DNA of 64,000 nucleotides from Minisyncoccota bacterium (GTDB lineage Bacteria > Patescibacteriota > Minisyncoccia > Phycocordibacterales > Phycocordibacteraceae): NCBI GenBank assembly GCA_035627655.1, contig DASPLI010000001.1, positions 24,265 to 88,264 on the forward strand. Reading direction: 5' to 3'. The position numbers and the translations under genes were made by a program. This document shows, in pieces, positions 1-64,000 of this stretch (position 1 is the stretch's first letter; every line of letters starts with the position of its first letter). The notes beneath the pieces were generated by a model, which saw only the letters and a list, made by a program, of their open reading frames with translations, was not told the origin of the DNA and did no database searches.

Positions 1-354
1 GGGCAGATGACTTGAGTGCCCGAAAATAAGCACGTTCCCTTCCTCTCCTGGGACGCCAGAGACTGGGTAACGAACTGCCCCCTTGAGAAGCGCGGCATCC
101 AAGGTCGCAATATCGGTGCTCTCCGGATTAGCGACACTTGCTCGAATGCCGACCGAAGGAATCTCTATGCCGACAGGAAGCTCGCCCTCCTCCACCACAA
201 CCTCCTCTCCTCCGGTCGGAGGTGTGAATGTTTGCGACTGCGGACCGATACCAAAGATGGCAAGCCCGACCAGAGTCAGGAAAAAGACCAGAGTAAAGAC
301 TCCAGCGAAGAGAAATTTGCGGGCGAGCACCTTCTCAAAAGCGGTCTGAGCCAT
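1..354 (-). CDS. Sortase family transpeptidase, N-terminal part. The gene runs off the window start, so the C-terminus is missing.
   Basis: My own translation of the minus strand from the ATG at 352-354 gives MAQTAFEKVLARKFLFAGVFTLVFFLTLVGLAIFGIGPQS...LPVGIEIPSVGIRASV...KGAVRYPVSGVPGEEGNVLIFGHSSHLP. The N-terminal TM anchor, the L-x-IP-x-(V/I)G motif, and the 'KGAV-hyp-GxPGEEGNxVIxGH' pattern match sortases. There is no stop codon in the window, so the ORF is absent from the track. Confidence 0.6.
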   Translation of the reverse strand, partial: MAQTAFEKVLARKFLFAGVFTLVFFLTLVGLAIFGIGPQSQTFTPPTGGEEVVVEEGELPVGIEIPSVGIRASVANPESTDIATLDAALLKGAVRYPVSGVPGEEGNVLIFGHSSHLP

Positions 355-389
355 ACAACAGCACTGTATCATGCCACGTCTCGAGGGTC

Positions 390-1130
390 TTGACAATACA
401 GACGCTCTATTGTACATTCTCGGCCATGGCACAAACGACCGATACCGGCACAAAGAAAGCAACCACGAATGGGCTCGCGGTGGTTGGTTTTGGTGCACTC
501 CTCATCGCGGGCATCTTTCTTGCAATCTACGCAGCCCGCTACGTTCCAGAAACGCTCTCCCGTCTGTCTTCAGCGGTGATTCTTTCTTCTGACAACGAGA
601 ACAACGACGACTCCCCTGCTGCAACCTCAACGCCGCAGCGTCCAACGACTCCGTCCACCCCCACGACTCCGACGACTCCAACTACGCCAACGCGTCCAAC
701 CACTCCAACTACCCCGACCGTATCTCCGAACCCTCCGTATGTAACGGTAACCACCCCGACCCTCTACGGACTCCCGGATCTTGCGCTTGTGAATGTTGAG
801 GCTGGCTACTTCCGCGGCTCAACGTTTGTTGAAGACAACGAAGTGCCTGACGGTCGCGACGCTGCGGTAAAGTTCACGGTCCGCAACACCGGCACGAACG
901 CTGCATCTGGCTGGTCAGTCCGCGTCGACGTTGAAAACGACGACACCGCAATTGCATCGGGCGGCTACCTCCTACCAAACGGCTATCAGAACTTCACACT
1001 CCGTATTACGGATCCTGAGGAAGGTGACAATACGGAAATTGAAATTGATGTTGACTATCAGAGCCGCGTCACTGAATCTAACGAGCGAAACAACGACGAA
1101 ACGATTGAGCTCGATATTGAACGCGACTAA
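390..1130 (+). CDS. Membrane-anchored secreted protein with a Pro/Thr-rich linker and a C-terminal CARDB-like domain.
   Basis: One TM helix (LAVVGFGALLIAGIFLAIYAA), then a (TPTTP)n linker, then a beta-rich domain with CARDB-like signatures (GYFRG...VKFTVRNTGTNAASGW...ERNNDETIELDI). The start may instead be the internal Met at 426. Confidence 0.55.
   Translation: MTIQTLYCTFSAMAQTTDTGTKKATTNGLAVVGFGALLIAGIFLAIYAARYVPETLSRLSSAVILSSDNENNDDSPAATSTPQRPTTPSTPTTPTTPTTPTRPTTPTTPTVSPNPPYVTVTTPTLYGLPDLALVNVEAGYFRGSTFVEDNEVPDGRDAAVKFTVRNTGTNAASGWSVRVDVENDDTAIASGGYLLPNGYQNFTLRITDPEEGDNTEIEIDVDYQSRVTESNERNNDETIELDIERD
640..718 (+). repeat. Low-complexity coding repeat (ACN CCN)n that encodes the PT-linker.
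   Basis: Repeated 'ccaacgactccg / ccgacgactcca / ccaactaccccg' units code for TPTTPTTPTTPTRPTTPTTP. Confidence 0.6.
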
Positions 1131-1146
1131 TACCACTTACTGAAAA

Positions 1147-1171
1147 CACCCCGGATACCCGGGGCGTTTTC
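1147..1171 (+). terminator. Rho-independent terminator.
   Basis: Stem ccccgg-ataC-ccgggg followed by cgtttt, immediately after the stop of the 390..1130 gene. Confidence 0.5.
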
Positions 1172-1212
1172 ATTATCTGAAGACCTGTTATAGTCTCCCG
1201 CGGAGGAAACCA

Positions 1213-1365
1213 ATGGATTTTCTGACCTTCGTTTTGGAGGTAGCGCTCGGCGTTCTTATAGCACTTCTCTTGGTGGTCGGTTTTACCGCCCTCAGAATTG
1301 CGTGGGAACTCATTTTTCTTACAGATGAGGAAATTTGCACGCGCTACGATCTGCCCCCGCCGTAA
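1213..1365 (+). CDS. Small hydrophobic protein of 50 aa. It is below the size cutoff of the ORF track.
   Basis: The sequence is ATG at 1213, preceded 7 nt upstream by GGAGGA. It translates to MDFLTFVLEVALGVLIALLLVVGFTALRIAWELIFLTDEEICTRYDLPPP*, which has one TM helix. A perfect 10 bp stem hairpin follows immediately downstream. Confidence 0.3.
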   Translation: MDFLTFVLEVALGVLIALLLVVGFTALRIAWELIFLTDEEICTRYDLPPP

Positions 1366-1372
1366 TAACGAC

Positions 1373-1397
1373 GAACCGCTCCCTCTCGGAGCGGTTC
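1373..1397. terminator. Hairpin, likely a bidirectional terminator between the small ORF (+) and gyrB (-).
   Basis: gaaccgctcc-ctct-ggagcggttc forms a perfect 10 bp stem. It sits between two convergent stop codons. Confidence 0.4.
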
Positions 1398-1400
1398 TTG

Positions 1401-3521
1401 CTATACATCGATATTCGCGAGTTTTGCGTTCGATTGAATGAAGGATTTGCGGCTTGCGACATCCGTACCCATGAGAATATCGAAGATGCGGTCTGCATCC
1501 TGCGCATCTTCGATGGTGACGCGCTTCAGGACGCGACGTGCCGGATCCATGGTCGTCTCCCATAGTTCAGATGCGTTCATCTCGCCAAGACCCTTGTAGC
1601 GTTGCTGATTGATACGAGCCGGTTTCTTCTTTGCCTTCGTGTCTTCAACTACTTCCTGCTCCTCGCCCTCAACAGGCTCTGGTTCTGATTCTTCTGCCGC
1701 AACTTCTACTTCGGTCGGATCGGCACCAAGACTCTTCAAGATTCGTGCCTTATCGTCATCGGTATACGCGTAGTAGATCTCTTTCCCGCGCGTCAGCTTA
1801 AAGAGCGGCGGCTGGGCGATGAATACGTGCCCGCTATCAATAAGGGGACGGAAGTGGCGATACAAAAGCGTGAGAAGAAGTGTACGAATGTGTGCACCGT
1901 CCACGTCGGCATCGGTTGCGATGATGATCTTGTGATAGCGAAGCTTCGCGATATCAAACACGTCTCCGATTGCCGTGCCAAGCGCAACCACGAGGTTCTT
2001 GATCTGCTCAGACGCGAGCATCTTATCGAGGCGAGCTCGTTCAATATTCAAAATCTTTCCGCGAAGCGGGAGGATTGCCTGGGTTCTGCGATCCCGACCC
2101 GTTTTTGCTGTACCACCTGCGGAATCTCCCTCTACGATAAAGAGTTCTGATTCAGCCGCATCCTTGGTCTGGCAGTCTGCGAGCTTGCCAGGGAGCGTCA
2201 TGCCCTCGAGCGCACCCTTACGAAGCACCGACTCCTTTGCAGCCTTTGCCGCCTTGCGCGCCTTCAGCGCAAGGAGCACCTTGTTGACGATGGCGCGTGC
2301 ATCATCCGGACTCTCTTCAAGGAAGGTCGCAAACGCGTCTCCAAACACTGCCTCTACCGCGCCGCGCGCTTCAACAGATCCGAGCTTTGCCTTGGTCTGC
2401 CCTTCGAACTGAATTTCGGGCATCTTGATCGAAACCACGCCTGTAATGCCTTCAAGCGCATCATCTCCCGTGAAGTTCTCTTCGCTTTCCTTAAGGATGC
2501 CCGCCTTGCGACCATAGGAGTTGAGCGTGCGCGTCAGCGCCGTCTTAAAGCCGGTCACGTGCGTACCGTGCTCAGGATTGTAGATGTTGTTTGCAAACGC
2601 CAAGAGGCGCGGCGAAATGTCATCGACGTACTGAAGCGCGACCTCGACCGTAACACCATCCTTCTCCGAATCGACGTAGAACACGTTCTTATGAACCGGT
2701 GACTGATGCTGGTTGTAGAAAGAAACCAAGGAGCGAAGGCCGCCTTCAAAGTAGAAGGACATGGATGGTACCTCGAGCTGGAGTTCGCGAAGATAGAGTA
2801 CGTCTTCGCCTTCCGATGCCTGCGCATTCTCGCGCGCATCGATTACGGAAATGCGCGTACCCTTAACGAGGTATGCCTGCTGGCGCATATGGCCCACCAA
2901 CTTGTCCCAGTTCTGCTCGATACCGGCGGTGAAAATCGTCTCGTCAGGGCGGAAGTAGGTAATAGTGCCGTGAAGATTGGTCTTACCAATCTGTTTGACC
3001 TTGCCCTGTGGCTTTCCGATCTTGTACTCCTGCATGTGAATGCCGCCGTCCTTATGGACGATAACCTTTGCATTTGTCGAAAGCGCATTCACGACTGATG
3101 CGCCCACGCCGTGAAGACCGCCGGAGACTTTGTACCCTGACTCTTCGCCGCCGAACTTACCGCCGGCATGCAGCTGCGTCATAACCATCTCGAGTGCGGA
3201 AATCTTTGTCTTCGGATGAATGTTTACCGGAATACCACGACCGTTGTCCGCAACACGCACATACCCTCCTGGAAGCAGCGCGATCTCGATGTCATCTGCA
3301 AAACCACCCATCGCTTCATCACGTGAGTTGTCGAAGATTTCCGTAACCAGGTGATAGAGACCCTCAGGACCCGTGGTCCCGATGTACATGCCTGGTCGCT
3401 TGCGGACCGGATCAAGACCCTCAAGAACTTGAATGGAAGAAGCGTCGTACGCCTTGCCTTTTGAAGCAGTGGCAGCGCCAGAAGCGCCGCTTTTAGCCTT
3501 TGTTTCCTTCGCTTTTGGCAT
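1401..3521 (-). CDS. gyrB: DNA gyrase subunit B.
   Basis: The 706 aa product carries YDASSIQVLEGLDPVRKRPGMYIG, GLHGVGASVVNALS, the EGDSAGG TOPRIM motif and a C-terminal QRYKGLGEM. It has a Lys-rich N-terminal extension of ~20 aa. Confidence 0.95.
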   Translation of the reverse strand: MPKAKETKAKSGASGAATASKGKAYDASSIQVLEGLDPVRKRPGMYIGTTGPEGLYHLVTEIFDNSRDEAMGGFADDIEIALLPGGYVRVADNGRGIPVNIHPKTKISALEMVMTQLHAGGKFGGEESGYKVSGGLHGVGASVVNALSTNAKVIVHKDGGIHMQEYKIGKPQGKVKQIGKTNLHGTITYFRPDETIFTAGIEQNWDKLVGHMRQQAYLVKGTRISVIDARENAQASEGEDVLYLRELQLEVPSMSFYFEGGLRSLVSFYNQHQSPVHKNVFYVDSEKDGVTVEVALQYVDDISPRLLAFANNIYNPEHGTHVTGFKTALTRTLNSYGRKAGILKESEENFTGDDALEGITGVVSIKMPEIQFEGQTKAKLGSVEARGAVEAVFGDAFATFLEESPDDARAIVNKVLLALKARKAAKAAKESVLRKGALEGMTLPGKLADCQTKDAAESELFIVEGDSAGGTAKTGRDRRTQAILPLRGKILNIERARLDKMLASEQIKNLVVALGTAIGDVFDIAKLRYHKIIIATDADVDGAHIRTLLLTLLYRHFRPLIDSGHVFIAQPPLFKLTRGKEIYYAYTDDDKARILKSLGADPTEVEVAAEESEPEPVEGEEQEVVEDTKAKKKPARINQQRYKGLGEMNASELWETTMDPARRVLKRVTIEDAQDADRIFDILMGTDVASRKSFIQSNAKLANIDV

Positions 3522-3576
3522 GATTTTGTTACCAGAAGTATAGCACGAATTACGTATGGAAGCTTGAGTGCAAACA

Positions 3577-3605
3577 TTGACAATATAAATACTAGATGGT
3601 ATAAT
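3577..3605 (+). promoter_or_regulatory. Near-consensus sigma70 promoter.
   Basis: TTGACA (3577-3582), a 17 nt spacer, then TATAAT (3600-3605), located ~50 nt upstream of the lipoprotein start at 3656. Confidence 0.5.
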
Positions 3606-3655
3606 ACGATACAGGTGTGACGGGTGCTTTTGCCCGTCGATGTATGGAGAAATTC

Positions 3656-3934
3656 ATGCGTATTGTTCTTGTTGCAGCTGCACTCCTCGCTCTTGCGTCC
3701 TGCGCGCCGCCCGCCAACAGCCAAAATTCTGTGGGCAATGGCAGCAACTGTCCGATCGTTGACTACGGAAACGGCGTGTACTACTTCGACTGCATTGAAG
3801 GCTCGTTCGCAGACGCGTTGAGCCGCTTCAAAGCAGCGGAGCCGAATTACGAAGTCACGGCAATGACAGCGGACGGCAACGGCGGCTACGGCAGAGACAC
3901 GGGCTACTTCGTTTCTGTCGAACCACGCAGCTAA
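3656..3934 (+). CDS. Small lipoprotein of 92 aa.
   Basis: MRIVLVAAALLALASC is a signal peptide ending in a lipobox (LASC), with GGAGA 5 nt upstream of the ATG. The ORF-track start at 3617 (GTG) is probably too far upstream. Confidence 0.5.
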   Translation: MRIVLVAAALLALASCAPPANSQNSVGNGSNCPIVDYGNGVYYFDCIEGSFADALSRFKAAEPNYEVTAMTADGNGGYGRDTGYFVSVEPRS

Positions 3935-3946
3935 ACAGCAACACCC

Positions 3947-3986
3947 GATCGCCGGCGCTTCAACGCGCTGGCGATCATTGTTTTTA
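3947..3986 (+). terminator. Rho-independent terminator.
   Basis: gatcgccggcgc-ttcaac-gcgctggcgatc stem followed by attgttttta, sitting between the lipoprotein gene and the convergent pheT. Confidence 0.5.
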
Positions 3987-3988
3987 TA

Positions 3989-5878
3989 CTAACGAACTTG
4001 CCACCCTTCCCTCCCGTTGAGCGCGGTCGTAATGCGCTCCATAGTGGGATTGAGATCTGTATCGGAAAGAGTTCGTTCTGAGCTCTCAAACACGAGTCGG
4101 AAGGCATGGGATACCCGACCGTCTTTCTCGAATCGATCGAAGAGGTCTATGCGTGCAAGCAGATCTCCCGCCTGCGAGATAATCGCATTTGCCACCTCTG
4201 TCTCTTCCGTTCCCACGGGAGACCACACTGCAATATCACGAAGTGCCGAAGGATATAGCGAGAACTGTCGGAATTTCTGCAGCATCACTCGCTCCGGCTC
4301 ATAGCCTTCTGCAAGTTTAGATAGATCAAGATTATCTAGGCGAATCTCAACAACGCCCTCCTCTCCTGCGACAACTGGCGCTCCAAGAAGATCCGTCAGC
4401 GCATCGGCAATTTCTACAAGAAACGCACGCTTCTTCCCGCTCAGTTGATGGTATCCAAGACACACACGAACTTCCTCTCCTTCTTTCGTAAACACGTTAC
4501 CGATTTCAAAGAGTCGAACGCTCTCGTCCGGACCCAGAACGCGTGGCGCTACTTGAGTAGCACGCAGTACGGCATCCTGCATATTCTTTGAGAGACTCGC
4601 ACGCAGCCAGGGGCGATCCTCCTGCAGTGGGTTGGCAAGCGCGATATCGCCTTCGGTCGAAAACGCTGGCGTTGATATCTCGGTAAACCCGCGCTCGATA
4701 AGCACATCCTTAATGCGCTCAATAGCTCGATACCGAAGCTGGTCTGGCAGGACCGGAAGTGCAGGAAGCGCGTGCGAAGCAATTCGCTGGTACCCCAAAA
4801 TGCGTCCAGCTTCTTCGATCAGATCTTCAGGGATCTGGAGATCTCGCCGCTCAAAAGGTGGCGTCACGGTAAAGATTCGATTCTCTTCTCGAAATGGCAG
4901 GTCGAGCCTATCGAATGCCTGCGCAACTTCGTGCGCACCAAATTCGCTCCCGAGCACTTTATTGATCTTTTCGAGAGATACCGAGATAGGTGCGAGATGT
5001 TCTTGCGGCAGACCGGCACGCACGTCCGTTACGCCTTCAAGCGTTCCGCCAGCAAGTTCTTGTATAAGAGTAAGCACGTCACGCATGCCATAGGCAGCGA
5101 GTTCTGGAGAAATGCGGTTCTGGAAGCGTGCGGAGGCGTCGGTAAATAGCTTGAGTGTTTGCGCTGAGCGGCGAACGGACGGACCGTTGAAGTTTGCCGA
5201 CTCTATAACGATGTCAGTTGTTGCCTCCGTAATCTCAGCCGCCTTCCCGCCCTTCACGCCCGCAATCCCGACTGCAGTATCCTTGGCCGCATCAACAATC
5301 AGAAGCGTTCCCTCAGGCAGGACGTACTCATCTCCTGAAAGCGTCGTTATCTTCTCGCCCTCAAATGCGCCTCGAACGGCAATCGCGTACTTGCCGTCTT
5401 TCGAGCCAAGCCGAGCCGCATCAAACGCATGGAGCGGCTGTCCTATATTGAGCATGACGTAGTTCGTGGCGTCGACCACGTTATTGATTGAGCGTTGTCC
5501 TACCGCTTCAAGCGCCTCTTTCAACCAGGCGGGTGACGGACCGACAGAAACCCCGCGCACAATTGCGCCCATGTATCGAAAACACTCATGCCCGTCTTCA
5601 ATAGACACGCTTAGTGCCGATGCTGTCGGAAATTCGGGTAGTGGCATGCGCAGCGGATCTTCTTTCACCGGTTGGCCAACCAACGCAGCGACTTCTTTTG
5701 CAATGCCACGATGCGAGAGTGCATATGCCGCACGATCCGGCAGTATTTTTACATCCAAGAGATCTCCGTGCGCCTCTTCTATCTCAAACGCGTGAAAGGT
5801 AAGAAGTTCAGCAAGTTCCTCGACCGATGGGAGGTCGGCAGCGAAATACTTTTGCAGCCAGGTGCGAGAGACTTTCAT
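3989..5878 (-). CDS. pheT: Phenylalanine--tRNA ligase beta subunit. At 629 aa it is a compact form.
   Basis: The N-terminus MKVSRTWLQKYF...AELLTFHAFEIEE and the B3/4 and B5 domain signatures match PheT. It overlaps the stop of pheS by 4 nt. Confidence 0.9.
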   Translation of the reverse strand: MKVSRTWLQKYFAADLPSVEELAELLTFHAFEIEEAHGDLLDVKILPDRAAYALSHRGIAKEVAALVGQPVKEDPLRMPLPEFPTASALSVSIEDGHECFRYMGAIVRGVSVGPSPAWLKEALEAVGQRSINNVVDATNYVMLNIGQPLHAFDAARLGSKDGKYAIAVRGAFEGEKITTLSGDEYVLPEGTLLIVDAAKDTAVGIAGVKGGKAAEITEATTDIVIESANFNGPSVRRSAQTLKLFTDASARFQNRISPELAAYGMRDVLTLIQELAGGTLEGVTDVRAGLPQEHLAPISVSLEKINKVLGSEFGAHEVAQAFDRLDLPFREENRIFTVTPPFERRDLQIPEDLIEEAGRILGYQRIASHALPALPVLPDQLRYRAIERIKDVLIERGFTEISTPAFSTEGDIALANPLQEDRPWLRASLSKNMQDAVLRATQVAPRVLGPDESVRLFEIGNVFTKEGEEVRVCLGYHQLSGKKRAFLVEIADALTDLLGAPVVAGEEGVVEIRLDNLDLSKLAEGYEPERVMLQKFRQFSLYPSALRDIAVWSPVGTEETEVANAIISQAGDLLARIDLFDRFEKDGRVSHAFRLVFESSERTLSDTDLNPTMERITTALNGREGWQVR

Positions 5879-6654
5879 AGATTTGTTTCGTCAAAGGCGT
5901 ACACGAAGCGAATATCGCCGTTATGGAAGTACCGCACATCTGGGACGCCATACTTCACCATCAGCAACCGCTCGATGCCGGTTCCAAACGCAAACCCCTG
6001 ATACTTCTCCGGATCCACACCAGCGTTCTTGAGCACGCTTGGATGCACCATCCCGGCCCCCATAACCTCAAGCCACTTTCCTTCTTTGCCCGGAGCTTCA
6101 AACCACACATCCACTTCGACTCCTGGCTCGACAAACGGGAAGTAGCTCGGACGGAAACGCACTTTTGCGCCTTCACCGAAGTATTCGAGACAGAATCGCT
6201 CAACCGTTCCCTTGAGGTCTGCAAGCGAGACACGGTCGCCAATTGCCAAACCTTCGCACTGATAGAACTGCGCCTCGTGCGTGGCGTCCGTTGCTTCGTT
6301 ACGAAACACTTTGCCCGGCACAATAATCCGATACGGTGGTGGCACACCCTCTTTCATCTTCGCTTCCATGTAGCGAATCTGCACGGGTGACGTCTGTGTC
6401 CGCGGAACGCGAGGAGTAGCTTCCTTAGTCCAGAAGGTATCCTGCATGTCTCTGGCCGGATGATCAGACGGCATGTTGAGCGCGTCGAAGTTGTAGTGCT
6501 CTTCCTCGAGTTCTGGACCGAAGGCAAAGGAAAAACCCATCTTTCCGAAAATATCCGCAATTTCGCGGATGGCGATCGTTACGGGATGGAGTCGGCCCTG
6601 TTCCATATCCACGCAGTATACTAAACGGCCCCCGAATAGGAAAAAGAGGGTCAA
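5875..6654 (-). CDS. pheS: Phenylalanine--tRNA ligase alpha subunit. Only the catalytic core is present; the long N-terminal coiled-coil is absent.
   Basis: GRLHPVTIAIREIADIFGKMGF...FDALNMPSDHPARDMQDTFW and the class II aaRS motifs match PheS. The true start is probably the internal Met (MEQGRLHP) at 6606. Confidence 0.85.
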   Translation of the reverse strand: MTLFFLFGGRLVYCVDMEQGRLHPVTIAIREIADIFGKMGFSFAFGPELEEEHYNFDALNMPSDHPARDMQDTFWTKEATPRVPRTQTSPVQIRYMEAKMKEGVPPPYRIIVPGKVFRNEATDATHEAQFYQCEGLAIGDRVSLADLKGTVERFCLEYFGEGAKVRFRPSYFPFVEPGVEVDVWFEAPGKEGKWLEVMGAGMVHPSVLKNAGVDPEKYQGFAFGTGIERLLMVKYGVPDVRYFHNGDIRFVYAFDETNL

Positions 6655-6684
6655 TTTGCTATACTAAGGGGCACGTTTGGGCAT

Positions 6685-7935
6685 ATGATGGACCTCACGC
6701 TTCTCGCGTATCCTTTCTTGTTTGCGGCCATCTATTTTGAGGCCTTTTTGCTCGTAACCTTCCTTTCAAAGCCTGCCCGCGACATGCGCGAGCGGGCTGC
6801 TTCTACAAAGACGCCGACAGTCGCCATGATCGTCCCCTGCTACAACGAGGGTGAGACAGTCCGCGGCACCACCGACTCCCTCTTGGCGCTCGATTACCCA
6901 AAGGACCGCCTCCAGATCATTCTCGTCAATGACGGCTCGACCGACTCCACAAAGGAGGTGATGGATAGCTATAAAAACCATCCGCAGGTCACCGTTATTC
7001 ATAAAGAAAACGGCGGCAAACACACTGCGCTCAACGCTGGCATCGCTGCAACCGATGCAGAGATCTTCGGCTGCTTGGACGCCGACTCATTTGTTGAGAA
7101 AAACGCCCTTCGCGAAATGATCAGCTGCTTTGACGCGCCGGAAGTTGCAGCAGCAACCGCTGCCATGTCGGTGCACAAGCCGACAAACGTTCTTGAGCGC
7201 ATGCAGAACGCCGAATACATCATGGGTATCGCTCTTCGGCACATTCTTGCTTCGGTAAACGGCATTTACGTTACCCCAGGCCCGTTCTCGCTCTATCGCC
7301 GTTCCGTTATTGAAAAAGTCGGAGGCTTCCGTCGCGGACATAACACCGAAGACATGGAAATGGCGCTCCGCATTCAAAAGGCTGGCTACACGATTGAGAG
7401 CGCTCCGCGCGCGCTTGTCTTTACAAAGACGCCGAAAACCGTTCCTGCGCTCGTGAAGCAGCGCGTACGCTGGACGACTGGCTTCCTGCGGAACATGCTC
7501 TACGACTACCGCGAACTCATCGGGAATCCTCGCTATGGAGCGCTTGGCACCATCGTGCTCCCGCTTGGCTTTTTTGCCATTGTCGGCGGCCTCCTTATGT
7601 TTGGCATCGTGATTTATCAGCTCGGCTATAACCTCGTACAGGCACTGATCGTCACGTCGGGCGTCCCGCTTTCCTATACGCTTGCCAACCTCATTCCAAA
7701 CTTTTCACACTTTGAATGGTTCTATATTCCGCTCACCTTCTTTGCTCTTCTTTCAACCGTCGCACTGCTTGGCTCTATCGCATTTATCCTTGTCGGACGA
7801 ACGATTTCAAAAACACCAGGCTCACTGGGTATTGCTATTCTAGGCTGGATGCTTTTGTATGGACTAGTGGCTCCCCTCTGGCTCCTGGGTTCGGTTGCGG
7901 ACGTCGCTGCTGGCACGAAACGCTCCTGGCGCTAA
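6685..7935 (+). CDS. Family 2 glycosyltransferase, processive/membrane-embedded type (NodC/HasA/PgaC-like).
   Basis: VPCYNEGE, NDGSTD and LDADS motifs; the Q-R-V-RW (QxxRW) motif of processive GT2 enzymes; flanking TM helices. Confidence 0.8.
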   Translation: MMDLTLLAYPFLFAAIYFEAFLLVTFLSKPARDMRERAASTKTPTVAMIVPCYNEGETVRGTTDSLLALDYPKDRLQIILVNDGSTDSTKEVMDSYKNHPQVTVIHKENGGKHTALNAGIAATDAEIFGCLDADSFVEKNALREMISCFDAPEVAAATAAMSVHKPTNVLERMQNAEYIMGIALRHILASVNGIYVTPGPFSLYRRSVIEKVGGFRRGHNTEDMEMALRIQKAGYTIESAPRALVFTKTPKTVPALVKQRVRWTTGFLRNMLYDYRELIGNPRYGALGTIVLPLGFFAIVGGLLMFGIVIYQLGYNLVQALIVTSGVPLSYTLANLIPNFSHFEWFYIPLTFFALLSTVALLGSIAFILVGRTISKTPGSLGIAILGWMLLYGLVAPLWLLGSVADVAAGTKRSWR

Positions 7936-7948
7936 CAACTAACTTCCT

Positions 7949-8620
7949 ATGTCTCTGACAACTCGAAACGCTCTTATCGCGCTTGCGATTACGATCGCCA
8001 TCATCGGCACGGTCGTATTTGCCGTAAACTTCCTCAATGCACAACGCATTGCTGAGCTTCGCGCTATTGAAGACCAGCTTGCGACCGACACGCTTTCTAT
8101 CGAAACGCAGTTCGCCCTCCTTGCTGAGGCGCCCTGTGAAGACATTTCCGAAGGCACCGGACTTACCCAAGAAGTGGGCGGCATTGGGGACCGGCTTGCA
8201 TACACAGAAGAGCGTCTTGGCGCGACTGATCCTGAGGTAGTACGCCTCAAGGAGCGCTACACGCTTCTGCAGATCCGCGACTACCTCCTTACCAAACGCC
8301 TCGAGCGCGCCTGCGGCATTGAGCCAGTTGTTGCGCTCTACTTCTATTCGAACGTTCCGGGTGAGTGTCAGGACTGCGACCGCGCCGGATACGCACTCTC
8401 CTATCTCCGTCAGACCTATCCCTCACTCCGCGTCTACTCCTTCGATTACCATCTTGATCTTGCCGCCCTCAAGACCTTGATCGCTGTTGAAAAGGTAGAT
8501 GCGCAGTTCCCAGCGTTTGTCATCGAAGACAAGCAGTACTACGGCTTTACCACGCTTGAAGAGCTTGAAGAGCAGTTCCCTGAAGAACTGTTTGAGAGTG
8601 CCACCTCAACTACGCAATAG
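7949..8620 (+). CDS. Hypothetical membrane-anchored protein with a CxxC motif.
   Basis: N-terminal TM helix (ALIALAITIAIIGTVVFAV). A C-Q-D-C motif lies in FYSNVPGECQDCDRAG, which could be a thioredoxin-like redox motif. No recognised family. Confidence 0.45.
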   Translation: MSLTTRNALIALAITIAIIGTVVFAVNFLNAQRIAELRAIEDQLATDTLSIETQFALLAEAPCEDISEGTGLTQEVGGIGDRLAYTEERLGATDPEVVRLKERYTLLQIRDYLLTKRLERACGIEPVVALYFYSNVPGECQDCDRAGYALSYLRQTYPSLRVYSFDYHLDLAALKTLIAVEKVDAQFPAFVIEDKQYYGFTTLEELEEQFPEELFESATSTTQ

Positions 8621-8625
8621 AACAA

Positions 8626-8651
8626 AAGCCCGGTACACACCGGGCTTTTTC
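8626..8651. terminator. Bidirectional rho-independent terminator.
   Basis: aagcccgg-tacaca-ccgggctt stem with an A-run on its 5' side and a T-run on its 3' side, sitting between the 7949..8620 gene (+) and the minus-strand ORF at 8652..8846. Confidence 0.5.
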
Positions 8652-8846
8652 TCAGGGCTTTAGCTCTTCTGGCTTTGGGAACCCCGCCGCTTGAGCAATG
8701 TCGGGTTTCCGTTTCCAGAAGTCTTCAAGAAACTCCTGAGGGGTCTGGTCAGCGAACGTCTTTTCGACTGCGTCGCGAACCACTCTTGGATCAACGACGC
8801 CCTCAGGAATGATAGGCTCAACATCTTTCGTCACAACGACCTCCAT
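8652..8846 (-). CDS. Hypothetical small acidic protein of 64 aa.
   Basis: The support is weak: an ORF lying between the terminator and the tRNA, with no recognisable motif. Confidence 0.2.
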   Translation of the reverse strand: MEVVVTKDVEPIIPEGVVDPRVVRDAVEKTFADQTPQEFLEDFWKRKPDIAQAAGFPKPEELKP

Positions 8847-8880
8847 ACCTATACCTGGCCTAAGTATATCTGCTTTCGAG

Positions 8881-8954
8881 AGCCGGGAGCGAGATTCGAA
8901 CTCGCGACCTGCTGTTTACAAAACAGCTGCTCTAACCAACTGAGCTATCCCGGC
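8881..8954 (-). tRNA. tRNA-Thr, anticodon UGU.
   Basis: The reverse complement reads GCCGGGATAGCTCAGTTGGTTAGAGCAGCTGTTTTGTAAACAGCAGGTCGCGAGTTCGAATCTCGCTCCCGGCT. This gives a 7 bp acceptor stem, D-arm, anticodon stem GCTGT/ACAGC with loop TTTGTAA (anticodon TGT), and a GTTCGAATC T-loop. Confidence 0.8.
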
Positions 8955-8960
8955 GTTTCT

Positions 8961-9359
8961 TTATTCTACTGTGTCTCCCTTCTCCGAACCTCGAATAACC
9001 TCTTTGAGCTTCTCCACCTCCTCAGTCAGTGGCTTGCGCGGATCAGACTCACCATCTGCCCGACGATCGCGCAGATAGCGAACCACACGCGTCAGGAACC
9101 GTTCGATAAAGCGCACGACGATGAGCACAATGTGCGCAAGCTCATGCACGATATGATCAATAGCTACCTGAATCGCATGGAAGACCAGCTTTCCGAAGTC
9201 TACCGTTCGGACGATTTCTGCGACATGCGAGACGCGTGCATCGAGCCTCTCACGCGCAGCAGAAAAGAAGCGATGTCCGCGCTTTGCCTCAAATGCAGTG
9301 AGTGCAAGAAACCCGGCGAGGAGGAATGCGACGGCGATGAATGCTATCGCGAGCGCCAT
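8961..9359 (-). CDS. Hypothetical membrane protein of 132 aa.
   Basis: N-terminal TM helix (MALAIAFIAVAFLLAGFLALTAF) followed by a charged helical tail. It lies directly upstream of tsf. Confidence 0.4.
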   Translation of the reverse strand: MALAIAFIAVAFLLAGFLALTAFEAKRGHRFFSAARERLDARVSHVAEIVRTVDFGKLVFHAIQVAIDHIVHELAHIVLIVVRFIERFLTRVVRYLRDRRADGESDPRKPLTEEVEKLKEVIRGSEKGDTVE

Positions 9360-9362
9360 GGG

Positions 9363-9944
9363 TTAGCGGACGGAGATGCGGACGAAGCGTGTTACTTCGA
9401 CGCGCTCTCCAAACTTCTGAGAAGCTTCGGCAATAAGGTCACGGATGGTCTTTGACTCATCCTTGATAAAGACCTGATTCATGAGCACCTGATCGCTGAA
9501 GTAGCTGTTGAGCTTTCCTTCGAGAATCTTTGCCTTCATATCTTCCGGCTTTCCTTCGACCTCCTTCTCAAACACTTCGCGCGCCTTCGCTACAACATCT
9601 TCAGGAATGTTCTCGATGCGGTTGTAGGTGGGGTTGGTTGCTGCAACCTGCATAGCAATTTCCCGTGCAAGTGCTGGGAACTCTGGATTACGAGCTACGA
9701 AGTCCGTCTCGCAGGAAAGCACGACCATCGCGCCGATCGCGCCGTCATGGACGTAGGAACCGATAGCACCCGCACCAAGGTCGCGATCTGCCTTTTTCTC
9801 AGCAACTGCGCCGCTCTTCTTTCGGAGAATTACTTCCGCTTTCTCGATGTCTCCGCCAGCCTCTTCAAGAGCCTTGCGGCACTGCATAACAGATACCCCA
9901 GTCTTGTCGCGAAGTGCTTTGACAATATCGGTCGAAATCTCCAT
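9363..9944 (-). CDS. tsf: Elongation factor Ts, short form of 193 aa.
   Basis: IVKALRDKTGVSVMQCRKALEEAGGDIEKAEVILRKKSG is the UBA-like N-terminus; the dimerisation core is LSCETDFVARNPEF. Confidence 0.9.
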   Translation of the reverse strand: MEISTDIVKALRDKTGVSVMQCRKALEEAGGDIEKAEVILRKKSGAVAEKKADRDLGAGAIGSYVHDGAIGAMVVLSCETDFVARNPEFPALAREIAMQVAATNPTYNRIENIPEDVVAKAREVFEKEVEGKPEDMKAKILEGKLNSYFSDQVLMNQVFIKDESKTIRDLIAEASQKFGERVEVTRFVRISVR

Positions 9945-9983
9945 GAAATAATGAGCTAAAGTGAATAACGGAGCACGAAGGCG

Positions 9984-10685
9984 TTATGCCTTACGTCCCT
10001 TCTCGTACGAAGCGGCAAGCTCATCAAGTGCAAGCTTTACTGCATCGCGTGACGCGTCGTTCATGACGATCGGATAGGCCGCGTCCTTAAGATCGCAGTC
10101 CGAGCTCATGATGCCGATCACTGGAATACCTGCGCGCTTTGCTTCGCGTGTTGCGTGCGCTTCGCGCTTAGTGTCGACAATAACGAACGCATCCGGACGC
10201 TTCTGAAGCTCGGTAATGCCATCAAGGCGCTCTGAGAGGCGCTCGATTTCGCGGTCAGCGAAGACGCGCTCAAGCTTGGTGTAGATCTTTGCAAGCTCGC
10301 CAGAATCGCGCTTGCCCACGAGGTCAGCAAGGCGATCAATGCGCTTCTTGATTTCCATGAAGTTGGAGACCGTACCGCCGAGCCAGCGGCCAGCAACGTA
10401 CGGAGCACCAATGCGCTTTGCCGTAGTCTTTACGATATCGGAAACCTCGCGCTTACCGCCCACAAAGAGAACGGTCTTACCGTCGCGAGCGAGGGTCTCA
10501 ATTGCCTTCTTAGCAGCAGCAAGCTGAGCATCCGTCTTTACCAAATCGAAAATCTCAACCTTTGCCTTTGCCCCTACAACGAAGGGCTTCATGGATGGGT
10601 GGCGGCGGCTCTTTACCTGGGCAAAATGAGCGCCCGCCCCAAACAGGCGGTCAACACCAACCCCAACCGTAGTATCGGTAGTCAT
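9984..10685 (-). CDS. rpsB: 30S ribosomal protein S2.
   Basis: LFGAGAHFAQVKSRRHPSMKPFV...VLFVGGKREV...YVAGRWLGGTVSNF matches S2. The start is taken at the internal Met (MTTDTT...), because the upstream ORF extension overlaps prfA. Confidence 0.9.
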   Translation of the reverse strand: MTTDTTVGVGVDRLFGAGAHFAQVKSRRHPSMKPFVVGAKAKVEIFDLVKTDAQLAAAKKAIETLARDGKTVLFVGGKREVSDIVKTTAKRIGAPYVAGRWLGGTVSNFMEIKKRIDRLADLVGKRDSGELAKIYTKLERVFADREIERLSERLDGITELQKRPDAFVIVDTKREAHATREAKRAGIPVIGIMSSDCDLKDAAYPIVMNDASRDAVKLALDELAASYEKGRKA

Positions 10686-10722
10686 GGCGCGAGTATAGGC
10701 TAAAACCCCCTTCCCTGCAACC

Positions 10723-11679
10723 TTATTCCTCCTCGGCCGGCCCAATGCCCCCGCCCGCGGCCCGCTCCTTGAGGGTGGCCACAATATCGTCGAGGCCTCC
10801 GGCCATAATCTTGGGCAGGTTATGCCAGGACTCCTTGATCCGGTGGTCAGTCACACGGTCCTGGAGGTAGTTGTACGTTCGAATCTTCTCGGAGCGGTCG
10901 CCCGTACCGATCTGTCCCTTGCGCTCGGCCGCGTTTTTCTTTGCTTCTTCTTCCTCATGCAAATTCTCGAGCTTTGCAGACAAAATCTGCATGGCCTTCT
11001 CCCGGTTTGCCTTCTGACTCCGCTCTGACGAGGAACGGACATCAATCCCGGTTGGCTTGTGTATAAGACGAACTGCCGTCTCGACCTTGTTCACGTTCTG
11101 GCCGCCCGCTCCCCCGCTTCGCGAAAATTCCATCTCAAGATCGGCTGGATTGAGCTCAAACTTCGGTTTGGTACGGATCGGGAGCGCCGCGACGGAAGCG
11201 GTTGACGTGTGGATGCGGCCAGACTTCTCCGTTGCCGGTACTCGCTGCACGCGATGCACTCCGGTTTCATATCGAAGCGCGTCGTACGCGTCCTCCCCTC
11301 CAATTTCGACGGTCATATCGTCGATAGACCGCATTTGCCATCCCATGGCTTCCGCATACTTTTCGTACATTTGCTTGAGTTCTCCCGCAAAGAGCGCAGC
11401 TTCGTCCCCGCCGGCTGCTGCGCGAAATTCAAGAACGATCGCCTTCGGCTTTGCCTCCTCTTCCTGCTCTTTCTTCAAGATTCGCTCGATCTCCGCGAGA
11501 ATGTCGCGCTGTCGCGATGTGATGCGTGTTTCGTCCTCCTCGGCAAGAGCACGCAGCTCCGGATCTGCGCCGGCAGCTTCGCGCGCCTCGGTTTTTTCAT
11601 TTTCAAGACGTTCGTATTCCTCCGCAAGATATGCGGTCGCAAAATTCTTCTTGAACTCAGGGGAATACTCCATTGTCAT
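10723..11679 (-). CDS. prfA: Peptide chain release factor 1.
   Basis: Carries the GGQ motif ([20 protein letters not shown]) and the RVQRVPATE tripeptide motif, which is the RF1-type PxT rather than the RF2 SPF. Confidence 0.9.
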
Positions 11680-11730
11680 AGATGATAGCGCACACGCCCC
11701 GCACGGGTGCGGGGCGTGTATGCAGATACG

Positions 11731-11979
11731 TTACTTACGCTTTGCGGCGCGCTGCTTGAACTTCTCGACGCGACCAGTCTTATCAAGCGTGCGATCCTCA
11801 CCGGTGTAAAACGGGTGAGATTTCGAGGAAATTTCGACGGTCACCTTTGGGTACTCCTTGCCGTCAACGGTCGTGGTCTCCGTGGTCTCAATGGTCGAGC
11901 CAATGAGGAACGTCTCGCCTGAGGCGAGGTCGACGAAGGCAACCGTGCGGTAGTTTTCCGGATGGGTATCTACTTTCAT
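11731..11979 (-). CDS. rpmE: 50S ribosomal protein L31.
   Basis: MKVDTHPENYRTVAF...SKSHPFYTG...KFKQRAAKRK, 82 aa. Confidence 0.85.
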   Translation of the reverse strand: MKVDTHPENYRTVAFVDLASGETFLIGSTIETTETTTVDGKEYPKVTVEISSKSHPFYTGEDRTLDKTGRVEKFKQRAAKRK

Positions 11980-11999
11980 GACCCAGGCACTCTAGCAGA

Positions 12000-12030
12000 A
12001 ACCGCCCCGTCCTACAAGGACGAGGCGGTT
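12000..12030 (-). terminator. GC-rich hairpin, probable terminator of the 12047..14164 gene.
   Basis: aaccgccccgtcc-tacaa-ggacgaggcggtt pairs at 12 of 13 positions. It is downstream of the minus-strand stop codon, with a T-rich run following on the minus strand. Confidence 0.4.
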
Positions 12031-12046
12031 CCCTAGACTGCCCTCC

Positions 12047-14164
12047 CTAGAACTCCTGGAAGCGGCCTGTGAGGTTCAACAGGGCGCTTTGGGTGGTTCC
12101 CGAGCAGCTGGTGGTAAAGGTGGTCTGCTTGGTCACGTTCTCGATAAGAGCGCTTCCGGACGGCGTGCTTGCCGAGAAGCCGTTTGATCCCGTGATGGTG
12201 CAGGAGCAGCCTTCAGACGCAGCCCACGTGACGGTTGCCGAGCCGCCCGGCGCGACACGTTCAGGCGAGACGGAGATGGTCACTGAGCTTGGAGAACATA
12301 CTTCTGCCACGTTTACCGCGCTGAAGTCGCAGGAGAGTCTGCCGTTTCCGCTGGCATCAAGGTGCATCTGGTAGTACCCGGCTGAGGCAAAGGTACACTC
12401 GCGCGTATTGCCGGTGCCCGTACAGGTCTGTCCGCCCTGTGGAGTCCAGTCGTACGTGTAGGAACCTGATCCGCCAGACACAGTTGCAGTATAGGTAGCC
12501 GTACCGCCAACCGTAACGTTTGCAGGATCTACCGAACAGCTGAGGGTCGGTGCACTGCCTTCGTTGGTATTCGGGTTTTCTGGATCCGTTGCACAGCCTG
12601 GATCCGCTTCATCCGTAAGCCCGTCGTCGTCGTTGTCGAGATCATCCGTACACTGCGGCACAACAGCGTCGCTTTCGGTCGTATCCTCTGGACCGGTACA
12701 GCCGGGATCGTTGAGGTCAATCAACTGATCGCCGTCGTTATCGAGAGTGTCGCTACACTCTGTCGTTGCCAACTCGCCAGTCACTGTGACTGTAACGCTT
12801 GATACGGTGGAGCCGTTCGCATTTGTACCCTTATAGGTATAGGTCGTCGTGGTGCTTGGAGTGACAACTTTTGTTCCTCCATACGGACGAGGCGCTGTCG
12901 ACTCTGGAACCCACACAGACTCCTCGTCATAGCAGGTACTCAGGGCGAGCAGACCCGTTTTTACCGATGCTTGATTGTAGTAGACGTTCCCGTCGTCAAT
13001 GTCGCCTCCAGTATCGGAACAGCGGAAGTTCACCTGCGTTCCCCAATGTCCCGGAATGGTCGTCGTGAGATCGAAGTTTGTAGAAGTGAACGTCCCCTTA
13101 CGAATTTGACCATACTGCGACTTCCAGGTAAGCGTGACCGGGGTACCCGCTGCTACCGTGATGTTGGTTCCCGTCGTTCCGTTTGCTGTTGCGGTTAGTG
13201 AGGTGTCAGGAGCAGCCAGCGTCTTACAGGTCAGGTAGTTATAGCGCTTATTACCGAAGCTATTGGCTGAACGGACATACCACTTTTTCAGCGATGGATC
13301 CCAAGCGCCCATACTATCGTTATCCGGGTTACTGAAGCCGCCCAGACTCCACTCCGTGATATATGCCGTCGGGTCATAGAGATAGCAGATGCGCGTTCCT
13401 GTCGGAGAAACGGTGGTAACAGGATACTGCGGATAGCCGTGTGCGGCCGTGTACTCGCCTCGATATCCACCGTTATCCAGCTGATCTTTGTATACCTTGT
13501 TCAAGAAGTCGCGCTTGCTCTGCGTCTTATAGACAATAACGCCTGGCGGCGGGGCCGGGGGCGGGACGTAGCCAGATTCCGTCGCGTCAATTGCAGACGT
13601 GCAGCCGCCGTCGCTCGGGTAATCTTTCACGCCATTTCCGTCGTTATCAATATTGTCCTTACACTGCGGCGTGTAGCCGGATTCAGTAGTGTCCGAAGAA
13701 GAACTGCAGCCCTGGTCGTTTGGATAGTCAGTTACTCCGTTACCATCATTGTCTGTACCGTCGTTACACTGCGGCGGCGGCGTGTATCCCGATTCGCTCG
13801 TGTCCGCTGCTGAGGTGCAGCCAAGGTCTGACGGGTAGTCCGTCACCCCGTTCCCGTCGTTATCAACGCCGTCCGTACATGCCGTTGCAGCGGTATACCC
13901 TGATTCACTGATATCGGAAGAGCTCGAACAGCCCGGATCATTCAAGTAGTCAGTCAACCCGTTGCCGTCGTTATCAACGCCGTCAGAACACTGATAGTCT
14001 ATGCCGCCTCCGCCGCCTCCGCCGCCTCCGCCTTCAAGACTTGCCCGATTGTTGACTGCTGCATCTGTTCCCGCCGGCATGAATCCAATGCAGAGCAGAA
14101 ACAGCACCGCGAGAGCACTTGCTTTCGCGAGCGTTGAGAAATCTGATTGTGTGTGTGAGTTCAT
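12047..14164 (-). CDS. Large secreted protein with Cys-bounded thrombospondin-type-3-like calcium-binding repeats and a C-terminal Ig/PKD-like region.
   Basis: Signal peptide, then a Gly10 run. Four tandem ~37 aa units, C-x-D-G-x-D-N-D-G-N-G-(L/V)-(T/K)-D-Y-x-x-D-x-G-C-(S/T)-S-x-x-D-x-x-E-S-G-Y, plus two more degenerate copies near the C-terminus. Then a PPAPPPG linker and beta-rich Ig-like C-terminal modules. Confidence 0.6.
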   Translation of the reverse strand: MNSHTQSDFSTLAKASALAVLFLLCIGFMPAGTDAAVNNRASLEGGGGGGGGGGIDYQCSDGVDNDGNGLTDYLNDPGCSSSSDISESGYTAATACTDGVDNDGNGVTDYPSDLGCTSAADTSESGYTPPPQCNDGTDNDGNGVTDYPNDQGCSSSSDTTESGYTPQCKDNIDNDGNGVKDYPSDGGCTSAIDATESGYVPPPAPPPGVIVYKTQSKRDFLNKVYKDQLDNGGYRGEYTAAHGYPQYPVTTVSPTGTRICYLYDPTAYITEWSLGGFSNPDNDSMGAWDPSLKKWYVRSANSFGNKRYNYLTCKTLAAPDTSLTATANGTTGTNITVAAGTPVTLTWKSQYGQIRKGTFTSTNFDLTTTIPGHWGTQVNFRCSDTGGDIDDGNVYYNQASVKTGLLALSTCYDEESVWVPESTAPRPYGGTKVVTPSTTTTYTYKGTNANGSTVSSVTVTVTGELATTECSDTLDNDGDQLIDLNDPGCTGPEDTTESDAVVPQCTDDLDNDDDGLTDEADPGCATDPENPNTNEGSAPTLSCSVDPANVTVGGTATYTATVSGGSGSYTYDWTPQGGQTCTGTGNTRECTFASAGYYQMHLDASGNGRLSCDFSAVNVAEVCSPSSVTISVSPERVAPGGSATVTWAASEGCSCTITGSNGFSASTPSGSALIENVTKQTTFTTSCSGTTQSALLNLTGRFQEF
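14014..14042. repeat. (CCGCCT)n simple repeat encoding Gly10.
   Basis: ccgcctccgccgcctccgccgcctccgcc. On the opposite strand it yields the shadow ORF beginning MPPPPPPPPPPS. Confidence 0.6.
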
Positions 14165-14174
14165 GATGCAGCGA

Positions 14175-15167
14175 TTACTGGGTAAGCGGCAGAATGGCTA
14201 CCGGTGTTGCGATCTGTAGTTTTTCGGTTGGCACCTTAAAGACCTGCGCAGCATCTTCTGCGGTATGGAAGAGTATGCGGCGGTCATCAAGAAACGCTGT
14301 TCCGAGCACTGGGCGCATTTCAAGGAAACCGAGTGGCGCGAATGACTCATTAATGGTGAAGAAATCCATGCGCATTCCGTCTCCGCTTACAAGTGCCGCG
14401 GTCTTTCCCGATGGAGAAAGAGCGCTCAGATTTGCGTCCGCACCAGCTGCAGGCAGTAGCACGGAGCGAGTACCGGTCTTTGCATTGATGCGCACAACGC
14501 CTTCTGGCGCGAGCGCGATGATTGAGCCGTCTTCTACAAGCCGCGGGCTTCGTCCTTGTCCAAAGAGCGTGATTGTCCCGGTTGTTACATCAACCGCAAT
14601 GAGTTTTGATGCTGCAGTAGCCGGAACCTGCGACTCGTCGAGATATACCGGGATTTCCGTACTTCCAGTCTCTTCGAGAGATTCATCTGTCTCTCCCTCA
14701 CTCTGTGTATAAAGACCCGTCGCCAGCGATGACGGAACTGCAGGTGTCGCGCCAAAGATTGCCAAACCATCGGGCGTCACTATGAGCCCCGCTTTGTCCG
14801 TATCCCCCGCCACCAAGGGTGCGAAGGTGCCGTCCGCCTGGATAACGCCGGCGGTAAGCCCGTCCGTGTCAGGGACTCCCGCAAGCACAATCTTTTCTGC
14901 AGGATTTGTTGGAGAATCTACCTGCTCGTAAATAGCGATACCATCCGCGCGCGGCTCTCCTGCCATGCGCACCAAGACATTGTCTTCAGGCGTGTATCGT
15001 CTGCTGACGCCGTCTTCATAGAATGCGATAACGTCTCCTTCCTTCGGCAGATCCTGAGAGACGATACCGAAGATAAGAGCTTTATAAATAAAGTATGCGG
15101 CGACAAGGAGGACGATGACAGCGATCGTTACAACCACGTACCGAGGCGGCTTATTTGGCATATTCAT
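14175..15167 (-). CDS. Hypothetical membrane-anchored protein, possibly a beta-propeller.
   Basis: N-terminal TM helix (YVVVTIAVIVLLVAAYFIY) followed by a beta-rich ectodomain. No catalytic motif recognised. Confidence 0.45.
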   Translation of the reverse strand: MNMPNKPPRYVVVTIAVIVLLVAAYFIYKALIFGIVSQDLPKEGDVIAFYEDGVSRRYTPEDNVLVRMAGEPRADGIAIYEQVDSPTNPAEKIVLAGVPDTDGLTAGVIQADGTFAPLVAGDTDKAGLIVTPDGLAIFGATPAVPSSLATGLYTQSEGETDESLEETGSTEIPVYLDESQVPATAASKLIAVDVTTGTITLFGQGRSPRLVEDGSIIALAPEGVVRINAKTGTRSVLLPAAGADANLSALSPSGKTAALVSGDGMRMDFFTINESFAPLGFLEMRPVLGTAFLDDRRILFHTAEDAAQVFKVPTEKLQIATPVAILPLTQ

Positions 15168-15221
15168 ATACCCTCCATTCTAGTACATACCAACTCCTGA
15201 AAACCGAGCCCTGTACCCGGC

Positions 15222-16373
15222 TTGGGTACAACAGCTATACTGAGAAAAATGGCAAGGAAAACGGCTATCCTTTGCGGACTTCTATGCATTGTGCTCTTTA
15301 CTGGGATCTTCCAACGTTCTGGAGATCCCTGCGCTCCAGTACCACTCCAAGAAGCTGAGCGCGGCTCCCACGGCTACCGTTTATGGCCTGGAAGTAATCT
15401 GCAGAGTTTTGAACACCGCGGAGAACGCATCTGCATTCCCGATGGCTGGGAAGCTATTGGCGCGCAACATGCCGCCGCCTCGTGGGCACAGTTCCCGGAA
15501 GGAACGACGGGGGTCCTTATTCGAACAGAGTATTTCCAAACAACAGAACTTAGATTTGAGAACAGTTCGTATCGTATCGCGCTCCGCTACCCTGCCGACC
15601 TATCCGAACAAGAGCTTCAAGAATACGAACGCATTGTAAAAAACGCCTTCGAGCGTGTGGGAGCACTGTATCCAGATGCGCGACCTGCCCACCATACCGT
15701 CGTCATAACCGCAGGACTCGGACTTTCCAATATTGAACACGACAGTATTTATCCAGATCCCGGACCAGCTGTCTCCTATCTTGTGCTGCAGCCCTCTCAA
15801 TCTCGAAGCGAAGAGTTATTTATTCATGCGGTCGCGCATCTCCATAACCGCCATAGGCCGGACCTCACTGCGTACACGATGCATCAGGAGCCATTCTCAA
15901 GCGGCGATTTCCAAGAGCTTGAAGCATCATGGATCGAAACTGCATTCGAAGAATCAGACGAGCTGCGCTCAGCGCGGTTTGCGTATCTGATGAATATACA
16001 CGCGGCCGTCATGGAGAGAGACTTTTCCCGCATCGAAGAACCGCCGTTTGAAAACCACAACGGCTTCTTAGCGATTCGACCAAGCGCGATAAGTAACGAG
16101 TCATGGACCTATCTCGACGACCAATACGGGTACTATGTGCTTGCGCCACTTACGCTAACCGCAATCGATACCCTGCTCGTGCCACACAACACGAGCGTTG
16201 CTGAGCTTCTAACAGAAATTCATGAGACCCGCGGAAATTTCCTCACACGTTTGCAAAATATTCTTTCAGCAGATGATGTGGAACGCGTTACGCGCTGGCT
16301 CCACGGCGAAGAACGTATTCCTGAACATCTGATTCAGGAGGCGGTAGAGCGATACTCGTCTCGGCAGAATTAG
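15222..16373 (+). CDS. Hypothetical secreted protein of 383 aa.
   Basis: Signal-peptide-like segment TAILCGLLCIVLFTGIF. The start may be the second Met at 15249. No recognised family. Confidence 0.45.
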   Translation: MGTTAILRKMARKTAILCGLLCIVLFTGIFQRSGDPCAPVPLQEAERGSHGYRLWPGSNLQSFEHRGERICIPDGWEAIGAQHAAASWAQFPEGTTGVLIRTEYFQTTELRFENSSYRIALRYPADLSEQELQEYERIVKNAFERVGALYPDARPAHHTVVITAGLGLSNIEHDSIYPDPGPAVSYLVLQPSQSRSEELFIHAVAHLHNRHRPDLTAYTMHQEPFSSGDFQELEASWIETAFEESDELRSARFAYLMNIHAAVMERDFSRIEEPPFENHNGFLAIRPSAISNESWTYLDDQYGYYVLAPLTLTAIDTLLVPHNTSVAELLTEIHETRGNFLTRLQNILSADDVERVTRWLHGEERIPEHLIQEAVERYSSRQN

Positions 16374-17737
16374 TTATCTTTCAGGAAGTCGATGTCCTGT
16401 TGGAACTTCGTGGCTTTCGCCATCACCTGATCGCCGTAGTTTGTTACCCAACCGCTTGCCGGACAGGCGCGCCCAGAGAAATATGCGCAGGCTGCGTTTC
16501 GCTCAGCAGTGTAACCGCCAGAAGCTGCGCTCCAGTCACCAAGGTAGAGACCGGTTGCCATCATGGCATGCTCTGCGTTCCAAGGATTTGTCGCCGAAAC
16601 ACCAAGCGCAGTCTTGATTCGGTTTTCAAAGAGCGCCCACGTCGACGGAATGAACTGGGTCGGACCCATAGCACCTCCCCAACCGCTTGCCTGCGGACAG
16701 GATACTGGCGTTGTTTTCCAATCCTTCCCAAGCGCTTCAGTTATACGCAAAAATACCGGAACGTCGCGCGTTGGGTGCATAACGCCAGGAAATGCCGTGC
16801 CAGTGTTTTTTCCAATGCCATCTCCTTGGTTTGGGCTGTTGGTCACATAACAGTTGCCGATATTTTTTCCGAGATCAGACTCTTGTGAAAGCACTGCGAG
16901 AATGAGTGCCGCTCGCACCCCAGTCTTTGCGGATGCTGCTTGCGCGTAGCGAAGCGCATCGCCGAATTGAATATTCTCAGTATCACGAAGCGGGAAAAGG
17001 CGTGCGCGAATTGCGGCGGCCTGTGCCTGGCGTTCGGCAAGTACTTGGCTGTAAGCGGCCTCTTCAGAAGCTGCGATCGCCAGCAGCTTGTCTTTCTCTG
17101 CCTTGCTGACGCCAATCTCCTGCTTCTTCGTTTCAACGACGTATTTGGCGTCCTGCTCAGCAGCCTCTCGCTCAGCAAGCGCCTTACGTTCAGCCTCAGT
17201 TTCTTCGCGCACTTGGCGAATCTCCTGGAACTCGTCGTGAAGGCCAGCTTGCACCGTCACAATGTTGTCGACATCCTCAAACAGTGCAAACGCGTTGTCT
17301 GCAGCAAATGCAATCTCCACCAAGGAAAGGTCGTCAATCTGGTCTTGCTGTCGAAGGAAGGAAGCGAGCGATGCGTGGCCGTCCTCGATTCTGGTCGATA
17401 ACTCGTTGATCCGCGCCGTCTTGGTTTGTATTTCTTTGGAGATGCGGGAGATGGCGAGATTCTTTTGGCGAATCTGCGCCTCTGCCTGCTTAATCTGCGC
17501 ATCAAGCAATGTCACGTCGCCAGAAAGCGTATTCTTCTTTGCGCGTGTCGCATCAAGTACCTGCTGCCACTGAGCGATCTCCTCCTGGAGCTTGTCGTAC
17601 TCCTGTTCAAGCTGCGCTCGTTCGCTCTCCGAGAGCTCCTGTGCAGTCGTGTGCTGTACGAAGAAGCCACCCACTACTGTAAGCGAGACAAGAAGCATCG
17701 CGCACGCAAGAACAGTTCGCAGCCCCATATTTCCCAT
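16370..17737 (-). CDS. Secreted coiled-coil protein with a C-terminal MltB/SLT_2-like lytic transglycosylase domain.
   Basis: Signal peptide, then a long heptad-rich region (QLEQEYDKLQEEIAQWQQVLDATRAKK...), then GAMGPTQFIPSTW. That last segment resembles the GPMQFMPST motif of MltB-type transglycosylases. Confidence 0.5.
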   Translation of the reverse strand: MGNMGLRTVLACAMLLVSLTVVGGFFVQHTTAQELSESERAQLEQEYDKLQEEIAQWQQVLDATRAKKNTLSGDVTLLDAQIKQAEAQIRQKNLAISRISKEIQTKTARINELSTRIEDGHASLASFLRQQDQIDDLSLVEIAFAADNAFALFEDVDNIVTVQAGLHDEFQEIRQVREETEAERKALAEREAAEQDAKYVVETKKQEIGVSKAEKDKLLAIAASEEAAYSQVLAERQAQAAAIRARLFPLRDTENIQFGDALRYAQAASAKTGVRAALILAVLSQESDLGKNIGNCYVTNSPNQGDGIGKNTGTAFPGVMHPTRDVPVFLRITEALGKDWKTTPVSCPQASGWGGAMGPTQFIPSTWALFENRIKTALGVSATNPWNAEHAMMATGLYLGDWSAASGGYTAERNAACAYFSGRACPASGWVTNYGDQVMAKATKFQQDIDFLKDN

Positions 17738-17807
17738 AGTATAGCAGAATCAGAAATCGCCGATTTGTGACAGAAACGGGCCGTCGCGTGATGCGACGGC
17801 CCGTGCG

Positions 17808-18341
17808 TTAGATCATTTCATCCCGTTTTATCTTATCCAGAAGCGGTTCCCGAGTTAGCTTGAGCGTAAATCGGCCTGGGAGCTTTAGATCATGCGTCGT
17901 GTGGTGCGGACGGTGCGTTTCTTCAAACACCGCGCCACATTCATGAAGCGCATGGACCAAATCTTCATACGAGCCGGACACCGGATAGATTTCGACATGA
18001 TCGAAACCGCTCTTTTGCGACTGGTCAGGCTTCTGGTCAGACAGTTCAAGCGTTCGAATCGAACCGAAGCTTGTGTCGAATTGCAACGTGCGGAATTTCA
18101 GAATCGCGATGCGGCGCTTCCCGATGTACGACTGATACACGAAGTGTGCCTCAGGCTCAAGAAGTGCGCGCATGCGCTCGTATTCCTCGCTCGAAGCGCA
18201 CTTGAAGCACAGGTGATCTGCGACTCCGAGTGGGCCGACCGCGTGCCTGACAGCAAACTCGTTCACTGCCTGCATGAGGGGATGGGATTGTTGATAGAAC
18301 GATGCAATATCCACGAGACACCTCTCTAGTTCCTCAACCAT
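17808..18341 (-). CDS. Hypothetical protein, possibly YecM-like with a VOC fold.
   Basis: 177 aa. A FDHVEIYPV...Y segment resembles the E. coli YecM family. Similarity is weak and based on recall only. Confidence 0.3.
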   Translation of the reverse strand: MVEELERCLVDIASFYQQSHPLMQAVNEFAVRHAVGPLGVADHLCFKCASSEEYERMRALLEPEAHFVYQSYIGKRRIAILKFRTLQFDTSFGSIRTLELSDQKPDQSQKSGFDHVEIYPVSGSYEDLVHALHECGAVFEETHRPHHTTHDLKLPGRFTLKLTREPLLDKIKRDEMI

Positions 18342-18399
18342 TGTACAGGTACAAGAAAACCCGCCGAAGCGGGTTGTCTCTTTCGAAAATAGTGGCTTA

Positions 18400-19041
18400 T
18401 TACTCAGCCGCTGACTCCTCTTCCTCCTTCTTACCCTTCTCCTCTACCTCAATTGCACTCATGTCGACAGCAGCTGGAGCCTCCTCGGTCTCAGCAGCTA
18501 CTTCCTGTACAAGTACGACTACCTGGTCGCCAGCAATCTTAGACTCGACACCCTTTGGAAGCTTGAGGTCGGAAACGTGGAGCTGATCTCCAATATTCGC
18601 CAGTACGCTGATATCGACTTCGATATCGTGCGGAAGATCTGCGGGTGCAGCTTCAATTTCAAGCTCGTGCATAACCTTCACGAGAGATGCACCGGTCTTC
18701 ACTGCAGCAGACTCGCCAACATACGTAAGCGGAACGGCAACCTCAACCTTCGCCCCCTTTTCAATGGCGTAAAGGTCAGCATGGCGCGGCACGTTTGTGA
18801 CCGGGTCATGATCCACTTCGTGGATAAGGACCTGCATCGGAGAGCCGAGGCCGGAAAGCTCGATCACCGAAGATTCGCCTGCTTCGCGGAGCACCTTTTC
18901 AAAGTCGCGTGCAGGAATGGAAATCGCGATGGATTCCTGTTTCGGGCCGTAGACGATTGCCGGCATAGAACCAGCAGACAACAGGCGCTTGGCGCGCTTG
19001 CCGGTCTCCTCCCGCTTGGTTGCGGTAAGCGTAATAGTCAT
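18400..19041 (-). CDS. rplY: 50S ribosomal protein L25, general stress protein Ctc form.
   Basis: MTITLTATKREETGKRAKRLLSAGSMPAIVYG...IELSG...VLIHEVDHDPV matches L25, with an acidic C-terminal tail. The start is taken at the internal Met. Confidence 0.85.
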   Translation of the reverse strand: MTITLTATKREETGKRAKRLLSAGSMPAIVYGPKQESIAISIPARDFEKVLREAGESSVIELSGLGSPMQVLIHEVDHDPVTNVPRHADLYAIEKGAKVEVAVPLTYVGESAAVKTGASLVKVMHELEIEAAPADLPHDIEVDISVLANIGDQLHVSDLKLPKGVESKIAGDQVVVLVQEVAAETEEAPAAVDMSAIEVEEKGKKEEEESAAE

Positions 19042-19081
19042 GATTGGCGCAGTATGCCTGAAAGTAGGCCCTAAAGCAAGG

Positions 19082-20080
19082 CTAGCCACTCAAGGCCTCC
19101 GAAGCCTCCTTAAGGCGCTTAAGGAAGGCCTCGCGGGCTTTCGGCACGTTTTCCTCTTTGCCGCCCCATATATCAAGCGCCTCTACCTGGAAAGTTCGCG
19201 AGAAGGAGTAGGTCAGCGGCCAGGGGGCGCCCTGTGCCCGAGCAGCCCGGGAAATGGCGCGTAAATTTTCGATTGATTGCTCCGGCTCTTGCCCGCCCGA
19301 AAGAAAGACGATGCCGGCCACTTGCGACGGTATTGCTTCAAGGAGCGCACCAACCGTATCTTCCGCAACATCTTTTGGCTTATCGATTTTTTTGGAGCCC
19401 TTGCCGGTCATGGCCATAGAGGTCTTGATAATGAGTCCGGCCGGATCAACCGAATGCTCTTCAATGGCTTTCATAAGCGCCGAGAACATCTCGACCATGA
19501 CTTCGCGGCAGCGGAGGCGCGAATGCGTCCCGTCGTAGAGCACTTCTGGTTCAAGAATAGGAACCATGCCCGCTTCCTGCACACAACGGGAGGACATAGC
19601 AAGTCGTTTGGCGTTTTCGACAATCGCGTTTGCGGTTGGAAGCCGATCGCCGTCGATCGTGATCACGGCGCGCCATTTGGTAAAACCAGTCCCCTGGTTA
19701 TCGCGATAACTATGAAGACGTTTCGAGAGCCCCAGCAGACCGCCGGTGATTTTTTCTTTCGGGCTTTCGGGAATAGGTTCGGTACCAAGATCTACCTTAA
19801 TGCCAGGCACAATGCCTTTCTTGCTGAGGTACTTCGGGAACGATACGCCTTTGGCGGTTTCTTGCAGCAGGGTTTCCTCATGCAAAATGACACCCGTAAG
19901 ATAGTCCTCAATACCGGGCGTCTCCAAAAACAGACGCCGCATCGCAAGACGCATCTTCGGTCCTGGCTTCTCGCCGTGTTCCTTGAGGCGCTTATCGGCA
20001 CTTTCCGGACTCTCGTCCGCAGCGAAAATGCCTTTGCCCGGCGCAAACAACGCTTTGGCTGACGAGGAAAGATCGATCAT
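19082..20080 (-). CDS. fba: Class I fructose-bisphosphate aldolase.
   Basis: GKGIFAADESPESADKRL, GIKVDLG, the active-site Lys region IIKTSMAMTG, and IVFLSGGQ are the class I FBA signatures. The start is taken at MIDLSS... Confidence 0.85.
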   Translation of the reverse strand: MIDLSSSAKALFAPGKGIFAADESPESADKRLKEHGEKPGPKMRLAMRRLFLETPGIEDYLTGVILHEETLLQETAKGVSFPKYLSKKGIVPGIKVDLGTEPIPESPKEKITGGLLGLSKRLHSYRDNQGTGFTKWRAVITIDGDRLPTANAIVENAKRLAMSSRCVQEAGMVPILEPEVLYDGTHSRLRCREVMVEMFSALMKAIEEHSVDPAGLIIKTSMAMTGKGSKKIDKPKDVAEDTVGALLEAIPSQVAGIVFLSGGQEPEQSIENLRAISRAARAQGAPWPLTYSFSRTFQVEALDIWGGKEENVPKAREAFLKRLKEASEALSG

Positions 20081-20086
20081 ACCTGG

Positions 20087-21109
20087 ATGGTAGCACGTGC
20101 TACACTCCCTCCTATGAATCCTGTTGAATTTCTCGCGATCGGCGATACGGTGGTCGACGATTTTATCCGCCTTACCGATGCCAAGACCCATTGCCGCATC
20201 GACGACGACAGCTGCGAGCTGTGCGTACGCTTCGGAGACAAGGTGCCGTTCGAGTCTTCAACGGTAGTCTATGGCGTTGGAAATGCTGCAAACGCTGCGG
20301 TTTCTGCCGCGCGTTTGGGACTCAAAAGTGCGCTTCTGTCGCACGTCGGTGCTGATGATCGCGGCGCGAAAATTGTCGAGTACTTCAAGAGCGAGGGGCT
20401 GGTAACTGACTACGTAGAACAGGATCCGAACGTTCCCACCAACTACCACTACGTACTGTGGTATGAGTCGGAACGCACGATTCTCGTGAAGCAGAACGAA
20501 TACACCTATACGTTCCCCAAAGATCTCCCGCCTCCCAAGGGCCTCTACTTCTCCTCCATCAACCCGAAAGCAATCGAATACCGACAGGATCTGATCGCCT
20601 ACCTATCTGCACATCCGGATATCATCTTCACCTTCCAGCCAGGCGTCTTTGAAATAAAGAGTGGCGTAGAGGCATTCAAAGGCTTCTACGAGCACGCACA
20701 TCTCATGGTCTGCAATAAGGAAGAAGCAGAACGCATTCTCAACGTTGAACCAACTGATGATATTAAGTCGCTCCTTGCCGGACTACTCGCGCTCGGCCCG
20801 AAGCACATCATCATCACCGACGGCAGAAACGGCGCATACGCCTATGACGGCTCGCGTGCCTTCTTCGTTCCTATGTACCCTGACCCGCGTGAACCGTTTG
20901 AGCGCACTGGCGCTGGAGACGCATTCGCCTCATCCGTTGCTGCCGCACTCACGCTTGGCCACCCTATTGAAGAAGCGCTCTTGTGGGGACCGATCAATTC
21001 TATGGCAGTCGTCCAAGAAATTGGCGCGCAGAAGGGACTCCTTCGTAAAGAGGCGCTCGAGACCTATCTTGCACAGGCGCCCGAAAGCTATCGCGTATCT
21101 GAAATTTAG
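20087..21109 (+). CDS. PfkB-family carbohydrate kinase, ribokinase-like; a possible phosphofructokinase.
   Basis: N-terminal GD-containing motif and the C-terminal anion-hole GAGDAFASSVAAAL signature. It is divergent from fba. The start may be at 20114. Confidence 0.75.
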   Translation: MVARATLPPMNPVEFLAIGDTVVDDFIRLTDAKTHCRIDDDSCELCVRFGDKVPFESSTVVYGVGNAANAAVSAARLGLKSALLSHVGADDRGAKIVEYFKSEGLVTDYVEQDPNVPTNYHYVLWYESERTILVKQNEYTYTFPKDLPPPKGLYFSSINPKAIEYRQDLIAYLSAHPDIIFTFQPGVFEIKSGVEAFKGFYEHAHLMVCNKEEAERILNVEPTDDIKSLLAGLLALGPKHIIITDGRNGAYAYDGSRAFFVPMYPDPREPFERTGAGDAFASSVAAALTLGHPIEEALLWGPINSMAVVQEIGAQKGLLRKEALETYLAQAPESYRVSEI

Positions 21110-21321
21110 TTTGCCTTGAGGCGCTGCTGTTCGAGCTGTTCAAGGCGCTGTAGACCATAGTCCACGTCGTCTGAGCGATGTGCGTCTTCAAGTTGCGTAC
21201 GAACATACATATGTGCACGAACAATCAGGAGCGCTGCGAGCACGCCAACAAGCGCGATAAGCAGCAAGGCAAAAAACTGCTCAACCTTCGGCGGAATACG
21301 ATAATGGCGTTCAGCATTCAT
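21106..21321 (-). CDS. Small membrane protein of 71 aa.
   Basis: One TM helix (FFALLLIALVGVLAALLIV). Located between pfkB and the transketolase genes. Confidence 0.3.
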   Translation of the reverse strand: MNAERHYRIPPKVEQFFALLLIALVGVLAALLIVRAHMYVRTQLEDAHRSDDVDYGLQRLEQLEQQRLKAN

Positions 21322-21326
21322 GATAT

Positions 21327-22319
21327 TTAGGAGCGTGCAAAGGCGATTGCTACCTTTGTAATACCGCCAACATCAAGACCGTAGTGAGCAAGCAGCTCCT
21401 GCGGCTCGCCCGACTGGCCAAAGGAATCCTGCAGTCCGAGCCGTCGTACCGGCACTGGAAGCCGTTCACTCAGAAGTTCTGCAACCGCACCACCAAAGCC
21501 GCCGGCAACCTGATGCTCCTCAACGGTCAGCACGCGACCGGCGCGCTTTGCTGCCGCAATAATCGTCTCCGCATCAAGCGGTTTTATGGTCGGGACGTGT
21601 ATGACAATAGAACCGATTCCGTCTGCTTCAAGCGCTCGAGCGGCAAGCAGTGCGGTATAAGAAAGCGGACCGGTCCCCAAGAGCGCGACCTTCGGCTGTG
21701 CGCTCTCCCAGAGCGTGAGCGCTTTCCCAAGCACGAAGGGCGTCTGTGGTGTCGTAAACACGGGAACACCCGCTCGTCCAAAGCGAAGATATACCGGCCC
21801 AGGATGCTCGGCTGCCGCAACAACGGCTTTTCGAGCTTCTTCAGCATCTGCAGGGTTTATAACTGTCATGTGCGGCAGCATGCGCATCATGCCCACATCT
21901 TCAAGCATCTGATGGGTAGCGCCGTCAGGACCGACCGACACGCCCGCATGCATGCCGCAAACTTTGACCGGCAATTCATTGAGTGCTGCGGTCGTTCGAA
22001 TCTGTTCATAGTTTCTACCGGGAGAAAACGCTGCGTATGAGGCAATAAATGGAATCTTTCCGACAGCGGCAAGTCCTGCCGCAACCGTTGCCATATGCTG
22101 CTCGGCAACACCAACCTCTATATATCGATCGGGAAATTCTTTCTCGAACCACTCAGCACGTGTCGACTCCTTAAGATCGGCGCACACTACTACGACGTTT
22201 TCGTTTGCCTTTGCCGCTTCAACGGTGCCGGTACCAAAGCCGTCACGTGTCGGCTTCTCTGGAAGCTTGCTATCAAAGAGATTCTCTGCGAGTTGTGCGT
22301 CTTTTCTAAGCATACTCAT
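21327..22319 (-). CDS. Transketolase, C-terminal subunit.
   Basis: GTGTVEAAKANENVVVVCADL...EVGVAEQHMATVAAGLA...GATHQ carries the transketolase pyrimidine-binding and C-terminal domains. The start is taken at the internal Met, 13 nt into the upstream gene. Confidence 0.85.
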   Translation of the reverse strand: MSMLRKDAQLAENLFDSKLPEKPTRDGFGTGTVEAAKANENVVVVCADLKESTRAEWFEKEFPDRYIEVGVAEQHMATVAAGLAAVGKIPFIASYAAFSPGRNYEQIRTTAALNELPVKVCGMHAGVSVGPDGATHQMLEDVGMMRMLPHMTVINPADAEEARKAVVAAAEHPGPVYLRFGRAGVPVFTTPQTPFVLGKALTLWESAQPKVALLGTGPLSYTALLAARALEADGIGSIVIHVPTIKPLDAETIIAAAKRAGRVLTVEEHQVAGGFGGAVAELLSERLPVPVRRLGLQDSFGQSGEPQELLAHYGLDVGGITKVAIAFARS

Positions 22320-23163
22320 TGGTAATTTTGCCACCCATCGAGCGAATGGCTTTGAGGAACTGTTCACCTTCTTCTTTCTTGGGCGGCTTGCCGTGCCAAC
22401 GATAGTCGAACTCCATCTCAGGAACTCCCTTGCCTGGAATCGTGTGTGCGAGAATGAGCGTCGACTTCTCATGGATGGCGCGCGCCTCGTTTACCGCCTC
22501 AATGAATGCGCGAATATTGTGACCATCAACCTCGATGACATGCCAGTTGAACGCACGATACTTGTCAGCAAGCGGCTCAAGCGGCATCACATCTTCGGTC
22601 ATACCGTCAATCTGGATGTTGTTGCGGTCAATCACGGCCGTCAGATTCGACAGACGATACTTTCCGGCAAATAGAACTCCTTCCCACGTATTCCCTTCCT
22701 GCTGTTCTCCGTCTGACATGAGACAGAACACGTGATTTGGTTTTCCGTCCATGCGAAGCCCATAGGCCATTCCGCTTGCTTGCGAAAGTCCCGAACCAAG
22801 CGGTCCGGATGTCGTTTCTACCCCTGGAAGCTTGGTACGTTCCGGATGCCCCTGCAGTCGAGTGCCGAATTTGCGGAGCGTCAGACACTCTTCAACGGGA
22901 AAATAACCCGCATGCGCCATTGCGGCATAGCGAACCGGCGTAATGTGTCCGTTTGAAAGTACGAGACGGTCGCGCTCTTGCCACTCCGGGTTCTTGGGGT
23001 CGTGCTTGAGAATATGAAAATAGAGCGCGGCAAAAATATCAGCCATGCCAAGCGGGCCGGCGGTATGCCCGCTTCCAGCAGCAACGAGCATTTCAATCAC
23101 CGTTGCACGAATGTCGCGCGCACGCGATTCAATCGCGAGTATTTCTGTATCGGTAAGAGCCAC
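22306..23163 (-). CDS. Transketolase, N-terminal subunit with the thiamine-diphosphate-binding domain.
   Basis: AAGSGHTAGPLGMADIFAALYF...SNGH...GPLGSGLSQASGMAYG matches the transketolase N-terminal domain; here the enzyme is split into two genes. Confidence 0.85.
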   Translation of the reverse strand: MALTDTEILAIESRARDIRATVIEMLVAAGSGHTAGPLGMADIFAALYFHILKHDPKNPEWQERDRLVLSNGHITPVRYAAMAHAGYFPVEECLTLRKFGTRLQGHPERTKLPGVETTSGPLGSGLSQASGMAYGLRMDGKPNHVFCLMSDGEQQEGNTWEGVLFAGKYRLSNLTAVIDRNNIQIDGMTEDVMPLEPLADKYRAFNWHVIEVDGHNIRAFIEAVNEARAIHEKSTLILAHTIPGKGVPEMEFDYRWHGKPPKKEEGEQFLKAIRSMGGKITNEYA

Positions 23164-23177
23164 GAATTAAGTATACC

Positions 23178-23900
23178 TTAGGCGTACGTGCCGTACTGCT
23201 CGGCAAGCTGTTCAAATTGCGCAAGTTCTGCGACCACGTCATCCGACTTCCATAATGCACTCCCCACGACGAGTCGATTGACGCCGGCAGCGAGGAGTGC
23301 AGGCGCAGTCGTGAGCGAAACACCGCCGTCTACCTGCACTGGCACGTCTGGATGCGCTTTCTTGAAGGCTCGTATTTTTGCGAGGACACGCTCTTCAAAG
23401 TGCTGCCCTTGCGATCCAATCGTCTTGATGCCCATGAATTGCACGTAGTCGATGCGAGACAAAAACGGCTCAACTGCTGCAGTATCCGTATCCAGACTTA
23501 GAGAAAGACCGATCGAAAGGAGGTCCGGAGCGAAGTTCTTGCCGTGACCGTAGCACTTTTCAAAATCGTCAATAAGGCGAGCAAGAAACTGCGTACTCTC
23601 GACATGAATCACAACGCGAGTCGCTCCAGCGGTGACCCAGGCACCTGCGGACTCTTCAGGATCTTTGATCATCAGATCTACTTCGTACCGAAAACTTCCA
23701 AGCGCATGCAGCCCTCCCTCCTCCACACTCAACTGTGCGAGCTCCCCCGATCCTTCGGTATATGGCCAAGTGGCAGGTGCAGCAAAGTGTCCATCGACAA
23801 CATCAATCTGTACCGTGTCGGCGATATCACGCAGACGATTGAGTTTTTCGACTACGTCGGCTCTTGAGGGAGTAAGGATCGACGGGATGATGATACTCAT
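23178..23900 (-). CDS. rpe: Ribulose-phosphate 3-epimerase.
   Basis: IIPSILTPS...IDVVDGHF...VQVDGGV matches Rpe. The start is taken at MSIIIPS. Confidence 0.7.
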   Translation of the reverse strand: MSIIIPSILTPSRADVVEKLNRLRDIADTVQIDVVDGHFAAPATWPYTEGSGELAQLSVEEGGLHALGSFRYEVDLMIKDPEESAGAWVTAGATRVVIHVESTQFLARLIDDFEKCYGHGKNFAPDLLSIGLSLSLDTDTAAVEPFLSRIDYVQFMGIKTIGSQGQHFEERVLAKIRAFKKAHPDVPVQVDGGVSLTTAPALLAAGVNRLVVGSALWKSDDVVAELAQFEQLAEQYGTYA

Positions 23901-24337
23901 GGGCAAGCGACGCCGGTCCAACCAGTCGTCGATGTCTGTTTAACAATGCCACTACTGTCGATGCACCAGTGATCCGTGCTGGAACGGAGGCGAACCGATA
24001 TTGCGTAATTCTCGCCGTTCGTTGCGCATCGTGTTGCGCCACCACCTGCACGCTGTGCAGCCTGAATTGCATTGCGAAGCGTCTCGTTTGCATAAAACAT
24101 GCTCGTACCAGACGTCGGACAGGTTCCGGCAGTTACCGTTGACCCGTACGATCCGTTGATGCTCTGATGGAGTGCTGCCTGTACAGCTGCAGTGCGAAGA
24201 TTTGATTTCACTGCTGCATCATTTGCCTTGTCGCGCGCGCTTGCCATAGACGCAAGGATGATCGAGGAAAGCATCCCGATAATAGAAACTACCAGAAGTA
24301 GTTCGATGAGCGTAAATCCGCGAGAGCGTACAAACAT
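23897..24337 (-). CDS. Type IV pilin or pseudopilin with a prepilin-type N-terminal cleavage/methylation domain.
   Basis: MFVRSRG|FTLIELLLVVSIIGMLSSIILA: a short basic leader, G at -1, F at +1, E at +5, then a hydrophobic helix. The ORF-track start at 24367 is a TTG; the ATG at 24337 gives a canonical 7 aa leader. The gene overlaps the rpe start by 4 nt. Confidence 0.7.
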   Translation of the reverse strand: MFVRSRGFTLIELLLVVSIIGMLSSIILASMASARDKANDAAVKSNLRTAAVQAALHQSINGSYGSTVTAGTCPTSGTSMFYANETLRNAIQAAQRAGGGATRCATNGENYAISVRLRSSTDHWCIDSSGIVKQTSTTGWTGVACP

Positions 24338-24341
24338 ACGC

Positions 24342-24530
24342 TTAGAGGACGAGGAACGGATAGACAACTGCTACCACGAGAGCTACGACGATGAGGATAA
24401 TAAAGAGCTGCTTCGCACCCTCCTCGTCCCTTGCCCATTTAAGGTCGACCGCAAGCTTATAGAGACCTCGCGGCTGACGCATGCGTGGCTGCTGCGTCTG
24501 GGATTCGTCTTGAAATACAACGGGTTCCAT
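24342..24530 (-). CDS. Small hypothetical membrane protein of 62 aa.
   Basis: C-terminal TM helix (LFIILIVVALVVAVVYPFLVL). Lies between rpiB and the pilin gene. Support is weak. Confidence 0.25.
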   Translation of the reverse strand: MEPVVFQDESQTQQPRMRQPRGLYKLAVDLKWARDEEGAKQLFIILIVVALVVAVVYPFLVL

Positions 24531-24581
24531 AGGTACCAGTATACGGGTCGGATATCCGCCCCATCTTTGCTTAGTGGATAG

Positions 24582-25055
24582 CTATCCGAGCTTTTGAATT
24601 CGGCGCAGATGTCGTTCCTCAGGAGATACAGGGGCCCCGAGAAATCGCTCAACTGCAGTCTTTGCCTCCTCTGCTGTAAGGAATCTCGCGGCAAGAGAGA
24701 GCACGTTCGCATGATTGTGTGCACGCGTTGACTCCAGCATCGAGAGTGATGCGCCCTCCGCGTCAGTCTGCATGGTTGCAGGCTCTCCGTAAAATACCGC
24801 GGCACGCACGCCAGGGATTCGATTTGCTGCCATTGCTTCTCCCTGCCCAGAAGCGCCAATAACGATACCGAAGCTGCCTGGCGTCTGCGCAACTTTCTGC
24901 GCGCATGGCGTTACGAAATCAGGATAGTCGTCGTCCGATTGTTCTTCGTAGGCACCGCAATCCTCCACTGTATGGCCACGCTCCTGCAAAAAGGCCGTGA
25001 GCTCTGCCTTGAGCGCAAAGCCTGCATGATCGGCTGCGAGAAAGATCTTAGGCAT
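24582..25055 (-). CDS. rpiB: Ribose-5-phosphate isomerase B.
   Basis: MPKIFLAADHAGFALKAEL...GIVIGASGQGEAMAANR matches RpiB/LacAB. It overlaps gap by 8 nt. Confidence 0.85.
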   Translation of the reverse strand: MPKIFLAADHAGFALKAELTAFLQERGHTVEDCGAYEEQSDDDYPDFVTPCAQKVAQTPGSFGIVIGASGQGEAMAANRIPGVRAAVFYGEPATMQTDAEGASLSMLESTRAHNHANVLSLAARFLTAEEAKTAVERFLGAPVSPEERHLRRIQKLG

Positions 25056-26058
25056 TGCCAGCTTTGATAACGTGCTGAATCAGCGTACTCGTGTACCCCG
25101 CTTCGTTGTCGTACCACGAGAGTACTTTCACCAAATTTCCGCCGACAACGCGCGTCATCTGCAAATCTGCGATGGATGCATGAAGGTCGCCGATAATGTC
25201 GGAAGACACGAGCGGTTCATCTGTCGCCCGGAAAATGCCCTGCCAGCGGGCTTCTTTTGCCGCATCACGGAGTATCTGATTCACCTCATCTTTATTCGTG
25301 TGCTTCTTAGTCACAAACGTGAGGTCGACATAGGAACCGACGACAGTCGGGACGCGCACGGAAATACCATCAAAAAATGGAACACCTTCAACCGCCTTCG
25401 TGACGGAAATGGCCGCGCCCGTTGAAGACGGAACGAGATTTTGTGCTGCCGCCCGTCCCTCGCGCCAGTCCTTTTTATTCGGTCCGTCAACGATTGACTG
25501 ACTTGCGGTGTAGCTATGGATCGTATCGAGAAGCGCCTTCTCGATACCGAGCTTCTCTTCAAGGATTGCTACGACCGGACTTGCCGCGTTGGTGGTACAG
25601 GAACCGTTTGAAGTTACCGGGCAGGTCCCCATCTTCCCCTCGTTGATGCCCATGAGCACGGTTGCACCAAGCGACTCATCTCCCTTGCCTGGCGCTGAAA
25701 TAACCACACGTCGAGCACCGGCATCAAGGTGGGCCTTTGCTTTTTCAAACTCAGTAAAGAGACCGGTCGATTCGATCACGACATCGATGTTCATCTCCTT
25801 CCACGGGAGCGCTGCTGGATCCTTCTCGGAAATGAAGCGAATCTTCTTTCCATCAAGCACCAACGAGTCCCCGTCTATAGAGACGGAAAATGGCGCCCGG
25901 CGATAGACCGTGTCATAGGTGAGCAGGTACGCAAGATTCTCGAGAGAACCGAGGTCGTTTACCGCAACTACTTCGAGATCCTCGCGACCGAACGACTGCC
26001 GGATGAACTGTCGGCCGATACGCCCAAACCCGTTGATGGCGACGCGTAATTTACTCAT
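25048..26058 (-). CDS. gap: Glyceraldehyde-3-phosphate dehydrogenase.
   Basis: RVAINGFGRIGR, SNGSCTTNAASPV and WYDNEAGYT match GAPDH. The start is taken at MSKLRV; the upstream ORF extension is spurious. Confidence 0.9.
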   Translation of the reverse strand: MSKLRVAINGFGRIGRQFIRQSFGREDLEVVAVNDLGSLENLAYLLTYDTVYRRAPFSVSIDGDSLVLDGKKIRFISEKDPAALPWKEMNIDVVIESTGLFTEFEKAKAHLDAGARRVVISAPGKGDESLGATVLMGINEGKMGTCPVTSNGSCTTNAASPVVAILEEKLGIEKALLDTIHSYTASQSIVDGPNKKDWREGRAAAQNLVPSSTGAAISVTKAVEGVPFFDGISVRVPTVVGSYVDLTFVTKKHTNKDEVNQILRDAAKEARWQGIFRATDEPLVSSDIIGDLHASIADLQMTRVVGGNLVKVLSWYDNEAGYTSTLIQHVIKAGNA

Positions 26059-26087
26059 AGGAAAAGTGTAGCATTCGCGGCCCGTTT

Positions 26088-26918
26088 CTATCCCCACGCC
26101 GCGAGCCGTTTCAGCTGCGGTAGGCGCATCGTGAGCATGATATGTCCGAGGGACCAGGCATAGTAGTACGCCGGAAGAAAGACGTATTTGAGTGTATCGA
26201 CTGTATAGGTGGTGTAGGCAATAAATAGAGCGATGGTAGCGATCGTCACCGCCACCGTCTCGCCCCAATAGCGAAGAGATGTGCCTTTCATATGTGCATA
26301 GGTCCCACCGTACATGGTCCAATTAAAGACATGTAGCACGATGAGTGCCCCGAAGATATTTCCTGGGGCGCCAAGAATACTTGCAACAACCATTGAGAGC
26401 ACGACGACGATGAGCAGGTAGCGCTCCCCGTCCGTCCAGTGAGGACGCATAAAGAGCGTACGTGCAAGAATGAGCATCACGCCGACACAGAACAAAGTGG
26501 TGAGTAGGACCTCTTCTGAGAGGACCGTACCAGCAACGAGCGACCACAAAACCGCGAGCGCACCTAAAAAGGTGCACCACTGCGCAGCAGCGATAGACTC
26601 ACCACGAAGTTTGAACTCCCCGTAAATAAAGTGAGCGGCAAAGATGAAGGCGGTGAAGAGAAGGAGTGGAATGAGTCCTCCCCACCAAAAGAAGTAGGCG
26701 CTCGCGATAAGCAGGGCCACGAGACCTACCAGCACATACTGCGGCGTTACCTTTCCTGTGCGTCCATGATGTACGAGGGTAAGCACGAGGTGCGCCTGGC
26801 CAATAACCAGATAGGCGTTCAAGGTCCACTGAAACGGCATGAGGCCGAAGGAGAGGATAATGAGTGCCGCGACGATAAGCGCGTTACGTGCAGAGAGCGA
26901 TGGTACAAACGAAGCCAT
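26088..26918 (-). CDS. Hypothetical integral membrane protein with about 8 TM helices.
   Basis: Hydrophobic throughout, with no recognised motif. Confidence 0.45.
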   Translation of the reverse strand: MASFVPSLSARNALIVAALIILSFGLMPFQWTLNAYLVIGQAHLVLTLVHHGRTGKVTPQYVLVGLVALLIASAYFFWWGGLIPLLLFTAFIFAAHFIYGEFKLRGESIAAAQWCTFLGALAVLWSLVAGTVLSEEVLLTTLFCVGVMLILARTLFMRPHWTDGERYLLIVVVLSMVVASILGAPGNIFGALIVLHVFNWTMYGGTYAHMKGTSLRYWGETVAVTIATIALFIAYTTYTVDTLKYVFLPAYYYAWSLGHIMLTMRLPQLKRLAAWG

Positions 26919-26938
26919 ACAAGTATTATGAGCCTATC

Positions 26939-28252
26939 ATGCGCAGATTCCTGATAGGCATCACGCTGCTTTCGCTTCTCGTCATTGTAAGCACTCTTGC
27001 CTGGCGCACCTTTGCACGACCAGTTCTCTGTGACGCTTGTAGCGTTGTTGTTATTTCCCTAGACGCCGTCAACGCAACGTCTTTCGAAGAGGATATGCCC
27101 CTGCTTGCTGAGCGGGCGCGAGCATCTGGAGTAGTGTTTGAGCGCGCCTACGCTTCAACCAAGTGGGGGCTGCCGGGTACGGCGGCGCTTCTGACGGGCG
27201 AGTATCCGTGGGATCTTGGCATCTGGAATGACCGACGCGGTTTACCAAAGGATACCGACACGATCGCTACCGTATTTTCTGCATATGGATATACAACCGC
27301 CGCGTTTGCACAAGGACCCTTCATCGATCGAGCATGGGGCATGGACCGCGGTTTCCATGTTTGGGAGGCAGCAGCGGGCCAAACCAAAACCTATGAGACA
27401 GATGTCATCCCGTCAGCACGTGCCTGGATCACACAAACTCCTGAGCCGTATTTCGCCTTTATTCAACCGTATAGCCTCTACGAGCTGTTTGACGCAGAGA
27501 ATCAGGGCCTTGCTTTTTCCGACTTGCAACAAGCATACGCAGGCGACGAAGCTGCTGCGAATCGACTCAAAGACGGATACGCGCGCCGACTTGGAGAGAT
27601 TGATCAAGAATTGAATGCGTTTCTTGATACCGCCTTGGCTGGTGAGCGAGCGAAGAAAACTGTGGTGGTTATCACGGCAAGTTACGGACAAGATTTTATT
27701 GACACGCCAACCAAAGGCGTGGGCGGCGTAACCCTGCCCACACACCACGTACTCAACGTCCCGCTCGTATTCTTCATCCCCGACCAAAAACCTAAACGCG
27801 TAACGCCAAGTGTCGAGTCGCGCCACATGGCTGCAACTATTTTTGACATTGTTGGCGCAGACCACAGCCCACTTACTGGCGAATCGCTCCTTCCGTATAT
27901 GCGCGGCGGAGAAACAGAACAGCAAACTGTACGTGCGGCATCTTCCTGGGATCCTGCCGATACGCTCATAGAACCGCCCGCTGAATTCTACGCAAGTCTC
28001 GAGAGGCGCAGGCGCATTGTCCTGATCCCCGAGACGACGCAAGCCGCGCCGTATGTAGACAATGCAGCATACGCAACGATTCGCGGAACCTGGCAGCATC
28101 TGGAAACGACAAGTGGCGATACGTACCTCTTTAATACCCAGCGCGACCCGCAGGGACTTGAAAATCTCTATGGGCGTCTCAACACGCTTCCTCCACGAGA
28201 GCGATTGGATGCTCTTCTGTTCACCTCGTTTATCGAAAACCTCCAGCGCTAA
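26939..28252 (+). CDS. Sulfatase-like protein of the alkaline-phosphatase superfamily, lacking the canonical C/S-x-P-x-R motif.
   Basis: ISLDAVNAT...FERAYASTKWGLPGTAALLTGEYPWDLGIWN aligns by recall to the sulfatase AY-STSPVCSPSRASLLTGRYP region, with Gly in place of the Cys/Ser and Thr in place of the Arg. N-terminal signal/TM (LIGITLLSLLVIV). Confidence 0.55.
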   Translation: MRRFLIGITLLSLLVIVSTLAWRTFARPVLCDACSVVVISLDAVNATSFEEDMPLLAERARASGVVFERAYASTKWGLPGTAALLTGEYPWDLGIWNDRRGLPKDTDTIATVFSAYGYTTAAFAQGPFIDRAWGMDRGFHVWEAAAGQTKTYETDVIPSARAWITQTPEPYFAFIQPYSLYELFDAENQGLAFSDLQQAYAGDEAAANRLKDGYARRLGEIDQELNAFLDTALAGERAKKTVVVITASYGQDFIDTPTKGVGGVTLPTHHVLNVPLVFFIPDQKPKRVTPSVESRHMAATIFDIVGADHSPLTGESLLPYMRGGETEQQTVRAASSWDPADTLIEPPAEFYASLERRRRIVLIPETTQAAPYVDNAAYATIRGTWQHLETTSGDTYLFNTQRDPQGLENLYGRLNTLPPRERLDALLFTSFIENLQR

Positions 28253-29685
28253 TGAAGCAACCCTCAGCATTCCTGCTTACCCTCCTCTCTGGACTGGCTG
28301 CCGGAGTCGGCATGCTGGTTGCGCCTCTATGGTTCTGCGCCCCGCTTGGGCTTGGTGTTTGGATAGCGACCCTATGGGAACGCACACACTCGCGGAAGCA
28401 GGCACTCCTTCTTGGCGCGCTCTTTGGCACCGTAACGTCAGGTGCTGGAATCTTGTCTCTTCTTGAAATTATTCCGCCAACTGAAAGCCCATCTCTCCTT
28501 CCCACACTTCTTGCCACGTTCCTGCTTTGGATCATTCCAACTGTTGCACTTGGCATTACCTCTGCGCCTGTTGGAATCGCACTCTACCTAACACGACGAA
28601 ATCTGTTCGCGCCCCTGATCGCTGTTGCGCTCTGGGTGCTAAACGAAGAACTCCGAATGTGGGCCTGGATGCTCATAACCTATGGAACCGGGGCGATCCC
28701 AGAGCCGCACCTCTCTATTGCTGCGCTTGGGTACGCCCTTGCAGACAACGCGTATCTTCTTCAGCTTGCTGAGGGGGGCGGACTCCTCTTCCTTACTATC
28801 GCCACGGCAGTGTTTGCCGCAACGATCGCAAGCGCTGTGCAAGACGGCGCCCGACTTCGATTGACATTCATGGTTTTGGCAACGCTGGTGCTGCTGTGCA
28901 TTCCGCTCACGCAACAACCACTGCAATTTGGAGGAGAGACTGTGCGTATTGCGCTCGTTGCGACACAGACGGACCCGCTCGCTCCCAGCGTCTTCTCATC
29001 TCCAAAACTGAGCGGACCAGCGCCGGACGTGCTGATTCTTCCCGAAGGAAAATCATTAGAAGCCGTCTTGCCGCAGGAATTGCTCTCCAGAACGGCGAGC
29101 GGATCATGGCTTTCTGCTTCAAACGACCTGCTCGTTATCCGCTCAGGCGAATCAGTTGATCCTACCGGCAAACGGCACAACACTGTCTTTTACGAGTCGG
29201 CGGCAGAAGGCGTCCTAGCGACGCAGAACAAGCACTTCATCATGCCGCAGGGTGAATATATGCCGCACCTCTCAAAGTTGTTCCTCTCGTGGCTTCCTGA
29301 CTCCGCACTTATGCGCATTCCTGACGAGAAAGCTATTGTGCACGGAGAGACGTTGATCAGCGTCCCATTTCAAGGTGTGACGTTCGGTACGCTACTGTGC
29401 TCGGAACTCTTCTCTCCCCACCTCTATCGAAAACTATCAGAGCACTACGACGCGACCGTACTCGTCAGTCTCGCTGATCCGATCTGGTTCCAAAGCTCTC
29501 CTATCCTGTTCCGAAAGACCGTACAGGTGGCAAAAGTACATGCCGTGCAGAACCGGGCGTACTTTCTTGCCGCGCAAAACGCAACCCCCTCCTTTGTGAT
29601 TGATCCGACCGGATCTCTCGTTGCACAAAGTGCGTGGTATCAAAACGACGTGCTTTTCTTTGATCTGCCAAAGCAACTGCCCTAA
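28252..29685 (+). CDS. lnt: Apolipoprotein N-acyltransferase-like protein: an N-terminal polytopic membrane domain followed by a C-terminal CN-hydrolase domain.
   Basis: About 6 N-terminal TM helices, then a nitrilase-superfamily domain (RIALVATQTD...LILPEGKS...CSELFSP...). This architecture is typical of Lnt. Confidence 0.6.
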   Translation: MKQPSAFLLTLLSGLAAGVGMLVAPLWFCAPLGLGVWIATLWERTHSRKQALLLGALFGTVTSGAGILSLLEIIPPTESPSLLPTLLATFLLWIIPTVALGITSAPVGIALYLTRRNLFAPLIAVALWVLNEELRMWAWMLITYGTGAIPEPHLSIAALGYALADNAYLLQLAEGGGLLFLTIATAVFAATIASAVQDGARLRLTFMVLATLVLLCIPLTQQPLQFGGETVRIALVATQTDPLAPSVFSSPKLSGPAPDVLILPEGKSLEAVLPQELLSRTASGSWLSASNDLLVIRSGESVDPTGKRHNTVFYESAAEGVLATQNKHFIMPQGEYMPHLSKLFLSWLPDSALMRIPDEKAIVHGETLISVPFQGVTFGTLLCSELFSPHLYRKLSEHYDATVLVSLADPIWFQSSPILFRKTVQVAKVHAVQNRAYFLAAQNATPSFVIDPTGSLVAQSAWYQNDVLFFDLPKQLP

Positions 29686-30896
29686 CGGCTGCAGAACCCT
29701 GCAAAGAAACTGCTGAACGCGGCTTCGGAGCCCCACTGCGTGCCTTCAGGAGAATACGCGCGGACCCGAAACAGCATCCCCGGCGATCCGTCTTCATGTC
29801 TCGTGTGACGATACTCCCACGCAACGTTTCCTTCTGGAGTAACTTCCCTGACCACACCTGACGTTGAGAGTGTAATCAGCGTATTGCCGTTTGGGAGTCG
29901 TTGCGCCCCGCCCATAATGCTTGAAGCGAATTGCGCCTTGCCGGTAAGCGTTGTGCCGCCGTCATACCCCCACACACGCGCGCCGTTCGGAAGAGCAACC
30001 TCAACCACCTGACTGAAGAGGCCGGAGACATTCTTGCGGGCAAATCCATTGTCAAACACGAGAAGGTGTCCATTTTCGAGCAGCGTTGCATCATGCTGGA
30101 ACGAATAGAGTCCCTCGGGAGATTCCCACAGCAATTCTCCGCTTGCCGCATCAATAAGGAGAACAGTACTCAGATGGCGCACACTTACAAGGAACGCAGG
30201 AGTGTGCGTAAGCGGGTTGTGCTCTATATACCGAATGGAGTTCGCATGCGAGAAGTCCTGGCGGGGTGCAAATGCAGTGGCGAGTCGAGATGGTGAAATA
30301 TGATCGGACATGTGCCACGACCACACCTCTTCGTTGTCGGGCGTCACTATCACAATCTCATTAGTCCATACCGACTGCGCAGGAGTCGGAAATCCGCCTT
30401 GCACTCCTTGCGCAAACCAGCTGGGGGTTTCATCCCACCGAAGATATGCGATGGAGCCATCCGGCAAGACGTCAAAATCTATAGTCATTTCTGGATCTCT
30501 ATGTTCGAACAACACCCTCCCTTCCCAGGACAGCCGCTGAATGATACCGGTCGTGCCAAACCCCGGCATCTGCCCATGATTGAGCGGCGGAGTCATCGAA
30601 ACGTACAAGGTACCGTCTTCCTTAAGGTCAGCAACTAAGACCGGTGCCTCCGTCTTCCACGTATGTACGGTCTCGCCGTCCCTATTTATAAGCTGCACGC
30701 TGCCGGAAACGGATTTCGTAGGATCCGCCTCAATACGGTATGGCGCAATAAGCACATACCCATCATCAGTTTCAGATGTTTCGACGGTAACAACACCCAT
30801 CTTTGGAGTGCTGCAACCGTACTGCACGAGGAGAAGCAGCCCAATACCCAGGACAACGACAGCAGCAACATTCGTCCGACTCATGCGTGCCATCAT
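29682..30896 (-). CDS. Secreted or lipoprotein beta-propeller protein, arylsulfotransferase (ASST)-like.
   Basis: Signal peptide ending LLLLVQYGCS. The rest is repetitive beta-propeller-like sequence (ENGHLLVFDNG, LPNGNTLI) with conserved His. The family assignment is tentative. Confidence 0.4.
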   Translation of the reverse strand: MMARMSRTNVAAVVVLGIGLLLLVQYGCSTPKMGVVTVETSETDDGYVLIAPYRIEADPTKSVSGSVQLINRDGETVHTWKTEAPVLVADLKEDGTLYVSMTPPLNHGQMPGFGTTGIIQRLSWEGRVLFEHRDPEMTIDFDVLPDGSIAYLRWDETPSWFAQGVQGGFPTPAQSVWTNEIVIVTPDNEEVWSWHMSDHISPSRLATAFAPRQDFSHANSIRYIEHNPLTHTPAFLVSVRHLSTVLLIDAASGELLWESPEGLYSFQHDATLLENGHLLVFDNGFARKNVSGLFSQVVEVALPNGARVWGYDGGTTLTGKAQFASSIMGGAQRLPNGNTLITLSTSGVVREVTPEGNVAWEYRHTRHEDGSPGMLFRVRAYSPEGTQWGSEAAFSSFFAGFCSR

Positions 30897-30899
30897 ACC

Positions 30900-31688
30900 C
30901 TAGAGAGGACAGGCATGAGTGGTTTGCACGAGCGTCCACACGGCAAGCGCCGTTGTATGCGGGTTTGAAATGGTCGCTCCGGGCGAAGCGCCCCAGCCGC
31001 CATCTTCGTTTTGATTGCGCATGATTGTATCAATCCAGTCATGCGTTACGTAACTGCCATGACCTCCCCAGAGTAAGAAAGCGGCTCGTTCGACGGCTAA
31101 GTCGCTAAAAGTAAACGACTCAGCTCGTGCGGCTTCGTAGAGAGATCGTGCTGCTTCTGTTCGAAGTTCGCGCGCTTTCCAATGTTTCTCTCCGGCCAGG
31201 CACTGAAGTCCTTCAAGATAACTAAGTCCTAAGTAGCGGTGCGTAAGGTCGTATCCCGTACCCTGATCTTCAGCCAACAATTCCTGCTCAACACCGACTG
31301 GAAGAGAGCGTATTTTACATGCGAGCGCAGACAGCAGCCAGCGGTCATATGCTTCCATCTTGCCTTCAAAGACGCGGAAGTTATTGCTGTCTGAAAATCC
31401 GAGGAAATAGGCTTGTTCAACAGGCGTCGGCGAAGATGACACAAACCGGTCAGTAAGTTCCTGACTGAATGCTTCCGATTTGCAATACCGCTCGTTGATA
31501 TCGGTGAGCACCCAGAGCACACCCGGATTTCCGTAGGTGCCAGAGTAGGAACGCAGCCACATCATGCCCTGCTGAGCTGAGGTTTTCATGCGATCAGTCT
31601 GATCTGAAAGAACTGCAAACCATCCAACGAACGCGACAACAATTACTAGCACCATTACAGAGCGAACAATGACCAATGAGTGCGCCAT
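30900..31688 (-). CDS. Membrane-anchored protein with prenyltransferase/terpene-cyclase-like alpha/alpha-toroid repeats.
   Basis: N-terminal TM helix (SVMVLVIVVAFVGWFAVL). NEDGGWGAS and related repeats are typical of the prenyltransferase/squalene-cyclase repeat superfamily. Confidence 0.4.
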   Translation of the reverse strand: MAHSLVIVRSVMVLVIVVAFVGWFAVLSDQTDRMKTSAQQGMMWLRSYSGTYGNPGVLWVLTDINERYCKSEAFSQELTDRFVSSSPTPVEQAYFLGFSDSNNFRVFEGKMEAYDRWLLSALACKIRSLPVGVEQELLAEDQGTGYDLTHRYLGLSYLEGLQCLAGEKHWKARELRTEAARSLYEAARAESFTFSDLAVERAAFLLWGGHGSYVTHDWIDTIMRNQNEDGGWGASPGATISNPHTTALAVWTLVQTTHACPL

Positions 31689-33871
31689 TAGAAATCGAAG
31701 AATTGCCAGAACGCAAATGGTGCGGTGTATGTTACGGAAAGGTACGGATCTTGAGAGGTACCGCTTACTTCAGAAGTAGAAAAATGCACATAACCTCGAG
31801 AGTTGTTGGCTATAGTGTTGTCCGTCGTGTCGTGTCCTTCGCGAAGCGCGAAGCAGGTTGTTCCCTTTGAACTATTCGCATACTGAACGACAATCACGCC
31901 CGACCCTCCAACCTGTCCAAGACCTCCCTGAGTAGCGCCGTTGTTAGTACCACCACCGCCGCCGCTACCACCGCCATACCCCGAAACAGCGCCGCTACCG
32001 CCGTGTATAAGATTCGACCCCGTGGAGTGTCCGCCACCACCACTACCACCAGCGGGGCCAAGACTGCCCCAAAGCGAGTATGCTGTAGTGCCTCCGGCAG
32101 AAAGGGCACTGCTAGTGTGGCCGCCACCACCACCGCCACCACCGCCTTGTGATCCTGTACCAGCAAGGGTCGATCCGACTCCAGCAGAACCACCACCAGC
32201 TCCAAGATGGTTATTACCACCAGCACCGCCGGTACTTGCTGACGTTCCCTGTGATCCAGCCGATCCACCGTTTGCACCACCGCCACCACCGCCGCCGCGT
32301 GGCGATACTGTTCCGCCAGCACCACCGACTGCCCCATCACCATTGGGCCCTCCAGAACCGCCGCCGCCGCCGCCAGCGCCAGCATTTCTATTCCCGCCAT
32401 TACCGCCCGAATACTTTACGGTTCCTACGCCGCTTGCTGCCGCGCCGCCGGCACCACCACCACCAAGCGCTGTCCCAGAGCCCGGATCAGTTCCGCCGGC
32501 GCCCCCCTTTGCTCCAACAACCACTGCGCTATCTGAGATAGATGAACAATTTGAGGTTGAGTTGCAGAGATACGTATCTCCTCCAGAAGTCCCGTCGCCT
32601 GTGCCGCGAACTCCAACGCTTATCGTTACCGTCTGACCCGGGGGGAGACTAACGTTCGTTACTTTCGAGTATCCTCCACCACCACCACCGCCGCCGCCGC
32701 AGTTGGCAGCGCTAACGCAACCCGACTTACCACTACCGCCGCCACCTATAACCTCAATACTGTTATTCGATGCGTCCCAGTCATACGGAACCTGCCAGGT
32801 CGTTGTGGTTGTTGAGTCGAGAATGATGTACTGCGCAGTACCACACGCGCTCGCTTCACCATTTTTTTTGATCCATCCCCGACCCGTGCTGTTGAGAGTA
32901 AAAGTCAGATAGGAACCGATGGACACTGAGGAGAGGTCTTTGCGCTGCCCCGCGTCAATGCCTTCTGTCGGGTTGTCGGCGGTGTTCCCTGCGCGCCCGT
33001 AGTCTGCATCAACGAGCGAGTACTCATCAGCTTGCGTACTCTGTACAACCGTTATGTAGTCAACGCCGTCGTTATCCGTGCTTGTGGCCGTCGATGTAGC
33101 ATATACGTTCAACGACGCGGCAGATATGTTGGCACCATAGGGCAAGAAAGAAGTGTCGAACGGCAAAAATGAACGGTAGATGTAATACCCTCCGGCCTTA
33201 AAATCAAACTTTCCTGTATTTACATAGTGTTCAGAACCAACCTGCATGCTTGTAGTGGTATACGTGGTAAAACCGCCGAACGTGGCTCCCGATGGAGTGC
33301 TAGTACCTTGCACATTTGCCCACGTTGTTGCGTCATATGCAAAGATTGATCCATCCCCTGGCGATACATATTGGGTTTGAGAAACAGCGTGTGCAATATT
33401 TGCAAATAGGCGAGAAAAGAGTGGGAGCCTGCCTGCTTCCTCAAATGCTTCAACTGAGGCCGTACCGTATTCAAGGTAGTGCCACGCATTCCCATGCTGC
33501 ACAAACTGCGGCTGCGTATAAACAATGGATTCATATATTGCCCGCCCGTCGGCCGCCGTCCCGGCCTGTTTCGTCCATGAGGTGGGTTTTCGAAGTGCGG
33601 TAACTTCGTCCTCTGCAAGCTTCTCAGGAAGCGGTTCTCCAAGGTAGGTATACAAAACAACCTGCTCGCCTCCTTGGGCCTGAACTGAGTGCGCAAGAAT
33701 GGTACGGGAACGAAGCGTGTTTATTTCCTGCTGCCGAGCCATGCGAGAAAGCTCCGTATTCGAAGGAGTATCGGTTACGACGAGTCCTGCGCTAAAGACA
33801 GCGGCGAGGGCAAGCAGGGCAAGCGCTCCTGTAACTACAAGGTCTCTTATCGGGAGATTATTGATCTTCAT
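31688..33871 (-). CDS. Large glycine-rich surface protein with a ~350 aa poly-Gly/(GGX)n region.
   Basis: Signal/TM TGALALLALAAVFSAGLVV. The N-terminal ~350 aa form a globular region. Then a (GGX)n region ~350 aa long with runs of up to 9 Gly (GGGGGGGGGYS; GGAGGAAASG; PRGGGGGGGANGG). The C-terminal ~60 aa are aromatic. The start is taken at MKINNLPI. The Pro-rich ORF on the opposite strand is a shadow. Confidence 0.55.
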   Translation of the reverse strand: MKINNLPIRDLVVTGALALLALAAVFSAGLVVTDTPSNTELSRMARQQEINTLRSRTILAHSVQAQGGEQVVLYTYLGEPLPEKLAEDEVTALRKPTSWTKQAGTAADGRAIYESIVYTQPQFVQHGNAWHYLEYGTASVEAFEEAGRLPLFSRLFANIAHAVSQTQYVSPGDGSIFAYDATTWANVQGTSTPSGATFGGFTTYTTTSMQVGSEHYVNTGKFDFKAGGYYIYRSFLPFDTSFLPYGANISAASLNVYATSTATSTDNDGVDYITVVQSTQADEYSLVDADYGRAGNTADNPTEGIDAGQRKDLSSVSIGSYLTFTLNSTGRGWIKKNGEASACGTAQYIILDSTTTTTWQVPYDWDASNNSIEVIGGGGSGKSGCVSAANCGGGGGGGGGYSKVTNVSLPPGQTVTISVGVRGTGDGTSGGDTYLCNSTSNCSSISDSAVVVGAKGGAGGTDPGSGTALGGGGAGGAAASGVGTVKYSGGNGGNRNAGAGGGGGGSGGPNGDGAVGGAGGTVSPRGGGGGGGANGGSAGSQGTSASTGGAGGNNHLGAGGGSAGVGSTLAGTGSQGGGGGGGGGHTSSALSAGGTTAYSLWGSLGPAGGSGGGGHSTGSNLIHGGSGAVSGYGGGSGGGGGTNNGATQGGLGQVGGSGVIVVQYANSSKGTTCFALREGHDTTDNTIANNSRGYVHFSTSEVSGTSQDPYLSVTYTAPFAFWQFFDF

Positions 33872-33954
33872 GCGCTGTAGCTGCTTCAGTATAACGTACG
33901 GGTAAGAAACGAGTGTGGAGAATGCTTGGTGGGCGCATATTATAATGCGGCGCA

Positions 33955-34956
33955 ATGGCTTCTACCCTCCCGCGATCGGTCCGTGACTGGATCGTTATTG
34001 CGCTTGCGGTCCTAGTGATCACCTTCACGACAGGACTCCTTATTCAACAGAAAAAGCCGCTGCTACTACTCAGTCTTGAAACTGCGCCAGTCAAAGAACT
34101 TGACGCGCACCGCCACCACATTGATGACGCGGTTGGCGACCACGGGCACGGCGTTATGGTCTATTCCGACGAAGTAATCACGACCGAAGACCTGTGGGTG
34201 CGCGGGGTGCAGGCGGACGTTATCAACGCGCCGCGTGTCGTTCTCCACCACCTCACGATATCTATTACCCCTCCTGTAGCACCCGATACGTCCGCACCTG
34301 CCGGAGAGCAGTTTCTGGGTGCGCGAAGAATACTCCGCTCAGGACAAGATGTGGCGGGTACTGTTCTCCTTCCAAAACCGTATGCGAGTTTTGTTCCGAA
34401 AGGTTCTCGCATTAGCATCAGTGCCATGCTCCACAACCCCCTCCCACCAAAAGGACCGGGCGGACAATACAGCAACGTCTTTCTGCGTGTTGGGTTTCTC
34501 GGACTCGATTTCCCTGCTAAGCAGGCGGTGCAAAGCTCGTCTGTCTCGCTTATGCTCGTAGATAAAGATAGCGCAACTGGCGATACGTTTACCGTACCGC
34601 CCCATATCACAGAATATGTGCGCGCAAGCTCAGACCCAAATGATATCGGCCGCTCGACCTTCCGCTTTCCAACCTCTGGGACTTTGGTTGGCCTTGGCGG
34701 TCATATTCACGCGTGGGAAGGCGGAGACCGCCTTGAGGTCGAACTCAATGGCAAACGTATCCACTCATTTATTCCTCGTCTTGAAGACGAAGGACCATGG
34801 GATTGGCACACTGACTATCAACCAATGCTGCTGAGAGTAGCTGCTGGAGATGTGCTCACCATTTCCGCTATTTATTCCAATCCTTCAGACAAAGCGGAGC
34901 GAGGAGCTATGGGTATTGTGCTTGCAAACTTTGCTCCTGATTCCGAATCTCGATAG
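33955..34956 (+). CDS. Hypothetical membrane-anchored protein of 333 aa.
   Basis: N-terminal TM helix (WIVIALAVLVITFTTGLLI). A His-rich segment (HRHHIDDAVGDHGHG). No recognised family. A TATAAT box lies 8 nt upstream of the ATG, so the mRNA may be leaderless. Confidence 0.45.
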   Translation: MASTLPRSVRDWIVIALAVLVITFTTGLLIQQKKPLLLLSLETAPVKELDAHRHHIDDAVGDHGHGVMVYSDEVITTEDLWVRGVQADVINAPRVVLHHLTISITPPVAPDTSAPAGEQFLGARRILRSGQDVAGTVLLPKPYASFVPKGSRISISAMLHNPLPPKGPGGQYSNVFLRVGFLGLDFPAKQAVQSSSVSLMLVDKDSATGDTFTVPPHITEYVRASSDPNDIGRSTFRFPTSGTLVGLGGHIHAWEGGDRLEVELNGKRIHSFIPRLEDEGPWDWHTDYQPMLLRVAAGDVLTISAIYSNPSDKAERGAMGIVLANFAPDSESR

Positions 34957-34959
34957 GAA

Positions 34960-35946
34960 TTATGGGGTTGTGGGTTCTGGCGCCGGTTCGGGAGTGGGTT
35001 CCGGCTCTGGCGTAGGCTCTGGCTCTGGGGACGGTTCTGGCGCTGGCTCAGGAACGGGTTCTGGGGTTGGTTCTGGAGTAGGTTCTGGCTCAGGAGCTGG
35101 ATCTGGCGCTGGCTCAGGGTTTGGTACGGGCTCGGGCTCCGGTTCAGGGGTTGGTTCTGGGTCTGGGGTGGGCTCTGGATCTGGATTCGGGTCTTCTGGC
35201 CGCCAATCGCATACTCGCGAATCTATTTGAAGTCCAGGAAGATCCGGGCATACGTCGACATACGGCCATGCAGGCGGCAGCGGAGGAGGTTCTGCTCCAG
35301 CAACCATCGCGTTTGTTTGCTCGATGATGGCATTCTCATCATAGGTCTCCATCGTGACCGGCACCTCAAGCGCAAGCGGATCGTACGGAATCTCGAGACC
35401 ATCGATCACGGGACGGTACGCTGGAAATTCCTCGCTGTCGGCATCAAGGAATTTACCAATAAGACCCGAGTACTCGGTTGCTATTACTTTCTTTGAAACA
35501 CCTTGCATCCGCTCAATATCTTGAGTGGCGGTGAGGCGCTCTTTCTCACGATCACGTATTTGAGCGAGTTCTTGCTCTACATACAGCCCTAGATCCCTTC
35601 CCCGAAGAACCGCTTTGGATACGGTAAGCGTTCCGGTCTTCTCTACGTCTTGCCACACGTAATCAACGATATCTATCGTATAGACCTGGTAGGCAACGTA
35701 GTAGGATTCGTCGTCCTCTGTCACTGACGTGACTGCTACTGCAAACGGAAACGATTCCAAATTTACGTTGACGATATAGGAGTTGTCGACGGTTCGAACA
35801 AACTCAGCTTGCGAATAAACCGCCTGCTGGACTGCTGGATTGGTTGCTGCTGCCGCAGAGCTTGTGCCAAGCAGAATGAGACTGATCACAATAGGAACTG
35901 TGTTGTTGTATTTGACGAAGTTCTTTATGTTCTCTTCTCGTTCCAT
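34960..35946 (-). CDS. Secreted protein with a C-terminal (PEPxPx)n low-complexity tail, encoded immediately downstream of the giant gene.
   Basis: Signal peptide ([16 protein letters not shown]). About 200 aa of globular domain. Then a [79 protein letters not shown] tail. Confidence 0.55.
34975..35215. repeat. Hexanucleotide-periodic coding repeat (GGN TCN / CCN GAN) that encodes the PEP tail.
   Basis: ggttctggc / ggctctggg units repeat. On the plus strand they read as the shadow ORF 34850..35230, [13 protein letters not shown]... Confidence 0.6.
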
Positions 35947-35964
35947 AAGCGAAAGTATAGCTGA

Positions 35965-38900
35965 TTAGAAGTTTGCCGTCTGGGCACCAAAGATCTTCAG
36001 GGTCGACGTCGCCTGCGTTGCCACAAAGCTCCAGATATCGCACTTATTCGCGGTGGTCGTCTGCGTCGGAGCCGTACCGCCCGGCCAGAGAATCTGTGTG
36101 CTCCAGGAGATAGCACCCGCGGTTGCGCCCGGGTTACAGACGGTCAACACGAGCTTCTGGCCTTGGATATAGCCCGAGAAGCTGATCGTCGTTGCAGAGG
36201 TGCCAAGACGCACCAACTGCTGGTTACCGTTACGCCAGTCGATGGTCATTGATGTTGAGGTCGCCAGCGTGTTTTCTGCCGCGACAATTGCGCTTCCAGA
36301 CGCAACCGAAAGGCCCGCCCACGGCGTTGACGTTCCAACGCCAATGGCAGTATCCGCAATGATGTTACCGACGCCCGCAGGAGTGCCGGAACAACCCCCA
36401 GAACAGACCCAGAGGTTTTCATTCCCGAGAATGACGTCATTACCTGAAGGATCTAGGTTGAAGTCGCCATTCGTGTCGGTTAGGAACTGTGTGTACCGGG
36501 TTCCGTCGTATGCGATCGCCACTTGAGCAGTTGAGACAGCGTCCGTAAGTGAGAGTTTCCGAGATGGTGTTGATGTGCTGAGGCCAAGACCGACGTTTGT
36601 AAGTGACATGTACTCCGTACCACCAGACGCAGAGGTGCCGCCAATGCGCCATCGGTACTGTCCACCAGACCAATTAGTGAGTGATCCGCTTTCAATACCA
36701 ACGCCGTATGAGTTAGAGAAGAGGTAGATCTTATCTGCAACCTCATCGGCAAAGTCGAGCTGGATGCCAGCGCCAAGGGTAAGATCACCGCCAGATGCGA
36801 CTGAGAGCGTTGCACCTGAAGCTCCAATTTGGAGCGTACCGTCCATACGAACAATCCCGCCACCTGTATAAATACCGCTCGTAAAGGCGCCTGTTGGATT
36901 GAGGCGTAGCCAGCTGTCGTCGTACTGGATAACTGTCTTTGCATCGCCGTAATAATAGGTACCACTTGCATAGATATCACTTGAGGCCTGGATGGTTCCT
37001 GTTGTTGTGTTGAGCATACCAACACCCAGACCACCCGTAAGGTAACCGCTACCACCAACCGAGAGCAAAGTTGCAGGGCTGGTAGTACCGATACCGACGC
37101 TTCCAGACGTGTTTATGGTAAGGAATGGGTTGCTGCCAATCGTTGTTCCGTCTCCGATCTGGAAGAGGTCGTCGTCATCGCCATCATTTTCTGTAACTAG
37201 ACCAAGCCAGTAGTCCGTATCTGCACGGGCTCCAAGAATGTCCGCGAGAATGATGCCAAAGTCACCTCCAAGTGAATTGGCTATTTCGAGACTGCCGTCA
37301 GTGATTTGCACTTTTGCTTCTGGAGTTGTGGTACCAATGCCAATGTTTCCGCTCGTCGCCATAAAGAGGCTTGATGTCGCTGTCAGCGTTGTGCCGTTTG
37401 CGGCATAGTACGGGAATTGACCGGTCGTACCCGAGCCGACCGTACCCGAGCCACTACCTCCCCCTACGCACGTGCCGCCAATTGCGAAACAGCCCGCCGC
37501 CAAGTTGATACCGCCCGTGCTGTAGAACGTTGTCGTGGCAGTAGTGAAGTTCGCGATACCATTGAGAGAAAGCAGGGACCCTGGAGTGGTGGTTCCTATA
37601 CCAAGATAGCCGTTTGGATCAAGCACCATCCGGGCAGCCCACGTTGCTCCCGAAGCAATGCCAAAGCGAATACCGCCGCCGTTCCCCAGTCCGTTTGTGT
37701 TTGGGTTAAAGCCCGATACGATATCCAACGAGTCATTTGACGAGCTGTATGCGATCCACGGACCGTGATTGGTGGTGGAGGTGTACTGCTCAAAGACAAG
37801 TCGGTTCTGGCCCTCAATCATCACATAACCATTCACGTCGAGTTTCGTGCTTGGGGTCGTGGTACCAATACCGACGTTTCCTCCCGTAGTAGCAAGGTAG
37901 GTACTTTCAGTGGTTGTCAGCTGTGTCGTTGAAGCGTTTCCGGTAACGGTGAGGAGTGAGCCATCAAAGGTAAGATTTGCTTCCGCGCTAAGAGCACTCG
38001 TTCCGTTACCAGTAAGAATCCGGTTATCGGTAAAGGAGGCTGCTCCTGTACCCCCGCCTGCAACGGTAAGTGTTCCAGAGAGCGACGGCGTAAACGTGAG
38101 TGTGTCACCAGAACCGGCAATAGTAATTGCGGTCGTGAGGCCGTTGAACGAGCCGGTCGAAGTCGCGAAGGTTACGGTCGGTCCGTCAGCAGTCTGCCCC
38201 GTCGGGCCGATTGCCGTGACAGCGTTCGTCAACAACCCAAGCGATGAGGTTGCAATGTCCGCCCATGCTGAGCCGTTCCAATACAAGAGATCGCCGTAAT
38301 TTTCCGTCATTGCCGCAACATCTGATAGATCCTCTATCGAGTTGTTTGTGAGGTCGTCGTCAGCGAGCGCGCCATCATTATTCGTAAAGACATTAGTGAC
38401 ATCCGTTAGCAGTGCCTCCAGTTCGCTCTCAGTATCAGTTTCTGCCTCAAGCAAGAACGTCGAAGAAGCGGTCCAGGTCGGCACACCATTGAGGAGCGCG
38501 AGTATATTCCCTGCCGTGCCAGCAGAGGTTGTCGCAAGCGCGCTAGAGCCATTTCCATATAGGAGAGCGCCTGACTGCACCGCTGCCCATCCGGTACCGC
38601 CGTTCCCTACCGGCAAGATGCCGGTAACTTCGCTTGCCAGATCTACTGCGATTCCGAGAGTTGTGGTGAGAGTTGAACCGGAGAGCGCGAGTCCAGTACC
38701 GACTAGATCGGTAAAGTAGTCGTCGCCGATCGAGAAATTCATGATCGACGCATTCGGGAGGGTCGAGGTCGCCGCCATCGAGGTGGCTGTGAAGTATTCG
38801 GCGACAGCCTGCCCTACTACCGAAAGCGGTGCGTAGGGACTTGTGGTGCCGATGCCGACGTTACCCGAAAAGTAGCCGAGGCCGCTCGCGTAAAGCTGGA

Positions 38901-41900
38901 TGTTCGCGCTCCCTTGCGTCGTGTTGCCAAGCCAGAGATCGTCGCCTGCGCCGGAAGTGAAAATGTCTTGGTTCGCACGAATGTCGCCGCCAGTGAGGTT
39001 TGACGAGACGGTGAGATTAGTTGCATTTACCGTTCCCGTGAACGTGGGTCCTGCCGAGAATACGAGAGAGCCTGTGCCGGTTTCGTCTGTTACCGCACTC
39101 GCGAGGTTTGCGGACGAGGGCGTTTCAAGGAATGCCGCGACGCCAGTCCCAAGACCCGAGACGCCGGTCGAGATCGGAAGGCCAGTAGCATCTGCGAGGT
39201 TGAAGGCGGGGGTAGCGTCGCTCCCGCCAAGAGAGAGCGTCACACCGCCATAAGAAATGGTCGAATTGGTCAAACCGGCGTTATCCAGCGTACCCGACAA
39301 GGACGGGGCAAAAGTCAGCGTATCTCCGGAACCAGTGATCGTAAGCCCGGTCGTGAGGCCGTTGAAAGAACCAGTTGAGGTTGCGAACGTCACTGTCGGA
39401 CCGTCCGCTGTCTGCCCAGCCGGGCCGATTGCCGTGATCGCACTCGTCACGATACCGAGTGACGAGGTCGCGATATCTGTCCAAGCACTACCATTCCAAT
39501 AGAGAAGGTCGCCGAAGTTCTTCGTCATTGTCGCGACGTCAGACAGGTCTTCTAGCGAGTTGTTGGTTAGGTCATCATCAGCAAGTGTGCCGTCGTTATT
39601 AGTGAAAACGTTGGTTACGTCTGCAAGCAGCGCTTCGAGTTCGGATTCGGAGTCGGCTTCACTCTCAAGCAGGAAAGTGGACGAAGCGGTCCACGTCGGT
39701 ACGCCATTGAGGAGTGCGAGTATATTCCCTGCAGTTCCCGCCGTCGTCGTTGCAAGCGCGCCGGTACCATTGCCGTAGAGAAGCGTGCCCGACTGTATAG
39801 ATCCCCATCCAGTACCTCCGTTCGATACGGAGAGCACTCCAGACACTTCTGACGCCAAATCAATGGTAGTTCCAAGTGTGGTCGTAAGCGTAGAACCCGA
39901 GAGTGCGAGTCCAGTTCCGACAAAGTCAGTGATGAAATCGCCGCCGATTGAAAGCCGAGAGAGCGAGAGGTTTGGCAGTGTGGAGGTCGCCGTTGTTGAT
40001 GTTGCAGTATATATAGGAGCGTTTATACCGCCATAGACGGTCGTGAGTCCGTTGATTATGGCGTTGCCAGCAACCGAGAGAAGCGCGCCAGGGCTGGTAG
40101 TACCGATACCGACAACGTTTGAGAAGTATGAGCGACCAAATACTTCTAGAATGCTGTTGGACGTCGTGGTTGCGCTATTGCCAACGATCACGACATTGGT
40201 TGTATCTGTCGGGTAAATCGCGAGACTGTCGGATGTCGTTGCCCAAGCCCCTGCACCACCTCCACCACCAGAGGTAAGGTCACTACCCCAGGCAGGCAGA
40301 CCACCAGAAACCTTCAGCACTTGTCCTGCGCTCCCGATTCCCAACTTTGCTAGGTTTCCGCCTGCATCTGCATACAGAATGTCTCCTTGCGTATAGCTAG
40401 TAAGACCGGTGCCTCCCTGACCTACACCCAGAGTCCCGCTCGTATCAGAAAGCGCGACGCCGAGCGTTGACGTTGCTCGCGACTCCCAGGTACTTCCTGT
40501 CCAAGAAAGAATGTTCCCGTATGCAGTGCCTCCAATATGCGGAATGGTTGAGGACCCACTAATATACGAACCGACCGCTGAGTTGAAATCAGAAATCGTA
40601 GAGGCAAGCTGCGTTCCGGTGTGATTTGCGCGCGCAAGATAGTAGCTTCCCTCTTGCCCATCAAGCGTTCCGGTCCAGTCTCCTGTCGCGTTCAATGTAA
40701 GAATGCCGCCGCTATTTTGGAGACCGGCGCCGGTAAGGTCGGTAAAGGTTTCCGAGTTGATACCGAGCGCCGTTGTCGTAGCGTTCGTCGTCGAGGCATT
40801 TGTCGCAAAGAGCGAGCTGAATATATTGTGCGCGCCCCAGGTATTAGCCGTGGTGGTGCCAAACGCAAGAGAGATGGTATTGCTTGAGCGAATGAGTGGA
40901 TACGTAAACGATAAGACGTTTTCGTAATCCGTTCCTGCAACAGCAGTAGACACTACCCCAGACGCCGCTTTCAAGATGCCGGTAAAGGTTCCTACGGATA
41001 GGTTGCCGAAGAAACCTGATGTTGACGACGCGTATGAGGAGGAGAAATTAGTGGTAGACGCATTGGTTACAGTAAGACGATCATTGGTTGCGTCATATGT
41101 AAACCCAGAATCTCCTGCAAAAAGACCGCCGTTATTGAACTGCACTTGTGTGTTCGCGCCGCCTGGAGAACCAGAGCCAGCACCAATACCAAGTGATGAG
41201 GTTGCAAGCAGTGTGTATCCGCCAAGACCATCTCCAACAAGCAGCTCTCCGTACGCAGGAGCGGTTGTAACGCCAGTACCGCCGTTTGCGATACCGAGCG
41301 TTCCGCCGAGAGTAAACGTTCCCGTAGATGTCACTGGACCCCCCGTAAACGTAAACCCAGTGGTGCCACCAGAAATATCTACCGAGGTGACAGATCCTGA
41401 GCCACCACCACCGGAAGAGTCGTTGCTCTCGTCGATGCTGTCATATATATCGTTTGAGACCTGTCGGCGCAGCTGAGCGAGTCGCAGCTCAAGATAGTCA
41501 AACGATACTCCCGTGAAGGTGAGGTAGTTGTTTACGTTTGTAATTGCAGGCGCGGATGAAGTCACTGCAACAGGTGCTGGAGATGAGACAGTGGTTGAGT
41601 TATTTGGAGCAGGCAGAACAGACGGCGGAGTAGAAGGAGGAAGAACAGTAATCTGTGTAGGAGTAAACAGTGAAGCAATAGCGGTGCCTGCTCCTTCAAA
41701 GAGGCCATTTATATATAGGTATGTATTCAGTGCGAGCTGCTCGCCCATTTGCTGCAGAGATCCGGCGAAGCCAGAGGAGTTTGCAGCTGCTAGTGCCACT
41801 TCTAGATTTGGAGAATCTTCAGCAATCTCACTCTCAAGAATGGTGAGCGACTCGGGAACGTCTCGATTGGTTGTCGTTGATTGGTTTTCGGAAGTACTTG

Positions 41901-43074
41901 CCCCTTGTACCTTAGAACCGCTGGCAATTACGGACGCGACAAGGTTGGGCGGTAAGATGCCCGAGAACGTGAGTTCTTGCTCCATAACCTTAGCCCCTGT
42001 GCCAGAGGCAATGGAGTAAGACGAGTTCGAAACCGGAGGCTTATCCAAAGCTTCTACAACAACCACTTCCTCTGGAGCTGCGAGGAGCGTTGCAACACTT
42101 GCAAGATTCTCATTGCCAATCGCAAGACGCGCAGAGAATGCATCAGCAAAACGTGTGCGTGTAGTTTCGTATGTAAGCGCAGCGTTACCAACTAGCGCAA
42201 GCGCTTTGTCTTCAACAACATCACCAATCAGTACGCCGAGTGCAATTTGCCGTTCCGACTCAGCCTCAACCAAACTTGATGTTCTGTTCACCCAAGCCTC
42301 GACACCTTTATTATATGAATATGCAATTTGTGTTGGTGCGCTGTTAGTAATCTGCATTGCGCCGTCACCAAGGCCGTACAAAGCCGCAAGCGAATACCCC
42401 ATTACCTCATTAGTAAACGAGCTCCAGACAGCAAATAGATTTCCTGCCGGAGTGCTGTTTGCTAAATCGCGTGTAGCAACCCCAACGACAAGCACTGCGT
42501 CTCCGGTTGTATACACCTGCTCAAGATATTCCTGTAGGCCAGCATCAAGGACATGGAGGTATTCTTCCCCAATAAGTCGATAGGTAGTATCAAGCGACGA
42601 TGCCAATACTCTTCCAGAATTGAGAGCAAGGGCACTCTGGTCAGCGCCGATTTCTCTAATATTTGCAACGATAAAATTCGAGGACGACTCAATGACTTTT
42701 GTTTGTCCGATGAGTAGTCCCCCCGTAACTATAAGAATTGCACTCAGAGCTGCAGTTGCCTGTGAAGGTGCGAAGTACGGTGAAGGAACACTTCGAGATT
42801 TCTTTGCACTAACTGTCGGCTTACTTACAACCTGTGCAGCTCGATATTCTTTTTCGCGAAGGCGCGAAAGTTCTTGAGCGTTTTTCTTCTTTTGTAGATC
42901 TTGGTTGGCGACAAATCTAAGAAGTGAGGCACGATTTATTAACCAAGTCCTTCCAACTCTTGTTCCGTTGATTGCACCGGTACGACAAAGACGTGCAAGG
43001 TAGTCTGAATGGTACCCAGAAAGCTCTGATGCTTCTTTGCTCGATATATATTTTTTATCAAGGAGAGGGTCCAT
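35965..43074 (-). CDS. Giant protein of 2369 aa. An N-terminal excisionase/HTH_17-like module and a single TM helix are followed by a huge repetitive Gly/Thr/Ser-rich beta-type ectodomain.
   Basis: The N-terminus KKYISSKEASELSGYHSDYLARLCRTGAINGTRVGRTWLINRASLLRFV follows the HTH_17 pattern (hydrophobic-x-x-x-E-A-A-E-L-x-G-x-S-x-x-x-hydrophobic-x-x-L-x-x-x-G-x-hyd-x-x-x-x-hyd-G-R-x-W-x-hyd). Residues ~105-125 form a TM helix (AALSAILIVTGGLLIGQT). The remaining >2200 aa are low in charged residues and rich in G, T, S, A and N. A G(N/S)(V/I)GIGTT(S/T)P motif recurs. A NGGTG motif and tandem duplicated blocks are present. Confidence 0.75.
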   Translation of the reverse strand: MDPLLDKKYISSKEASELSGYHSDYLARLCRTGAINGTRVGRTWLINRASLLRFVANQDLQKKKNAQELSRLREKEYRAAQVVSKPTVSAKKSRSVPSPYFAPSQATAALSAILIVTGGLLIGQTKVIESSSNFIVANIREIGADQSALALNSGRVLASSLDTTYRLIGEEYLHVLDAGLQEYLEQVYTTGDAVLVVGVATRDLANSTPAGNLFAVWSSFTNEVMGYSLAALYGLGDGAMQITNSAPTQIAYSYNKGVEAWVNRTSSLVEAESERQIALGVLIGDVVEDKALALVGNAALTYETTRTRFADAFSARLAIGNENLASVATLLAAPEEVVVVEALDKPPVSNSSYSIASGTGAKVMEQELTFSGILPPNLVASVIASGSKVQGASTSENQSTTTNRDVPESLTILESEIAEDSPNLEVALAAANSSGFAGSLQQMGEQLALNTYLYINGLFEGAGTAIASLFTPTQITVLPPSTPPSVLPAPNNSTTVSSPAPVAVTSSAPAITNVNNYLTFTGVSFDYLELRLAQLRRQVSNDIYDSIDESNDSSGGGGSGSVTSVDISGGTTGFTFTGGPVTSTGTFTLGGTLGIANGGTGVTTAPAYGELLVGDGLGGYTLLATSSLGIGAGSGSPGGANTQVQFNNGGLFAGDSGFTYDATNDRLTVTNASTTNFSSSYASSTSGFFGNLSVGTFTGILKAASGVVSTAVAGTDYENVLSFTYPLIRSSNTISLAFGTTTANTWGAHNIFSSLFATNASTTNATTTALGINSETFTDLTGAGLQNSGGILTLNATGDWTGTLDGQEGSYYLARANHTGTQLASTISDFNSAVGSYISGSSTIPHIGGTAYGNILSWTGSTWESRATSTLGVALSDTSGTLGVGQGGTGLTSYTQGDILYADAGGNLAKLGIGSAGQVLKVSGGLPAWGSDLTSGGGGGAGAWATTSDSLAIYPTDTTNVVIVGNSATTTSNSILEVFGRSYFSNVVGIGTTSPGALLSVAGNAIINGLTTVYGGINAPIYTATSTTATSTLPNLSLSRLSIGGDFITDFVGTGLALSGSTLTTTLGTTIDLASEVSGVLSVSNGGTGWGSIQSGTLLYGNGTGALATTTAGTAGNILALLNGVPTWTASSTFLLESEADSESELEALLADVTNVFTNNDGTLADDDLTNNSLEDLSDVATMTKNFGDLLYWNGSAWTDIATSSLGIVTSAITAIGPAGQTADGPTVTFATSTGSFNGLTTGLTITGSGDTLTFAPSLSGTLDNAGLTNSTISYGGVTLSLGGSDATPAFNLADATGLPISTGVSGLGTGVAAFLETPSSANLASAVTDETGTGSLVFSAGPTFTGTVNATNLTVSSNLTGGDIRANQDIFTSGAGDDLWLGNTTQGSANIQLYASGLGYFSGNVGIGTTSPYAPLSVVGQAVAEYFTATSMAATSTLPNASIMNFSIGDDYFTDLVGTGLALSGSTLTTTLGIAVDLASEVTGILPVGNGGTGWAAVQSGALLYGNGSSALATTSAGTAGNILALLNGVPTWTASSTFLLEAETDTESELEALLTDVTNVFTNNDGALADDDLTNNSIEDLSDVAAMTENYGDLLYWNGSAWADIATSSLGLLTNAVTAIGPTGQTADGPTVTFATSTGSFNGLTTAITIAGSGDTLTFTPSLSGTLTVAGGGTGAASFTDNRILTGNGTSALSAEANLTFDGSLLTVTGNASTTQLTTTESTYLATTGGNVGIGTTTPSTKLDVNGYVMIEGQNRLVFEQYTSTTNHGPWIAYSSSNDSLDIVSGFNPNTNGLGNGGGIRFGIASGATWAARMVLDPNGYLGIGTTTPGSLLSLNGIANFTTATTTFYSTGGINLAAGCFAIGGTCVGGGSGSGTVGSGTTGQFPYYAANGTTLTATSSLFMATSGNIGIGTTTPEAKVQITDGSLEIANSLGGDFGIILADILGARADTDYWLGLVTENDGDDDDLFQIGDGTTIGSNPFLTINTSGSVGIGTTSPATLLSVGGSGYLTGGLGVGMLNTTTGTIQASSDIYASGTYYYGDAKTVIQYDDSWLRLNPTGAFTSGIYTGGGIVRMDGTLQIGASGATLSVASGGDLTLGAGIQLDFADEVADKIYLFSNSYGVGIESGSLTNWSGGQYRWRIGGTSASGGTEYMSLTNVGLGLSTSTPSRKLSLTDAVSTAQVAIAYDGTRYTQFLTDTNGDFNLDPSGNDVILGNENLWVCSGGCSGTPAGVGNIIADTAIGVGTSTPWAGLSVASGSAIVAAENTLATSTSMTIDWRNGNQQLVRLGTSATTISFSGYIQGQKLVLTVCNPGATAGAISWSTQILWPGGTAPTQTTTANKCDIWSFVATQATSTLKIFGAQTANF
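38040..38766 (-). repeat. Intragenic tandem duplication, copy 2 (~245 aa, near-identical to copy 1).
   Basis: The protein block ATSTLPNASIMNFSIGDDYFTDLVGTGLALSGSTLTTTLG...GPTVTFATSTGSFNGLTT...TLTFTPSLSGTL repeats copy 1 at ~90% identity. The plus-strand shadow ORFs 37910..38299 and 39257..39502 share VSVSPEP..VRPL.EPVEVA.VTVGPSAVCP at an offset of 1218 nt. Coordinates are approximate. Confidence 0.55.
39258..39984 (-). repeat. Intragenic tandem duplication, copy 1.
   Basis: ATSTLPNLSLSRLSIGGDFITDFVGTGLALSGSTLTTTLG...GPTVTFATSTGSFNGLTT...TLTFAPSLSGTL, offset 1218 nt (406 aa) from copy 2. Coordinates are approximate. Confidence 0.55.
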
Positions 43075-43432
43075 GTCGGATAACCGAAGTAATTAGATTC
43101 TACAATCTAAAATCGTGATTCATATAAAAAATATTTGTGGATAGTGAATGAAATAAATTTAAAAGATTTACAACGTCTTGTATGAATCAAAGAATTAATT
43201 CTTGATGGGGTTATGCTTTTCGCAAGTTGCAAGAAAGTGCCTCTAGATTTGAAGTAAAAAGTTAGCGAATTAGTTGTTTAGATATGTTCTCTCTCGGTAA
43301 ACGAAAAAGCTAAAATATAAAACATATTTCATCTCGCCAAAAAGAGAGTACGTGATGCAAATGTCGAAGAAAAGCTATACCGAGGTTCAATGCTTGCGTT
43401 TTTGACCGTTGAACTCAGCACTGTATGCAAAA

Positions 43433-43467
43433 AAATCTCGTCCTGAAACGAGATTCTTTTTTATACG
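43433..43467. terminator. Bidirectional rho-independent terminator downstream of the 43493..44320 gene.
   Basis: aaaaaa-atctcgt-cctgaa-acgagat-tctttttt: a hairpin flanked by an A-run and a T-run. Confidence 0.5.
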
Positions 43468-43492
43468 AGACGAGAAACGCTTTATTTACTTA

Positions 43493-44320
43493 TTATTCTA
43501 TATGACTTACCCCACCAAAGAAGTTCAACAAGACGGCCGCACCACCTCCTTCGTTAGTAAAGCGGTCGGCAAGCCCAGAACCTATGACAGCAACACTAAC
43601 GAAGATAAGCATTGCACTCAGGAGCGCCGCTTTCATGACAAGGTTGCTCTCTTGTGGAGTCCTTCTCTGACCATAAGGAGAACGTGCAGCCGCCTGCGGG
43701 GCCGCTTGTACCTGTTTAGGCTGCATATCCTGAATAATGTGGAGTGGCACCGCCTTCTCTTCCTTAGCCGGTTCTGAATCGATAACCTGCTCAGTTTTAT
43801 CCTTCGCCACCTCCTCCTCTTTTACTTCTTCAACTCCATCTTCAAGAGGCAGCTCCTGTGCGTCAGCAGGTTTAGAAAACCAGCTCTCCCACTCTTTGTT
43901 TTCTTCTTCATGTTTCTCTCCCACAACATCTTCAGTTGTAGGTGATACAGAGACCTCTTCGACTTCTTCCGTTGTACTTTCTGTAACCTCCTCCAATACC
44001 TGCTCCTCCTCTCTTAGTTGAGGAAGCGGAGCAATTTCTTCAGGGGTGTAAATCGGTGCTTCCCATGTGGCTTCAATATTAGTTTTTTCGGTTATGTCTT
44101 CCTCTTTGGTTTCTACAATCTCGTCTTCACGAGCCCCCTCTTCGTCAAACCGATGCTTACGTAGGGACGGCTCGTGAACATACCAACTCCTTCCAATGAG
44201 ACGAGCTTCTACTCGCCCCTCTCGGCACAATTGGCCAATGTAGTCTTTAGCGTAGCCAGCAATTGCAGCAGCACGCTTTGACGAGATGTAAGTCTTTCCG
44301 TCGATTGTTATTTCGTCCAT
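43493..44320 (-). CDS. Paralog of the giant protein's N-terminal module. It has an HTH_17-like N-terminus, a long poly-acidic Glu-rich linker, a single C-proximal TM helix and a short tail.
   Basis: KTYISSKRAAAIAGYAKDYIGQLCREGRVEARLIGRSWYVHEPSL aligns with residues 8-55 of the giant protein (YISSK.A....GY..DY...LCR.G......GR.W......L). Residues ~60-200 are ~35% Glu/Asp. The TM helix is AALLSAMLIFVSVAVIGSGL. Confidence 0.6.
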   Translation of the reverse strand: MDEITIDGKTYISSKRAAAIAGYAKDYIGQLCREGRVEARLIGRSWYVHEPSLRKHRFDEEGAREDEIVETKEEDITEKTNIEATWEAPIYTPEEIAPLPQLREEEQVLEEVTESTTEEVEEVSVSPTTEDVVGEKHEEENKEWESWFSKPADAQELPLEDGVEEVKEEEVAKDKTEQVIDSEPAKEEKAVPLHIIQDMQPKQVQAAPQAAARSPYGQRRTPQESNLVMKAALLSAMLIFVSVAVIGSGLADRFTNEGGGAAVLLNFFGGVSHIE

Positions 44321-44409
44321 TGGCTAGAATTATAGCCGTTTTTAATCTCGGATAAAAGAGGTATGCACAGAATCTCTGGGTTCTGTGCATATACAAGGTT
44401 ATTTGGCTC

Positions 44410-45825
44410 TTATTTGGCTACCTCTTCGAGAATAAGCTCTTGAAGTAACGCAGGGTTCCCAGCACCCTTAGTGACCTTCATAGCCTGACCTACTAGGTAT
44501 TTGAGAGCTACCTCTTTCCCCTTTCGGTAATCCTCTACAACACCTGCCTGCTCTTGCAGCATTTCCTGCACGATAGGACGTAGAGACTCCCGATCACTGA
44601 CCTGGGCTAGACCTCGGGCTTCAACTACAGCCTCTGGCGTCCCCCCCTCTTGTGCAAGAACGAGAAGTGCATCTTTTGCTCCACGTGAGGAGAGTTTATT
44701 CTCGGCCAACATGCGTACGAGTCCTGCGAGTGCTTCGGGAGAGATTTTCTCGTACTCAGACGTGCCGCTCTTGGCGTAGTAGCCAGCGAGATCTGAAGTG
44801 ATGTAGTTTGCCGCAAGCTGAGCAAGACGTTCACTGTTCTCAAGCACACGAAGCACAGCATCGAAGAAGTTGCTGCGAACTATTGAACTACCGAGAAAAA
44901 GAGAATCTTCTCGTTTGATTCCGAGTGCCTCATACCGAGCACGGCGTTCCCACGGCAACTCCGGCAATGAGGCTCGCAGTTCTTCTGCTGAGAATTCGGG
45001 TATTTCTGACAGTTTCATTTTCGGTAGGTCAGGTTCCGGGAAATACCGATAATCTGCACTACCCTCTTTAAAGCGTTGGTGGAACGTTTCTTGTTTTGCC
45101 TCATTCCAGCCACGCGTCTCTTGCACTACCGCCCCACCAGAACGCAGGAGTTCCGCTTGGCGCTTAACCTCGTACTCGATCGCTCGTTCAACAGAACGGA
45201 AGGAGTTAAGATTCTTGACTTCAACTTTCGTTCCAAATGAGTCTGTATTAGAAACAGATATGTTTGCTTCAATGCGCATCTCTCCTTTTTCAAGATTTGC
45301 ATCAGATACGCCAAGAGTACGAAGGAGAAGCTGCAACTCACGCGCAAAGTCACCTGCAGTCTTTGCATCATGTATAACAGGCTCTGTAACAAGTTCCATG
45401 AGCGGTACACCTGCACGATTGAAATCAACGAGTGACTTACCGCCGTGGTGGGTTGATCGGGCAGTGTCTTCTTCCAAGTGCACGCGAGTAATCGCTACAT
45501 CATTGAGTAACCCGCCACTCACCAGCGGATGCTGATACTGACTAATCTGATATCCCTTTGGAATATCAGGATAGAAGTAGCTCTTACGATCAAATTCACT
45601 GTAGTCTGCAAGTGTACCGCCAAGCGCAGTTCCCACTCGCAGCACGTGCCGCACCGCTTCCTTATTGATTGTAGGAAGTGTTCCGGGGTGCGCCAAGCAG
45701 GTCGGGCAAATATGTACGTTTGGTTCTTTTTCGTCCGGATCATTCCGAGACTCGCAGAACATTTTGGCCTTCGTCTTGAGTTCCGCATGGATCTCAAGCC
45801 CTATGGTCGGGACGTACTCCTTCAT
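44410..45825 (-). CDS. gatB: Aspartyl/glutamyl-tRNA(Asn/Gln) amidotransferase subunit B.
   Basis: YVPTIGLEIHAELKTKAKMFC...NVHICPTCLAHPGTLPTINKEAV and the C-terminal GatB/YqeY domain. Confidence 0.9.
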   Translation of the reverse strand: MKEYVPTIGLEIHAELKTKAKMFCESRNDPDEKEPNVHICPTCLAHPGTLPTINKEAVRHVLRVGTALGGTLADYSEFDRKSYFYPDIPKGYQISQYQHPLVSGGLLNDVAITRVHLEEDTARSTHHGGKSLVDFNRAGVPLMELVTEPVIHDAKTAGDFARELQLLLRTLGVSDANLEKGEMRIEANISVSNTDSFGTKVEVKNLNSFRSVERAIEYEVKRQAELLRSGGAVVQETRGWNEAKQETFHQRFKEGSADYRYFPEPDLPKMKLSEIPEFSAEELRASLPELPWERRARYEALGIKREDSLFLGSSIVRSNFFDAVLRVLENSERLAQLAANYITSDLAGYYAKSGTSEYEKISPEALAGLVRMLAENKLSSRGAKDALLVLAQEGGTPEAVVEARGLAQVSDRESLRPIVQEMLQEQAGVVEDYRKGKEVALKYLVGQAMKVTKGAGNPALLQELILEEVAK

Positions 45826-45857
45826 GGAGCTGAGTGTACACTAGTGCGTCCTGGAGG

Positions 45858-46841
45858 CTAGGCCTTGGAAGCGTTGCGAAGCGCCTGACTCAGGCTGTCG
45901 GAGAAGCTCTTGAGGAGTTCAGGATCAGAAACAGATAGTGGCACAACCTCCTTCCCCGCCACCGTTGAAAGGGTCTCTAAGGCGCGTTTTTTCTCTTCTT
46001 CAGATAAAAGATCGGCCTTTGAAAGAACCACGATCTCCGGCTTTTCTGAGAGACCTTGTCCAAACGCGGCCAACTCTTCTCGTATCCCACGATAAGCTGC
46101 AGCAAGGTCTTCTTGTTCTGCCGAGACGAGATGTACAAGTAGTCCGGTGCGTTCTATGTGTCGCAAAAACTTCGAACCAAGCCCTCGTCCTGCCGAGGCA
46201 CCCTCGATAAGCCCAGGAATATCAGCAAGAAGGTATCCGTAGAAATCTCCCAGGTGCGGATCAAGGGTTGTAAAGGGGTAGGCACCAACTTTCGAGCGGG
46301 CACGCGTCAGCGCGTTCAAAAGGGACGATTTGCCGGCATTAGGATACCCAATGAGACCCGCGTCAGCGATCAGTTTTAGGACAATTTCGATATCCCCAAC
46401 CTCCCCCGGCTTTCCTGGTGTGGACTGGAATGGATTCTGATTTGTAGAGCTTTTAAAGTGGGCGTTTCCGTAACCACCAGGACCACCCTTAAAGATCACT
46501 ATCCGCTGACCTTCCTCCAGGACTTCGAAGGTTTCGCCGGTGGTGACAATGCGCGCAACCGTTCCTACGGGTACGCGAATGACGATAGGGGGCGCATCTT
46601 TACCGTGCTTGTTGTTTCCACCGCCCGGCTTACCATTCTCTGCGCGGAACTTTTTCTCGTATCGATATGTGGCAAGTGCAGCCAAGTCGCGAACCCCTTC
46701 AAGGACAATATCGCCACCACGCCCACCGTCACCACCACAGGGACCACCCTTTGCTGTTTCCTTTACCCGTAGCCAACGAATAACGCCAGGACCCCCATGT
46801 CCCGCCTGCGCATGCACCCGAAGCTCGTCGACAAATGCCAT
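45858..46841 (-). CDS. obg: GTPase Obg.
   Basis: MAFVDELRVHAQAGHGGPG...GGDGGRGGDIVL is the Obg fold. The GTPase motifs are GYPNAGKSSLL and DIPGLIEGA. Confidence 0.9.
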   Translation of the reverse strand: MAFVDELRVHAQAGHGGPGVIRWLRVKETAKGGPCGGDGGRGGDIVLEGVRDLAALATYRYEKKFRAENGKPGGGNNKHGKDAPPIVIRVPVGTVARIVTTGETFEVLEEGQRIVIFKGGPGGYGNAHFKSSTNQNPFQSTPGKPGEVGDIEIVLKLIADAGLIGYPNAGKSSLLNALTRARSKVGAYPFTTLDPHLGDFYGYLLADIPGLIEGASAGRGLGSKFLRHIERTGLLVHLVSAEQEDLAAAYRGIREELAAFGQGLSEKPEIVVLSKADLLSEEEKKRALETLSTVAGKEVVPLSVSDPELLKSFSDSLSQALRNASKA

Positions 46842-46932
46842 ATCCTCACCCTACCAGAAAACTCTGAGAAAATCCTGAATTCGGTTGTTTTAGCCAAATA
46901 GCTAAAACTTCCGTTTCTACCTAGAGAAATGT

Positions 46933-49455
46933 CTATGTAGAGGAAACGATATCCCAACCTTCCGCGAGAAGTGACTCTGCTTTCTTATATTTCAACGTTT
47001 GAATCTCCTCTCCTTTCTTTATGGTCACCAAATCGTTGCGACCGTATGCCACCTGCTTTACGACAGTTCCAGCCTGTCCTTCAGTTGCAGCAAGTATCTT
47101 TGCTCGAGTCTTAGCTTCTTCAGCTTTGATGCGCGCATCGTCTGCCGGAATTATGCGTGGAAGCGCTCCACGAACAGCAGCTGCAACACCCTCTTCCATT
47201 GCACGGAATTGCGTCAGGCCTTCTCGACGATATTCAATCAACGGATCACGCTGACCGTACGCCCGCAGCGACACAGAGCGGCGAAGATACTCCATCGTCT
47301 CAAGCTGCTCAAGCCAGAACGTGTCCGTAATCTGCAGAAGAAGCCGTCGCAGCACCTTAGGGAAAGCTTCCTTGAATTCCTCTTGCTTACGTACAAATGC
47401 GGCTTCTGCCTCCTGATCGCCGGTAATAAGGTCTTGAATCGTCTGGAGAATCTCCTCATCGGAACCTAAGAGCGCGGTTCTGCGGCGTCCATAGACCGCA
47501 AGGCGCTGCGTATTCAATACGTCGTCATAGGCAAGCACCTGTTTACGCGCGTCAAAGTTGAAGCCCTCAATCCGGCGCTGTGCGGTCTCAAGCGCTTTCG
47601 TGATCATGCCGCTTTGAATAGGCTCATCTTCTGGGATACGGAACGTTCCCATAACGTTCTTGACCATGTCGGAAGCGAACACGCGCATAAGACGGTCCTC
47701 CAGCGATACGTAAAATTGGGTTGCGCCAGGATCTCCCTGTCGGCCTGAGCGACCACGGAGCTGATCGTCAATGCGCCGTGCTTCATGTCGCTCGGTACCA
47801 ATAACAGCAAGTCCTCCGGCAGTCAGTACCTTGTCCCGCTCCTGCGAGTCCACAGGTGCGCCGCCAAGCTTAATGTCGACGCCGCGACCAGCGAGGTTCG
47901 TGGCTACGGTAACTCGACCATACCGGCCGGCCTGAGCGATAATCTCGCCTTCTCGTTCGTGATTCTTGGCGTTGAGAACCTCATGCGGAATACCAGCGTC
48001 TTTGAGCACTTTAGAGACGATTTCGTTGTCTTCAATCGAGACAGTGCCGATCAAGACTGGCTGCCCTTGCTCATGCATGATCTGTACTTGGCGTGCGAGG
48101 GCCTTATACTTTCCGGCAGTTGTCTGGAAGATAAGATCGTTATGGTCTATACGAGCAATCGGCTTGTTGGTCGGTACTACGACCACTTCAAGCTTATAGA
48201 CGGTATAAAACTCCTCCTCGGATGAGAGACCGGTACCGGTCATGCCAGCCAACGCCTCATACATACGGAAATAGTTCTGGAACGTGACGGAGGCATAAGT
48301 CCGGGTTTCCTTGCGTACCGGCACCCCCTCCTTTGCTTCTACAGCCTGGTGGAGTCCCTCAGACCAGCGCCGGCCCGGCTGCAGACGACCCGTAAACTCG
48401 TCTACAATGACGACTTCTCCGTCTTTCACAACGTATTCTTTATCTTTCCGGAAGAGAGCTTTGGCGCGTACTGCCGTTTCAAGATGGTGGGCATATCGCA
48501 TGCCACCCTCGGTATACAAGTTCTCAATACCGAGCGCTCTTTCTGCCTTTTCTATACCCTCAGGAGTGATCTGTACGGCACGCTGTTTCTCGTCAACCGT
48601 GTAATCGGGTCCTTCTTCAAAAGAAGCGACGATCTGGGAAAACCGCTCGTAAAAACCCTCAGCATCCGCCGCTGGTCCGGAAATAATAAGCGGGGTACGC
48701 GCCTCGTCTATCAAAATAGAGTCGACTTCGTCGATGATTGCGTAGTGGTGTCCTCGTTGAACAATTTGTGCAGGGTCGTAAGCGGTATTATCTCGCAAGT
48801 AGTCAAAGCCGAGCTCGTTATTGGTAGCGTACGTAAGATCGGCAGCATATGCTTCCTTTTTTGTCGCTGGGCGCAGATAGTCGTAAAAAATACGGAATGA
48901 CCCTTCAGCATCTCGTTCTACATCTTCTTCGGTCTGCACGTGCGACGCGTCATATATATAAGCGCCAGTTGAGGTAACAACACCGACAGAGAGTCCAAGA
49001 TACGCATAGACCTGTCCCATCCATGATGCGTCACGACGGGCAAGGTAGTCGTTCACCGTCACAATGTGAACCCCCTTTCCGGCAAGAGCACGGAGTGTTG
49101 CGGCAAGAGTCGCAACCAGCGTCTTACCTTCACCCGTTCGCATTTCTGCAATCTTTCCGTGAGCAAGGGCAAGGCCACCGATCAATTGCACGTCATAATG
49201 ACGCTCCCCAAGCGTTCGCCTTGCAGCCTCGCGAGTAAGCGCGAATGCCTCTGCAATATCAGTATCCGAGGGATCAGCAAGAGCGAGGCGTTCTTTAAGC
49301 TTTCCGGTCCGAGCCTGCATCTCCTCCTGAGAAAGGTCCTGGAGCTCAGCCTCCAGGACCCCTGCCCGCTCAATAAGGGGTTGGGCAGCCTTGAGGAAGG
49401 CTGTGGACTGGTTCTTGGAAAAGGCGCGTCCGAGAAAACCTGACATAGGCCGCAC
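46933..49455 (-). CDS. secA: Protein translocase subunit SecA.
   Basis: 840 aa. The DEAD-like motor (EMRTGEGKTLVATLAA, MTGTGLSSEEEF), SecA scaffold and wing domains are present. The start may be the Met at 49446. Confidence 0.95.
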   Translation of the reverse strand: MRPMSGFLGRAFSKNQSTAFLKAAQPLIERAGVLEAELQDLSQEEMQARTGKLKERLALADPSDTDIAEAFALTREAARRTLGERHYDVQLIGGLALAHGKIAEMRTGEGKTLVATLAATLRALAGKGVHIVTVNDYLARRDASWMGQVYAYLGLSVGVVTSTGAYIYDASHVQTEEDVERDAEGSFRIFYDYLRPATKKEAYAADLTYATNNELGFDYLRDNTAYDPAQIVQRGHHYAIIDEVDSILIDEARTPLIISGPAADAEGFYERFSQIVASFEEGPDYTVDEKQRAVQITPEGIEKAERALGIENLYTEGGMRYAHHLETAVRAKALFRKDKEYVVKDGEVVIVDEFTGRLQPGRRWSEGLHQAVEAKEGVPVRKETRTYASVTFQNYFRMYEALAGMTGTGLSSEEEFYTVYKLEVVVVPTNKPIARIDHNDLIFQTTAGKYKALARQVQIMHEQGQPVLIGTVSIEDNEIVSKVLKDAGIPHEVLNAKNHEREGEIIAQAGRYGRVTVATNLAGRGVDIKLGGAPVDSQERDKVLTAGGLAVIGTERHEARRIDDQLRGRSGRQGDPGATQFYVSLEDRLMRVFASDMVKNVMGTFRIPEDEPIQSGMITKALETAQRRIEGFNFDARKQVLAYDDVLNTQRLAVYGRRRTALLGSDEEILQTIQDLITGDQEAEAAFVRKQEEFKEAFPKVLRRLLLQITDTFWLEQLETMEYLRRSVSLRAYGQRDPLIEYRREGLTQFRAMEEGVAAAVRGALPRIIPADDARIKAEEAKTRAKILAATEGQAGTVVKQVAYGRNDLVTIKKGEEIQTLKYKKAESLLAEGWDIVSST

Positions 49456-49485
49456 TATAACACTTTAGGCGTTTTGATGCCTTAA

Positions 49486-49521
49486 AAACAAACAAACCTC
49501 CGAGAGGAGGTTTGTTTGTTT
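49486..49521. terminator. Perfect palindromic hairpin terminator, bidirectional.
   Basis: aaacaaacaaacctcc-gaga-ggaggtttgtttgttt gives a 16 bp perfect stem. It begins 7 nt past the stop codon of the 28 aa ORF. Confidence 0.55.
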
Positions 49522-49527
49522 CGCGCA

Positions 49528-49614
49528 TTACTTGCGCTTTGCAGTCTTGCGGCGCTTCTTTGCTGCCTTCTTGGTGGTCTTCTTTGCAGCCTTGCGTGCC
49601 TTCTTCTTTGCCAT
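49528..49614 (-). CDS. Tiny lysine-rich basic protein of 28 aa. It is below the size cutoff of the ORF track.
   Basis: My own translation: ATG GCA AAG AAG AAG GCA CGC AAG GCT GCA AAG AAG ACC ACC AAG AAG GCA GCA AAG AAG CGC CGC AAG ACT GCA AAG CGC AAG TAA gives MAKKKARKAAKKTTKKAAKKRRKTAKRK. Calculated pI is very high. A perfect terminator follows. An AT-rich putative promoter region lies upstream. Confidence 0.4.
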   Translation of the reverse strand: MAKKKARKAAKKTTKKAAKKRRKTAKRK

Positions 49615-49751
49615 GGTGATTAGTACATTACAAGCTTGTATTCGACCCACTTACGCGCGTGAAATAAATTTTCTCGCGTGAAGTGTCCTACAACGTATTA
49701 TTGCGCGCAGAAAAATTTTTTGTGCGAGAAAAGCGCGAGCTGTGGATAACT

Positions 49752-49771
49752 TTGCAAAAATATTTTTGCAA
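49752..49771. promoter_or_regulatory. Perfect 20 bp palindrome, TTGCAAAAATATTTTTGCAA.
   Basis: The sequence equals its own reverse complement. It lies 4 nt downstream of the Wzy_C gene stop, inside a 160 bp AT-rich spacer that also carries direct CGCGTGAA repeats. It could be a weak terminator or an operator. Confidence 0.3.
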
Positions 49772-49775
49772 AAAA

Positions 49776-51890
49776 TTACTTCAACGAATTTAAAAATTCT
49801 GTTCCGACAGAAATTGTTTCTGGAAACAGCGACATCATGCGCTGAATTTCTGCACGTGCGTTTGCTGTTTGTCCTGCGGCTACGTATGCCTGCGCGAGCG
49901 CGAGCCGCTGTTCCGAACTGCGTGGATAATTTCGCACACGAAGTTCGGCCGACTGAATCCATTTGTCATACGCCTTCACGTCAGCATAGGCAAAGCGCAG
50001 AATGTCATAGTCTAGTGTTGTTGTGCCAAAACGATTCATGAGGAAAGCGTCAGCTGCAGCCATGTTGCCAGTAATAACAGAACCGGCTGCTGCGTACGCA
50101 GCAGGCTCGTCGAAGGACGGATCAAGTGCATACGCCGCCTCAAAATCTTCTCGAGCTCCGGTTCGATCTCCTGCCTGCCAGCGCATAGAACCGCGCTGTA
50201 AAAGAGTTGTTTGTTTCTTCGGTGAAAGCTCATGGGCTGCGGTTGCCTGTGCGACCGCTTCTGCGCTCAAACCACCAGCAAGCAGACCCGCCGCAAATTC
50301 GAGCCGAAGTCGCGGATCGCCTGGCACGCGAGCAACTTCCTTCTGCATTTCATTGAGCGCACTTATGTATACCTGCTCCTTAAGCTCAACGGGCAGCTGC
50401 GGATTACGAATAATGGCAACTGCGGCAAGCAGGTACTGTTCTCGCAGCTCCTGTGTCGCAAATGAGTTGCTCGTTAGCGCTGTACTAAAGCTACTAATAG
50501 CGGTCATGGGATCACGTGTGCTAAGACCCCGAATAAGAGCCTGGCTTGCGACAATGCCGGGAACGTTTACAAACCACAGCACCAGTACCGTCACAATAAG
50601 CGCAACAGGAGCAATAACGACACCGCGCAGTGCGGGCACCTGCTCAAACAGCTTCCAGGGACGAGCGGTTTGCGCATAGATGTACGCGATAACTGCCGCA
50701 AGTAATACGTAGGAAAATAGGTTATCGAACACAAAGAGCGCTTGAAAGCCGTATGCAGCAAGAGCTCCCGTGAGGAAAATACGCTCGGTAATTGAGCCGG
50801 GACCGCGCCAAAGCGCATAAAGCGTTACGCCAAGCAGCGACAAAAAGAGGACGAACGCTGGCAGTCCTCCTGCAGAAAGCCAATCAATGTAGACATTGTG
50901 CGCTCGGTCGAACCACGGCTCCTGCGCATAGAGCGAAGGCTCGTAGTATTTCGCAAACACGAAGTTAAAGCCCTCGTGCCCCCAACCGGTTATGGGACGA
51001 TCAAGGAATCCTTTCCAAGCCATACTCCAGAGCGTCAATCGTGTTTCAGCATCCGCAAATGAGATGGAGGCAATGCGGCCAAAACTTGGATCGTTTCGCA
51101 CCACATCAATGTCCTTGATTGCCCAGAAACCAGCGATAACAAGGACCCCGGCAATCAGTGCGCCAAGCGCAATTCGACGCGCTGCCCTAACACGAAGAGC
51201 ATACAAAAACGCGATTAGGAGCGCTGAGGCCACGAACGCAAGCATGGCACCGCGTGTCGCGGTAGCGAACAGTAAGATTGTTTGCACCCCTACGAGCGCA
51301 AAGAGTCCGTACCGGAGCCATCCTCGCGACTCGATTCCCTGCCAAACCGCAATCGCGATAACGAAGAGAAGATAGGCCGCAAAGTATGCCGCGTTGCCGA
51401 AGCTCGCATCAAGACGGACGCCACCTTGGTGAATCGCGAGGAGTCCCATAAGCTGCAACACGCCATAACCAGCAATGAGAACAGACGCGCCGAGGAACAC
51501 GCGCCACCAAGACTTCCAAAGCTTCTCAACGGTAAGCACAGATCCCATAACCAGAAAGAGTAGGAAAACGTGGATCATGGTGATCCAACCGTCCATGCGC
51601 TCGTAATTGCTCCAGAATGCTTTATGGGCGTTTGGCGCTACCAGATCAGCAAGGAACATCCAAGCAACGAAGAGCGCATAGATAGCGAGTATCCAGGAGA
51701 AGCGTGGACGATATCGCGGATCAAGAGCCGCAAGCACCACCCACGCACCAACAGCAATTTCAACGAGAATACGGAACGCAAACCCCTTACTCGCAATAAA
51801 CGGAAAGAAAAGGTCGCCCGCAACATAGAGCGGCAGGACCGGAATTATGAACAGCGCGCCAAGAACGATCCATCGCGCAGCCGCCTGCAT
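49776..51890 (-). CDS. O-antigen ligase (Wzy_C) family membrane protein fused to C-terminal TPR repeats.
   Basis: About 12 TM helices with a large loop, then ~230 aa of TPR-like helical repeats (AYALDPSFDEPAAYAAAG...LALAQAYVAAGQTANARAEI). Confidence 0.55.
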   Translation of the reverse strand: MQAAARWIVLGALFIIPVLPLYVAGDLFFPFIASKGFAFRILVEIAVGAWVVLAALDPRYRPRFSWILAIYALFVAWMFLADLVAPNAHKAFWSNYERMDGWITMIHVFLLFLVMGSVLTVEKLWKSWWRVFLGASVLIAGYGVLQLMGLLAIHQGGVRLDASFGNAAYFAAYLLFVIAIAVWQGIESRGWLRYGLFALVGVQTILLFATATRGAMLAFVASALLIAFLYALRVRAARRIALGALIAGVLVIAGFWAIKDIDVVRNDPSFGRIASISFADAETRLTLWSMAWKGFLDRPITGWGHEGFNFVFAKYYEPSLYAQEPWFDRAHNVYIDWLSAGGLPAFVLFLSLLGVTLYALWRGPGSITERIFLTGALAAYGFQALFVFDNLFSYVLLAAVIAYIYAQTARPWKLFEQVPALRGVVIAPVALIVTVLVLWFVNVPGIVASQALIRGLSTRDPMTAISSFSTALTSNSFATQELREQYLLAAVAIIRNPQLPVELKEQVYISALNEMQKEVARVPGDPRLRLEFAAGLLAGGLSAEAVAQATAAHELSPKKQTTLLQRGSMRWQAGDRTGAREDFEAAYALDPSFDEPAAYAAAGSVITGNMAAADAFLMNRFGTTTLDYDILRFAYADVKAYDKWIQSAELRVRNYPRSSEQRLALAQAYVAAGQTANARAEIQRMMSLFPETISVGTEFLNSLK

Positions 51891-51900
51891 AGTGTTGGCA

Positions 51901-52995
51901 CTATAGCACAGCCTGTACGCCTCCCTGTTTTAGTAGTGGTAGCGCTTTATTGAAATAAGCATCAAAGCGGAGGTAGTTTCTGTATACTTCTCGTGCTCGT
52001 TTTTGCATCTCTGCGTACTCTTCGTCAGAAAGTTTATTCCAAATATCCATAATGTAATTCCCTATACAACCAATTTTATGATACGGAACTCGTATAGTGA
52101 AAGTTGAATAGTCAAGATACTGTTCAAACGGCAGGATCATATCTGTGTCAATTAAGACCGGTATCCGTCCAAGAGAAAGGGTCTCGTAAAACCGGGCCGA
52201 GAAATTTCCATCGCCTTTCGGACAAAGAATAAAGTCACTTTCCAGAATATTTTCTATAAACTCGGACCGGAGAGATTGAGGGTCTTCTTTTATGGTAGCG
52301 GTGTTTCCAGAAAACGAAGACCGAATGACGAACAGCTTTTCTATTCTTGTATCGCGCTCTAACAGCTGTATGGCTTTGCGTCGGAAATAGATCCCCCTCT
52401 TATATTGAGTACGACTGCTAAGGTCTAGAAAGAAGTTTTCAAAATAGTACTTAATTCGCGCTCGCAAGTTTGGAAATCCTGCATAACCACAAAAACCAAC
52501 AATTGGTTTCCTACTTCCTTTTACCCGAAGCGAAGATTTTACTCTTTCTCCTAAATCTTCAGTAAAAGATGCAAATAGTATCTCGTTACTTCGTCTTGCA
52601 GAGCGGTACTCTGAAGGTTTGAATACAATATAGGCCGGATGTTGAATATGCACTCGATGACAGAGATCGCCTGTTAAAAATACAATCACCTGCTTATTTA
52701 GAGATTCTGCATGGGAACCAACTTCATCTAAATATACTTTGATATCTGGAGTAATTTTTCTAATCGACTGCGGCACTATAAGAAAATCTGCTTCTTGTGG
52801 TTCTTTTACTTCTTGAGTTGTGGTAATGGCAAAATCATGAGGTGTTTCCTTAAAGAGTACCTTACGTTCTCCTGTAGCGTTCACTTGTAAAGGGTCAAGT
52901 AACCTGATCTTAGATTTTCTTGAGAAAACATGGGTCACATAGAGCCGTACAAGATTCATTCCGAGAATGATACCAGGTGTTACAATGCTTTCCAC
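51901..52995 (-). CDS. Exostosin-like (GT47-type) GT-B glycosyltransferase.
   Basis: The C-terminal FILCPKGDGNFSARFYETLSLGRIPVLI matches the exostosin-family pattern F-C-L-x-P-x-G-D-x-x-S-x-R-x-F-E-(A/T)-L-x-x-G-x-I-P-V. The start is probably the internal Met at 52959, which avoids overlap with the divergent methyltransferase. Confidence 0.5.
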   Translation of the reverse strand: MESIVTPGIILGMNLVRLYVTHVFSRKSKIRLLDPLQVNATGERKVLFKETPHDFAITTTQEVKEPQEADFLIVPQSIRKITPDIKVYLDEVGSHAESLNKQVIVFLTGDLCHRVHIQHPAYIVFKPSEYRSARRSNEILFASFTEDLGERVKSSLRVKGSRKPIVGFCGYAGFPNLRARIKYYFENFFLDLSSRTQYKRGIYFRRKAIQLLERDTRIEKLFVIRSSFSGNTATIKEDPQSLRSEFIENILESDFILCPKGDGNFSARFYETLSLGRIPVLIDTDMILPFEQYLDYSTFTIRVPYHKIGCIGNYIMDIWNKLSDEEYAEMQKRAREVYRNYLRFDAYFNKALPLLKQGGVQAVL

Positions 52996-53767
52996 AATGA
53001 ATTTAAAGCGGGTTCTGAGGCACTGGCTCTCTATTCCTAAAGCAGACCATCACATGGTGCCTGATATATATGGGCGCTCCGCTAGTAAAATGACTGACAT
53101 AAGGTCCGATACGAATTTTCTCAAATTAGCTGATTCTGCCCGCGCAAACCGAAGAACCCTCTTATACTACGACCGTCTACATACTATTTATCAGTCCCTC
53201 AGGAATCTTGATCGACTTATTCCTAAAAATGAAGTGTTACGCGCAGCGGAAATTGGGGTATACAAAGGCGGAGGTTCTTACTTCATTTCCTCAGTCTTAG
53301 AGAATCTCGGGAGGCAAGCTGAACACTTCGCTGTCGATACTTTCGAAGGACACAGTGTCCAAGATCTTCCCCTCGGTCACGAGGGAGGACATGTGCCAAA
53401 ACAGTTCGACAAAACTGATTTTGAAGACGTGCAAGCGTATCTTGCTCGTTTCCCTACGACTACCGTTATCAAAGGCCGCATACAGGACGCAGCCAAAAAA
53501 CTAGGACCGTCACCATTCCACTTTCTGCACCTTGATATGGATATTTACGAACCAACGCTCTTTGCTCTGAACGAGTACGTAACAAGAATGGGGGTTGGAG
53601 GAGTAGTAGTTATCGATGACTATGGGTTTACAACATGCCCAGGTATTAAGAAGGCGGTAGACGAATATCTGGAAACCACGAGCGGGTTTCTACGTCTGGA
53701 ACTTCTTACGGGTCAATGTATCCTTATAAAACTTAGAGACGAAACACAAAAAGAGGCTAGTGTCTAA
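52967..53767 (+). CDS. TylF/MycF-family (macrocin-type) sugar O-methyltransferase.
   Basis: FHFLHLDMDIYEPTLFALNEYVTRMGVGGVVVIDDYG..CPGIKKAVDEY is the conserved metal-binding D-x-D...IDDYG core of the TylF family. Confidence 0.6.
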   Translation: MIPGVTMLSTMNLKRVLRHWLSIPKADHHMVPDIYGRSASKMTDIRSDTNFLKLADSARANRRTLLYYDRLHTIYQSLRNLDRLIPKNEVLRAAEIGVYKGGGSYFISSVLENLGRQAEHFAVDTFEGHSVQDLPLGHEGGHVPKQFDKTDFEDVQAYLARFPTTTVIKGRIQDAAKKLGPSPFHFLHLDMDIYEPTLFALNEYVTRMGVGGVVVIDDYGFTTCPGIKKAVDEYLETTSGFLRLELLTGQCILIKLRDETQKEASV

Positions 53768-53793
53768 CACCTCTCGATACGGGTCGAGAGGTG
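53768..53793. terminator. Hairpin lying exactly between two convergent stop codons.
   Basis: cacctctcga-tacggg-tcgagaggtg forms a perfect 10 bp stem. The stop at 53765-53767 is on the plus strand and the stop at 53794-53796 is on the minus strand. Confidence 0.5.
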
Positions 53794-54897
53794 TTACCGC
53801 TTCCAGGAAAGCGCAGATTCTGGAAGCATCGTATCAGCCGGAATATCGGAATCAGCAATGCGACCAATGATACCTTCAAGGTGAACTGGATTGATACCAC
53901 TTCCCGGGATCTTTGTAACAAGGTCGTCTGCGGTCACCCGCTGGCCCTTTTGAATATCCCGTGCCGCAACAATGCTCTTTGCAAGCTTGTTTCTGACCAC
54001 CAGTTCCCCTTCATGGATGCGCTTTTCGAGAGAACCAAGCAGCTTCTCAACGCGACGAATGCCATCAACCATTTCTTTGAACATAGGCGGATCGATGGAC
54101 ATGTGGTGGTCAGAACCACGCATTGTTCGATCAAGCGTGAAATGGCGTTCAACGGTCGTAGCACCCATGCCAACCGACACAATCGTTGGGAGAATGTCCG
54201 GTTCGTGACCAGAATATCCAACCGGCAGCGGTGCATAGCGCTTCCGAAGAACACTCACCATATTGAGATCAACGTTCTCGTCCGGAGTCGGATATATAGA
54301 CGTGCAGTGATTGACGATAAGACGGTTGTTGTAAGAAAGAATAGTTTCAATCGCGCGATCCATCTCCTCTAAGGAAGACATGCCGGTCGAAAGAAGAATT
54401 GGCTTGTCCTTCTTTGCAACGTGAATAAGAAGCGGCTGGTTCGTAATGTCGAACGAGGAAATCTTGTAGGCATGGACGCCAATGGACTCAAGCTCGTCTG
54501 CACTTGCGATATCGTGCGGAGTTGCAAAGAAGATCATGCCGAGGTTCTCGGTGTAGTCGTTGAGTTTTTTATAGTCCTCAATCGTAAGTTCTTGATTGCG
54601 GCGATGCTCACCATACGTCTTGCCGAAAGAACGCTCGTTCACATACGGCATTTCCTTCATTTCCTTTGAAATGAGCGCTTCCACATCGCGCTTCTGGAAC
54701 TTCACAGCATCTGCACCGGCGTCAGCCGCCGCCTTAATGGTGCGCATCGCAAGGTTAAAGTCGCCGTTATGGTTGTTCCCAATCTCAGCAATGATAAACA
54801 CCGGGTGCCCCTCCCCGACTGGTCGGGTGCCAATCTTCACGCGCTTAGGCAGGAGGCCAAACAAGCGCTTGAGGTTGGTGGAAAGTGGTGCTGCCAT
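53794..54897 (-). CDS. NeuB-family nonulosonic acid synthase (N-acetylneuraminate, pseudaminate or legionaminate synthase).
   Basis: The TIM-barrel NeuB core includes IIAEIGNNHNGD, AGADAVKFQK and NHCTSIYPTP. The C-terminal SAF domain includes HLEGIIGRIADSDIP. Confidence 0.8.
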   Translation of the reverse strand: MAAPLSTNLKRLFGLLPKRVKIGTRPVGEGHPVFIIAEIGNNHNGDFNLAMRTIKAAADAGADAVKFQKRDVEALISKEMKEMPYVNERSFGKTYGEHRRNQELTIEDYKKLNDYTENLGMIFFATPHDIASADELESIGVHAYKISSFDITNQPLLIHVAKKDKPILLSTGMSSLEEMDRAIETILSYNNRLIVNHCTSIYPTPDENVDLNMVSVLRKRYAPLPVGYSGHEPDILPTIVSVGMGATTVERHFTLDRTMRGSDHHMSIDPPMFKEMVDGIRRVEKLLGSLEKRIHEGELVVRNKLAKSIVAARDIQKGQRVTADDLVTKIPGSGINPVHLEGIIGRIADSDIPADTMLPESALSWKR

Positions 54898-54945
54898 AAG
54901 TAGCGGTAAGCATACTCCTCTTGGGTCGTTTTTTCAAATACAAAA

Positions 54946-54968
54946 AACGCCCTGCCGTGCAGGGCGTT
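54946..54968 (-). terminator. Rho-independent terminator downstream of the cupin gene.
   Basis: aacgccctg-ccgtg-cagggcgtt, followed on the minus strand by TTTTTTG. Confidence 0.45.
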
Positions 54969-54979
54969 TAGAGTTGTTT

Positions 54980-55492
54980 CTAGGCTTTGTACGGCTGGCG
55001 CGGGAACCCAACCTCAACTTGGTCAAGCGTTGTTGTCGGAAGACCGCCTTCAGGGATCATTTCGCCATAGCGCTCTTCCGAACGAACCCGATCATTAAAG
55101 ACTGGATTCGATACTTCGAAGATCACAAGGTCCTCAAGTGCCGTCTCGCGATGCACTGCCCCCGGGGGGATGTGTAGCGCTTCGCCAGGGCCGAGTTCTC
55201 GAGAGACGATAGTTCCGTCGCCCGGATCCCATTCAACCAAGAGTCGGCCGGACAAAATGTACCCGGCTTCGTCTTTCAGTCGGTGGAATTGCAGACCGCC
55301 ACGCGAGCCTTTCTTGTATTTAAGGAGCTTACCCGTATAGAGGTCCGTATGGATGAGGAGCACTTCCTCACCCCACGGACGCTCCCAAACTTCTGGTGTA
55401 AGAAACTCCACGACTGGTTTCTTTTCATCCTGCATGAATTTCTCCCGTGTGTTTGGCAAACGGACTCTAATGGATTTTCCGGTCTTGGTCAA
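54980..55492 (-). CDS. Cupin-fold protein, sugar epimerase/ketoisomerase-like.
   Basis: GGLQFHRLKDEAGYILSGRLLV...GEALHIPPGAVHR carries the two-motif cupin signature. The function within the glycan locus is not assigned. Confidence 0.45.
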   Translation of the reverse strand: MTKTGKSIRVRLPNTREKFMQDEKKPVVEFLTPEVWERPWGEEVLLIHTDLYTGKLLKYKKGSRGGLQFHRLKDEAGYILSGRLLVEWDPGDGTIVSRELGPGEALHIPPGAVHRETALEDLVIFEVSNPVFNDRVRSEERYGEMIPEGGLPTTTLDQVEVGFPRQPYKA

Positions 55493-55502
55493 TCTGCGTG
55501 AG

Positions 55503-56219
55503 CTATGACTCGCTTTGACGTCGCCTCAGGAGCTCCTCGGCCACCATGAAATCTACGTCGGTATCAATATCGATCGCTTCTGATTTTGGTACTTGAAGGT
55601 ATCGAATCTTATTCCCTGCCATGCTTCGGTCTTCGACTAACGTCTTCCAACGCAGTGCAATCACATCAATGTGCTGATGGGCCTCGGGAAATGATTGCCG
55701 GGGGAGATTGTGCGCGTCTTTAAGACCTATAAATTCCTCAGACAAAAACGGCACCAGATAGTCTCCCTCCGTTTTCCAGAGCTTATACGGATGCTTGGCA
55801 GCAGGAACAACGGTGCGCGAAGAGTCGGCTACAGGGTCATTCAAGAGAAGCTCTATGCAAGCATCGATGCGTTCAGGGGTGCACAGAGGCGCGGTAGGTG
55901 GCAACCGAACGATGATATCCGCTTTCCAGCCCTCCTGTTTATACAGCCAAGTGGCCGCGTGATGTAGATAGTCAAAATCCGGCACGGCGTCTCCAGACAA
56001 CTCGTCCGGACGAATAAAGGGCACTTCGATACCAAGCTCGCCTGCAAGCTGGGCATACTCCGGGGAATCCGTTGAAACGATGATGCGGCTCAAGTGCTTT
56101 GATTTCTTCCCCGCCTCCGCAATCCAGGCAAACAACGGCTTACCAAGGAGCGGTTGTATATTCTTATGCGGGATGGATTTTGAGCCAGACCGTGCGCCGA
56201 TAACGCCGAGGATGTTCAT
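55503..56219 (-). CDS. Acylneuraminate cytidylyltransferase family enzyme (CMP-nonulosonic acid synthetase, NeuA/PseF/LegF-like).
   Basis: MNILGVIGARSGSKSIPHKNIQPLLGKPL is the CTP_transf_3 N-terminal signature. Confidence 0.75.
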   Translation of the reverse strand: MNILGVIGARSGSKSIPHKNIQPLLGKPLFAWIAEAGKKSKHLSRIIVSTDSPEYAQLAGELGIEVPFIRPDELSGDAVPDFDYLHHAATWLYKQEGWKADIIVRLPPTAPLCTPERIDACIELLLNDPVADSSRTVVPAAKHPYKLWKTEGDYLVPFLSEEFIGLKDAHNLPRQSFPEAHQHIDVIALRWKTLVEDRSMAGNKIRYLQVPKSEAIDIDTDVDFMVAEELLRRRQSES

Positions 56220-56221
56220 GG

Positions 56222-57601
56222 CTAGGATGCTAGCACTGTAAGAATAGCCTGCCCAGCCCGCTCCCCCGACCTCCCATCAAGCTTATAGAGCATGCGCTCA
56301 GTAAGCACGTCGCGCTCTGCCTGGAGATACTCTGGATTCTCAAGAAACGTGTTTAGCAGCTGAACTAGGTGTGTGTGACTTCTTGCGAGCGGCACTGCAC
56401 CGGTTTTGATCACGTTGCGATAGTGTTCGCGTTCGTAAATGAAAGCAATGGAGCGACGGTACGGAAGTTTTCGATCACCATCGTACGCGATAATAATGGC
56501 CGGTTTGCGGTTCGCCATCGCATCAAGTGTGAGCGTCGAGTCGACGTTGATGATCACATCTGCATGGCGAAGCGAGTTGGCCAGATGAATAACGTCATCA
56601 TCTTTAAAGGTCCACTGATTCGCATCTTTCCCACTATCGAGGCTGAATTCTCCCCCAGCAGCAAAGTACTTCCCTGGTTTATCAAACACTACATTCGTGG
56701 TTTGCAGTCCCTCGGTCGAGTCTCGATATTTGGGATGAAAGCGTGCAAGTACCTGGAACGGCTCTACGAATGCCCCTTGTGTAATCTGCTCATCGAGCAT
56801 AGCGATAATGGGACGAGTATCGGGAGATTTCCAGTCGCCCGGAATGCCGTAGAGCGCATACCGCGCAGCAGGGTTGAGGCCCACTTTTTCAAGAAACGCT
56901 TCACGTGGCAGGAATATGTCTTCGCGGGTATAGATGTCGAACTGCGGGAACCCAACCACAACAACTCGACTTGGCGGGTAGTCACCATACTGAGACGCTT
57001 CTTTCTTATTGAACTCGTTATACACGAGCAATCGATCTGCTTTCACACGGGTAAACGCCTTCGTCGTCAGCACGTCCCAACTCTTCGCAATCGTAACGCT
57101 TGGCACTTTGCGTCGTCGTGCCGTCAGCAGAAGCCTACTGTCTTCCGGTGAGAACATATTGGCCGCAAACAAAAGATCCGGTCGATATTTCTCAAACAAC
57201 GCTTCGGCGTATGATTCCCCAAACACTCGATAGAGTAGGCGAAGAAACTCTCGCCACACCCGCGAATGCGCTAGTATCCCCGCAATGCTACCGATTACAA
57301 ACAGGTGGTACTTTCCGGTATTCCAGTATTCACGTATCCGACGAACTGCCACTGCGTGCGTGGGTATAGAGTTCCAACCAGCGTAATACCAGAGCGTTTC
57401 CTGTCGAGAGCCGGAAGGCGGTAAGAGTTCGACCGCTACTTGTTCGTTTGCAAACTCGCGCTGGTAATGTTCGATACGGTCAGCACTGCGCACCAGAAGC
57501 ACAATTTTGTGTCCACTTTCCTTAAGTACTCGAAAGACGTCAGTTCGCAAAATGACGCGTTCGGTATCACCATCAAATATGGAAATGAAGATAGTTTTCA
57601 T
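56222..57601 (-). CDS. TagB/TagF-family (CDP-glycerol glycerophosphotransferase-like) polymerising transferase.
   Basis: The C-terminal half has ALYGIPGDW (compare VLYAPTWRD), ARFHPK (the R-x-HP motif) and IINVDSTLTLDAMANRKPAIII (compare ITDYSSV-FDF...KP-I-F). These comparisons are from recall. Confidence 0.4.
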   Translation of the reverse strand: MKTIFISIFDGDTERVILRTDVFRVLKESGHKIVLLVRSADRIEHYQREFANEQVAVELLPPSGSRQETLWYYAGWNSIPTHAVAVRRIREYWNTGKYHLFVIGSIAGILAHSRVWREFLRLLYRVFGESYAEALFEKYRPDLLFAANMFSPEDSRLLLTARRRKVPSVTIAKSWDVLTTKAFTRVKADRLLVYNEFNKKEASQYGDYPPSRVVVVGFPQFDIYTREDIFLPREAFLEKVGLNPAARYALYGIPGDWKSPDTRPIIAMLDEQITQGAFVEPFQVLARFHPKYRDSTEGLQTTNVVFDKPGKYFAAGGEFSLDSGKDANQWTFKDDDVIHLANSLRHADVIINVDSTLTLDAMANRKPAIIIAYDGDRKLPYRRSIAFIYEREHYRNVIKTGAVPLARSHTHLVQLLNTFLENPEYLQAERDVLTERMLYKLDGRSGERAGQAILTVLAS

Positions 57602-58953
57602 GACCGGAATTTGCTTTTGACGAATCTCATCCCATCTCGAATAAACAAGCCGTCCGCGCTATCAGGAAGCACGAGGTGATGCAGTTTGTAGGACAGTTCT
57701 TCTCGCGTCGTCACATACCAAAGACTTATCCCATACGAAAGCACGCTATCAATAAGGAACCAGACAGCGAACCCAGAGAGTCCAAGCCACACAAGGAGAA
57801 ACGGTAAGAAAATAAAGGATAATTTCGAAATGGCGTTGACCATAAAGAACGCCTTTTGCGCCTTCCGTGCGTAGTACCACTCAGTAAGCACGCTTGTGCC
57901 CGAACGAAACGGAATAGCTACCAATAGGAGAAGATAGAGCGGGAGCGCAGCAAGATAACTTGGGAAGAAGGACGGAAATACCACATACGCAATAATCAAT
58001 ACACCAACCCCGACTAAGACCTGTCCCCACAAAGCGTAGCGCATGGCGCGTATAAGCCACTCTCCTATTCGCTCACGATCTGCGGTAAATCGCGGAAGAA
58101 TGGAACGAAGCACGTACTGCACTGGCACGAGCGCGGTCACCTGTCCCACCAGGACAACCGCAATACTGATAATGCCCACCTGCGAAATACTCAGGAAATA
58201 GCCCACGATCCAGGGCCAGGCGGAACTAGCTGCTGTTTGCACATAGTCTTCGGCGAACGCCCACTTCCCTCGCCGCCACATCGCTTCCTTGAATGAGTAC
58301 ACCTGATCCGCCTCAACTGCCTTCTGTGCATCACGAGGCCGAAAGAGAAAGGGCAACAACGCAAGTGTTCCAAAAGTGGTAGAGAGCGTATACGCAAGAA
58401 CGAGCCCGAGGATGCCGTAGTCAAAGACACCAAGAAAGATGACCAAAAGTACGATGTAGCCAACCGCACCAATAAGATCCATTACTTGCGCGTAGGTGGG
58501 TTCGAGGCGCGCCTGAAACGCAACCTGCATCGCTTGTCGCAGTCCGCCAATCAGCAAGGTTACAGCAAGGATCAGCAGCATGGTCGTAAGCCCGATCCCA
58601 GAAATACTGCTGATCACCGGAGCTGCTATACAGAGCGCGCCCGCTGAAAAAAGTCCCATCAGGCAGAAATAGCCAAGTGCTCGGCGCAATATTGCTTGTG
58701 CTGCACCAGATCGCCCTGCGCCAAGCTCACGCGAAATGTCAGCAACCAGAATCCCAGAAATACTCCCAAGACTGATAAGCCCAAAAAAGGACACGACACT
58801 GAGGAGAAGCCGCCAGAGACCGTAGTCGTACGTTGTGAGGTGGGTAAGAACAAAAAAGGTTGCGAACAATCCTAATATCTTTGCGAGCACGCTTCCCGCG
58901 CTGGTGATAAAGACGCCTTCAACTGCCTGCCGTCGGATACTTTTATCGCTCAT
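57598..58953 (-). CDS. Wzx-type polysaccharide/oligosaccharide flippase of the MOP superfamily.
   Basis: About 12-14 TM helices. The N-terminus VFITSAGSVLAKILGLFATFFVLTHLTTYDYGLW is typical of the Wzx/polysaccharide biosynthesis protein family. The start is taken at MSDKSIRR. Confidence 0.7.
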   Translation of the reverse strand: MSDKSIRRQAVEGVFITSAGSVLAKILGLFATFFVLTHLTTYDYGLWRLLLSVVSFFGLISLGSISGILVADISRELGAGRSGAAQAILRRALGYFCLMGLFSAGALCIAAPVISSISGIGLTTMLLILAVTLLIGGLRQAMQVAFQARLEPTYAQVMDLIGAVGYIVLLVIFLGVFDYGILGLVLAYTLSTTFGTLALLPFLFRPRDAQKAVEADQVYSFKEAMWRRGKWAFAEDYVQTAASSAWPWIVGYFLSISQVGIISIAVVLVGQVTALVPVQYVLRSILPRFTADRERIGEWLIRAMRYALWGQVLVGVGVLIIAYVVFPSFFPSYLAALPLYLLLLVAIPFRSGTSVLTEWYYARKAQKAFFMVNAISKLSFIFLPFLLVWLGLSGFAVWFLIDSVLSYGISLWYVTTREELSYKLHHLVLPDSADGLFIRDGMRFVKSKFRS

Positions 58954-60079
58954 GGCTGAGATAGGTAAGAACACGCTCAATACGCGCTCTCCAAGTGTTT
59001 GCAAAACCAAGTCTATCAGCTGCCTGCGCTCGTACGTCCCCTTCCTGCGGATGTTCTTGTACATAGGTGATAGTAGAAGCAAGGGCTTGTGGAGACCCTG
59101 GCTCAAGAAAGAAGGCTTCCTGATCGGAGAGCATTTCTCGTATCGCAGGGAAATCAGCAACCAGTATCGGACGGCTTGCTGCCATATATTCATACAACTT
59201 CATAGGCGACGTTTCCTCCTGAAAGAACTTATGCGGTGGCGGTGTATATATGAGCGCGTCCATGGCAACCGTATAGCGTGCAAGCGTGCTCTGCTCCTGC
59301 TGGTATGGCACGAAGATGGTCCGCTCTGCTACACCAAGCTCTTGCGCACGCTTCCGAAAATGCTCAATCTCTTTCTCCGTTCCACCTACGAAACAGAAGT
59401 GGACGCTCGAGTCTTTAAGCAGTGCGAGCGCGTCCAGTCCTAGGTTGATACCTTTATCAACGCCAAGCGCGAGGAAACGCCCTACGTAACCGACGAGATA
59501 CACATCGCCTGGAAGCCCGAGTGAAGCGCGTAAAAGTGGCTTTGTTTCTTTGAGTGCCGTTACATACGGCTCACGATCGACCGCATTTGGAATAACAGTA
59601 CTCTTTCGAAGAGTACCGAACCGCGCCTTCGCACTGTCTTCCATGTGCTTGGTGACAAACACCAGCGCGTCTGCATTCTTGCAGACAAACCTATCTGTAA
59701 GAGGTGAATGCAATCCATGGCACTCATAAAGCACAGAAAACCTAAAGACGGTTCTCCAAAAAAGGAGGACGGCCGCCATTTTGCTCTCTTGCGTCAGTAC
59801 GATAACCTCCCTTCCTCGCCATGAAGGATGGGTGAGAAAAAACCAGCCACTATAAAAAAGAAAGAAGAGTGAGATGAGTCGGAACCTGCGAAGTGGAAGC
59901 CAGCGAGGTGCCATTGATTGATGCGGTATGTTCGCAAGCTTCCCCGCGTCGTCATAGAGAACCAGATACAGAAAATTGTCCTTTAACAGCGCCGCATATT
60001 CGCGCGCAGTTATGAGCCCATGCTTGAAGGGCGCTGCAAATGCCGGATAGTGGAACGAGGAAGCGAAGAGAACTTTCAT
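58943..60079 (-). CDS. Family 1 glycosyltransferase (GT4-type).
   Basis: C-terminal GT-B domain with the E-x7-E region ETSPMKLYEYMAASRPIL. Confidence 0.75.
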   Translation of the reverse strand: MKVLFASSFHYPAFAAPFKHGLITAREYAALLKDNFLYLVLYDDAGKLANIPHQSMAPRWLPLRRFRLISLFFLFYSGWFFLTHPSWRGREVIVLTQESKMAAVLLFWRTVFRFSVLYECHGLHSPLTDRFVCKNADALVFVTKHMEDSAKARFGTLRKSTVIPNAVDREPYVTALKETKPLLRASLGLPGDVYLVGYVGRFLALGVDKGINLGLDALALLKDSSVHFCFVGGTEKEIEHFRKRAQELGVAERTIFVPYQQEQSTLARYTVAMDALIYTPPPHKFFQEETSPMKLYEYMAASRPILVADFPAIREMLSDQEAFFLEPGSPQALASTITYVQEHPQEGDVRAQAADRLGFANTWRARIERVLTYLSHER

Positions 60080-61731
60080 TTCTCGAGCAGGTAGTCCCCA
60101 AGCGCGAGCGCATCAATACCTGTAGAGAAATAGCAGCGAAGCGCGTCGAAGGCAGAACAGACGATAGGCTCCCCCTTGTCATTGAACGACGTGTTGAGAA
60201 CCATCGGATGCCCAGTTGCTTTCCCAACCTCGGTCAAGAGTTCGTGGAAACGTGGATTCTGCTCTTTGCTTACCGTCTGAATACGTGCAGATCCATCGAT
60301 GTGAGTAATGGCTGGGAATGTTGATCGATACGCTTTCTTTACATAAAAGGTTTGCAGCATGTACGGACTTTCCTTCGCCTTGGGGAGGCCTTCGAAGTAT
60401 GTGGCAGCTGACTCGACCGTTAGGGAGGGTGCAAATGGTCGCCACACCTCTCGATGCTTCACGTCGTTATTGATCTTATCGTTCATCCCAGGAATCTGAG
60501 GGTTCGCGAGGATCGAACGGTTACCAAGCGCACGCGGGCCAATTTCACTTCGACCCTGGAACCAGCCAACAATCTTGCCGTCTTTAATGAGGCGTGCAAC
60601 GTCAGCTGCAATGTGCTCCGATTTTCGATAACTAACTTTTGCGGAGGTCAAAAGCTTCTCGACTGAGTCGTTGTCGTACGATGGACCCCAATACGCATTT
60701 GGAAACGAAACAAAATCACCGTCTCCAACTCGATGCATCGCCTCAAGCGCTGCCCCAAGCGCAACTCCCCCGTCATGCGCGGCCGGCTGTATAAAAACGG
60801 CGTCGACGAATTCTGAAAGAAGGAGACGCGAGTTGCTGTTGCAGTTGAGTGTGACGCCGCCGGCAAGCGCAAACGTGCGCAGTCCGGTGCGTTTATATGC
60901 ATCTTCGCCAAGGTGTACGAATGCCTCTTCTAGAGCATGTTGCAGAGAGGCGGCAAGATCCTTATGATCTTGGGTCAGTGGTTCTGTCTCTAACTTTCGT
61001 TCGTAAGAACCGTACAAGGTACGGATATTCCTTCGATCTACGTGGCATCTATCCCAGCTCTCTACCTTCAGTATTTTTGAGAAGTCAAAACGAGGGGTGC
61101 CGTAGGACGCAAGACCCATGGTCTTCCCTTCCGCATTTTCTCCCAGCTTAAGGAAAGAGGTGAGTTCCGAGTACGTCTTACCAATAGAGCGCCACGGGCG
61201 CGTGTCGGTCGGATAGGCAATCGGAAGGGTCGCAAGTCGAGTCAACTTTCCTCCTCGCCCTTCAAACAAGCCAGCGCAGTCATGTTCGCCCGCTCCGTCA
61301 ATCGTCATGACGTTTGCGTCTTTAAATGGCGCACAGCGATAGGAACTTGCTGCGTGCGCGAGGTGGTGATCTATGTACATGATGCGTGCACCGCCCGCTT
61401 TCTTTGCAAGCATGCCGACGCCGCGCGAAAAGACAAAGATATTTGCGACGTAAGAAAACATCGCCCACGGAGAAAGAAAGAAGAATCCGTTTTTGAGGAA
61501 CCCCCACGGATTATAGGAAACGGCAATAACGTCAATATCCTTAATCGTGATACCGCCTTCCTTAAGGCAGTAGTCAATTGCTTTATGTGGTGTTCCTTTG
61601 TGGTGACGCTGGCGGTTGAACCGCTCTTCTTCCATGGTGGCAACGAGCTTTCCATCCATCACCAGGGCGGCAGCGGAGTCGTGCATACCGGAGAGGAGGC
61701 CGGTCACCTGGTTGATTCCGAGAATATTCAT
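60076..61731 (-). CDS. NodU/CmcH-family O-carbamoyltransferase.
   Basis: N-terminus MNILGINQVTGLLSGMHDSAAALVMDGKLVATMEEERFNRQRHHKG. Also IDHHLAHAASSY and the YrdC/Kae1-like C-terminal half. 551 aa. Confidence 0.8.
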   Translation of the reverse strand: MNILGINQVTGLLSGMHDSAAALVMDGKLVATMEEERFNRQRHHKGTPHKAIDYCLKEGGITIKDIDVIAVSYNPWGFLKNGFFFLSPWAMFSYVANIFVFSRGVGMLAKKAGGARIMYIDHHLAHAASSYRCAPFKDANVMTIDGAGEHDCAGLFEGRGGKLTRLATLPIAYPTDTRPWRSIGKTYSELTSFLKLGENAEGKTMGLASYGTPRFDFSKILKVESWDRCHVDRRNIRTLYGSYERKLETEPLTQDHKDLAASLQHALEEAFVHLGEDAYKRTGLRTFALAGGVTLNCNSNSRLLLSEFVDAVFIQPAAHDGGVALGAALEAMHRVGDGDFVSFPNAYWGPSYDNDSVEKLLTSAKVSYRKSEHIAADVARLIKDGKIVGWFQGRSEIGPRALGNRSILANPQIPGMNDKINNDVKHREVWRPFAPSLTVESAATYFEGLPKAKESPYMLQTFYVKKAYRSTFPAITHIDGSARIQTVSKEQNPRFHELLTEVGKATGHPMVLNTSFNDKGEPIVCSAFDALRCYFSTGIDALALGDYLLEK

Positions 61732-61779
61732 GCAATAGCGACAGTGTAGCGAGGGGCTGAAAAGGACGCAACGTAGGTG

Positions 61780-62427
61780 TTAGGGGCGCGGTTTAGGACC
61801 TTTTGCAGCAAAACAGAGATTAAAGGCAAAGGCCTGCGGAAACCAACGAGCAAGTACCCCGAGACTGCCAATGCCTTCGACCCGAACTTCGGTAAACACC
61901 ACCTCAAGCAATGTCTGTAACTCCTGCACACTGAAGTGATTGATATGTGTCGGGTCAGCAAGCGATGTATGGCGTTTCTGTTTTATGAGATACCGGAACC
62001 GATTCATAAGCGAATAAGGATTCGGCACCGTACCGACTAGCATTCCTCCCGGCTTTAATACCGCTCCTATCTTCTCAAGCACCACTTCCGGATAGTACAG
62101 GTGCTCCAGTACCTTAGCCGCAACAACCACATCATATGAAGCAGGCGCAGTATTCCAATCTCCGTTGAGGTCTACCTGACGTGTTTCAATACCGAGTTCA
62201 GCAGCGCGAGCGAGTGCGGCGGAGTCTATATCAAGTCCAGTTACTGTATTCCCTTCCATGTAGAGCTTGGTGAGAGATCCGTCTCGACAGCCGATGTCGA
62301 GTACTTTCTTCCCTGTACCGATTGCTTTCCGAAGAAAAGCAGAACGCGCATCGCCGAGTAAGACAAATCCTGCACCACGCCTACTAGCGTGATGGGTCAT
62401 ATATACCTGCTCCAAGGAGGTACTCAT
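61780..62427 (-). CDS. Class I SAM-dependent methyltransferase.
   Basis: VLDIGCRDGSLT (motif I), DVVVAAKVLEHL and LKPGGMLV. Confidence 0.7.
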   Translation of the reverse strand: MSTSLEQVYMTHHASRRGAGFVLLGDARSAFLRKAIGTGKKVLDIGCRDGSLTKLYMEGNTVTGLDIDSAALARAAELGIETRQVDLNGDWNTAPASYDVVVAAKVLEHLYYPEVVLEKIGAVLKPGGMLVGTVPNPYSLMNRFRYLIKQKRHTSLADPTHINHFSVQELQTLLEVVFTEVRVEGIGSLGVLARWFPQAFAFNLCFAAKGPKPRP

Positions 62428-63449
62428 GCCTTCACTATAACCTCGGTAAGCGCACTGCCTAGGCGACTTAGGCTATGTCCCTGCGCAAAGCTTAGCAGAT
62501 TGTCTCGATCTACTGCAGGCACGCCAGCACGGAGAACTACTTCAAGTCTTTGAGCAAGTTCTGAAGCGCTAGAAAACCAGTGGGAATCATCGACCATGTC
62601 TCGTATATCGTCGCTGGCAGCAAGAATAAAACAGCCAGCGGCTGCGGCTTCAAAAATAGTTTTGTCGAGCATTCCTGAAGGTGACGCATTCACAAATATT
62701 TCGTGCGAATGAAAATAGCTTGGAGCTTCCTGGTGAGGAACGCCAGGACGTATAGCAACGTGCTCGGTAAGGCCAGTTTGTGTTATGCGTTCTTTAAGGT
62801 CTCGAGCGTAGCCCTCATGCTCAGGAAGCGGCGAGCCGATAATAGAAGCCGAAAATAAAACGCCGCGCTGCTTTAGAAGACCCAGTGCGTCAACAAACAT
62901 ATCTGCTCGCTTTGACGGTGACAGTCTTCCGAAGAAGAGTATGGAGTGTGGCTCTGGTGTGTTATCAGGTTTTGAGAAACGCTCCGTTTCTATACCGACA
63001 GGCATACGGCGTGTTTTTGCATATTTTGCAGTGTACGAATGCTTTGAGGTGCAGAAGACATGTTTACAAAACGATGCTGCAATGTCGGTCAGGAATGAGC
63101 CGTGATGATGGTTTCGCCAAAGAAATGCGGGTTTGCCGAGTATCTGCCAAAGCCAGCCTGCAAGGAGGAGGTACTCCTGATTCATATGTACAAAAACACG
63201 ATCATACCGATTTCGAAGACGCCACACTAACGAGAGAAATCGAATAGCGTACTGCAGTCGAATGGTTCGACCACGCTCCTTGCCGAGGGAATGCACACGA
63301 ACGTTTGCAGGTAATATATGCCGTCCCTCTTTGAGACAAATGACCTCAAGTTCAGGGAAGTGTCCGGCGAGAACTACCAGCCATTCGTGATACACGCTGA
63401 GAACTGGATCGTCGAGATCTACTGCTTGCGTGACGACAAGAAGCCTCAT
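62424..63449 (-). CDS. Family 1 glycosyltransferase (GT4-type).
   Basis: LFFGRLSPSKRADMFVDA...EIFVNASPSGMLDKTIFEAAAAGCFILA is the GT-B C-terminal domain. The start is taken at MRLLVVTQ. Confidence 0.7.
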   Translation of the reverse strand: MRLLVVTQAVDLDDPVLSVYHEWLVVLAGHFPELEVICLKEGRHILPANVRVHSLGKERGRTIRLQYAIRFLSLVWRLRNRYDRVFVHMNQEYLLLAGWLWQILGKPAFLWRNHHHGSFLTDIAASFCKHVFCTSKHSYTAKYAKTRRMPVGIETERFSKPDNTPEPHSILFFGRLSPSKRADMFVDALGLLKQRGVLFSASIIGSPLPEHEGYARDLKERITQTGLTEHVAIRPGVPHQEAPSYFHSHEIFVNASPSGMLDKTIFEAAAAGCFILAASDDIRDMVDDSHWFSSASELAQRLEVVLRAGVPAVDRDNLLSFAQGHSLSRLGSALTEVIVKA

Positions 63450-63453
63450 GATG

Positions 63454-64000
63454 TTACGTAGTTGCCAAAACGTAATAACCAGCGGTTGTGCTCCGATTTT
63501 CTGTCTTGAAGAGCGTATCGAAAAATTCGGCAAGCGGATTTAGGATCCCGCGCATCTTTGCCTGCCCCGGAACAAAGAAAGAAAGAGCAAGGAAGTACCC
63601 GCCACGTTTTTGAATACGTATGTCCGTACACCCCGCAAACAACTCATCGATAGTGTCACGAAAGAATCGCCAATAGTCTGGGTAATGGCCTTTGTGCGCG
63701 TGATACGGATAAATAGATGGTACATAAAGAAAGATCTGCCCGCCTGGCCGAACAATGCGGCGCAGTTCTTTCATGGCCGCAAGCGGGTCTCGCACATGCT
63801 CGAGAACTGAACTACAAATAACGGCATCTACAGAACTGTCAGGAAGCGGGATAGCATGAATATCTCCAACGATATCCGCTCCAGTACTTACGTCGAAATC
63901 CATCGTCTTGTAATCACAGCCAGCAAAGAGAGATTCGTATGGCCGCATCCACTTACCAAAACGTCCGCCTCCGCCAACATCAAGCACTATGCGCTCTTTT
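63454..64000 (-). CDS. Class I SAM-dependent methyltransferase (Methyltransf_11-like), partial; the N-terminus lies beyond the window end.
   Basis: LDVGGGGRFG (motif I), VDAVICSSVLEHVRDP and RPGGQIF. Confidence 0.6.
   Translation of the reverse strand, partial: KERIVLDVGGGGRFGKWMRPYESLFAGCDYKTMDFDVSTGADIVGDIHAIPLPDSSVDAVICSSVLEHVRDPLAAMKELRRIVRPGGQIFLYVPSIYPYHAHKGHYPDYWRFFRDTIDELFAGCTDIRIQKRGGYFLALSFFVPGQAKMRGILNPLAEFFDTLFKTENRSTTAGYYVLATT

Follow-up and report, generated by a model that had tools for sequence, protein, structure and literature searches.

What is a module that looks like a DNA-binding domain doing at the N-terminus of a surface protein of more than 2000 residues? The question is raised by two neighboring genes of a Minisyncoccota bacterium (assembly GCA_035627655.1, contig DASPLI010000001.1), located in a stretch of 64,000 nucleotides that was analyzed as a whole and is called the window here. 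Patescibacteria (CPR), which account for a large part of bacterial diversity, spend their lives attached to other cells and carry tiny genomes with few recognizable regulators; to our knowledge, the ways in which they detect and handle contact with a host are little understood. A first-pass annotation had described a giant protein and a small neighbor that share an excisionase-type N-terminal module, had likened their topology to that of ToxR and CadC, and had offered a targeting or anchoring module as the alternative. We favor, with about even confidence, a membrane-tethered DNA-binding head, fused to a surface fiber, in the role of an autoregulator and/or a nucleoid-envelope tether. The architecture, fold, family size, synteny, and promoter boxes are established here.

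Two neighboring genes and their family

Both genes were found in the list of open reading frames on the minus strand, where the first-pass annotation had placed them, and their translations agreed with the peptides it quoted (Table 1). An identical copy of the giant protein was present on 4 contigs that had been assembled independently; one of these is 742 kb long. Concern that the true starts might lie downstream of the module was set aside because homologues of both proteins share the same M-D-P/M-D-E beginning and because the giant has no further in-frame methionine before residue 225, and the small protein none before residue 199. The proposed operon with the gene for the 328-aa protein is plausible since the two genes are on the same strand and 18 bp apart, and the giant and this gene are probably co-transcribed. 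A homologue of the 328-aa protein (42% identity) adjoins the small gene in another locus, L003. Between the small gene and the giant stands a terminator-like hairpin. An Rfam scan of the whole window returned a single tRNA, located elsewhere, and no known RNA in the 418-bp spacer.

Table 1. Positions of the genes, protein segments, and sequence elements within the window (aa, amino acids; TM, transmembrane; wHTH, winged helix-turn-helix)
Feature	Position	Strand	Basis or remark
Gene for 328-aa protein, N-terminal hydrophobic anchor or signal and (PEPxPx)n tail	34960..35946	-	18 bp after giant
Giant gene, 2369 aa: wHTH head, basic helix, predicted TM helix, 2241-aa ectodomain	35965..43074	-	ORF list and translation
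Conserved C-terminal all-beta tip domain of about 125 aa, residues 2244-2369	35968..36345	-
Predicted extracellular region, residues 129-2369, fibrous, tail-fiber-like, six VGIGTTSPxxLSV motifs	35968..42690	-	Composition, motifs
Internal duplication, copy 2, residues 1382-1673	38056..38931	-	Self-BLAST, DNA repeat
Internal duplication, copy 1, residues 964-1267	39274..40185	-	Self-BLAST, 66-85% identity to copy 2
Predicted single TM helix or signal anchor of giant, residues ~104-128	42691..42765	-	Kyte-Doolittle peak 1.75
Long basic helix after wing, giant residues 48-84	42823..42933	-	AF2 helix, high pLDDT
Excisionase/MerR-type winged-helix module of giant, N-terminal, residues 7-58	42901..43056	-
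CGGTTATCCG pseudo-palindrome	43077..43086	-	2 nt before giant start codon
-10-like TAGAAT with TG two bases upstream (ttgTAGAAT)	43097..43102	-	Consensus-style inference only
TATCCACA box, DnaA-box-like	43136..43143	-	Starts 69 nt upstream of the A of giant ATG
Terminator-like hairpin with T-run, 3' of small gene	43427..43462	-	Sequence AAAAAAGAATCTCGTTTCAGGACGAGATTTTTTTGC
Conserved TCTCGTCTCG block just 3' of small gene stop	43466..43475	-	13/15 related loci, 6-18 nt after stop
Small gene, 275 aa: wHTH, Glu-rich linker with conserved motifs, predicted TM helix, ~25-aa outside tail	43493..44320	-
Predicted TM helix of small protein, residues ~228-250	43571..43639	-	Kyte-Doolittle peak 2.39, RR...K before
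wHTH module of small protein, residues 9-60	44141..44296	-	44% identity to giant module; HTH_17 15.4 bits

Topology was assigned by hydropathy and the positive-inside rule only. Hydropathy placed one TM helix after the module in each protein, as had been claimed; a weak second Kyte-Doolittle peak at residues 277-295 of the giant contains D, E, and K and is not a TM helix. In the AF2 model the TM segment of the giant was not helical (pLDDT ~50-55). Flanks rich in K/R precede both TM helices, and residues 1-105 of the giant hold 20 K/R versus 9 D/E, with few positive charges after the helix. Among 143 family proteins, K/R averaged 3.9 before the helix versus 1.4 after it. This charge distribution puts the N-terminus inside and suggests, from sequence, an N-in/C-out topology for both proteins, that is, the inside head, single TM helix, and outside C-terminus of the ToxR/CadC arrangement.

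The two genes belong to a very large family of Patescibacteria proteins with a predicted bitopic architecture. Each of the two proteins starts with a single winged-helix module of the excisionase/MerR type, where relatives often carry two, and continues with a charged linker, a single TM helix, and an outside part, which varies greatly in size across the family. A profile of the module matched 8,701 protein clusters at E<=1e-3 and 3,984 at E<=1e-10. The exhaustive HMM search that gave this family was needed because a word-indexed protein search, which returned 1 and then 12 matches, was nearly blind to it. All 46 genomic loci recovered were from Patescibacteria. A TM helix followed the module or modules in 143 of 150 proteins and in almost all ORFs of the loci. 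Of the module-bearing proteins examined, about 93% had a TM helix after one or two modules. All 150 best matches had tandem double modules, as in TraN. The outside parts ranged from about 20 residues to giant tail-fiber-like filaments. The first-pass proposal of a module that recurs in other genomes, in several paralogs and ahead of a TM helix, was therefore borne out: the module occurs in thousands of proteins, frequently with more than one at a locus, and one TM helix nearly always comes next. One architecture, with a winged helix inside, one TM helix, and an outside part that can be a mere stub or a tail-fiber-like filament of 2000+ residues, is repeated across thousands of clusters.

In public annotation these proteins appear only as 'helix-turn-helix domain-containing protein' or as 'hypothetical'. 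We found no description of the family in the literature searched, which covered HTH_17/excisionase domains in Patescibacteria, HTH-bearing giant CPR surface proteins, membrane-tethered MerR-type regulators, and TTATCCACA in CPR; the proteins resemble bitopic HTH membrane proteins. The family offers a starting point for the annotation of a large part of CPR 'dark matter'. A phage or mobile-element origin of the module was rejected after searches of IMG/VR (no module relatives), of phage and plasmid collections (three marginal tblastn matches only), and of PHROGs (no match).

The gene order secA-obg-gatB-small protein-giant, a conserved place in the core genome, is widely kept, and the gatB-small-giant part persists at GatB identities down to about 50%. 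The small protein had been called a paralog of the giant; the shared module stands, but the small protein is not merely a local paralogue, since its orthologues form a positionally conserved group at the same place after gatB in many loci. Its linker had been read as poly-Glu and proved instead to be rich in Glu (28% E; 143 aa with a net charge of -37), with the conserved short motifs WxxPxY, MQxAWxEWF, and VP[VL][RH]xI. Only about 25 of its residues are predicted to lie outside.

The outside part of the giant

The outside part of the giant would be a tail-fiber-like filament of about 2240 residues with a conserved beta-rich tip. Its composition (residues 129-2369: G 14, T 14, S 11, A 10, and N 6%; K+R 2.3%) agrees with the original description of more than 2200 residues rich in G, T, S, A, and N and poor in charge. 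In contrast, the megadalton scale attributed to it was an overestimate; the mass is about 0.23 MDa per chain. The DNA repeat that underlies the internal duplication, D2, has a spacing of 1218 nt. The tip domain recurs in at least 18 relatives (33-63% identity), each time exactly at the C-terminus, and was modeled entirely as strands (AF2 pLDDT about 75-85). We gave it no fold assignment because the model is of moderate confidence only and the matches to phage spikes are weak (TM <=0.38).

Ectodomain relatives numbered 979, several of which are called 'tail fiber domain-containing protein' or carry PF13884 and some of which are named 'hemagglutinin'. Hundreds of tail-fiber-like or Peptidase_S74-associated Patescibacteria proteins have GIGTTSP-type repeats and a conserved C-terminal domain in common with the giant. 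The giant differs from them in its HTH head, which was present on only 3 of 120 listed relatives of the C-terminal part, and in having no match to PF13884 in a Pfam scan; PHROGs gave no match to it either. With the PF13884-bearing proteins it shares only the repeat region and another C-terminal domain. Presumably the filament is an adhesin or host-contact fiber of an episymbiotic cell. The giant was rejected as the target of a diversity-generating retroelement (DGR), with no TR/VR-type repeat in positions 31000-45000. No bAvd gene follows the giant in the window; one does follow its relative P0171 in locus L048.

The winged-helix module and its relatives

The modules of the giant and the small protein were identical at 20 of 45 residues (44%; pairwise BLASTP, E=3e-11), and a profile built from the two found no third copy in a six-frame translation of the window. 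The excisionase-type assignment received borderline profile scores: residues 9-58 of the giant matched HTH_17 (PF12728) at 26.6 bits (E=7e-6; cutoff 27) and the TIGR01764 excisionase model at 25.1 bits (cutoff 28.8), and the small protein scored 15.4 bits on HTH_17 (E=0.023). Clear homologues exceeded the HTH_17 cutoff, with 52 (P0007), 58 (P0045), 46 (P0131), 42 (P0140), and 34 bits (P0004). The fold was predicted with high confidence (AF2 pLDDT >96 over residues 10-80). Residues 9-58 were arranged as beta-alpha-alpha-beta-beta(wing)-alpha, which contains the beta1-alpha1-turn-alpha2-beta2-beta3 (wing) order of the MerR-excisionase fold, and the best structural matches were Xis, BldC, AlpA-type excisionase, the MerR family, RacA, and TraN. 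Foldseek matched the module to Xis and TraN with a probability of ~1.0, at 28-30% identity. The basic helix after the wing carries a motif, ...LAxxRExEYR..., common to the giant-type relatives P0001, P0007, P0045, and P0131.

Among 367 unique modules, the mean net charge was +2.7 and at least 7 positions were conserved at 97-99%. The core of the recognition helix, GYxxDYxGQLxR, was almost invariant across hundreds of paralogues with differing ectodomains. When PDB sequences were searched with the head by phmmer, only TraN matched, and not significantly (E=0.5-0.9). In this alignment (E=0.5, not significant), the family-invariant D24 of the giant corresponds to N24 of TraN, R28 to Q28, and wing residues G41-R42 to G100-K101; in TraN, N24, Q28, and G100-K101 matter for DNA binding, as determined by mutagenesis (PMC10877727). 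Family members have either Q or R at the position four residues after the invariant Asp, which is R28 in the giant.

Several known systems come close but differ. ToxR, CadC, and TcpP likewise have an N-terminal cytoplasmic winged helix, one TM helix, and an outside C-terminal domain and need no phosphorelay; however, their heads are of the OmpR/PhoB type (Trans_reg_C), for which neither a match nor homology was detected here, and their outside parts are small globular sensors rather than a 2240-aa fiber or a 25-aa stub. In neither window protein was a periplasmic domain for sensing a ligand or stress found; a repetitive filament (giant) or a tail of ~25 aa (small protein) takes its place. TraN of pIP501 (PDB 4p0y/4p0z/6g1t) is a soluble, cytosolic conjugation-operon repressor of Firmicutes with two modules and without a TM helix or ectodomain, whereas each window protein carries a single module and a predicted TM helix. 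The excisionases (Pukovnik Xis, Tn916 Xis, AlpA/TorI) and BldC are free-standing proteins of 50-80 aa from mobile elements or developmental regulators. RacA of Bacillus subtilis, a chromosome anchor that links DNA to the cell envelope, also starts with a MerR-like wHTH that leads into a long helix, but it contacts the membrane indirectly through DivIVA, lacks a TM helix and ectodomain, and has no sequence homology to the family. RodZ, too, combines an HTH at its cytoplasmic N-terminus with a basic stretch next to the membrane, a single TM helix, and a C-terminal part outside, although its HTH is of the XRE type (HTH_25) and is accompanied by DUF4115, neither of which was detected here (Pfam scan, E<=0.1).

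Promoter boxes and what the head may bind

The family genes have their own upstream boxes. TTATCC[AC]CA, which in the giant promoter lies about 68-69 nt upstream, was found upstream of 28 of 70 family genes versus 2 of 246 others (p=1e-18), and of 17 of 42 versus 2 of 206 when only distant loci were counted (p=4e-13); control heptamers of shuffled order showed no enrichment. The palindrome CGGWTAWCCG was upstream of 16 of 71 family genes and 0 of 246 others (p=1e-11). In related loci, the TATCCACA box kept a fixed distance in 14/15, TTCGG[AT]TATCCGAC stood ahead of the ATG in 12/15, and a TAnAAT element was present at the place matching the -10-like sequence. The candidate targets of the head would be these TATCC boxes that mark family promoters, TTATCC[AC]CA together with CGGWTAWCCG at the start of the giant.

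The cytoplasmic head most likely binds DNA, as suggested by the positive charge of the module, the conserved polar or basic residues at TraN-equivalent positions, and the family-specific promoter boxes; the box evidence leans towards DNA binding over an anchoring or targeting module. It counts against a DNA-binding head that the giant narrowly misses the curated cutoffs of both HTH_17 and TIGR01764 and that the TraN similarity falls short of significance. The near-invariance of GYxxDYxGQLxR across paralogues with different ectodomains is unusual for sensor-regulators with distinct regulons, and the ectodomain resembles an adhesin or fiber, not a ligand sensor. In addition, Q versus R at the position equivalent to TraN Q28 showed no correlation with the presence of the TTATCCACA box. 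The residue thus does not predict the box and gives no support to a simple read-out code. If the head binds DNA, the proteins would act as membrane-tethered autoregulators and/or nucleoid-envelope tethers, a widespread one-protein link of surface structures to the chromosome in minimal cells.

Alternatively, and in our judgment somewhat unlikely, the winged-helix head could be a protein-docking module that ties the membrane anchors of many surface proteins to one conserved cytoplasmic partner (cytoskeletal, divisome, chaperone, or secretion) and so positions or organizes the surface fibers. A putative recognition surface that stays nearly invariant in 367 modules on varied ectodomains is what one partner would lead us to expect, the short linear motifs in the acidic linker of the small protein are typical of scaffolds, and the genes keep a conserved position beside secA/obg/gatB. 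There are also precedents, in that the HTH of RodZ binds MreB and the MerR-like CbpM binds the J-domain of CbpA. However, most structural neighbors of the module bind DNA, the module is net positive, the positions that match the DNA-contact residues of TraN hold conserved polar or basic residues, the family genes have specific promoter boxes including a palindrome, and no candidate partner was identified. If the head does bind protein, the family would be a conserved cytoplasmic docking system for CPR surface fibers.

Another scenario, which we consider unlikely, is that the head binds DNA non-specifically or at scattered sites as a RacA-like nucleoid-membrane tether, with DnaA or another regulator reading the TATCC boxes and thereby timing expression of the family with replication. 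The TTATCCACA box, which lies within a long AT-rich spacer, equals the textbook DnaA-box consensus, so its reader may be DnaA or a different factor. It stands ahead of a dnaB-like gene (L033) as well. In the window and in L026 it is also found before a tiny basic ORF, rich in Lys/Ala, that lies upstream of secA, and it recurs at the corresponding position in L024 and L040. The lack of correlation between recognition-helix residue type and box fits this scenario as well. In contrast, the palindromic CGGWTAWCCG is not a DnaA-box arrangement yet is equally family-specific, and the strongly conserved Asp/Tyr/Gln/Arg recognition helix suggests a specific target. Nor is the window a replication origin, since the cumulative GC skew makes no turn and gene orientation does not switch across it.

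It is very improbable that the module has degenerated into a relic devoid of function, or that its role is solely topogenic, as a fast-folding plug that holds the N-terminus in the cytoplasm during export of a long ectodomain: it does always lie N-terminal to the signal-anchor helix, and the HTH_17 score of the giant is borderline, but its conserved positions exceed the needs of a plug, it is retained in proteins with only 20-50 residues outside, and its tandem duplication is common.

An extension of the preferred reading, that of a membrane-tethered DNA-binding head, would have a host-contact fiber wired through one TM helix to a sequence-specific head at family promoters. Attachment, tension, or loss of the fiber would then change promoter occupancy, for example by clustering, by pulling of the locus to the membrane, or by Notch-like intramembrane cleavage that frees the head, and the whole set of surface proteins could be retuned without a kinase or second messenger. 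We regard this surface-to-genome coupling as quite doubtful.

The N-terminal module and its orientation

The giant protein (2369 aa) and the small protein (275 aa) encoded next to it were 44% identical over 45 N-terminal residues (pairwise comparison, E=3e-11), and a profile search of the window returned no third copy of this module. Against Pfam HTH_17 the giant scored 26.6 bits (cutoff 27) and the small protein 15.4 bits; the giant reached 25.1 bits against TIGR01764 'excisionase', and clear homologues scored 34-58 bits against HTH_17. An AlphaFold2 model of giant residues 1-134, from a 15-sequence alignment, had pLDDT >96 for residues 10-80, with b1 at 9-11, a1 at 12-19, a2 at 23-32, wing strands b2 at 37-40 and b3 at 43-47, and a long helix at 48-84. 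As modelled, the module is an excisionase/MerR-type winged helix; fold and homologue scores match the HTH_17/excisionase superfamily, and the scores of the window proteins themselves are borderline. The first-pass annotation had described an HTH-like module common to both proteins, and that observation and its structural interpretation were confirmed; the sequences it quoted agree with our translations. The true start might have lain downstream of the module, a possibility excluded because homologues share the M-D-P or M-D-E opening and no further in-frame Met occurs until just ahead of, or beyond, the transmembrane (TM) helix.

In the giant a single hydrophobic stretch is convincing (residues 104-128), and a weak second peak at 277-295 includes D, E and K; in the small protein one stretch stands out, at ~228-250. 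Up to residue 105 the giant counts 20 K/R and 9 D/E, with few positive charges past the helix. Among 143 relatives, K/R averaged 3.9 before and 1.4 after the TM helix. Because of this charge bias and the lack of an N-terminal signal peptide, a type-II, N-in/C-out orientation is predicted, so that the N-terminus, which might have come out on the outside, is placed inside by hydropathy and charge. The TM segment was left unstructured in the AlphaFold2 model.

Family distribution and gene order

Counted as 50%-identity clusters, the matches to a 58-position profile of the module in an exhaustive HMM search numbered 8,701 at E<=1e-3; of these, 3,984 reached E<=1e-10 and 328 reached E<=1e-30. All of the best 150 matches carried two tandem modules. 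One TM helix followed ~106 residues past the modules in 143 of these, with ~48 residues beyond it; the other 7 were short (104-250 aa) and fragment-like. Scanning GTDB with one genome for each species gave 46 loci, in which almost all module-bearing ORFs likewise had a TM helix past the module(s), so the order of module and TM helix described in the first-pass annotation recurs in other genomes. At least 28 of these ORFs exceeded 700 aa, most running past the end of the fetched DNA at >2000 aa. Source annotation read only 'helix-turn-helix domain-containing protein' or 'hypothetical'. All 46 loci were Patescibacteria, including Paceibacterota and Taylor-, Kaiser-, Giovannoni-, Campbell- and Nealsonbacteria, with two labelled Gammaproteobacteria. 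These two (L027 and L037) are MAGs named 'uncultured Gammaproteobacteria' that carry family HTH-TM genes; L027 has the Patescibacteria-type order obg-gatB-HTH-TM, and L037 is a 2.5-kb contig with the family gene only. Misbinning or mislabelling probably explains these names.

Features of the locus and its surroundings in the window
Feature	Positions	Strand	Remark
Wzy_C/TPR and GT47 genes	49776-52995	-	upstream of secA
TTATCCACA box	49741-49749	-	perfect; precedes 28-aa ORF
28-aa Lys/Ala-rich ORF	49528-49614	-	between Wzy_C/TPR gene and secA; unannotated
secA	46933-49455	-	ORF list and Pfam
obg	45858-46841	-	ORF list and Pfam
gatB	44410-45825	-	ORF list and Pfam
Small 275-aa ORF	43493-44320	-	next after gatB
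TCTCGTCTCG	43466-43475	-	past stop codon of small gene
Spacer			418 bp, between small and giant ORFs
TATCC[AC]CA box	43136-43143	-	spacer block, DnaA-box-like
CGGWTAWCCG (pseudo)palindrome	43077-43086	-	directly before giant ATG
Giant 2369-aa ORF	35965-43074	-	after the spacer
Giant duplication copies	39274-40185 and 38056-38931	-	74% DNA identity, spacing 1218 nt
328-aa ORF	34960-35946	-	18 bp past giant
(PEPxPx)n tail of 328-aa protein	34972-35211	-	tandem array
333-aa ORF	33955-34956	+	in ENA gene call
727/755-aa protein	31688-33955	-	adjoins 333-aa ORF

The identical giant protein was found on four contigs in a database search, which excludes an assembly accident. The window lies on a 742-kb contig in an ENA metagenome assembly, and its gene content, together with all related loci, assigns the organism to Patescibacteria/CPR. 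The order secA-obg-gatB-small HTH-TM protein-long AT-rich spacer-large HTH-TM protein was repeated in 14 related loci (L002-L015; GatB identity 62-87%), and a same-strand module gene lay downstream of gatB in ~35 of the 46 loci, at GatB identities as low as ~50%. In more remote lineages gatB is accompanied by a two-module protein of ~310-400 aa, the type that also prevails among the best HMM matches. This conserved slot argues that the small gene is the core, positionally conserved gene and the giant its variable second member. The small protein had been taken for a neighbouring paralog; its module is indeed homologous, and the protein is not merely local, having orthologues at the gatB slot. 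Terminator-like hairpins lie 3' of gatB and 3' of the small gene, from which the small gene looks like a separate transcription unit and the giant and 328-aa genes like an operon; the operon proposed earlier for this pair is plausible, given also the short gap between them. In L003 a homologue of the 328-aa protein adjoins the small gene, which suggests that all three genes are linked.

The coding sequence of the (PEPxPx)n tail is an imperfect 12/18-nt tandem array with 11 overlapping copies, a kind of array prone to length variation. The 333-aa ORF, which has no family match, stands on the opposite strand amid minus-strand genes. The adjoining 727/755-aa protein has weak Gly_rich_2 and DNRLRE-domain matches and is probably a further surface protein. 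Two genes upstream of secA encode a TPR-repeat protein of the O-antigen ligase-like Wzy_C type (704 aa) and an exostosin-like glycosyltransferase of the mainly eukaryotic GT47 family.

The outside parts

Residues 129-2369 of the giant are 56% G+T+S+A+N and only 2.3% K+R, in keeping with the huge, charge-poor ectodomain first described; the chain is ~0.23 MDa, not megadalton-scale. The ectodomain contains six VGIGTTSPxxLSV motifs and a ~300-residue internal duplication (964-1267 and 1382-1673), whose 66-85% protein identity indicates recent expansion of the fibre. The giant ends in a conserved ~125-residue all-beta domain, and at least 18 other proteins end exactly with it too. The C-terminal third has 979 relatives; 'tail fiber domain-containing protein', 'putative hemagglutinin' and 'platelet-binding glycoprotein' are names given to several of these, and PF13884 occurs in many. 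The giant itself had no PF13884 or PHROG match, and its tip domain gave weak fold matches to phage spikes. From composition and relatives only, we infer that the fibre may serve as an adhesin or in host contact.

Only ~25 residues of the small protein are predicted to lie outside. The linker ahead of its TM helix, noted earlier as ~140 aa of poly-Glu, has 143 residues and is Glu-rich (28% E, net charge -37) without being poly-Glu; orthologues keep the motifs WxxPxY, MQxAWxEWF and VP[VL][RH]xI. Many two-module relatives of ~330-400 aa (P0005, P0008-P0012) end in a conserved ~70-aa outside domain, with the motif …SFSDxVxVxPDxxGxxGVI[TK]PVFK…[FY][IMLT]YV[MI]VPV and the JGI label 'uncharacterized protein affecting Mg2+/Co2+ transport' (ApaG-like). 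Another relative, P0171 (1111 aa), joins an HTH head to the same tip domain as the giant and is followed by a bAvd gene (DGR accessory protein) and a 395-aa gene without a Pfam family, in the stretch L048 7726-12665. Because of this bAvd gene, diversity-generating retroelements may target some family members; beside the giant of the window no TR/VR repeat turned up.

Upstream boxes and the role of the head

The spacer ahead of the giant gene measured 333-726 bp in related loci, 5-22 GC points under the locus average, and kept three blocks amid otherwise saturated divergence. At 14 of 15 loci TATCC[AC]CA begins 67-68 nt ahead of the ATG (the longer TTATCC[AC]CA at about 67-69 nt), a TAnAAT -10-like element lies ~28 nt ahead of it, and TTCGG[AT]TATCCGAC, which holds the (pseudo)palindrome CGGWTAWCCG, abuts it. 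We counted boxes upstream of genes in all loci and the window, against other genes of >=100 aa (Fisher). TTATCC[AC]CA stood 25-140 nt ahead of 28/70 module genes and 2/246 others (p=1e-18), or 17/42 and 2/206 without 14 closely related loci (p=4e-13); the palindrome preceded 16/71 and 0/246 (p=1e-11), and TATCCGA 18/71 and 2/246. Two control heptamers were not enriched upstream of module genes. Further box sites preceded module genes whose starts were shifted, the tiny basic Lys/Ala-rich ORF near secA, a small gene of MerR-like type and one resembling dnaB. The upstream elements have a TATCC core in common, and both main boxes recur in the equivalent stretch of L002-L047.

Across 367 unique modules the consensus was [FLI][DE]GKxYISSKRA[SA]E[IL][ST]GYxxDY[IV]GQL[AC]RxGK[IV]..VGxxW[YF]V..SL..[HY]K, with Ala, Tyr, Asp, Tyr, Leu, Arg and Trp 97-99% conserved and a mean net charge of +2.7. 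Aligned to TraN, the two-module DNA-binding repressor of pIP501, the family-invariant Asp falls on N24, the Gln/Arg four residues on at Q28, and the wing G-R on G100-K101. Mutagenesis showed that TraN N24, Q28, G100 and K101 matter for DNA binding and repression (PMC10877727).

In the architecture shown here, an Xis/MerR-type winged helix, predicted to be cytoplasmic, leads through a basic helix and one TM helix to a surface fibre or stub. We propose that the head binds DNA, because almost all of its structural neighbours are DNA binders, the TraN-equivalent contact residues are conserved, the module is basic, the tandem modules resemble the two-module design of TraN, and the family promoters carry specific boxes, one palindromic over the translation start. 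An operator overlapping the translation start is the classical autorepressor position. A membrane-tethered DNA-binding head, acting as autoregulator and/or nucleoid tether, is in our judgment about evenly balanced between right and wrong. The recognition helix is near-invariant across paralogues, which fits one shared DNA target and with it collective feedback across the family; it fits equally well one shared protein partner, as for a protein-docking head like that of RodZ or CbpM, a reading we consider rather unlikely. RodZ combines an XRE HTH with a DUF4115 domain, neither of which is present in the window proteins. Within the DNA-binding option, it is more doubtful still that the head is a non-specific, RacA-like tether and that DnaA reads the family promoters; TTATCCACA is also the classical DnaA-box consensus. 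An inert or topogenic plug, a head with no binding role, is very improbable.

For a tethered DNA-binding head, ToxR/CadC offer the most similar topology, but membership there calls for an OmpR-type domain plus a sensor domain, and the window proteins showed neither. The head is most like those of TraN, Xis and RacA, without membership in any; TraN and RacA are soluble, and their sequence similarity to the window proteins is not significant. This architecture was not found in the full-text literature searched, which is not proof of its absence. In our assessment this is a bitopic HTH membrane protein whose head type is unprecedented and whose ectodomain is giant and fibrous, and it belongs to a very large family that is specific to CPR and has cis-elements of its own.

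The 28-aa Lys/Ala-rich ORF (MAKKKARKAAKKTTKKAAKKRRKTAKRK) near secA has a longer basic counterpart (69 aa) behind the same box in L026, and L024 and L040 have the box at the equivalent spot; perhaps this ORF contributes a histone-like or nucleoid peptide to the same regulon. TCTCGTCTCG lies 6-18 nt past the stop codon of the small gene in 13/15 loci (L002-L015 and the window), and its reverse complement CGAGACGAGATA occupies the -35 position of that gene's TATACT promoter in many relatives. A 10-12-nt inverted repeat thus flanks the small gene in many relatives, the upstream copy being degenerate in the window (TCCGAGAT); an operator pair, a hairpin and an inversion site are candidates for its role.

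Follow-up and report, generated by a model that had tools for sequence, protein, structure and literature searches.

The Kdn-9-P synthetase of Prymnesium parvum is biochemically specific for Man-6-P (PMC6200933), and it is to this enzyme and to the Kdn-9-P synthase of B. thetaiotaomicron that we liken the synthase described here. In NeuB of N. meningitidis (NmNeuB), Arg314 contacts the N-acetyl group and has been targeted in crystallised mutants (PDB: 4ipi, 4ipj). Among the activating enzymes, Arg at the gatekeeper position (Arg196 of PpNeuA) was found only in Kdn-specific ones, and Leu or Ile in those activating Neu5Ac or Pse, according to a structure paper of 2026; still, trout CMAS, with Leu at this position, prefers Kdn. 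In T. forsythia, Pse/Leg transfer depends genetically on BFO_1060 homologs (PMC5420450).

Composition of the Locus

Positions 49776–64000 of the window (the whole 64-kb stretch of DNA analysed here) form a variable surface-glycan locus, inserted beside secA/obg in a Paceibacterota (CPR) bacterium, and we are largely confident that the glycan contains a nonulosonate. ORF calls and profile searches yield 13 glycan genes:

49776..51890, minus strand: Wzy_C membrane protein, TPR repeats at the C-terminus (704 aa; O-antigen ligase/polymerase/O-OTase superfamily; in Pfam, Wzy_C with 77.6 bits and TPR families)
51901..52995, minus strand: exostosin/GT47-like glycosyltransferase (352–364 aa; Pfam Exostosin_GT47 53.1 bits, RXYLT1_C 27.7 bits)
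52967..53767, plus strand: TylF-type sugar O-methyltransferase (Pfam TylF 50.3 bits, Methyltransf_24 49 bits)
53794..54897, minus strand: NeuB-family nonulosonate synthase with SAF domain (367 aa; Pfam NeuB, PF03102, 261 bits)
54980..55435, minus strand: stand-alone cupin (151 aa, or 170 aa from TTG at 55492; Cupin_2 30 bits, weak MannoseP_isomer match)
55503..56219, minus strand: CMP-nonulosonate synthetase, a NeuA/CMAS-like cytidylyltransferase (238 aa; Pfam CTP_transf_3 77.6 bits)
56222..57601, minus strand: TagB-like GT-B protein (459 aa; Glyphos_transf 24.2 bits, weak; NCBIfam BFO_1060 41.7 bits)
57598..59004, minus strand: Wzx/MOP-like multi-TM flippase candidate (468 aa, ORF reaching 59193; no Pfam match)
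58943..60079, minus strand: GT4 glycosyltransferase (378 aa; Glycos_transf_1 63.8 bits, Glyco_trans_1_4 63.7 bits)
60076..61731, minus strand: NodU/CmcH-family carbamoyltransferase (551 aa; Carbam_trans_C 232.5 bits, Carbam_trans_N 162.1 bits)
61780..62427, minus strand: class I SAM methyltransferase (215 aa; Methyltransf_23 70.4 bits, also Methyltransf_11/12/25)
62424..63449, minus strand: GT4 glycosyltransferase (341 aa, ORF to 63533; Glyco_trans_1_4 45.5 bits, Glycos_transf_1 37.2 bits; gene call on L001)
63454..64000, minus strand: class I SAM methyltransferase, partial at the window edge (Methyltransf_11 57.9 bits; whole gene 201 aa, to ~64059; L001 8369–8974)

The original prediction had described a surface-glycan locus with a NeuB-family synthase and a CMP-nonulosonate synthetase at its centre, and this holds: the ORFs and domains that it named lie where it placed them according to ORF calls and Pfam/NCBIfam searches, with the Wzx-like, Wzy_C, glycosyltransferase, carbamoyltransferase and methyltransferase genes all present. 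The run of consecutive minus-strand genes from 53794 to 64000 is real, but comprises 10 genes rather than 11, and while one class I methyltransferase in it is indeed cut by the window edge, there are two of them in all and not three. The earlier span began at 49776, yet left the 704-aa Wzy_C–TPR gene found there unnamed. The TylF methyltransferase is the sole plus-strand gene of the locus.

The sequence past the window end was taken from L001, where this locus was assembled independently, which confirms that the cluster runs on: it extends for another ~4.3 kb with three GT4 genes and a generic 284-aa SDR epimerase gene, followed by genes for an LTD/PKD protein and a TraG-like ATPase. Genes for the precursor sugar (NeuC, PseB/C or LegB/C) had been suggested to lie just past 64000; instead, the remainder of the edge methyltransferase and the genes just listed occupy the next 10 kb. 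No Epimerase_2, DegT, Polysacc_synt_2 or acetyltransferase gene was found in these 10 kb or in positions 1–46 kb of the window, and hexosamine-pathway genes are absent over at least 10 kb in both directions, in agreement with the earlier statement that no NeuC, PseB/C or LegB/C-type gene lies inside the window. Neither the window nor the 10 kb past its end yielded an initiating phosphoglycosyltransferase, which counts against a Wzx/Wzy-type system.

The NeuB-Family Synthase

The best-scoring curated model for the synthase is TIGR03569 (NeuB_NnaB), which gives 330 bits where the cut-off is 399.65; PseI gives 244.6 bits where it is 340.25, so that both scores are under the cut-off. The Arg314 (“RPG”) of NmNeuB is present in BsSpsE and five out of six classic-clade loci as well, whereas all 69 synthases of the CPR clade have Ser, Gly, Ile or Leu at this position. 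[quoted passage not shown]

In a neighbor-joining tree (302 core columns, 200 bootstraps), built on a set that leaves out BT1714 and animal NANS sequences, the CPR clade joins the P. parvum enzyme (PpKdn9PS), the Bacteroidales locus L011, where a KdsC-like phosphatase gene adjoins the synthase gene, and a 35-member phosphatase-linked clade. This grouping received 62% of the 200 bootstraps (82% with one long branch left out of account), the deep nodes of the tree being only moderately supported; a grouping of the CPR clade with classic NeuB/SpsE received 0.5%. On the other hand, the core-column identity of the window synthase is 32% to PpKdn9PS versus 37–38% to NmNeuB and SpsE.

Of the NeuB, PseI and LegI clades, among which the original prediction had suggested placing the synthase, it thus belongs to none, given the sub-cut-off scores, the loss of Arg314 and the grouping with phosphatase-linked, Kdn-9-P-synthase-like enzymes. 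We propose, from these sequence features, that the clade is distinct from NeuB/LegI and PseI and resembles nonulosonate-9-phosphate synthases. Placement in a non-nonulosonate clade would have contradicted the original prediction, and since the synthase stays inside the nonulosonate-synthase family, no such contradiction arises.

Cupin and Phosphatase Genes

The slot between the CMP-synthetase and NeuB genes varies among the sister loci, and in five out of seven sister CPR loci it holds a phosphatase gene. In L002 and L090, this is a KdsC/Kdn-9-P-phosphatase-like HAD (64.6 bits with the NCBIfam KDN-9-P phosphatase model, 28–29% identity to BT1713), and in L003, L004/5 and L091, a HAD_2-type HAD; in the window and L092, the slot contains only the cupin gene, and tblastn detects no phosphatase homolog anywhere in the 64-kb window, which tells against Kdn and a phosphosugar precursor.

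The cupin gene adjoins NeuB in the window, L002 and L092, and homologs with 48–54% identity occur beside NeuB and CTP_transf_3 genes in three non-CPR loci (L085, L086, L087). Hydrolase_3 is also found in L085 and L087, while L086 lacks a HAD and carries PseB-like and DegT genes, which counts against Kdn and a phosphosugar precursor. L007 encodes a fusion of a NeuB paralog with a cupin that matches the Lyx_isomer model of Pfam and the D-lyxose/D-mannose isomerase model of NCBIfam; some members of the cupin family have PF01050, and some are labelled by JGI as mannose-6-phosphate isomerase(-like). The family alignment shows invariant Q49, H51, E56 and H95, as well as conserved Lys and Arg. The solved structures nearest to the AF2 model (pLDDT 94.3) are generic, namely, KdgF, the CapF cupin domain and dioxygenases, and PMI or lyxose isomerase appear only at ranks 33–44, which likewise weakens the case for Kdn and a phosphosugar precursor. 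We propose that the cupin may be a PMI-like sugar(-phosphate) isomerase feeding the synthase.

Proposed Activation and Transfer of the Nonulosonate

The nearest solved relatives of the CMP-synthetase are NeuA/CMAS entries (9ftb, 6ifd, 1eyr, 1qwj, 9t4z), KdsB being a far weaker match; NCBIfam PseF gives 110 bits against a cut-off of 205.7. The gatekeeper position is occupied by Met, which, judging by this residue, argues for an N-acylated C5 and against Kdn.

All 54 members of the TagB-like family match BFO_1060 (best E 4.7e-22), 30 match TIGR04396, nine weakly match TarF, and two match TarB, the BFO_1060 matches being far stronger than those to TarF; the precomputed Pfam domain of most homologs is PF04464, and the HP motif (H289-P290) is invariant. 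The gene always occurs with those of the CMP-synthetase and NeuB (14 distinct loci, with the window locus entering only once), forming a contiguous triad with them in L009. Given the BFO_1060 matches and this co-occurrence, the protein, previously taken for a TagB/TagF-like polymerising transferase, is better read as a nonulosonate transferase, and we propose that it acts as a CMP-nonulosonate:glycan transferase and not as a teichoic polymerase. In the earlier reading, it would polymerise polyol phosphate (teichoic-acid type), another GT adding the nonulosonate. A Gram-positive-type envelope is generally assumed for CPR bacteria, and the Glyphos_transf score just exceeds the gathering score of 22.1 bits, which, along with the TarF and TarB matches, speaks for such a role; but the locus has no TagD/TarI-type glycerol-3-P/ribitol-5-P cytidylyltransferase and no TagO/TagA-type gene, its sole cytidylyltransferase is NeuA-like, and the linkage of the TagB-like gene to NeuB and NeuA is tight across phyla, so that, considering also the much stronger BFO_1060 matches, we give this reading very little credence. 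Nor do we find it at all probable that the protein is a hydrolysing UDP-GlcNAc 2-epimerase, NeuC/GNE-like but highly divergent, restoring the classical neuC-neuA-neuB triad, as its neuC-like constant company and its AF2 model (GT-B fold, pLDDT 93.7) might suggest. UDP-GlcNAc 2-epimerases do dominate the top 50 PDB matches in Foldseek (WecB 1f6d, E 8e-15; MnaA; SiaA 6vlb; NeuC 5xvs; TMq ~0.55), but at 10–13% identity and rmsd of 6–7 Å, typical of generic GT-B similarity; none of the 54 members matches Pfam Epimerase_2 or the NCBIfam NeuC or WecB models, the profile matches and the HP motif described above point elsewhere, and the locus would be left with no candidate nonulosonate transferase.

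Predicted Assembly and Decoration of the Glycan

The Wzx-like protein aligns over 406 aa with the PF01943 Wzx of the related locus L004 (BLASTP E 2e-14) and has orthologs in L002, L004/5 and L008. In L002, L003, L004/5, L008 and L091, too, an ortholog of the Wzy_C–TPR protein is encoded between the NeuB module and secA. The GT47-like protein matches only the C-terminal part of the model (positions 204–282 of 293); its gene lies in a GC dip (0.43 versus about 0.52) and is kept beside NeuB in L002, L008 and L091. Where the window has the TylF gene, sister loci have FkbM/RfbT-type Methyltransf_21 genes. The carbamoyltransferase, with 170 bits far under the NCBIfam NodU cut-off of 1000, has an ortholog in L002, and its family is also found in the NeuB loci L014, L064 and L075. 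The presence of these genes predicts O-carbamoylation and O-methylation of the glycan.

Proposed Pathway and Identity of the Sugar

Taken together, the locus seems to make a sialic-acid-like sugar by an unusual short route that needs no amino-sugar precursor genes. The PMI-like cupin would supply an aldose(-6-phosphate), most likely Man-6-P out of Fru-6-P, which the NeuB homolog would condense with PEP to a 9-phosphorylated nonulosonate, most likely Kdn-9-P. A phosphatase, whose gene would be unlinked in this genome, would then take off the phosphate, the NeuA-like enzyme would form the CMP-sugar, and the TagB-like enzyme would move the nonulosonate onto a lipid-linked oligosaccharide built by at least six other transferases, namely, five GT4 enzymes (three encoded beyond the window) and the GT47-like one. 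The carbamoyltransferase and SAM methyltransferases would decorate the glycan, the Wzx-like protein would flip it, and the Wzy_C–TPR protein would polymerise it or ligate it to a putative acceptor. To this full mechanism, a nonulosonate-9-phosphate-type route most likely leading to Kdn from Man-6-P, we assign an even chance; the preference for Kdn over an N-acylated nonulosonate and the phosphorylated route in this genome are what we infer.

An N-acylated sugar (Neu5Ac-type via ManNAc-6-P or ManNAc, or Leg-like), its hexosamine coming from elsewhere in the genome or scavenged from the host bacterium and the cupin being accessory, is a possible but rather unlikely alternative. As episymbionts, CPR bacteria take up many metabolites, and in L010, a CPR locus of more distant relationship, a DegT aminotransferase gene lies ~7 kb from NeuB; the hydrophobic gatekeeper, as in Neu5Ac-/Pse-type enzymes, the top rank of NeuB_NnaB and the higher identity to NmNeuB and SpsE point in the same direction. 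However, for at least 10 kb around NeuB, no NeuC, NanE, DegT, PseB or acetyltransferase gene is found in the window, L002, L003, L004/5, L008, L090, L091 and L092, the residue contacting the N-acetyl group is lost throughout the clade, and the synthase is under the curated NeuB cut-off. The synthase might also condense PEP with a sugar phosphate that is not a mannose-configured hexose; the cupin would then set the configuration, and the product would be another Kdn stereoisomer or a C8/C10 3-deoxy-2-ulosonic acid. The synthase clade is uncharacterised and under all curated cut-offs, the structures closest to the cupin are generic, and relatives in other phyla occur together with SIS isomerases, GFO/IDH oxidoreductases, AP_endonuc_2 TIM barrels, transketolases and aldehyde dehydrogenases, a company that hints at non-standard sugar precursors; but the activating enzyme is clearly NeuA/CMAS-like and not KdsB-like, the loop signature matches that of the Man-6-P-specific enzyme, and the linked phosphatases belong to the KdsC/Kdn-9-P phosphatase family, making such a product improbable.

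Conservation in Patescibacteria

The TagB-like transferase, the CMP-nonulosonate synthetase, a cupin and/or HAD phosphatase, and NeuB form a conserved core module. More than 100 close homologs were found, all those that carry names being from Patescibacteria, and in several Paceibacterota the module is syntenic beside secA. Nonulosonic acids had been considered unusual in reduced-genome bacteria, which is contradicted at the gene level: the module is found widely in Patescibacteria, so that nonulosonates are no rarity in this group. The same core gene set recurs in relatives of this tiny-genome CPR bacterium.

Gene content and chromosomal setting of the locus

The ORF listing and Pfam/NCBIfam scans yield the following genes for the locus.

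Genes of the glycan locus within the window (coordinates, strand, product, basis)
49776–51890, minus, Wzy_C and TPR protein of 704 aa (Pfam; gene unnamed in the original prediction)
51901–52995, minus, GT47/exostosin-like protein (Pfam, alignment limited to the C-terminal part of the model)
52967–53767, plus, TylF-type O-methyltransferase (Pfam)
53794–54897, minus, NeuB with SAF domain (Pfam)
54980–55435, minus, cupin (Pfam)
55503–56219, minus, CTP_transf_3 cytidylyltransferase (Pfam)
56222–57601, minus, TagB-like protein of 459 aa (marginal Glyphos_transf and NCBIfam BFO_1060)
57598–59004, minus, multi-TM Wzx-like protein (no Pfam match; homologous to the PF01943 protein of a related locus)
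58943–60079, minus, GT4 (Pfam)
60076–61731, minus, NodU/CmcH-type carbamoyltransferase (Pfam)
61780–62427, minus, class I methyltransferase (Pfam)
62424–63449, minus, GT4 (Pfam)
63454–64000, minus, second class I methyltransferase, truncated by the window edge (Pfam)

The original prediction had read this region as a surface-glycan locus; the gene inventory supports that, and nearly all genes it named lie where it had placed them. The minus-strand run starting at 53794 is indeed consecutive, being composed of ten genes rather than eleven and including two class I methyltransferases rather than three. The cluster was also expected to run on past the window end, and does so on L001, where this locus was assembled independently: beyond 64000 there are the remainder of the methyltransferase gene, three GT4 genes and a gene for a 284-aa SDR epimerase/dehydratase, then an LTD/PKD protein and a TraG/VirD4-like ATPase. 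This gene order therefore sets the end of the glycan locus at about 4.3 kb beyond the window. The TraG/VirD4-like type IV coupling protein and the LTD and PKD surface protein directly flank the locus (L001 1305–4116, ~4.3–7 kb past the window end).

The NeuC, PseB/C or LegB/C precursor genes anticipated just past 64000 are not encoded there on L001, and no NeuC, PseB/C or LegB/C/H/G genes were found in the locus up to its end or in the rest of the window, which contains genes for ribosomal proteins and for enzymes of glycolysis and the pentose-phosphate pathway, as well as those of an arylsulfotransferase, a sulfatase-family protein and a 2369-aa protein. The 284-aa SDR is generic (dTDP-glucose dehydratase, 89.6 bits; LegB, 72.5 bits vs. 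the cut-off of 475). As regards the legionaminic set (LegB/C/H/G/I/F), no aminotransferase, acetyltransferase or Epimerase_2 accompanies the synthase in the window and its L001 continuation, and no Polysacc_synt_2 or DegT genes occur in the window or 10 kb past its end.

Several other features of the window were observed. The 2369-aa protein is encoded by a single minus-strand ORF at 35965–43074, with a weak HTH_17 match as its sole recorded Pfam match, and GC content falls to 0.44 at its 5' end (42–44 kb); CPR genomes typically encode giant proteins without known function. The three adjacent genes for a sulfatase-family (LTA-synthase-like) protein (plus strand), an Lnt/CN_hydrolase-like protein (plus strand) and an arylsulfotransferase (minus strand) at 26939–30893 may be part of another envelope-modification system. 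The cluster at 19082–26058 encodes a class I aldolase, PfkB kinase, split transketolase, ribulose-5-phosphate 3-epimerase, RpiB and GAPDH, and a prepilin-type N_methyl gene (~23897–24367) lies inside this sugar-phosphate cluster.

The window NeuB is identical to a protein of a 'Candidatus Paceibacterota bacterium' MAG, encoded on a 742,741-bp contig where the window occupies ~253–317 kb. In the window and in the related loci L002, L003 and L091, the core module adjoins the Wzy_C-TPR gene, followed by secA and obg. The synteny of the locus beside secA/obg across several Paceibacterota leads us to reject a phage or mobile-element origin.

The decorating genes vary. A carbamoyltransferase and class I methyltransferases are encoded in the window and L002; the syntenic Paceibacterota loci L003 (1–2596) and L091 (1071–4245) have sulfotransferases and ATP sulfurylase/APS kinase, with no carbamoyltransferase in that place, which predicts sulfated glycans in these CPR relatives. 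FkbM/RfbT-type methyltransferases are present in most relatives of the window locus. Differing decorating genes at a fixed chromosomal site are what a hypervariable surface-antigen locus typically shows. The GC content at 52001–54000, covering the GT47-like and TylF genes, is 0.43 vs. ~0.52 in the flanks, and the L002 methyltransferase at the TylF position belongs to another family (Methyltransf_21), suggesting gene replacement inside the locus around these genes. LCAT/PGAP1-like lipase-domain proteins of 780–960 aa, absent from the window, are encoded directly downstream of the glycan module in L002 (15323–18196), L091 (10241–12580) and one further sister locus, L090 (14269–16911).

The NeuB-family synthase

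The window synthase belongs to the PF03102 family by its full-length TIM-barrel domain (261.1 bits, model positions 2–240 of 241) and C-terminal SAF domain (37.9 bits). It scores 330 bits with the NeuB/NnaB equivalog TIGR03569, which includes LegI-like enzymes (cut-off 399.65), and 244.6 bits with PseI TIGR03586 (cut-off 340.25), whose PseB/PseC partners were not found in the window or 10 kb past its end. Being below both cut-offs, it thus receives no assignment from the curated models. [quoted passage not shown]

Homologs with at least 48% identity form one clade (92% bootstrap), whose named members are all Patescibacteria (Paceibacterota, Adler-, Buchanan- and Colwellbacteria, Parcubacteria). 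The window NeuB shares the signature of its α2–β2 loop with the characterised 9-phosphate-forming enzyme: the loop reads 'FGKTYGEHRRNQEL' in the window protein and 'YGDTYGAHREFLEF' in PpKdn9PS, and has the form FG-x-TYGEHR-xx-LE(L/F) in the CPR clade. The motif TYGE[HY][RK] is found in 110 of the 120 closest homologs, and nothing similar is seen in NmNeuB, SpsE and their relatives. Arg314 of the NmNeuB SAF domain is the contact to the N-acetyl group of ManNAc. This residue ('RPG'), the one mutated in PDB structures 4ipi and 4ipj, is kept in NmNeuB, BsSpsE and five out of six loci of the classic (NmNeuB/SpsE-type) clade; its position is occupied by Ser, Gly, Ile or Leu in all CPR-clade sequences (69/69), and by Ile ('KIPG') in the window.

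The full-length neighbor-joining tree did not resolve the deep nodes (support at most 29%). A second one, built from 302 catalytic-core columns with 200 bootstraps and with BT1714 and NANS left out, separates two sides. The CPR clade is joined by PpKdn9PS, by L011 (a Bacteroidales locus that has a KdsC-like phosphatase next to it), and by a clade of 35 sequences that lack the SAF domain and in most cases have KdsC-like phosphatases as neighbors. Opposite them stand NmNeuB and SpsE together with the NeuB-AP_endonuc_2 fusion clade. The split appears in 62% of the 200 replicates, a value that rises to 82% when one long branch is left out of account, and a grouping of the CPR clade with the classic one in 0.5%; tree support for placing the CPR clade with the 9-phosphate-type enzymes is moderate, not strong.

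Phosphatases and cupins next to the synthase

DegT, Polysacc_synt_2, Epimerase_2 and acetyltransferase genes are absent near NeuB in the window locus (L001 included) and in L002, L003, L004/5, L008, L090, L091 and L092. The place between the CMP-synthetase and NeuB genes is occupied by a HAD phosphatase resembling KdsC and Kdn-9-P phosphatases in L090, by a HAD of this kind together with the cupin in L002, by a HAD_2-type phosphatase in L003, L004/5 and L091, and in the window and L092 by nothing but the cupin. The HAD from L002 scores 72 bits with the KdsC subfamily model and 64.6 bits with the NCBIfam KDN-9-P phosphatase model, being 29% identical to BT1713 and 57% identical to its L090 counterpart. 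A phosphatase encoded exactly in this place, as in five out of seven distinct sister loci (L002, L090, L003, L004/5 and L091), is a hallmark of a phosphorylated route. No HAD phosphatase homolog occurs in the 64 kb of the window (tblastn, five HAD queries); the same gap in P. parvum has been put down to redundant sugar phosphatases (PMC6200933).

The window cupin belongs to a family of stand-alone cupins of 140–150 aa, several members of which carry PF01050, the C-terminal domain of type II phosphomannose isomerases, or the JGI label mannose-6-phosphate isomerase(-like). Homologs with 48–54% identity lie beside NeuB and CTP_transf_3 genes in three non-CPR contigs; Hydrolase_3 is also present in two of them, L085 (a Pseudomonadota MAG) and L087, and no HAD is found at this locus in the third, TARA scaffold L086. 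In one MAG with a CPR-clade NeuB, a second NeuB paralog has a fused C-terminal cupin (L007 15063–16607), which matches the NCBIfam model of D-lyxose/D-mannose isomerases as well as Pfam Lyx_isomer (31.8 bits). The genes on either side of the fusion encode a cytidylyltransferase and a HAD phosphatase, and the window cupin is weakly homologous to the fused domain. The family invariants include Q49, H51, E56, H95, and several Lys and Arg; in phosphomannose isomerases, a Gln/His/Glu/His set forms the Zn site. Searches with the confident AF2 model (pLDDT 94) retrieved generic cupins, with phosphomannose isomerase, lyxose isomerase and cupin PGI at ranks 33–44, and sequence comparison with PDB gave only weak matches to KdgF, dioxygenases and oxalate decarboxylase, so that neither comparison decided on a function. 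Notwithstanding these generic matches, the phosphomannose isomerase labels, linkage to NeuB, the L007 fusion and the invariant residues lead us to infer that the cupin would be an aldose–ketose isomerase feeding the synthase, most simply by converting Fru-6-P to Man-6-P.

The CMP-nonulosonate synthetase

The cytidylyltransferase (PF02348, 77.6 bits) has NeuA/CMAS enzymes, PpNeuA included, as its nearest solved relatives (NeuA 9ftb, 91.5 bits; CMAS 6ifd, 82.6 bits), and KdsB is far weaker (at most 25.5 bits); because of this, we identify it as a CMP-nonulosonate synthetase. A Kdo pathway is ruled out by the likeness of the cytidylyltransferase to NeuA instead of KdsB and by the synthase, a member of the NeuB family and not a KdsA.

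According to a 2026 structure paper, Arg196 gates Kdn specificity in PpNeuA; the gatekeeper is Leu in Neu5Ac-active enzymes and Ile in PseF, and trout CMAS has Leu, yet prefers Kdn (PMC12934254). The Arg characteristic of Kdn-specific enzymes is absent from the window CMP-synthetase. Its gatekeeper is Met, as in the L002, L008 and L009 enzymes, according to a MAFFT alignment in agreement with the phmmer alignment to V. cholerae CMAS, both prone to misalignment at ~25–30% identity; this residue counts against strict Kdn specificity.

Many of the CMP-synthetases encoded beside NeuB-AP_endonuc_2 fusions have Arg at the gatekeeper position. These fusions of NeuB and SAF to a xylose-isomerase-like TIM barrel, ~630–780 aa long and found in many phyla (~30 of the loci L012–L080, e.g., L019 9650–11896), may represent another uncharacterised nonulosonate route.

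The TagB-like GT-B protein

The family of the TagB-like protein is distantly related to a known nonulosonate transfer system. BFO_1060 and Tanf_01245 from Tannerella forsythia are TagB-like GT-B proteins whose deletion strips terminal Pse or Leg from the O-glycan (PMC5420450). All 54 aligned members of the window family match NCBIfam BFO_1060 (NF046086) as distant relatives, with the best E-value of 4.7e-22; the window protein scores 41.7 bits, below the curated cut-off of 200, chiefly in its N-terminal half (model positions 40–163), which supports likeness of function rather than family membership. TIGR04396 ('surface carbohydrate biosynthesis protein') is matched by 30 of the 54 members, and TarF, TarB or KdtA, weakly, by a few. 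H289–P290 is invariant in the 54 sequences; no clear D/E-D/E-G motif was seen in the TagB-like protein, the nearest string being 'YDGD' at 373–376. In 14 distinct loci, with the window locus counted once, the gene lies together with those of NeuB and the CMP-synthetase, and a Bacteriovorax MAG has the three as a contiguous block. The most economical reading is that of a predicted nonulosonate transferase.

The teichoic-type polymerase of the original prediction does not find its substrate supply here: the match to Glyphos_transf (PF04464) is barely above the cut-off (24.2 vs. 22.1 bits), and the locus is devoid of any CDP-polyol supply gene, with no polyol-phosphate cytidylyltransferase (TagD/TarI/TarJ) or TagO/TagA-type gene. 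Foldseek places UDP-GlcNAc 2-epimerases at the top ranks, as would be expected if the protein were a NeuC-like epimerase; given identities of 10–13% and rmsd of 6–7 Å, we take this fold similarity as generic GT-B likeness, and since none of the 54 members has a Pfam or NCBIfam match to UDP-GlcNAc 2-epimerase (NeuC/WecB, PF02350), a NeuC-like function is of low probability compared with that of a nonulosonate transferase.

Genes for glycan assembly and decoration

Both NodU/CmcH domains are present in the carbamoyltransferase (Carbam_trans_N, 162.1 bits; Carbam_trans_C, 232.5 bits), which is not a NodU equivalog (170 bits vs. the cut-off of 1000). The GT47-like protein scores 53.1 bits with Exostosin_GT47 (gathering score 33.4), aligned at model positions 204–282 of 293 only. 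The Wzx-like flippase is identified solely by homology to the PF01943 (Wzx) protein of a related locus (E-value 2e-14). An initiating phosphoglycosyltransferase (PF02397 or PF00953) was not found in the window or 10 kb beyond. The Wzy_C domain of the Wzy_C-TPR protein scores 77.6 bits; the Wzy_C family also takes in PglL-type protein O-oligosaccharyltransferases, so that protein glycosylation is possible, and the Wzy_C-TPR protein might ligate glycan or transfer it to proteins as an O-oligosaccharyltransferase instead of polymerising it.

Comparison with known systems

The Kdn pathways of Bacteroides thetaiotaomicron (BT1713/BT1714 and CMP-Kdn synthetase) and P. parvum (Kdn-9-P synthetase, PpNeuA) share with the window module and its sister loci a synthase with the TYG(E/A)HR loop, a linked KdsC-type or other HAD in the sister loci, and a NeuA-like cytidylyltransferase (PMC6200933). 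In these pathways, as in the route proposed here, hexosamine genes are not needed because the precursor is a sugar phosphate of central metabolism. Unlike them, the window synthase, 32% identical to PpKdn9PS, retains the SAF domain that PpKdn9PS and the KdsC-linked clade lack; the window genome has no linked phosphatase; the module contains a cupin, which has no counterpart in the Kdn pathways described so far; and the CMP-synthetase has Met in place of Arg196.

The T. forsythia O-glycosylation locus (Tanf_01245/TFUB4_00887/BFO_1060), responsible for a terminal Pse/Leg derivative, similarly has a TagB-like GT-B of the same NCBIfam beside nonulosonate genes, a Wzx-like flippase, and a glycan with methyl and other non-carbohydrate decorations (PMC5420450), which for the window are predicted from its genes. 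It differs in having full PseB/C- or LegB/C-type pathways, absent at the window locus, and the window TagB-like protein lies far under the family cut-off.

With the neuBCA (Neu5Ac), legBCHIGF and pseBCHGIF clusters, the window locus shares a NeuB-family aldolase-like synthase and a CMP-activating enzyme inside a surface-polysaccharide locus, but it lacks a NeuC/LegG-type epimerase, a PseB-type 4,6-dehydratase, a DegT aminotransferase and an N-acetyltransferase, and its synthase has neither a score above the two curated cut-offs nor Arg314.

Like Wzx/Wzy O-antigen and capsule loci, it brings many glycosyltransferases together with a MOP-type flippase, a Wzy_C membrane protein and enzymes that modify sugars in a single co-directional block; its place in the chromosome is conserved, and gene content differs between relatives. 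Unlike them, the block has no initiating phosphoglycosyltransferase or chain-length regulator, and its Wzy_C protein carries a TPR domain. CPR bacteria themselves lack an outer membrane and LPS. Kdn cell-wall or capsule polymers, sometimes O-methylated, occur in monoderm or soil bacteria, as exemplified by Kdn-containing teichulosonic acids in Actinobacteria and the 5-O-methyl-Kdn capsule of Sinorhizobium fredii. We know of no CPR glycan structure.

Interpretation and implications

The original interpretation is supported as to a glycan locus with nonulosonate genes; its adjacent precursor genes were not found past the window end, and its polymerising transferase is the less likely reading of the TagB-like protein. 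That this is a nonulosonate-containing surface-glycan locus we regard as highly probable. For the full mechanism the chances are about even: the nine-carbon sugar would be made from a hexose phosphate via a non-canonical, probably 9-phosphate route, with Kdn as the leading candidate, and would cap a surface glycan decorated with carbamoyl and methyl groups. The principal alternative is an N-acylated nonulosonate whose precursors are made by unlinked genes or scavenged. It is favored by the hydrophobic Met at the Kdn gatekeeper of the CMP-synthetase; the loss of the N-acetyl contact Arg314 throughout the CPR clade, the PpKdn9PS-like loop and the phosphatases of the sister loci are the features shared with, or typical of, the phosphorylated route from a hexose phosphate that we prefer.

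More speculatively, Patescibacteria might widely carry an uncharacterised self-contained Kdn-type route, composed of a phosphomannose isomerase-like cupin and/or a phosphatase, this NeuB clade, a NeuA-like synthetase and a TagB-like transferase, the product being a deaminated sialic acid that caps a strain-variable surface glycan, carbamoylated and methylated or, in some relatives, sulfated; the Wzy_C-TPR protein would attach this glycan, possibly to pilins or S-layer proteins, giving these episymbionts a sialic-acid-like coat involved in host recognition; we consider this broader picture rather unlikely as a whole. A full-text search found no literature linking Patescibacteria with nonulosonic or sialic acids. 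The enzyme superfamily and its logic are known, but the synthase clade and the cupin step are uncharacterised, and the CPR lineage is one without a nonulosonate report that we could find.

Much of bacterial diversity belongs to the CPR bacteria (Patescibacteria), which grow attached to the cells of a host; to our knowledge, almost nothing has been established about their surface chemistry. The conserved module defined here in and beyond CPR comprises the NeuB clade, cupin, HAD, NeuA-like synthetase and TagB-like transferase, and we know of no previous characterisation of its cupin step or transferase. If Kdn is indeed made from Fru-6-P, this would explain a sialic-acid-like sugar in a locus without hexosamine-modifying genes. 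With the window locus and its syntenic, variably decorated relatives beside secA, the proposal of an acidic nine-carbon sugar on the surface of CPR cells acquires a concrete set of genes that can be tested.
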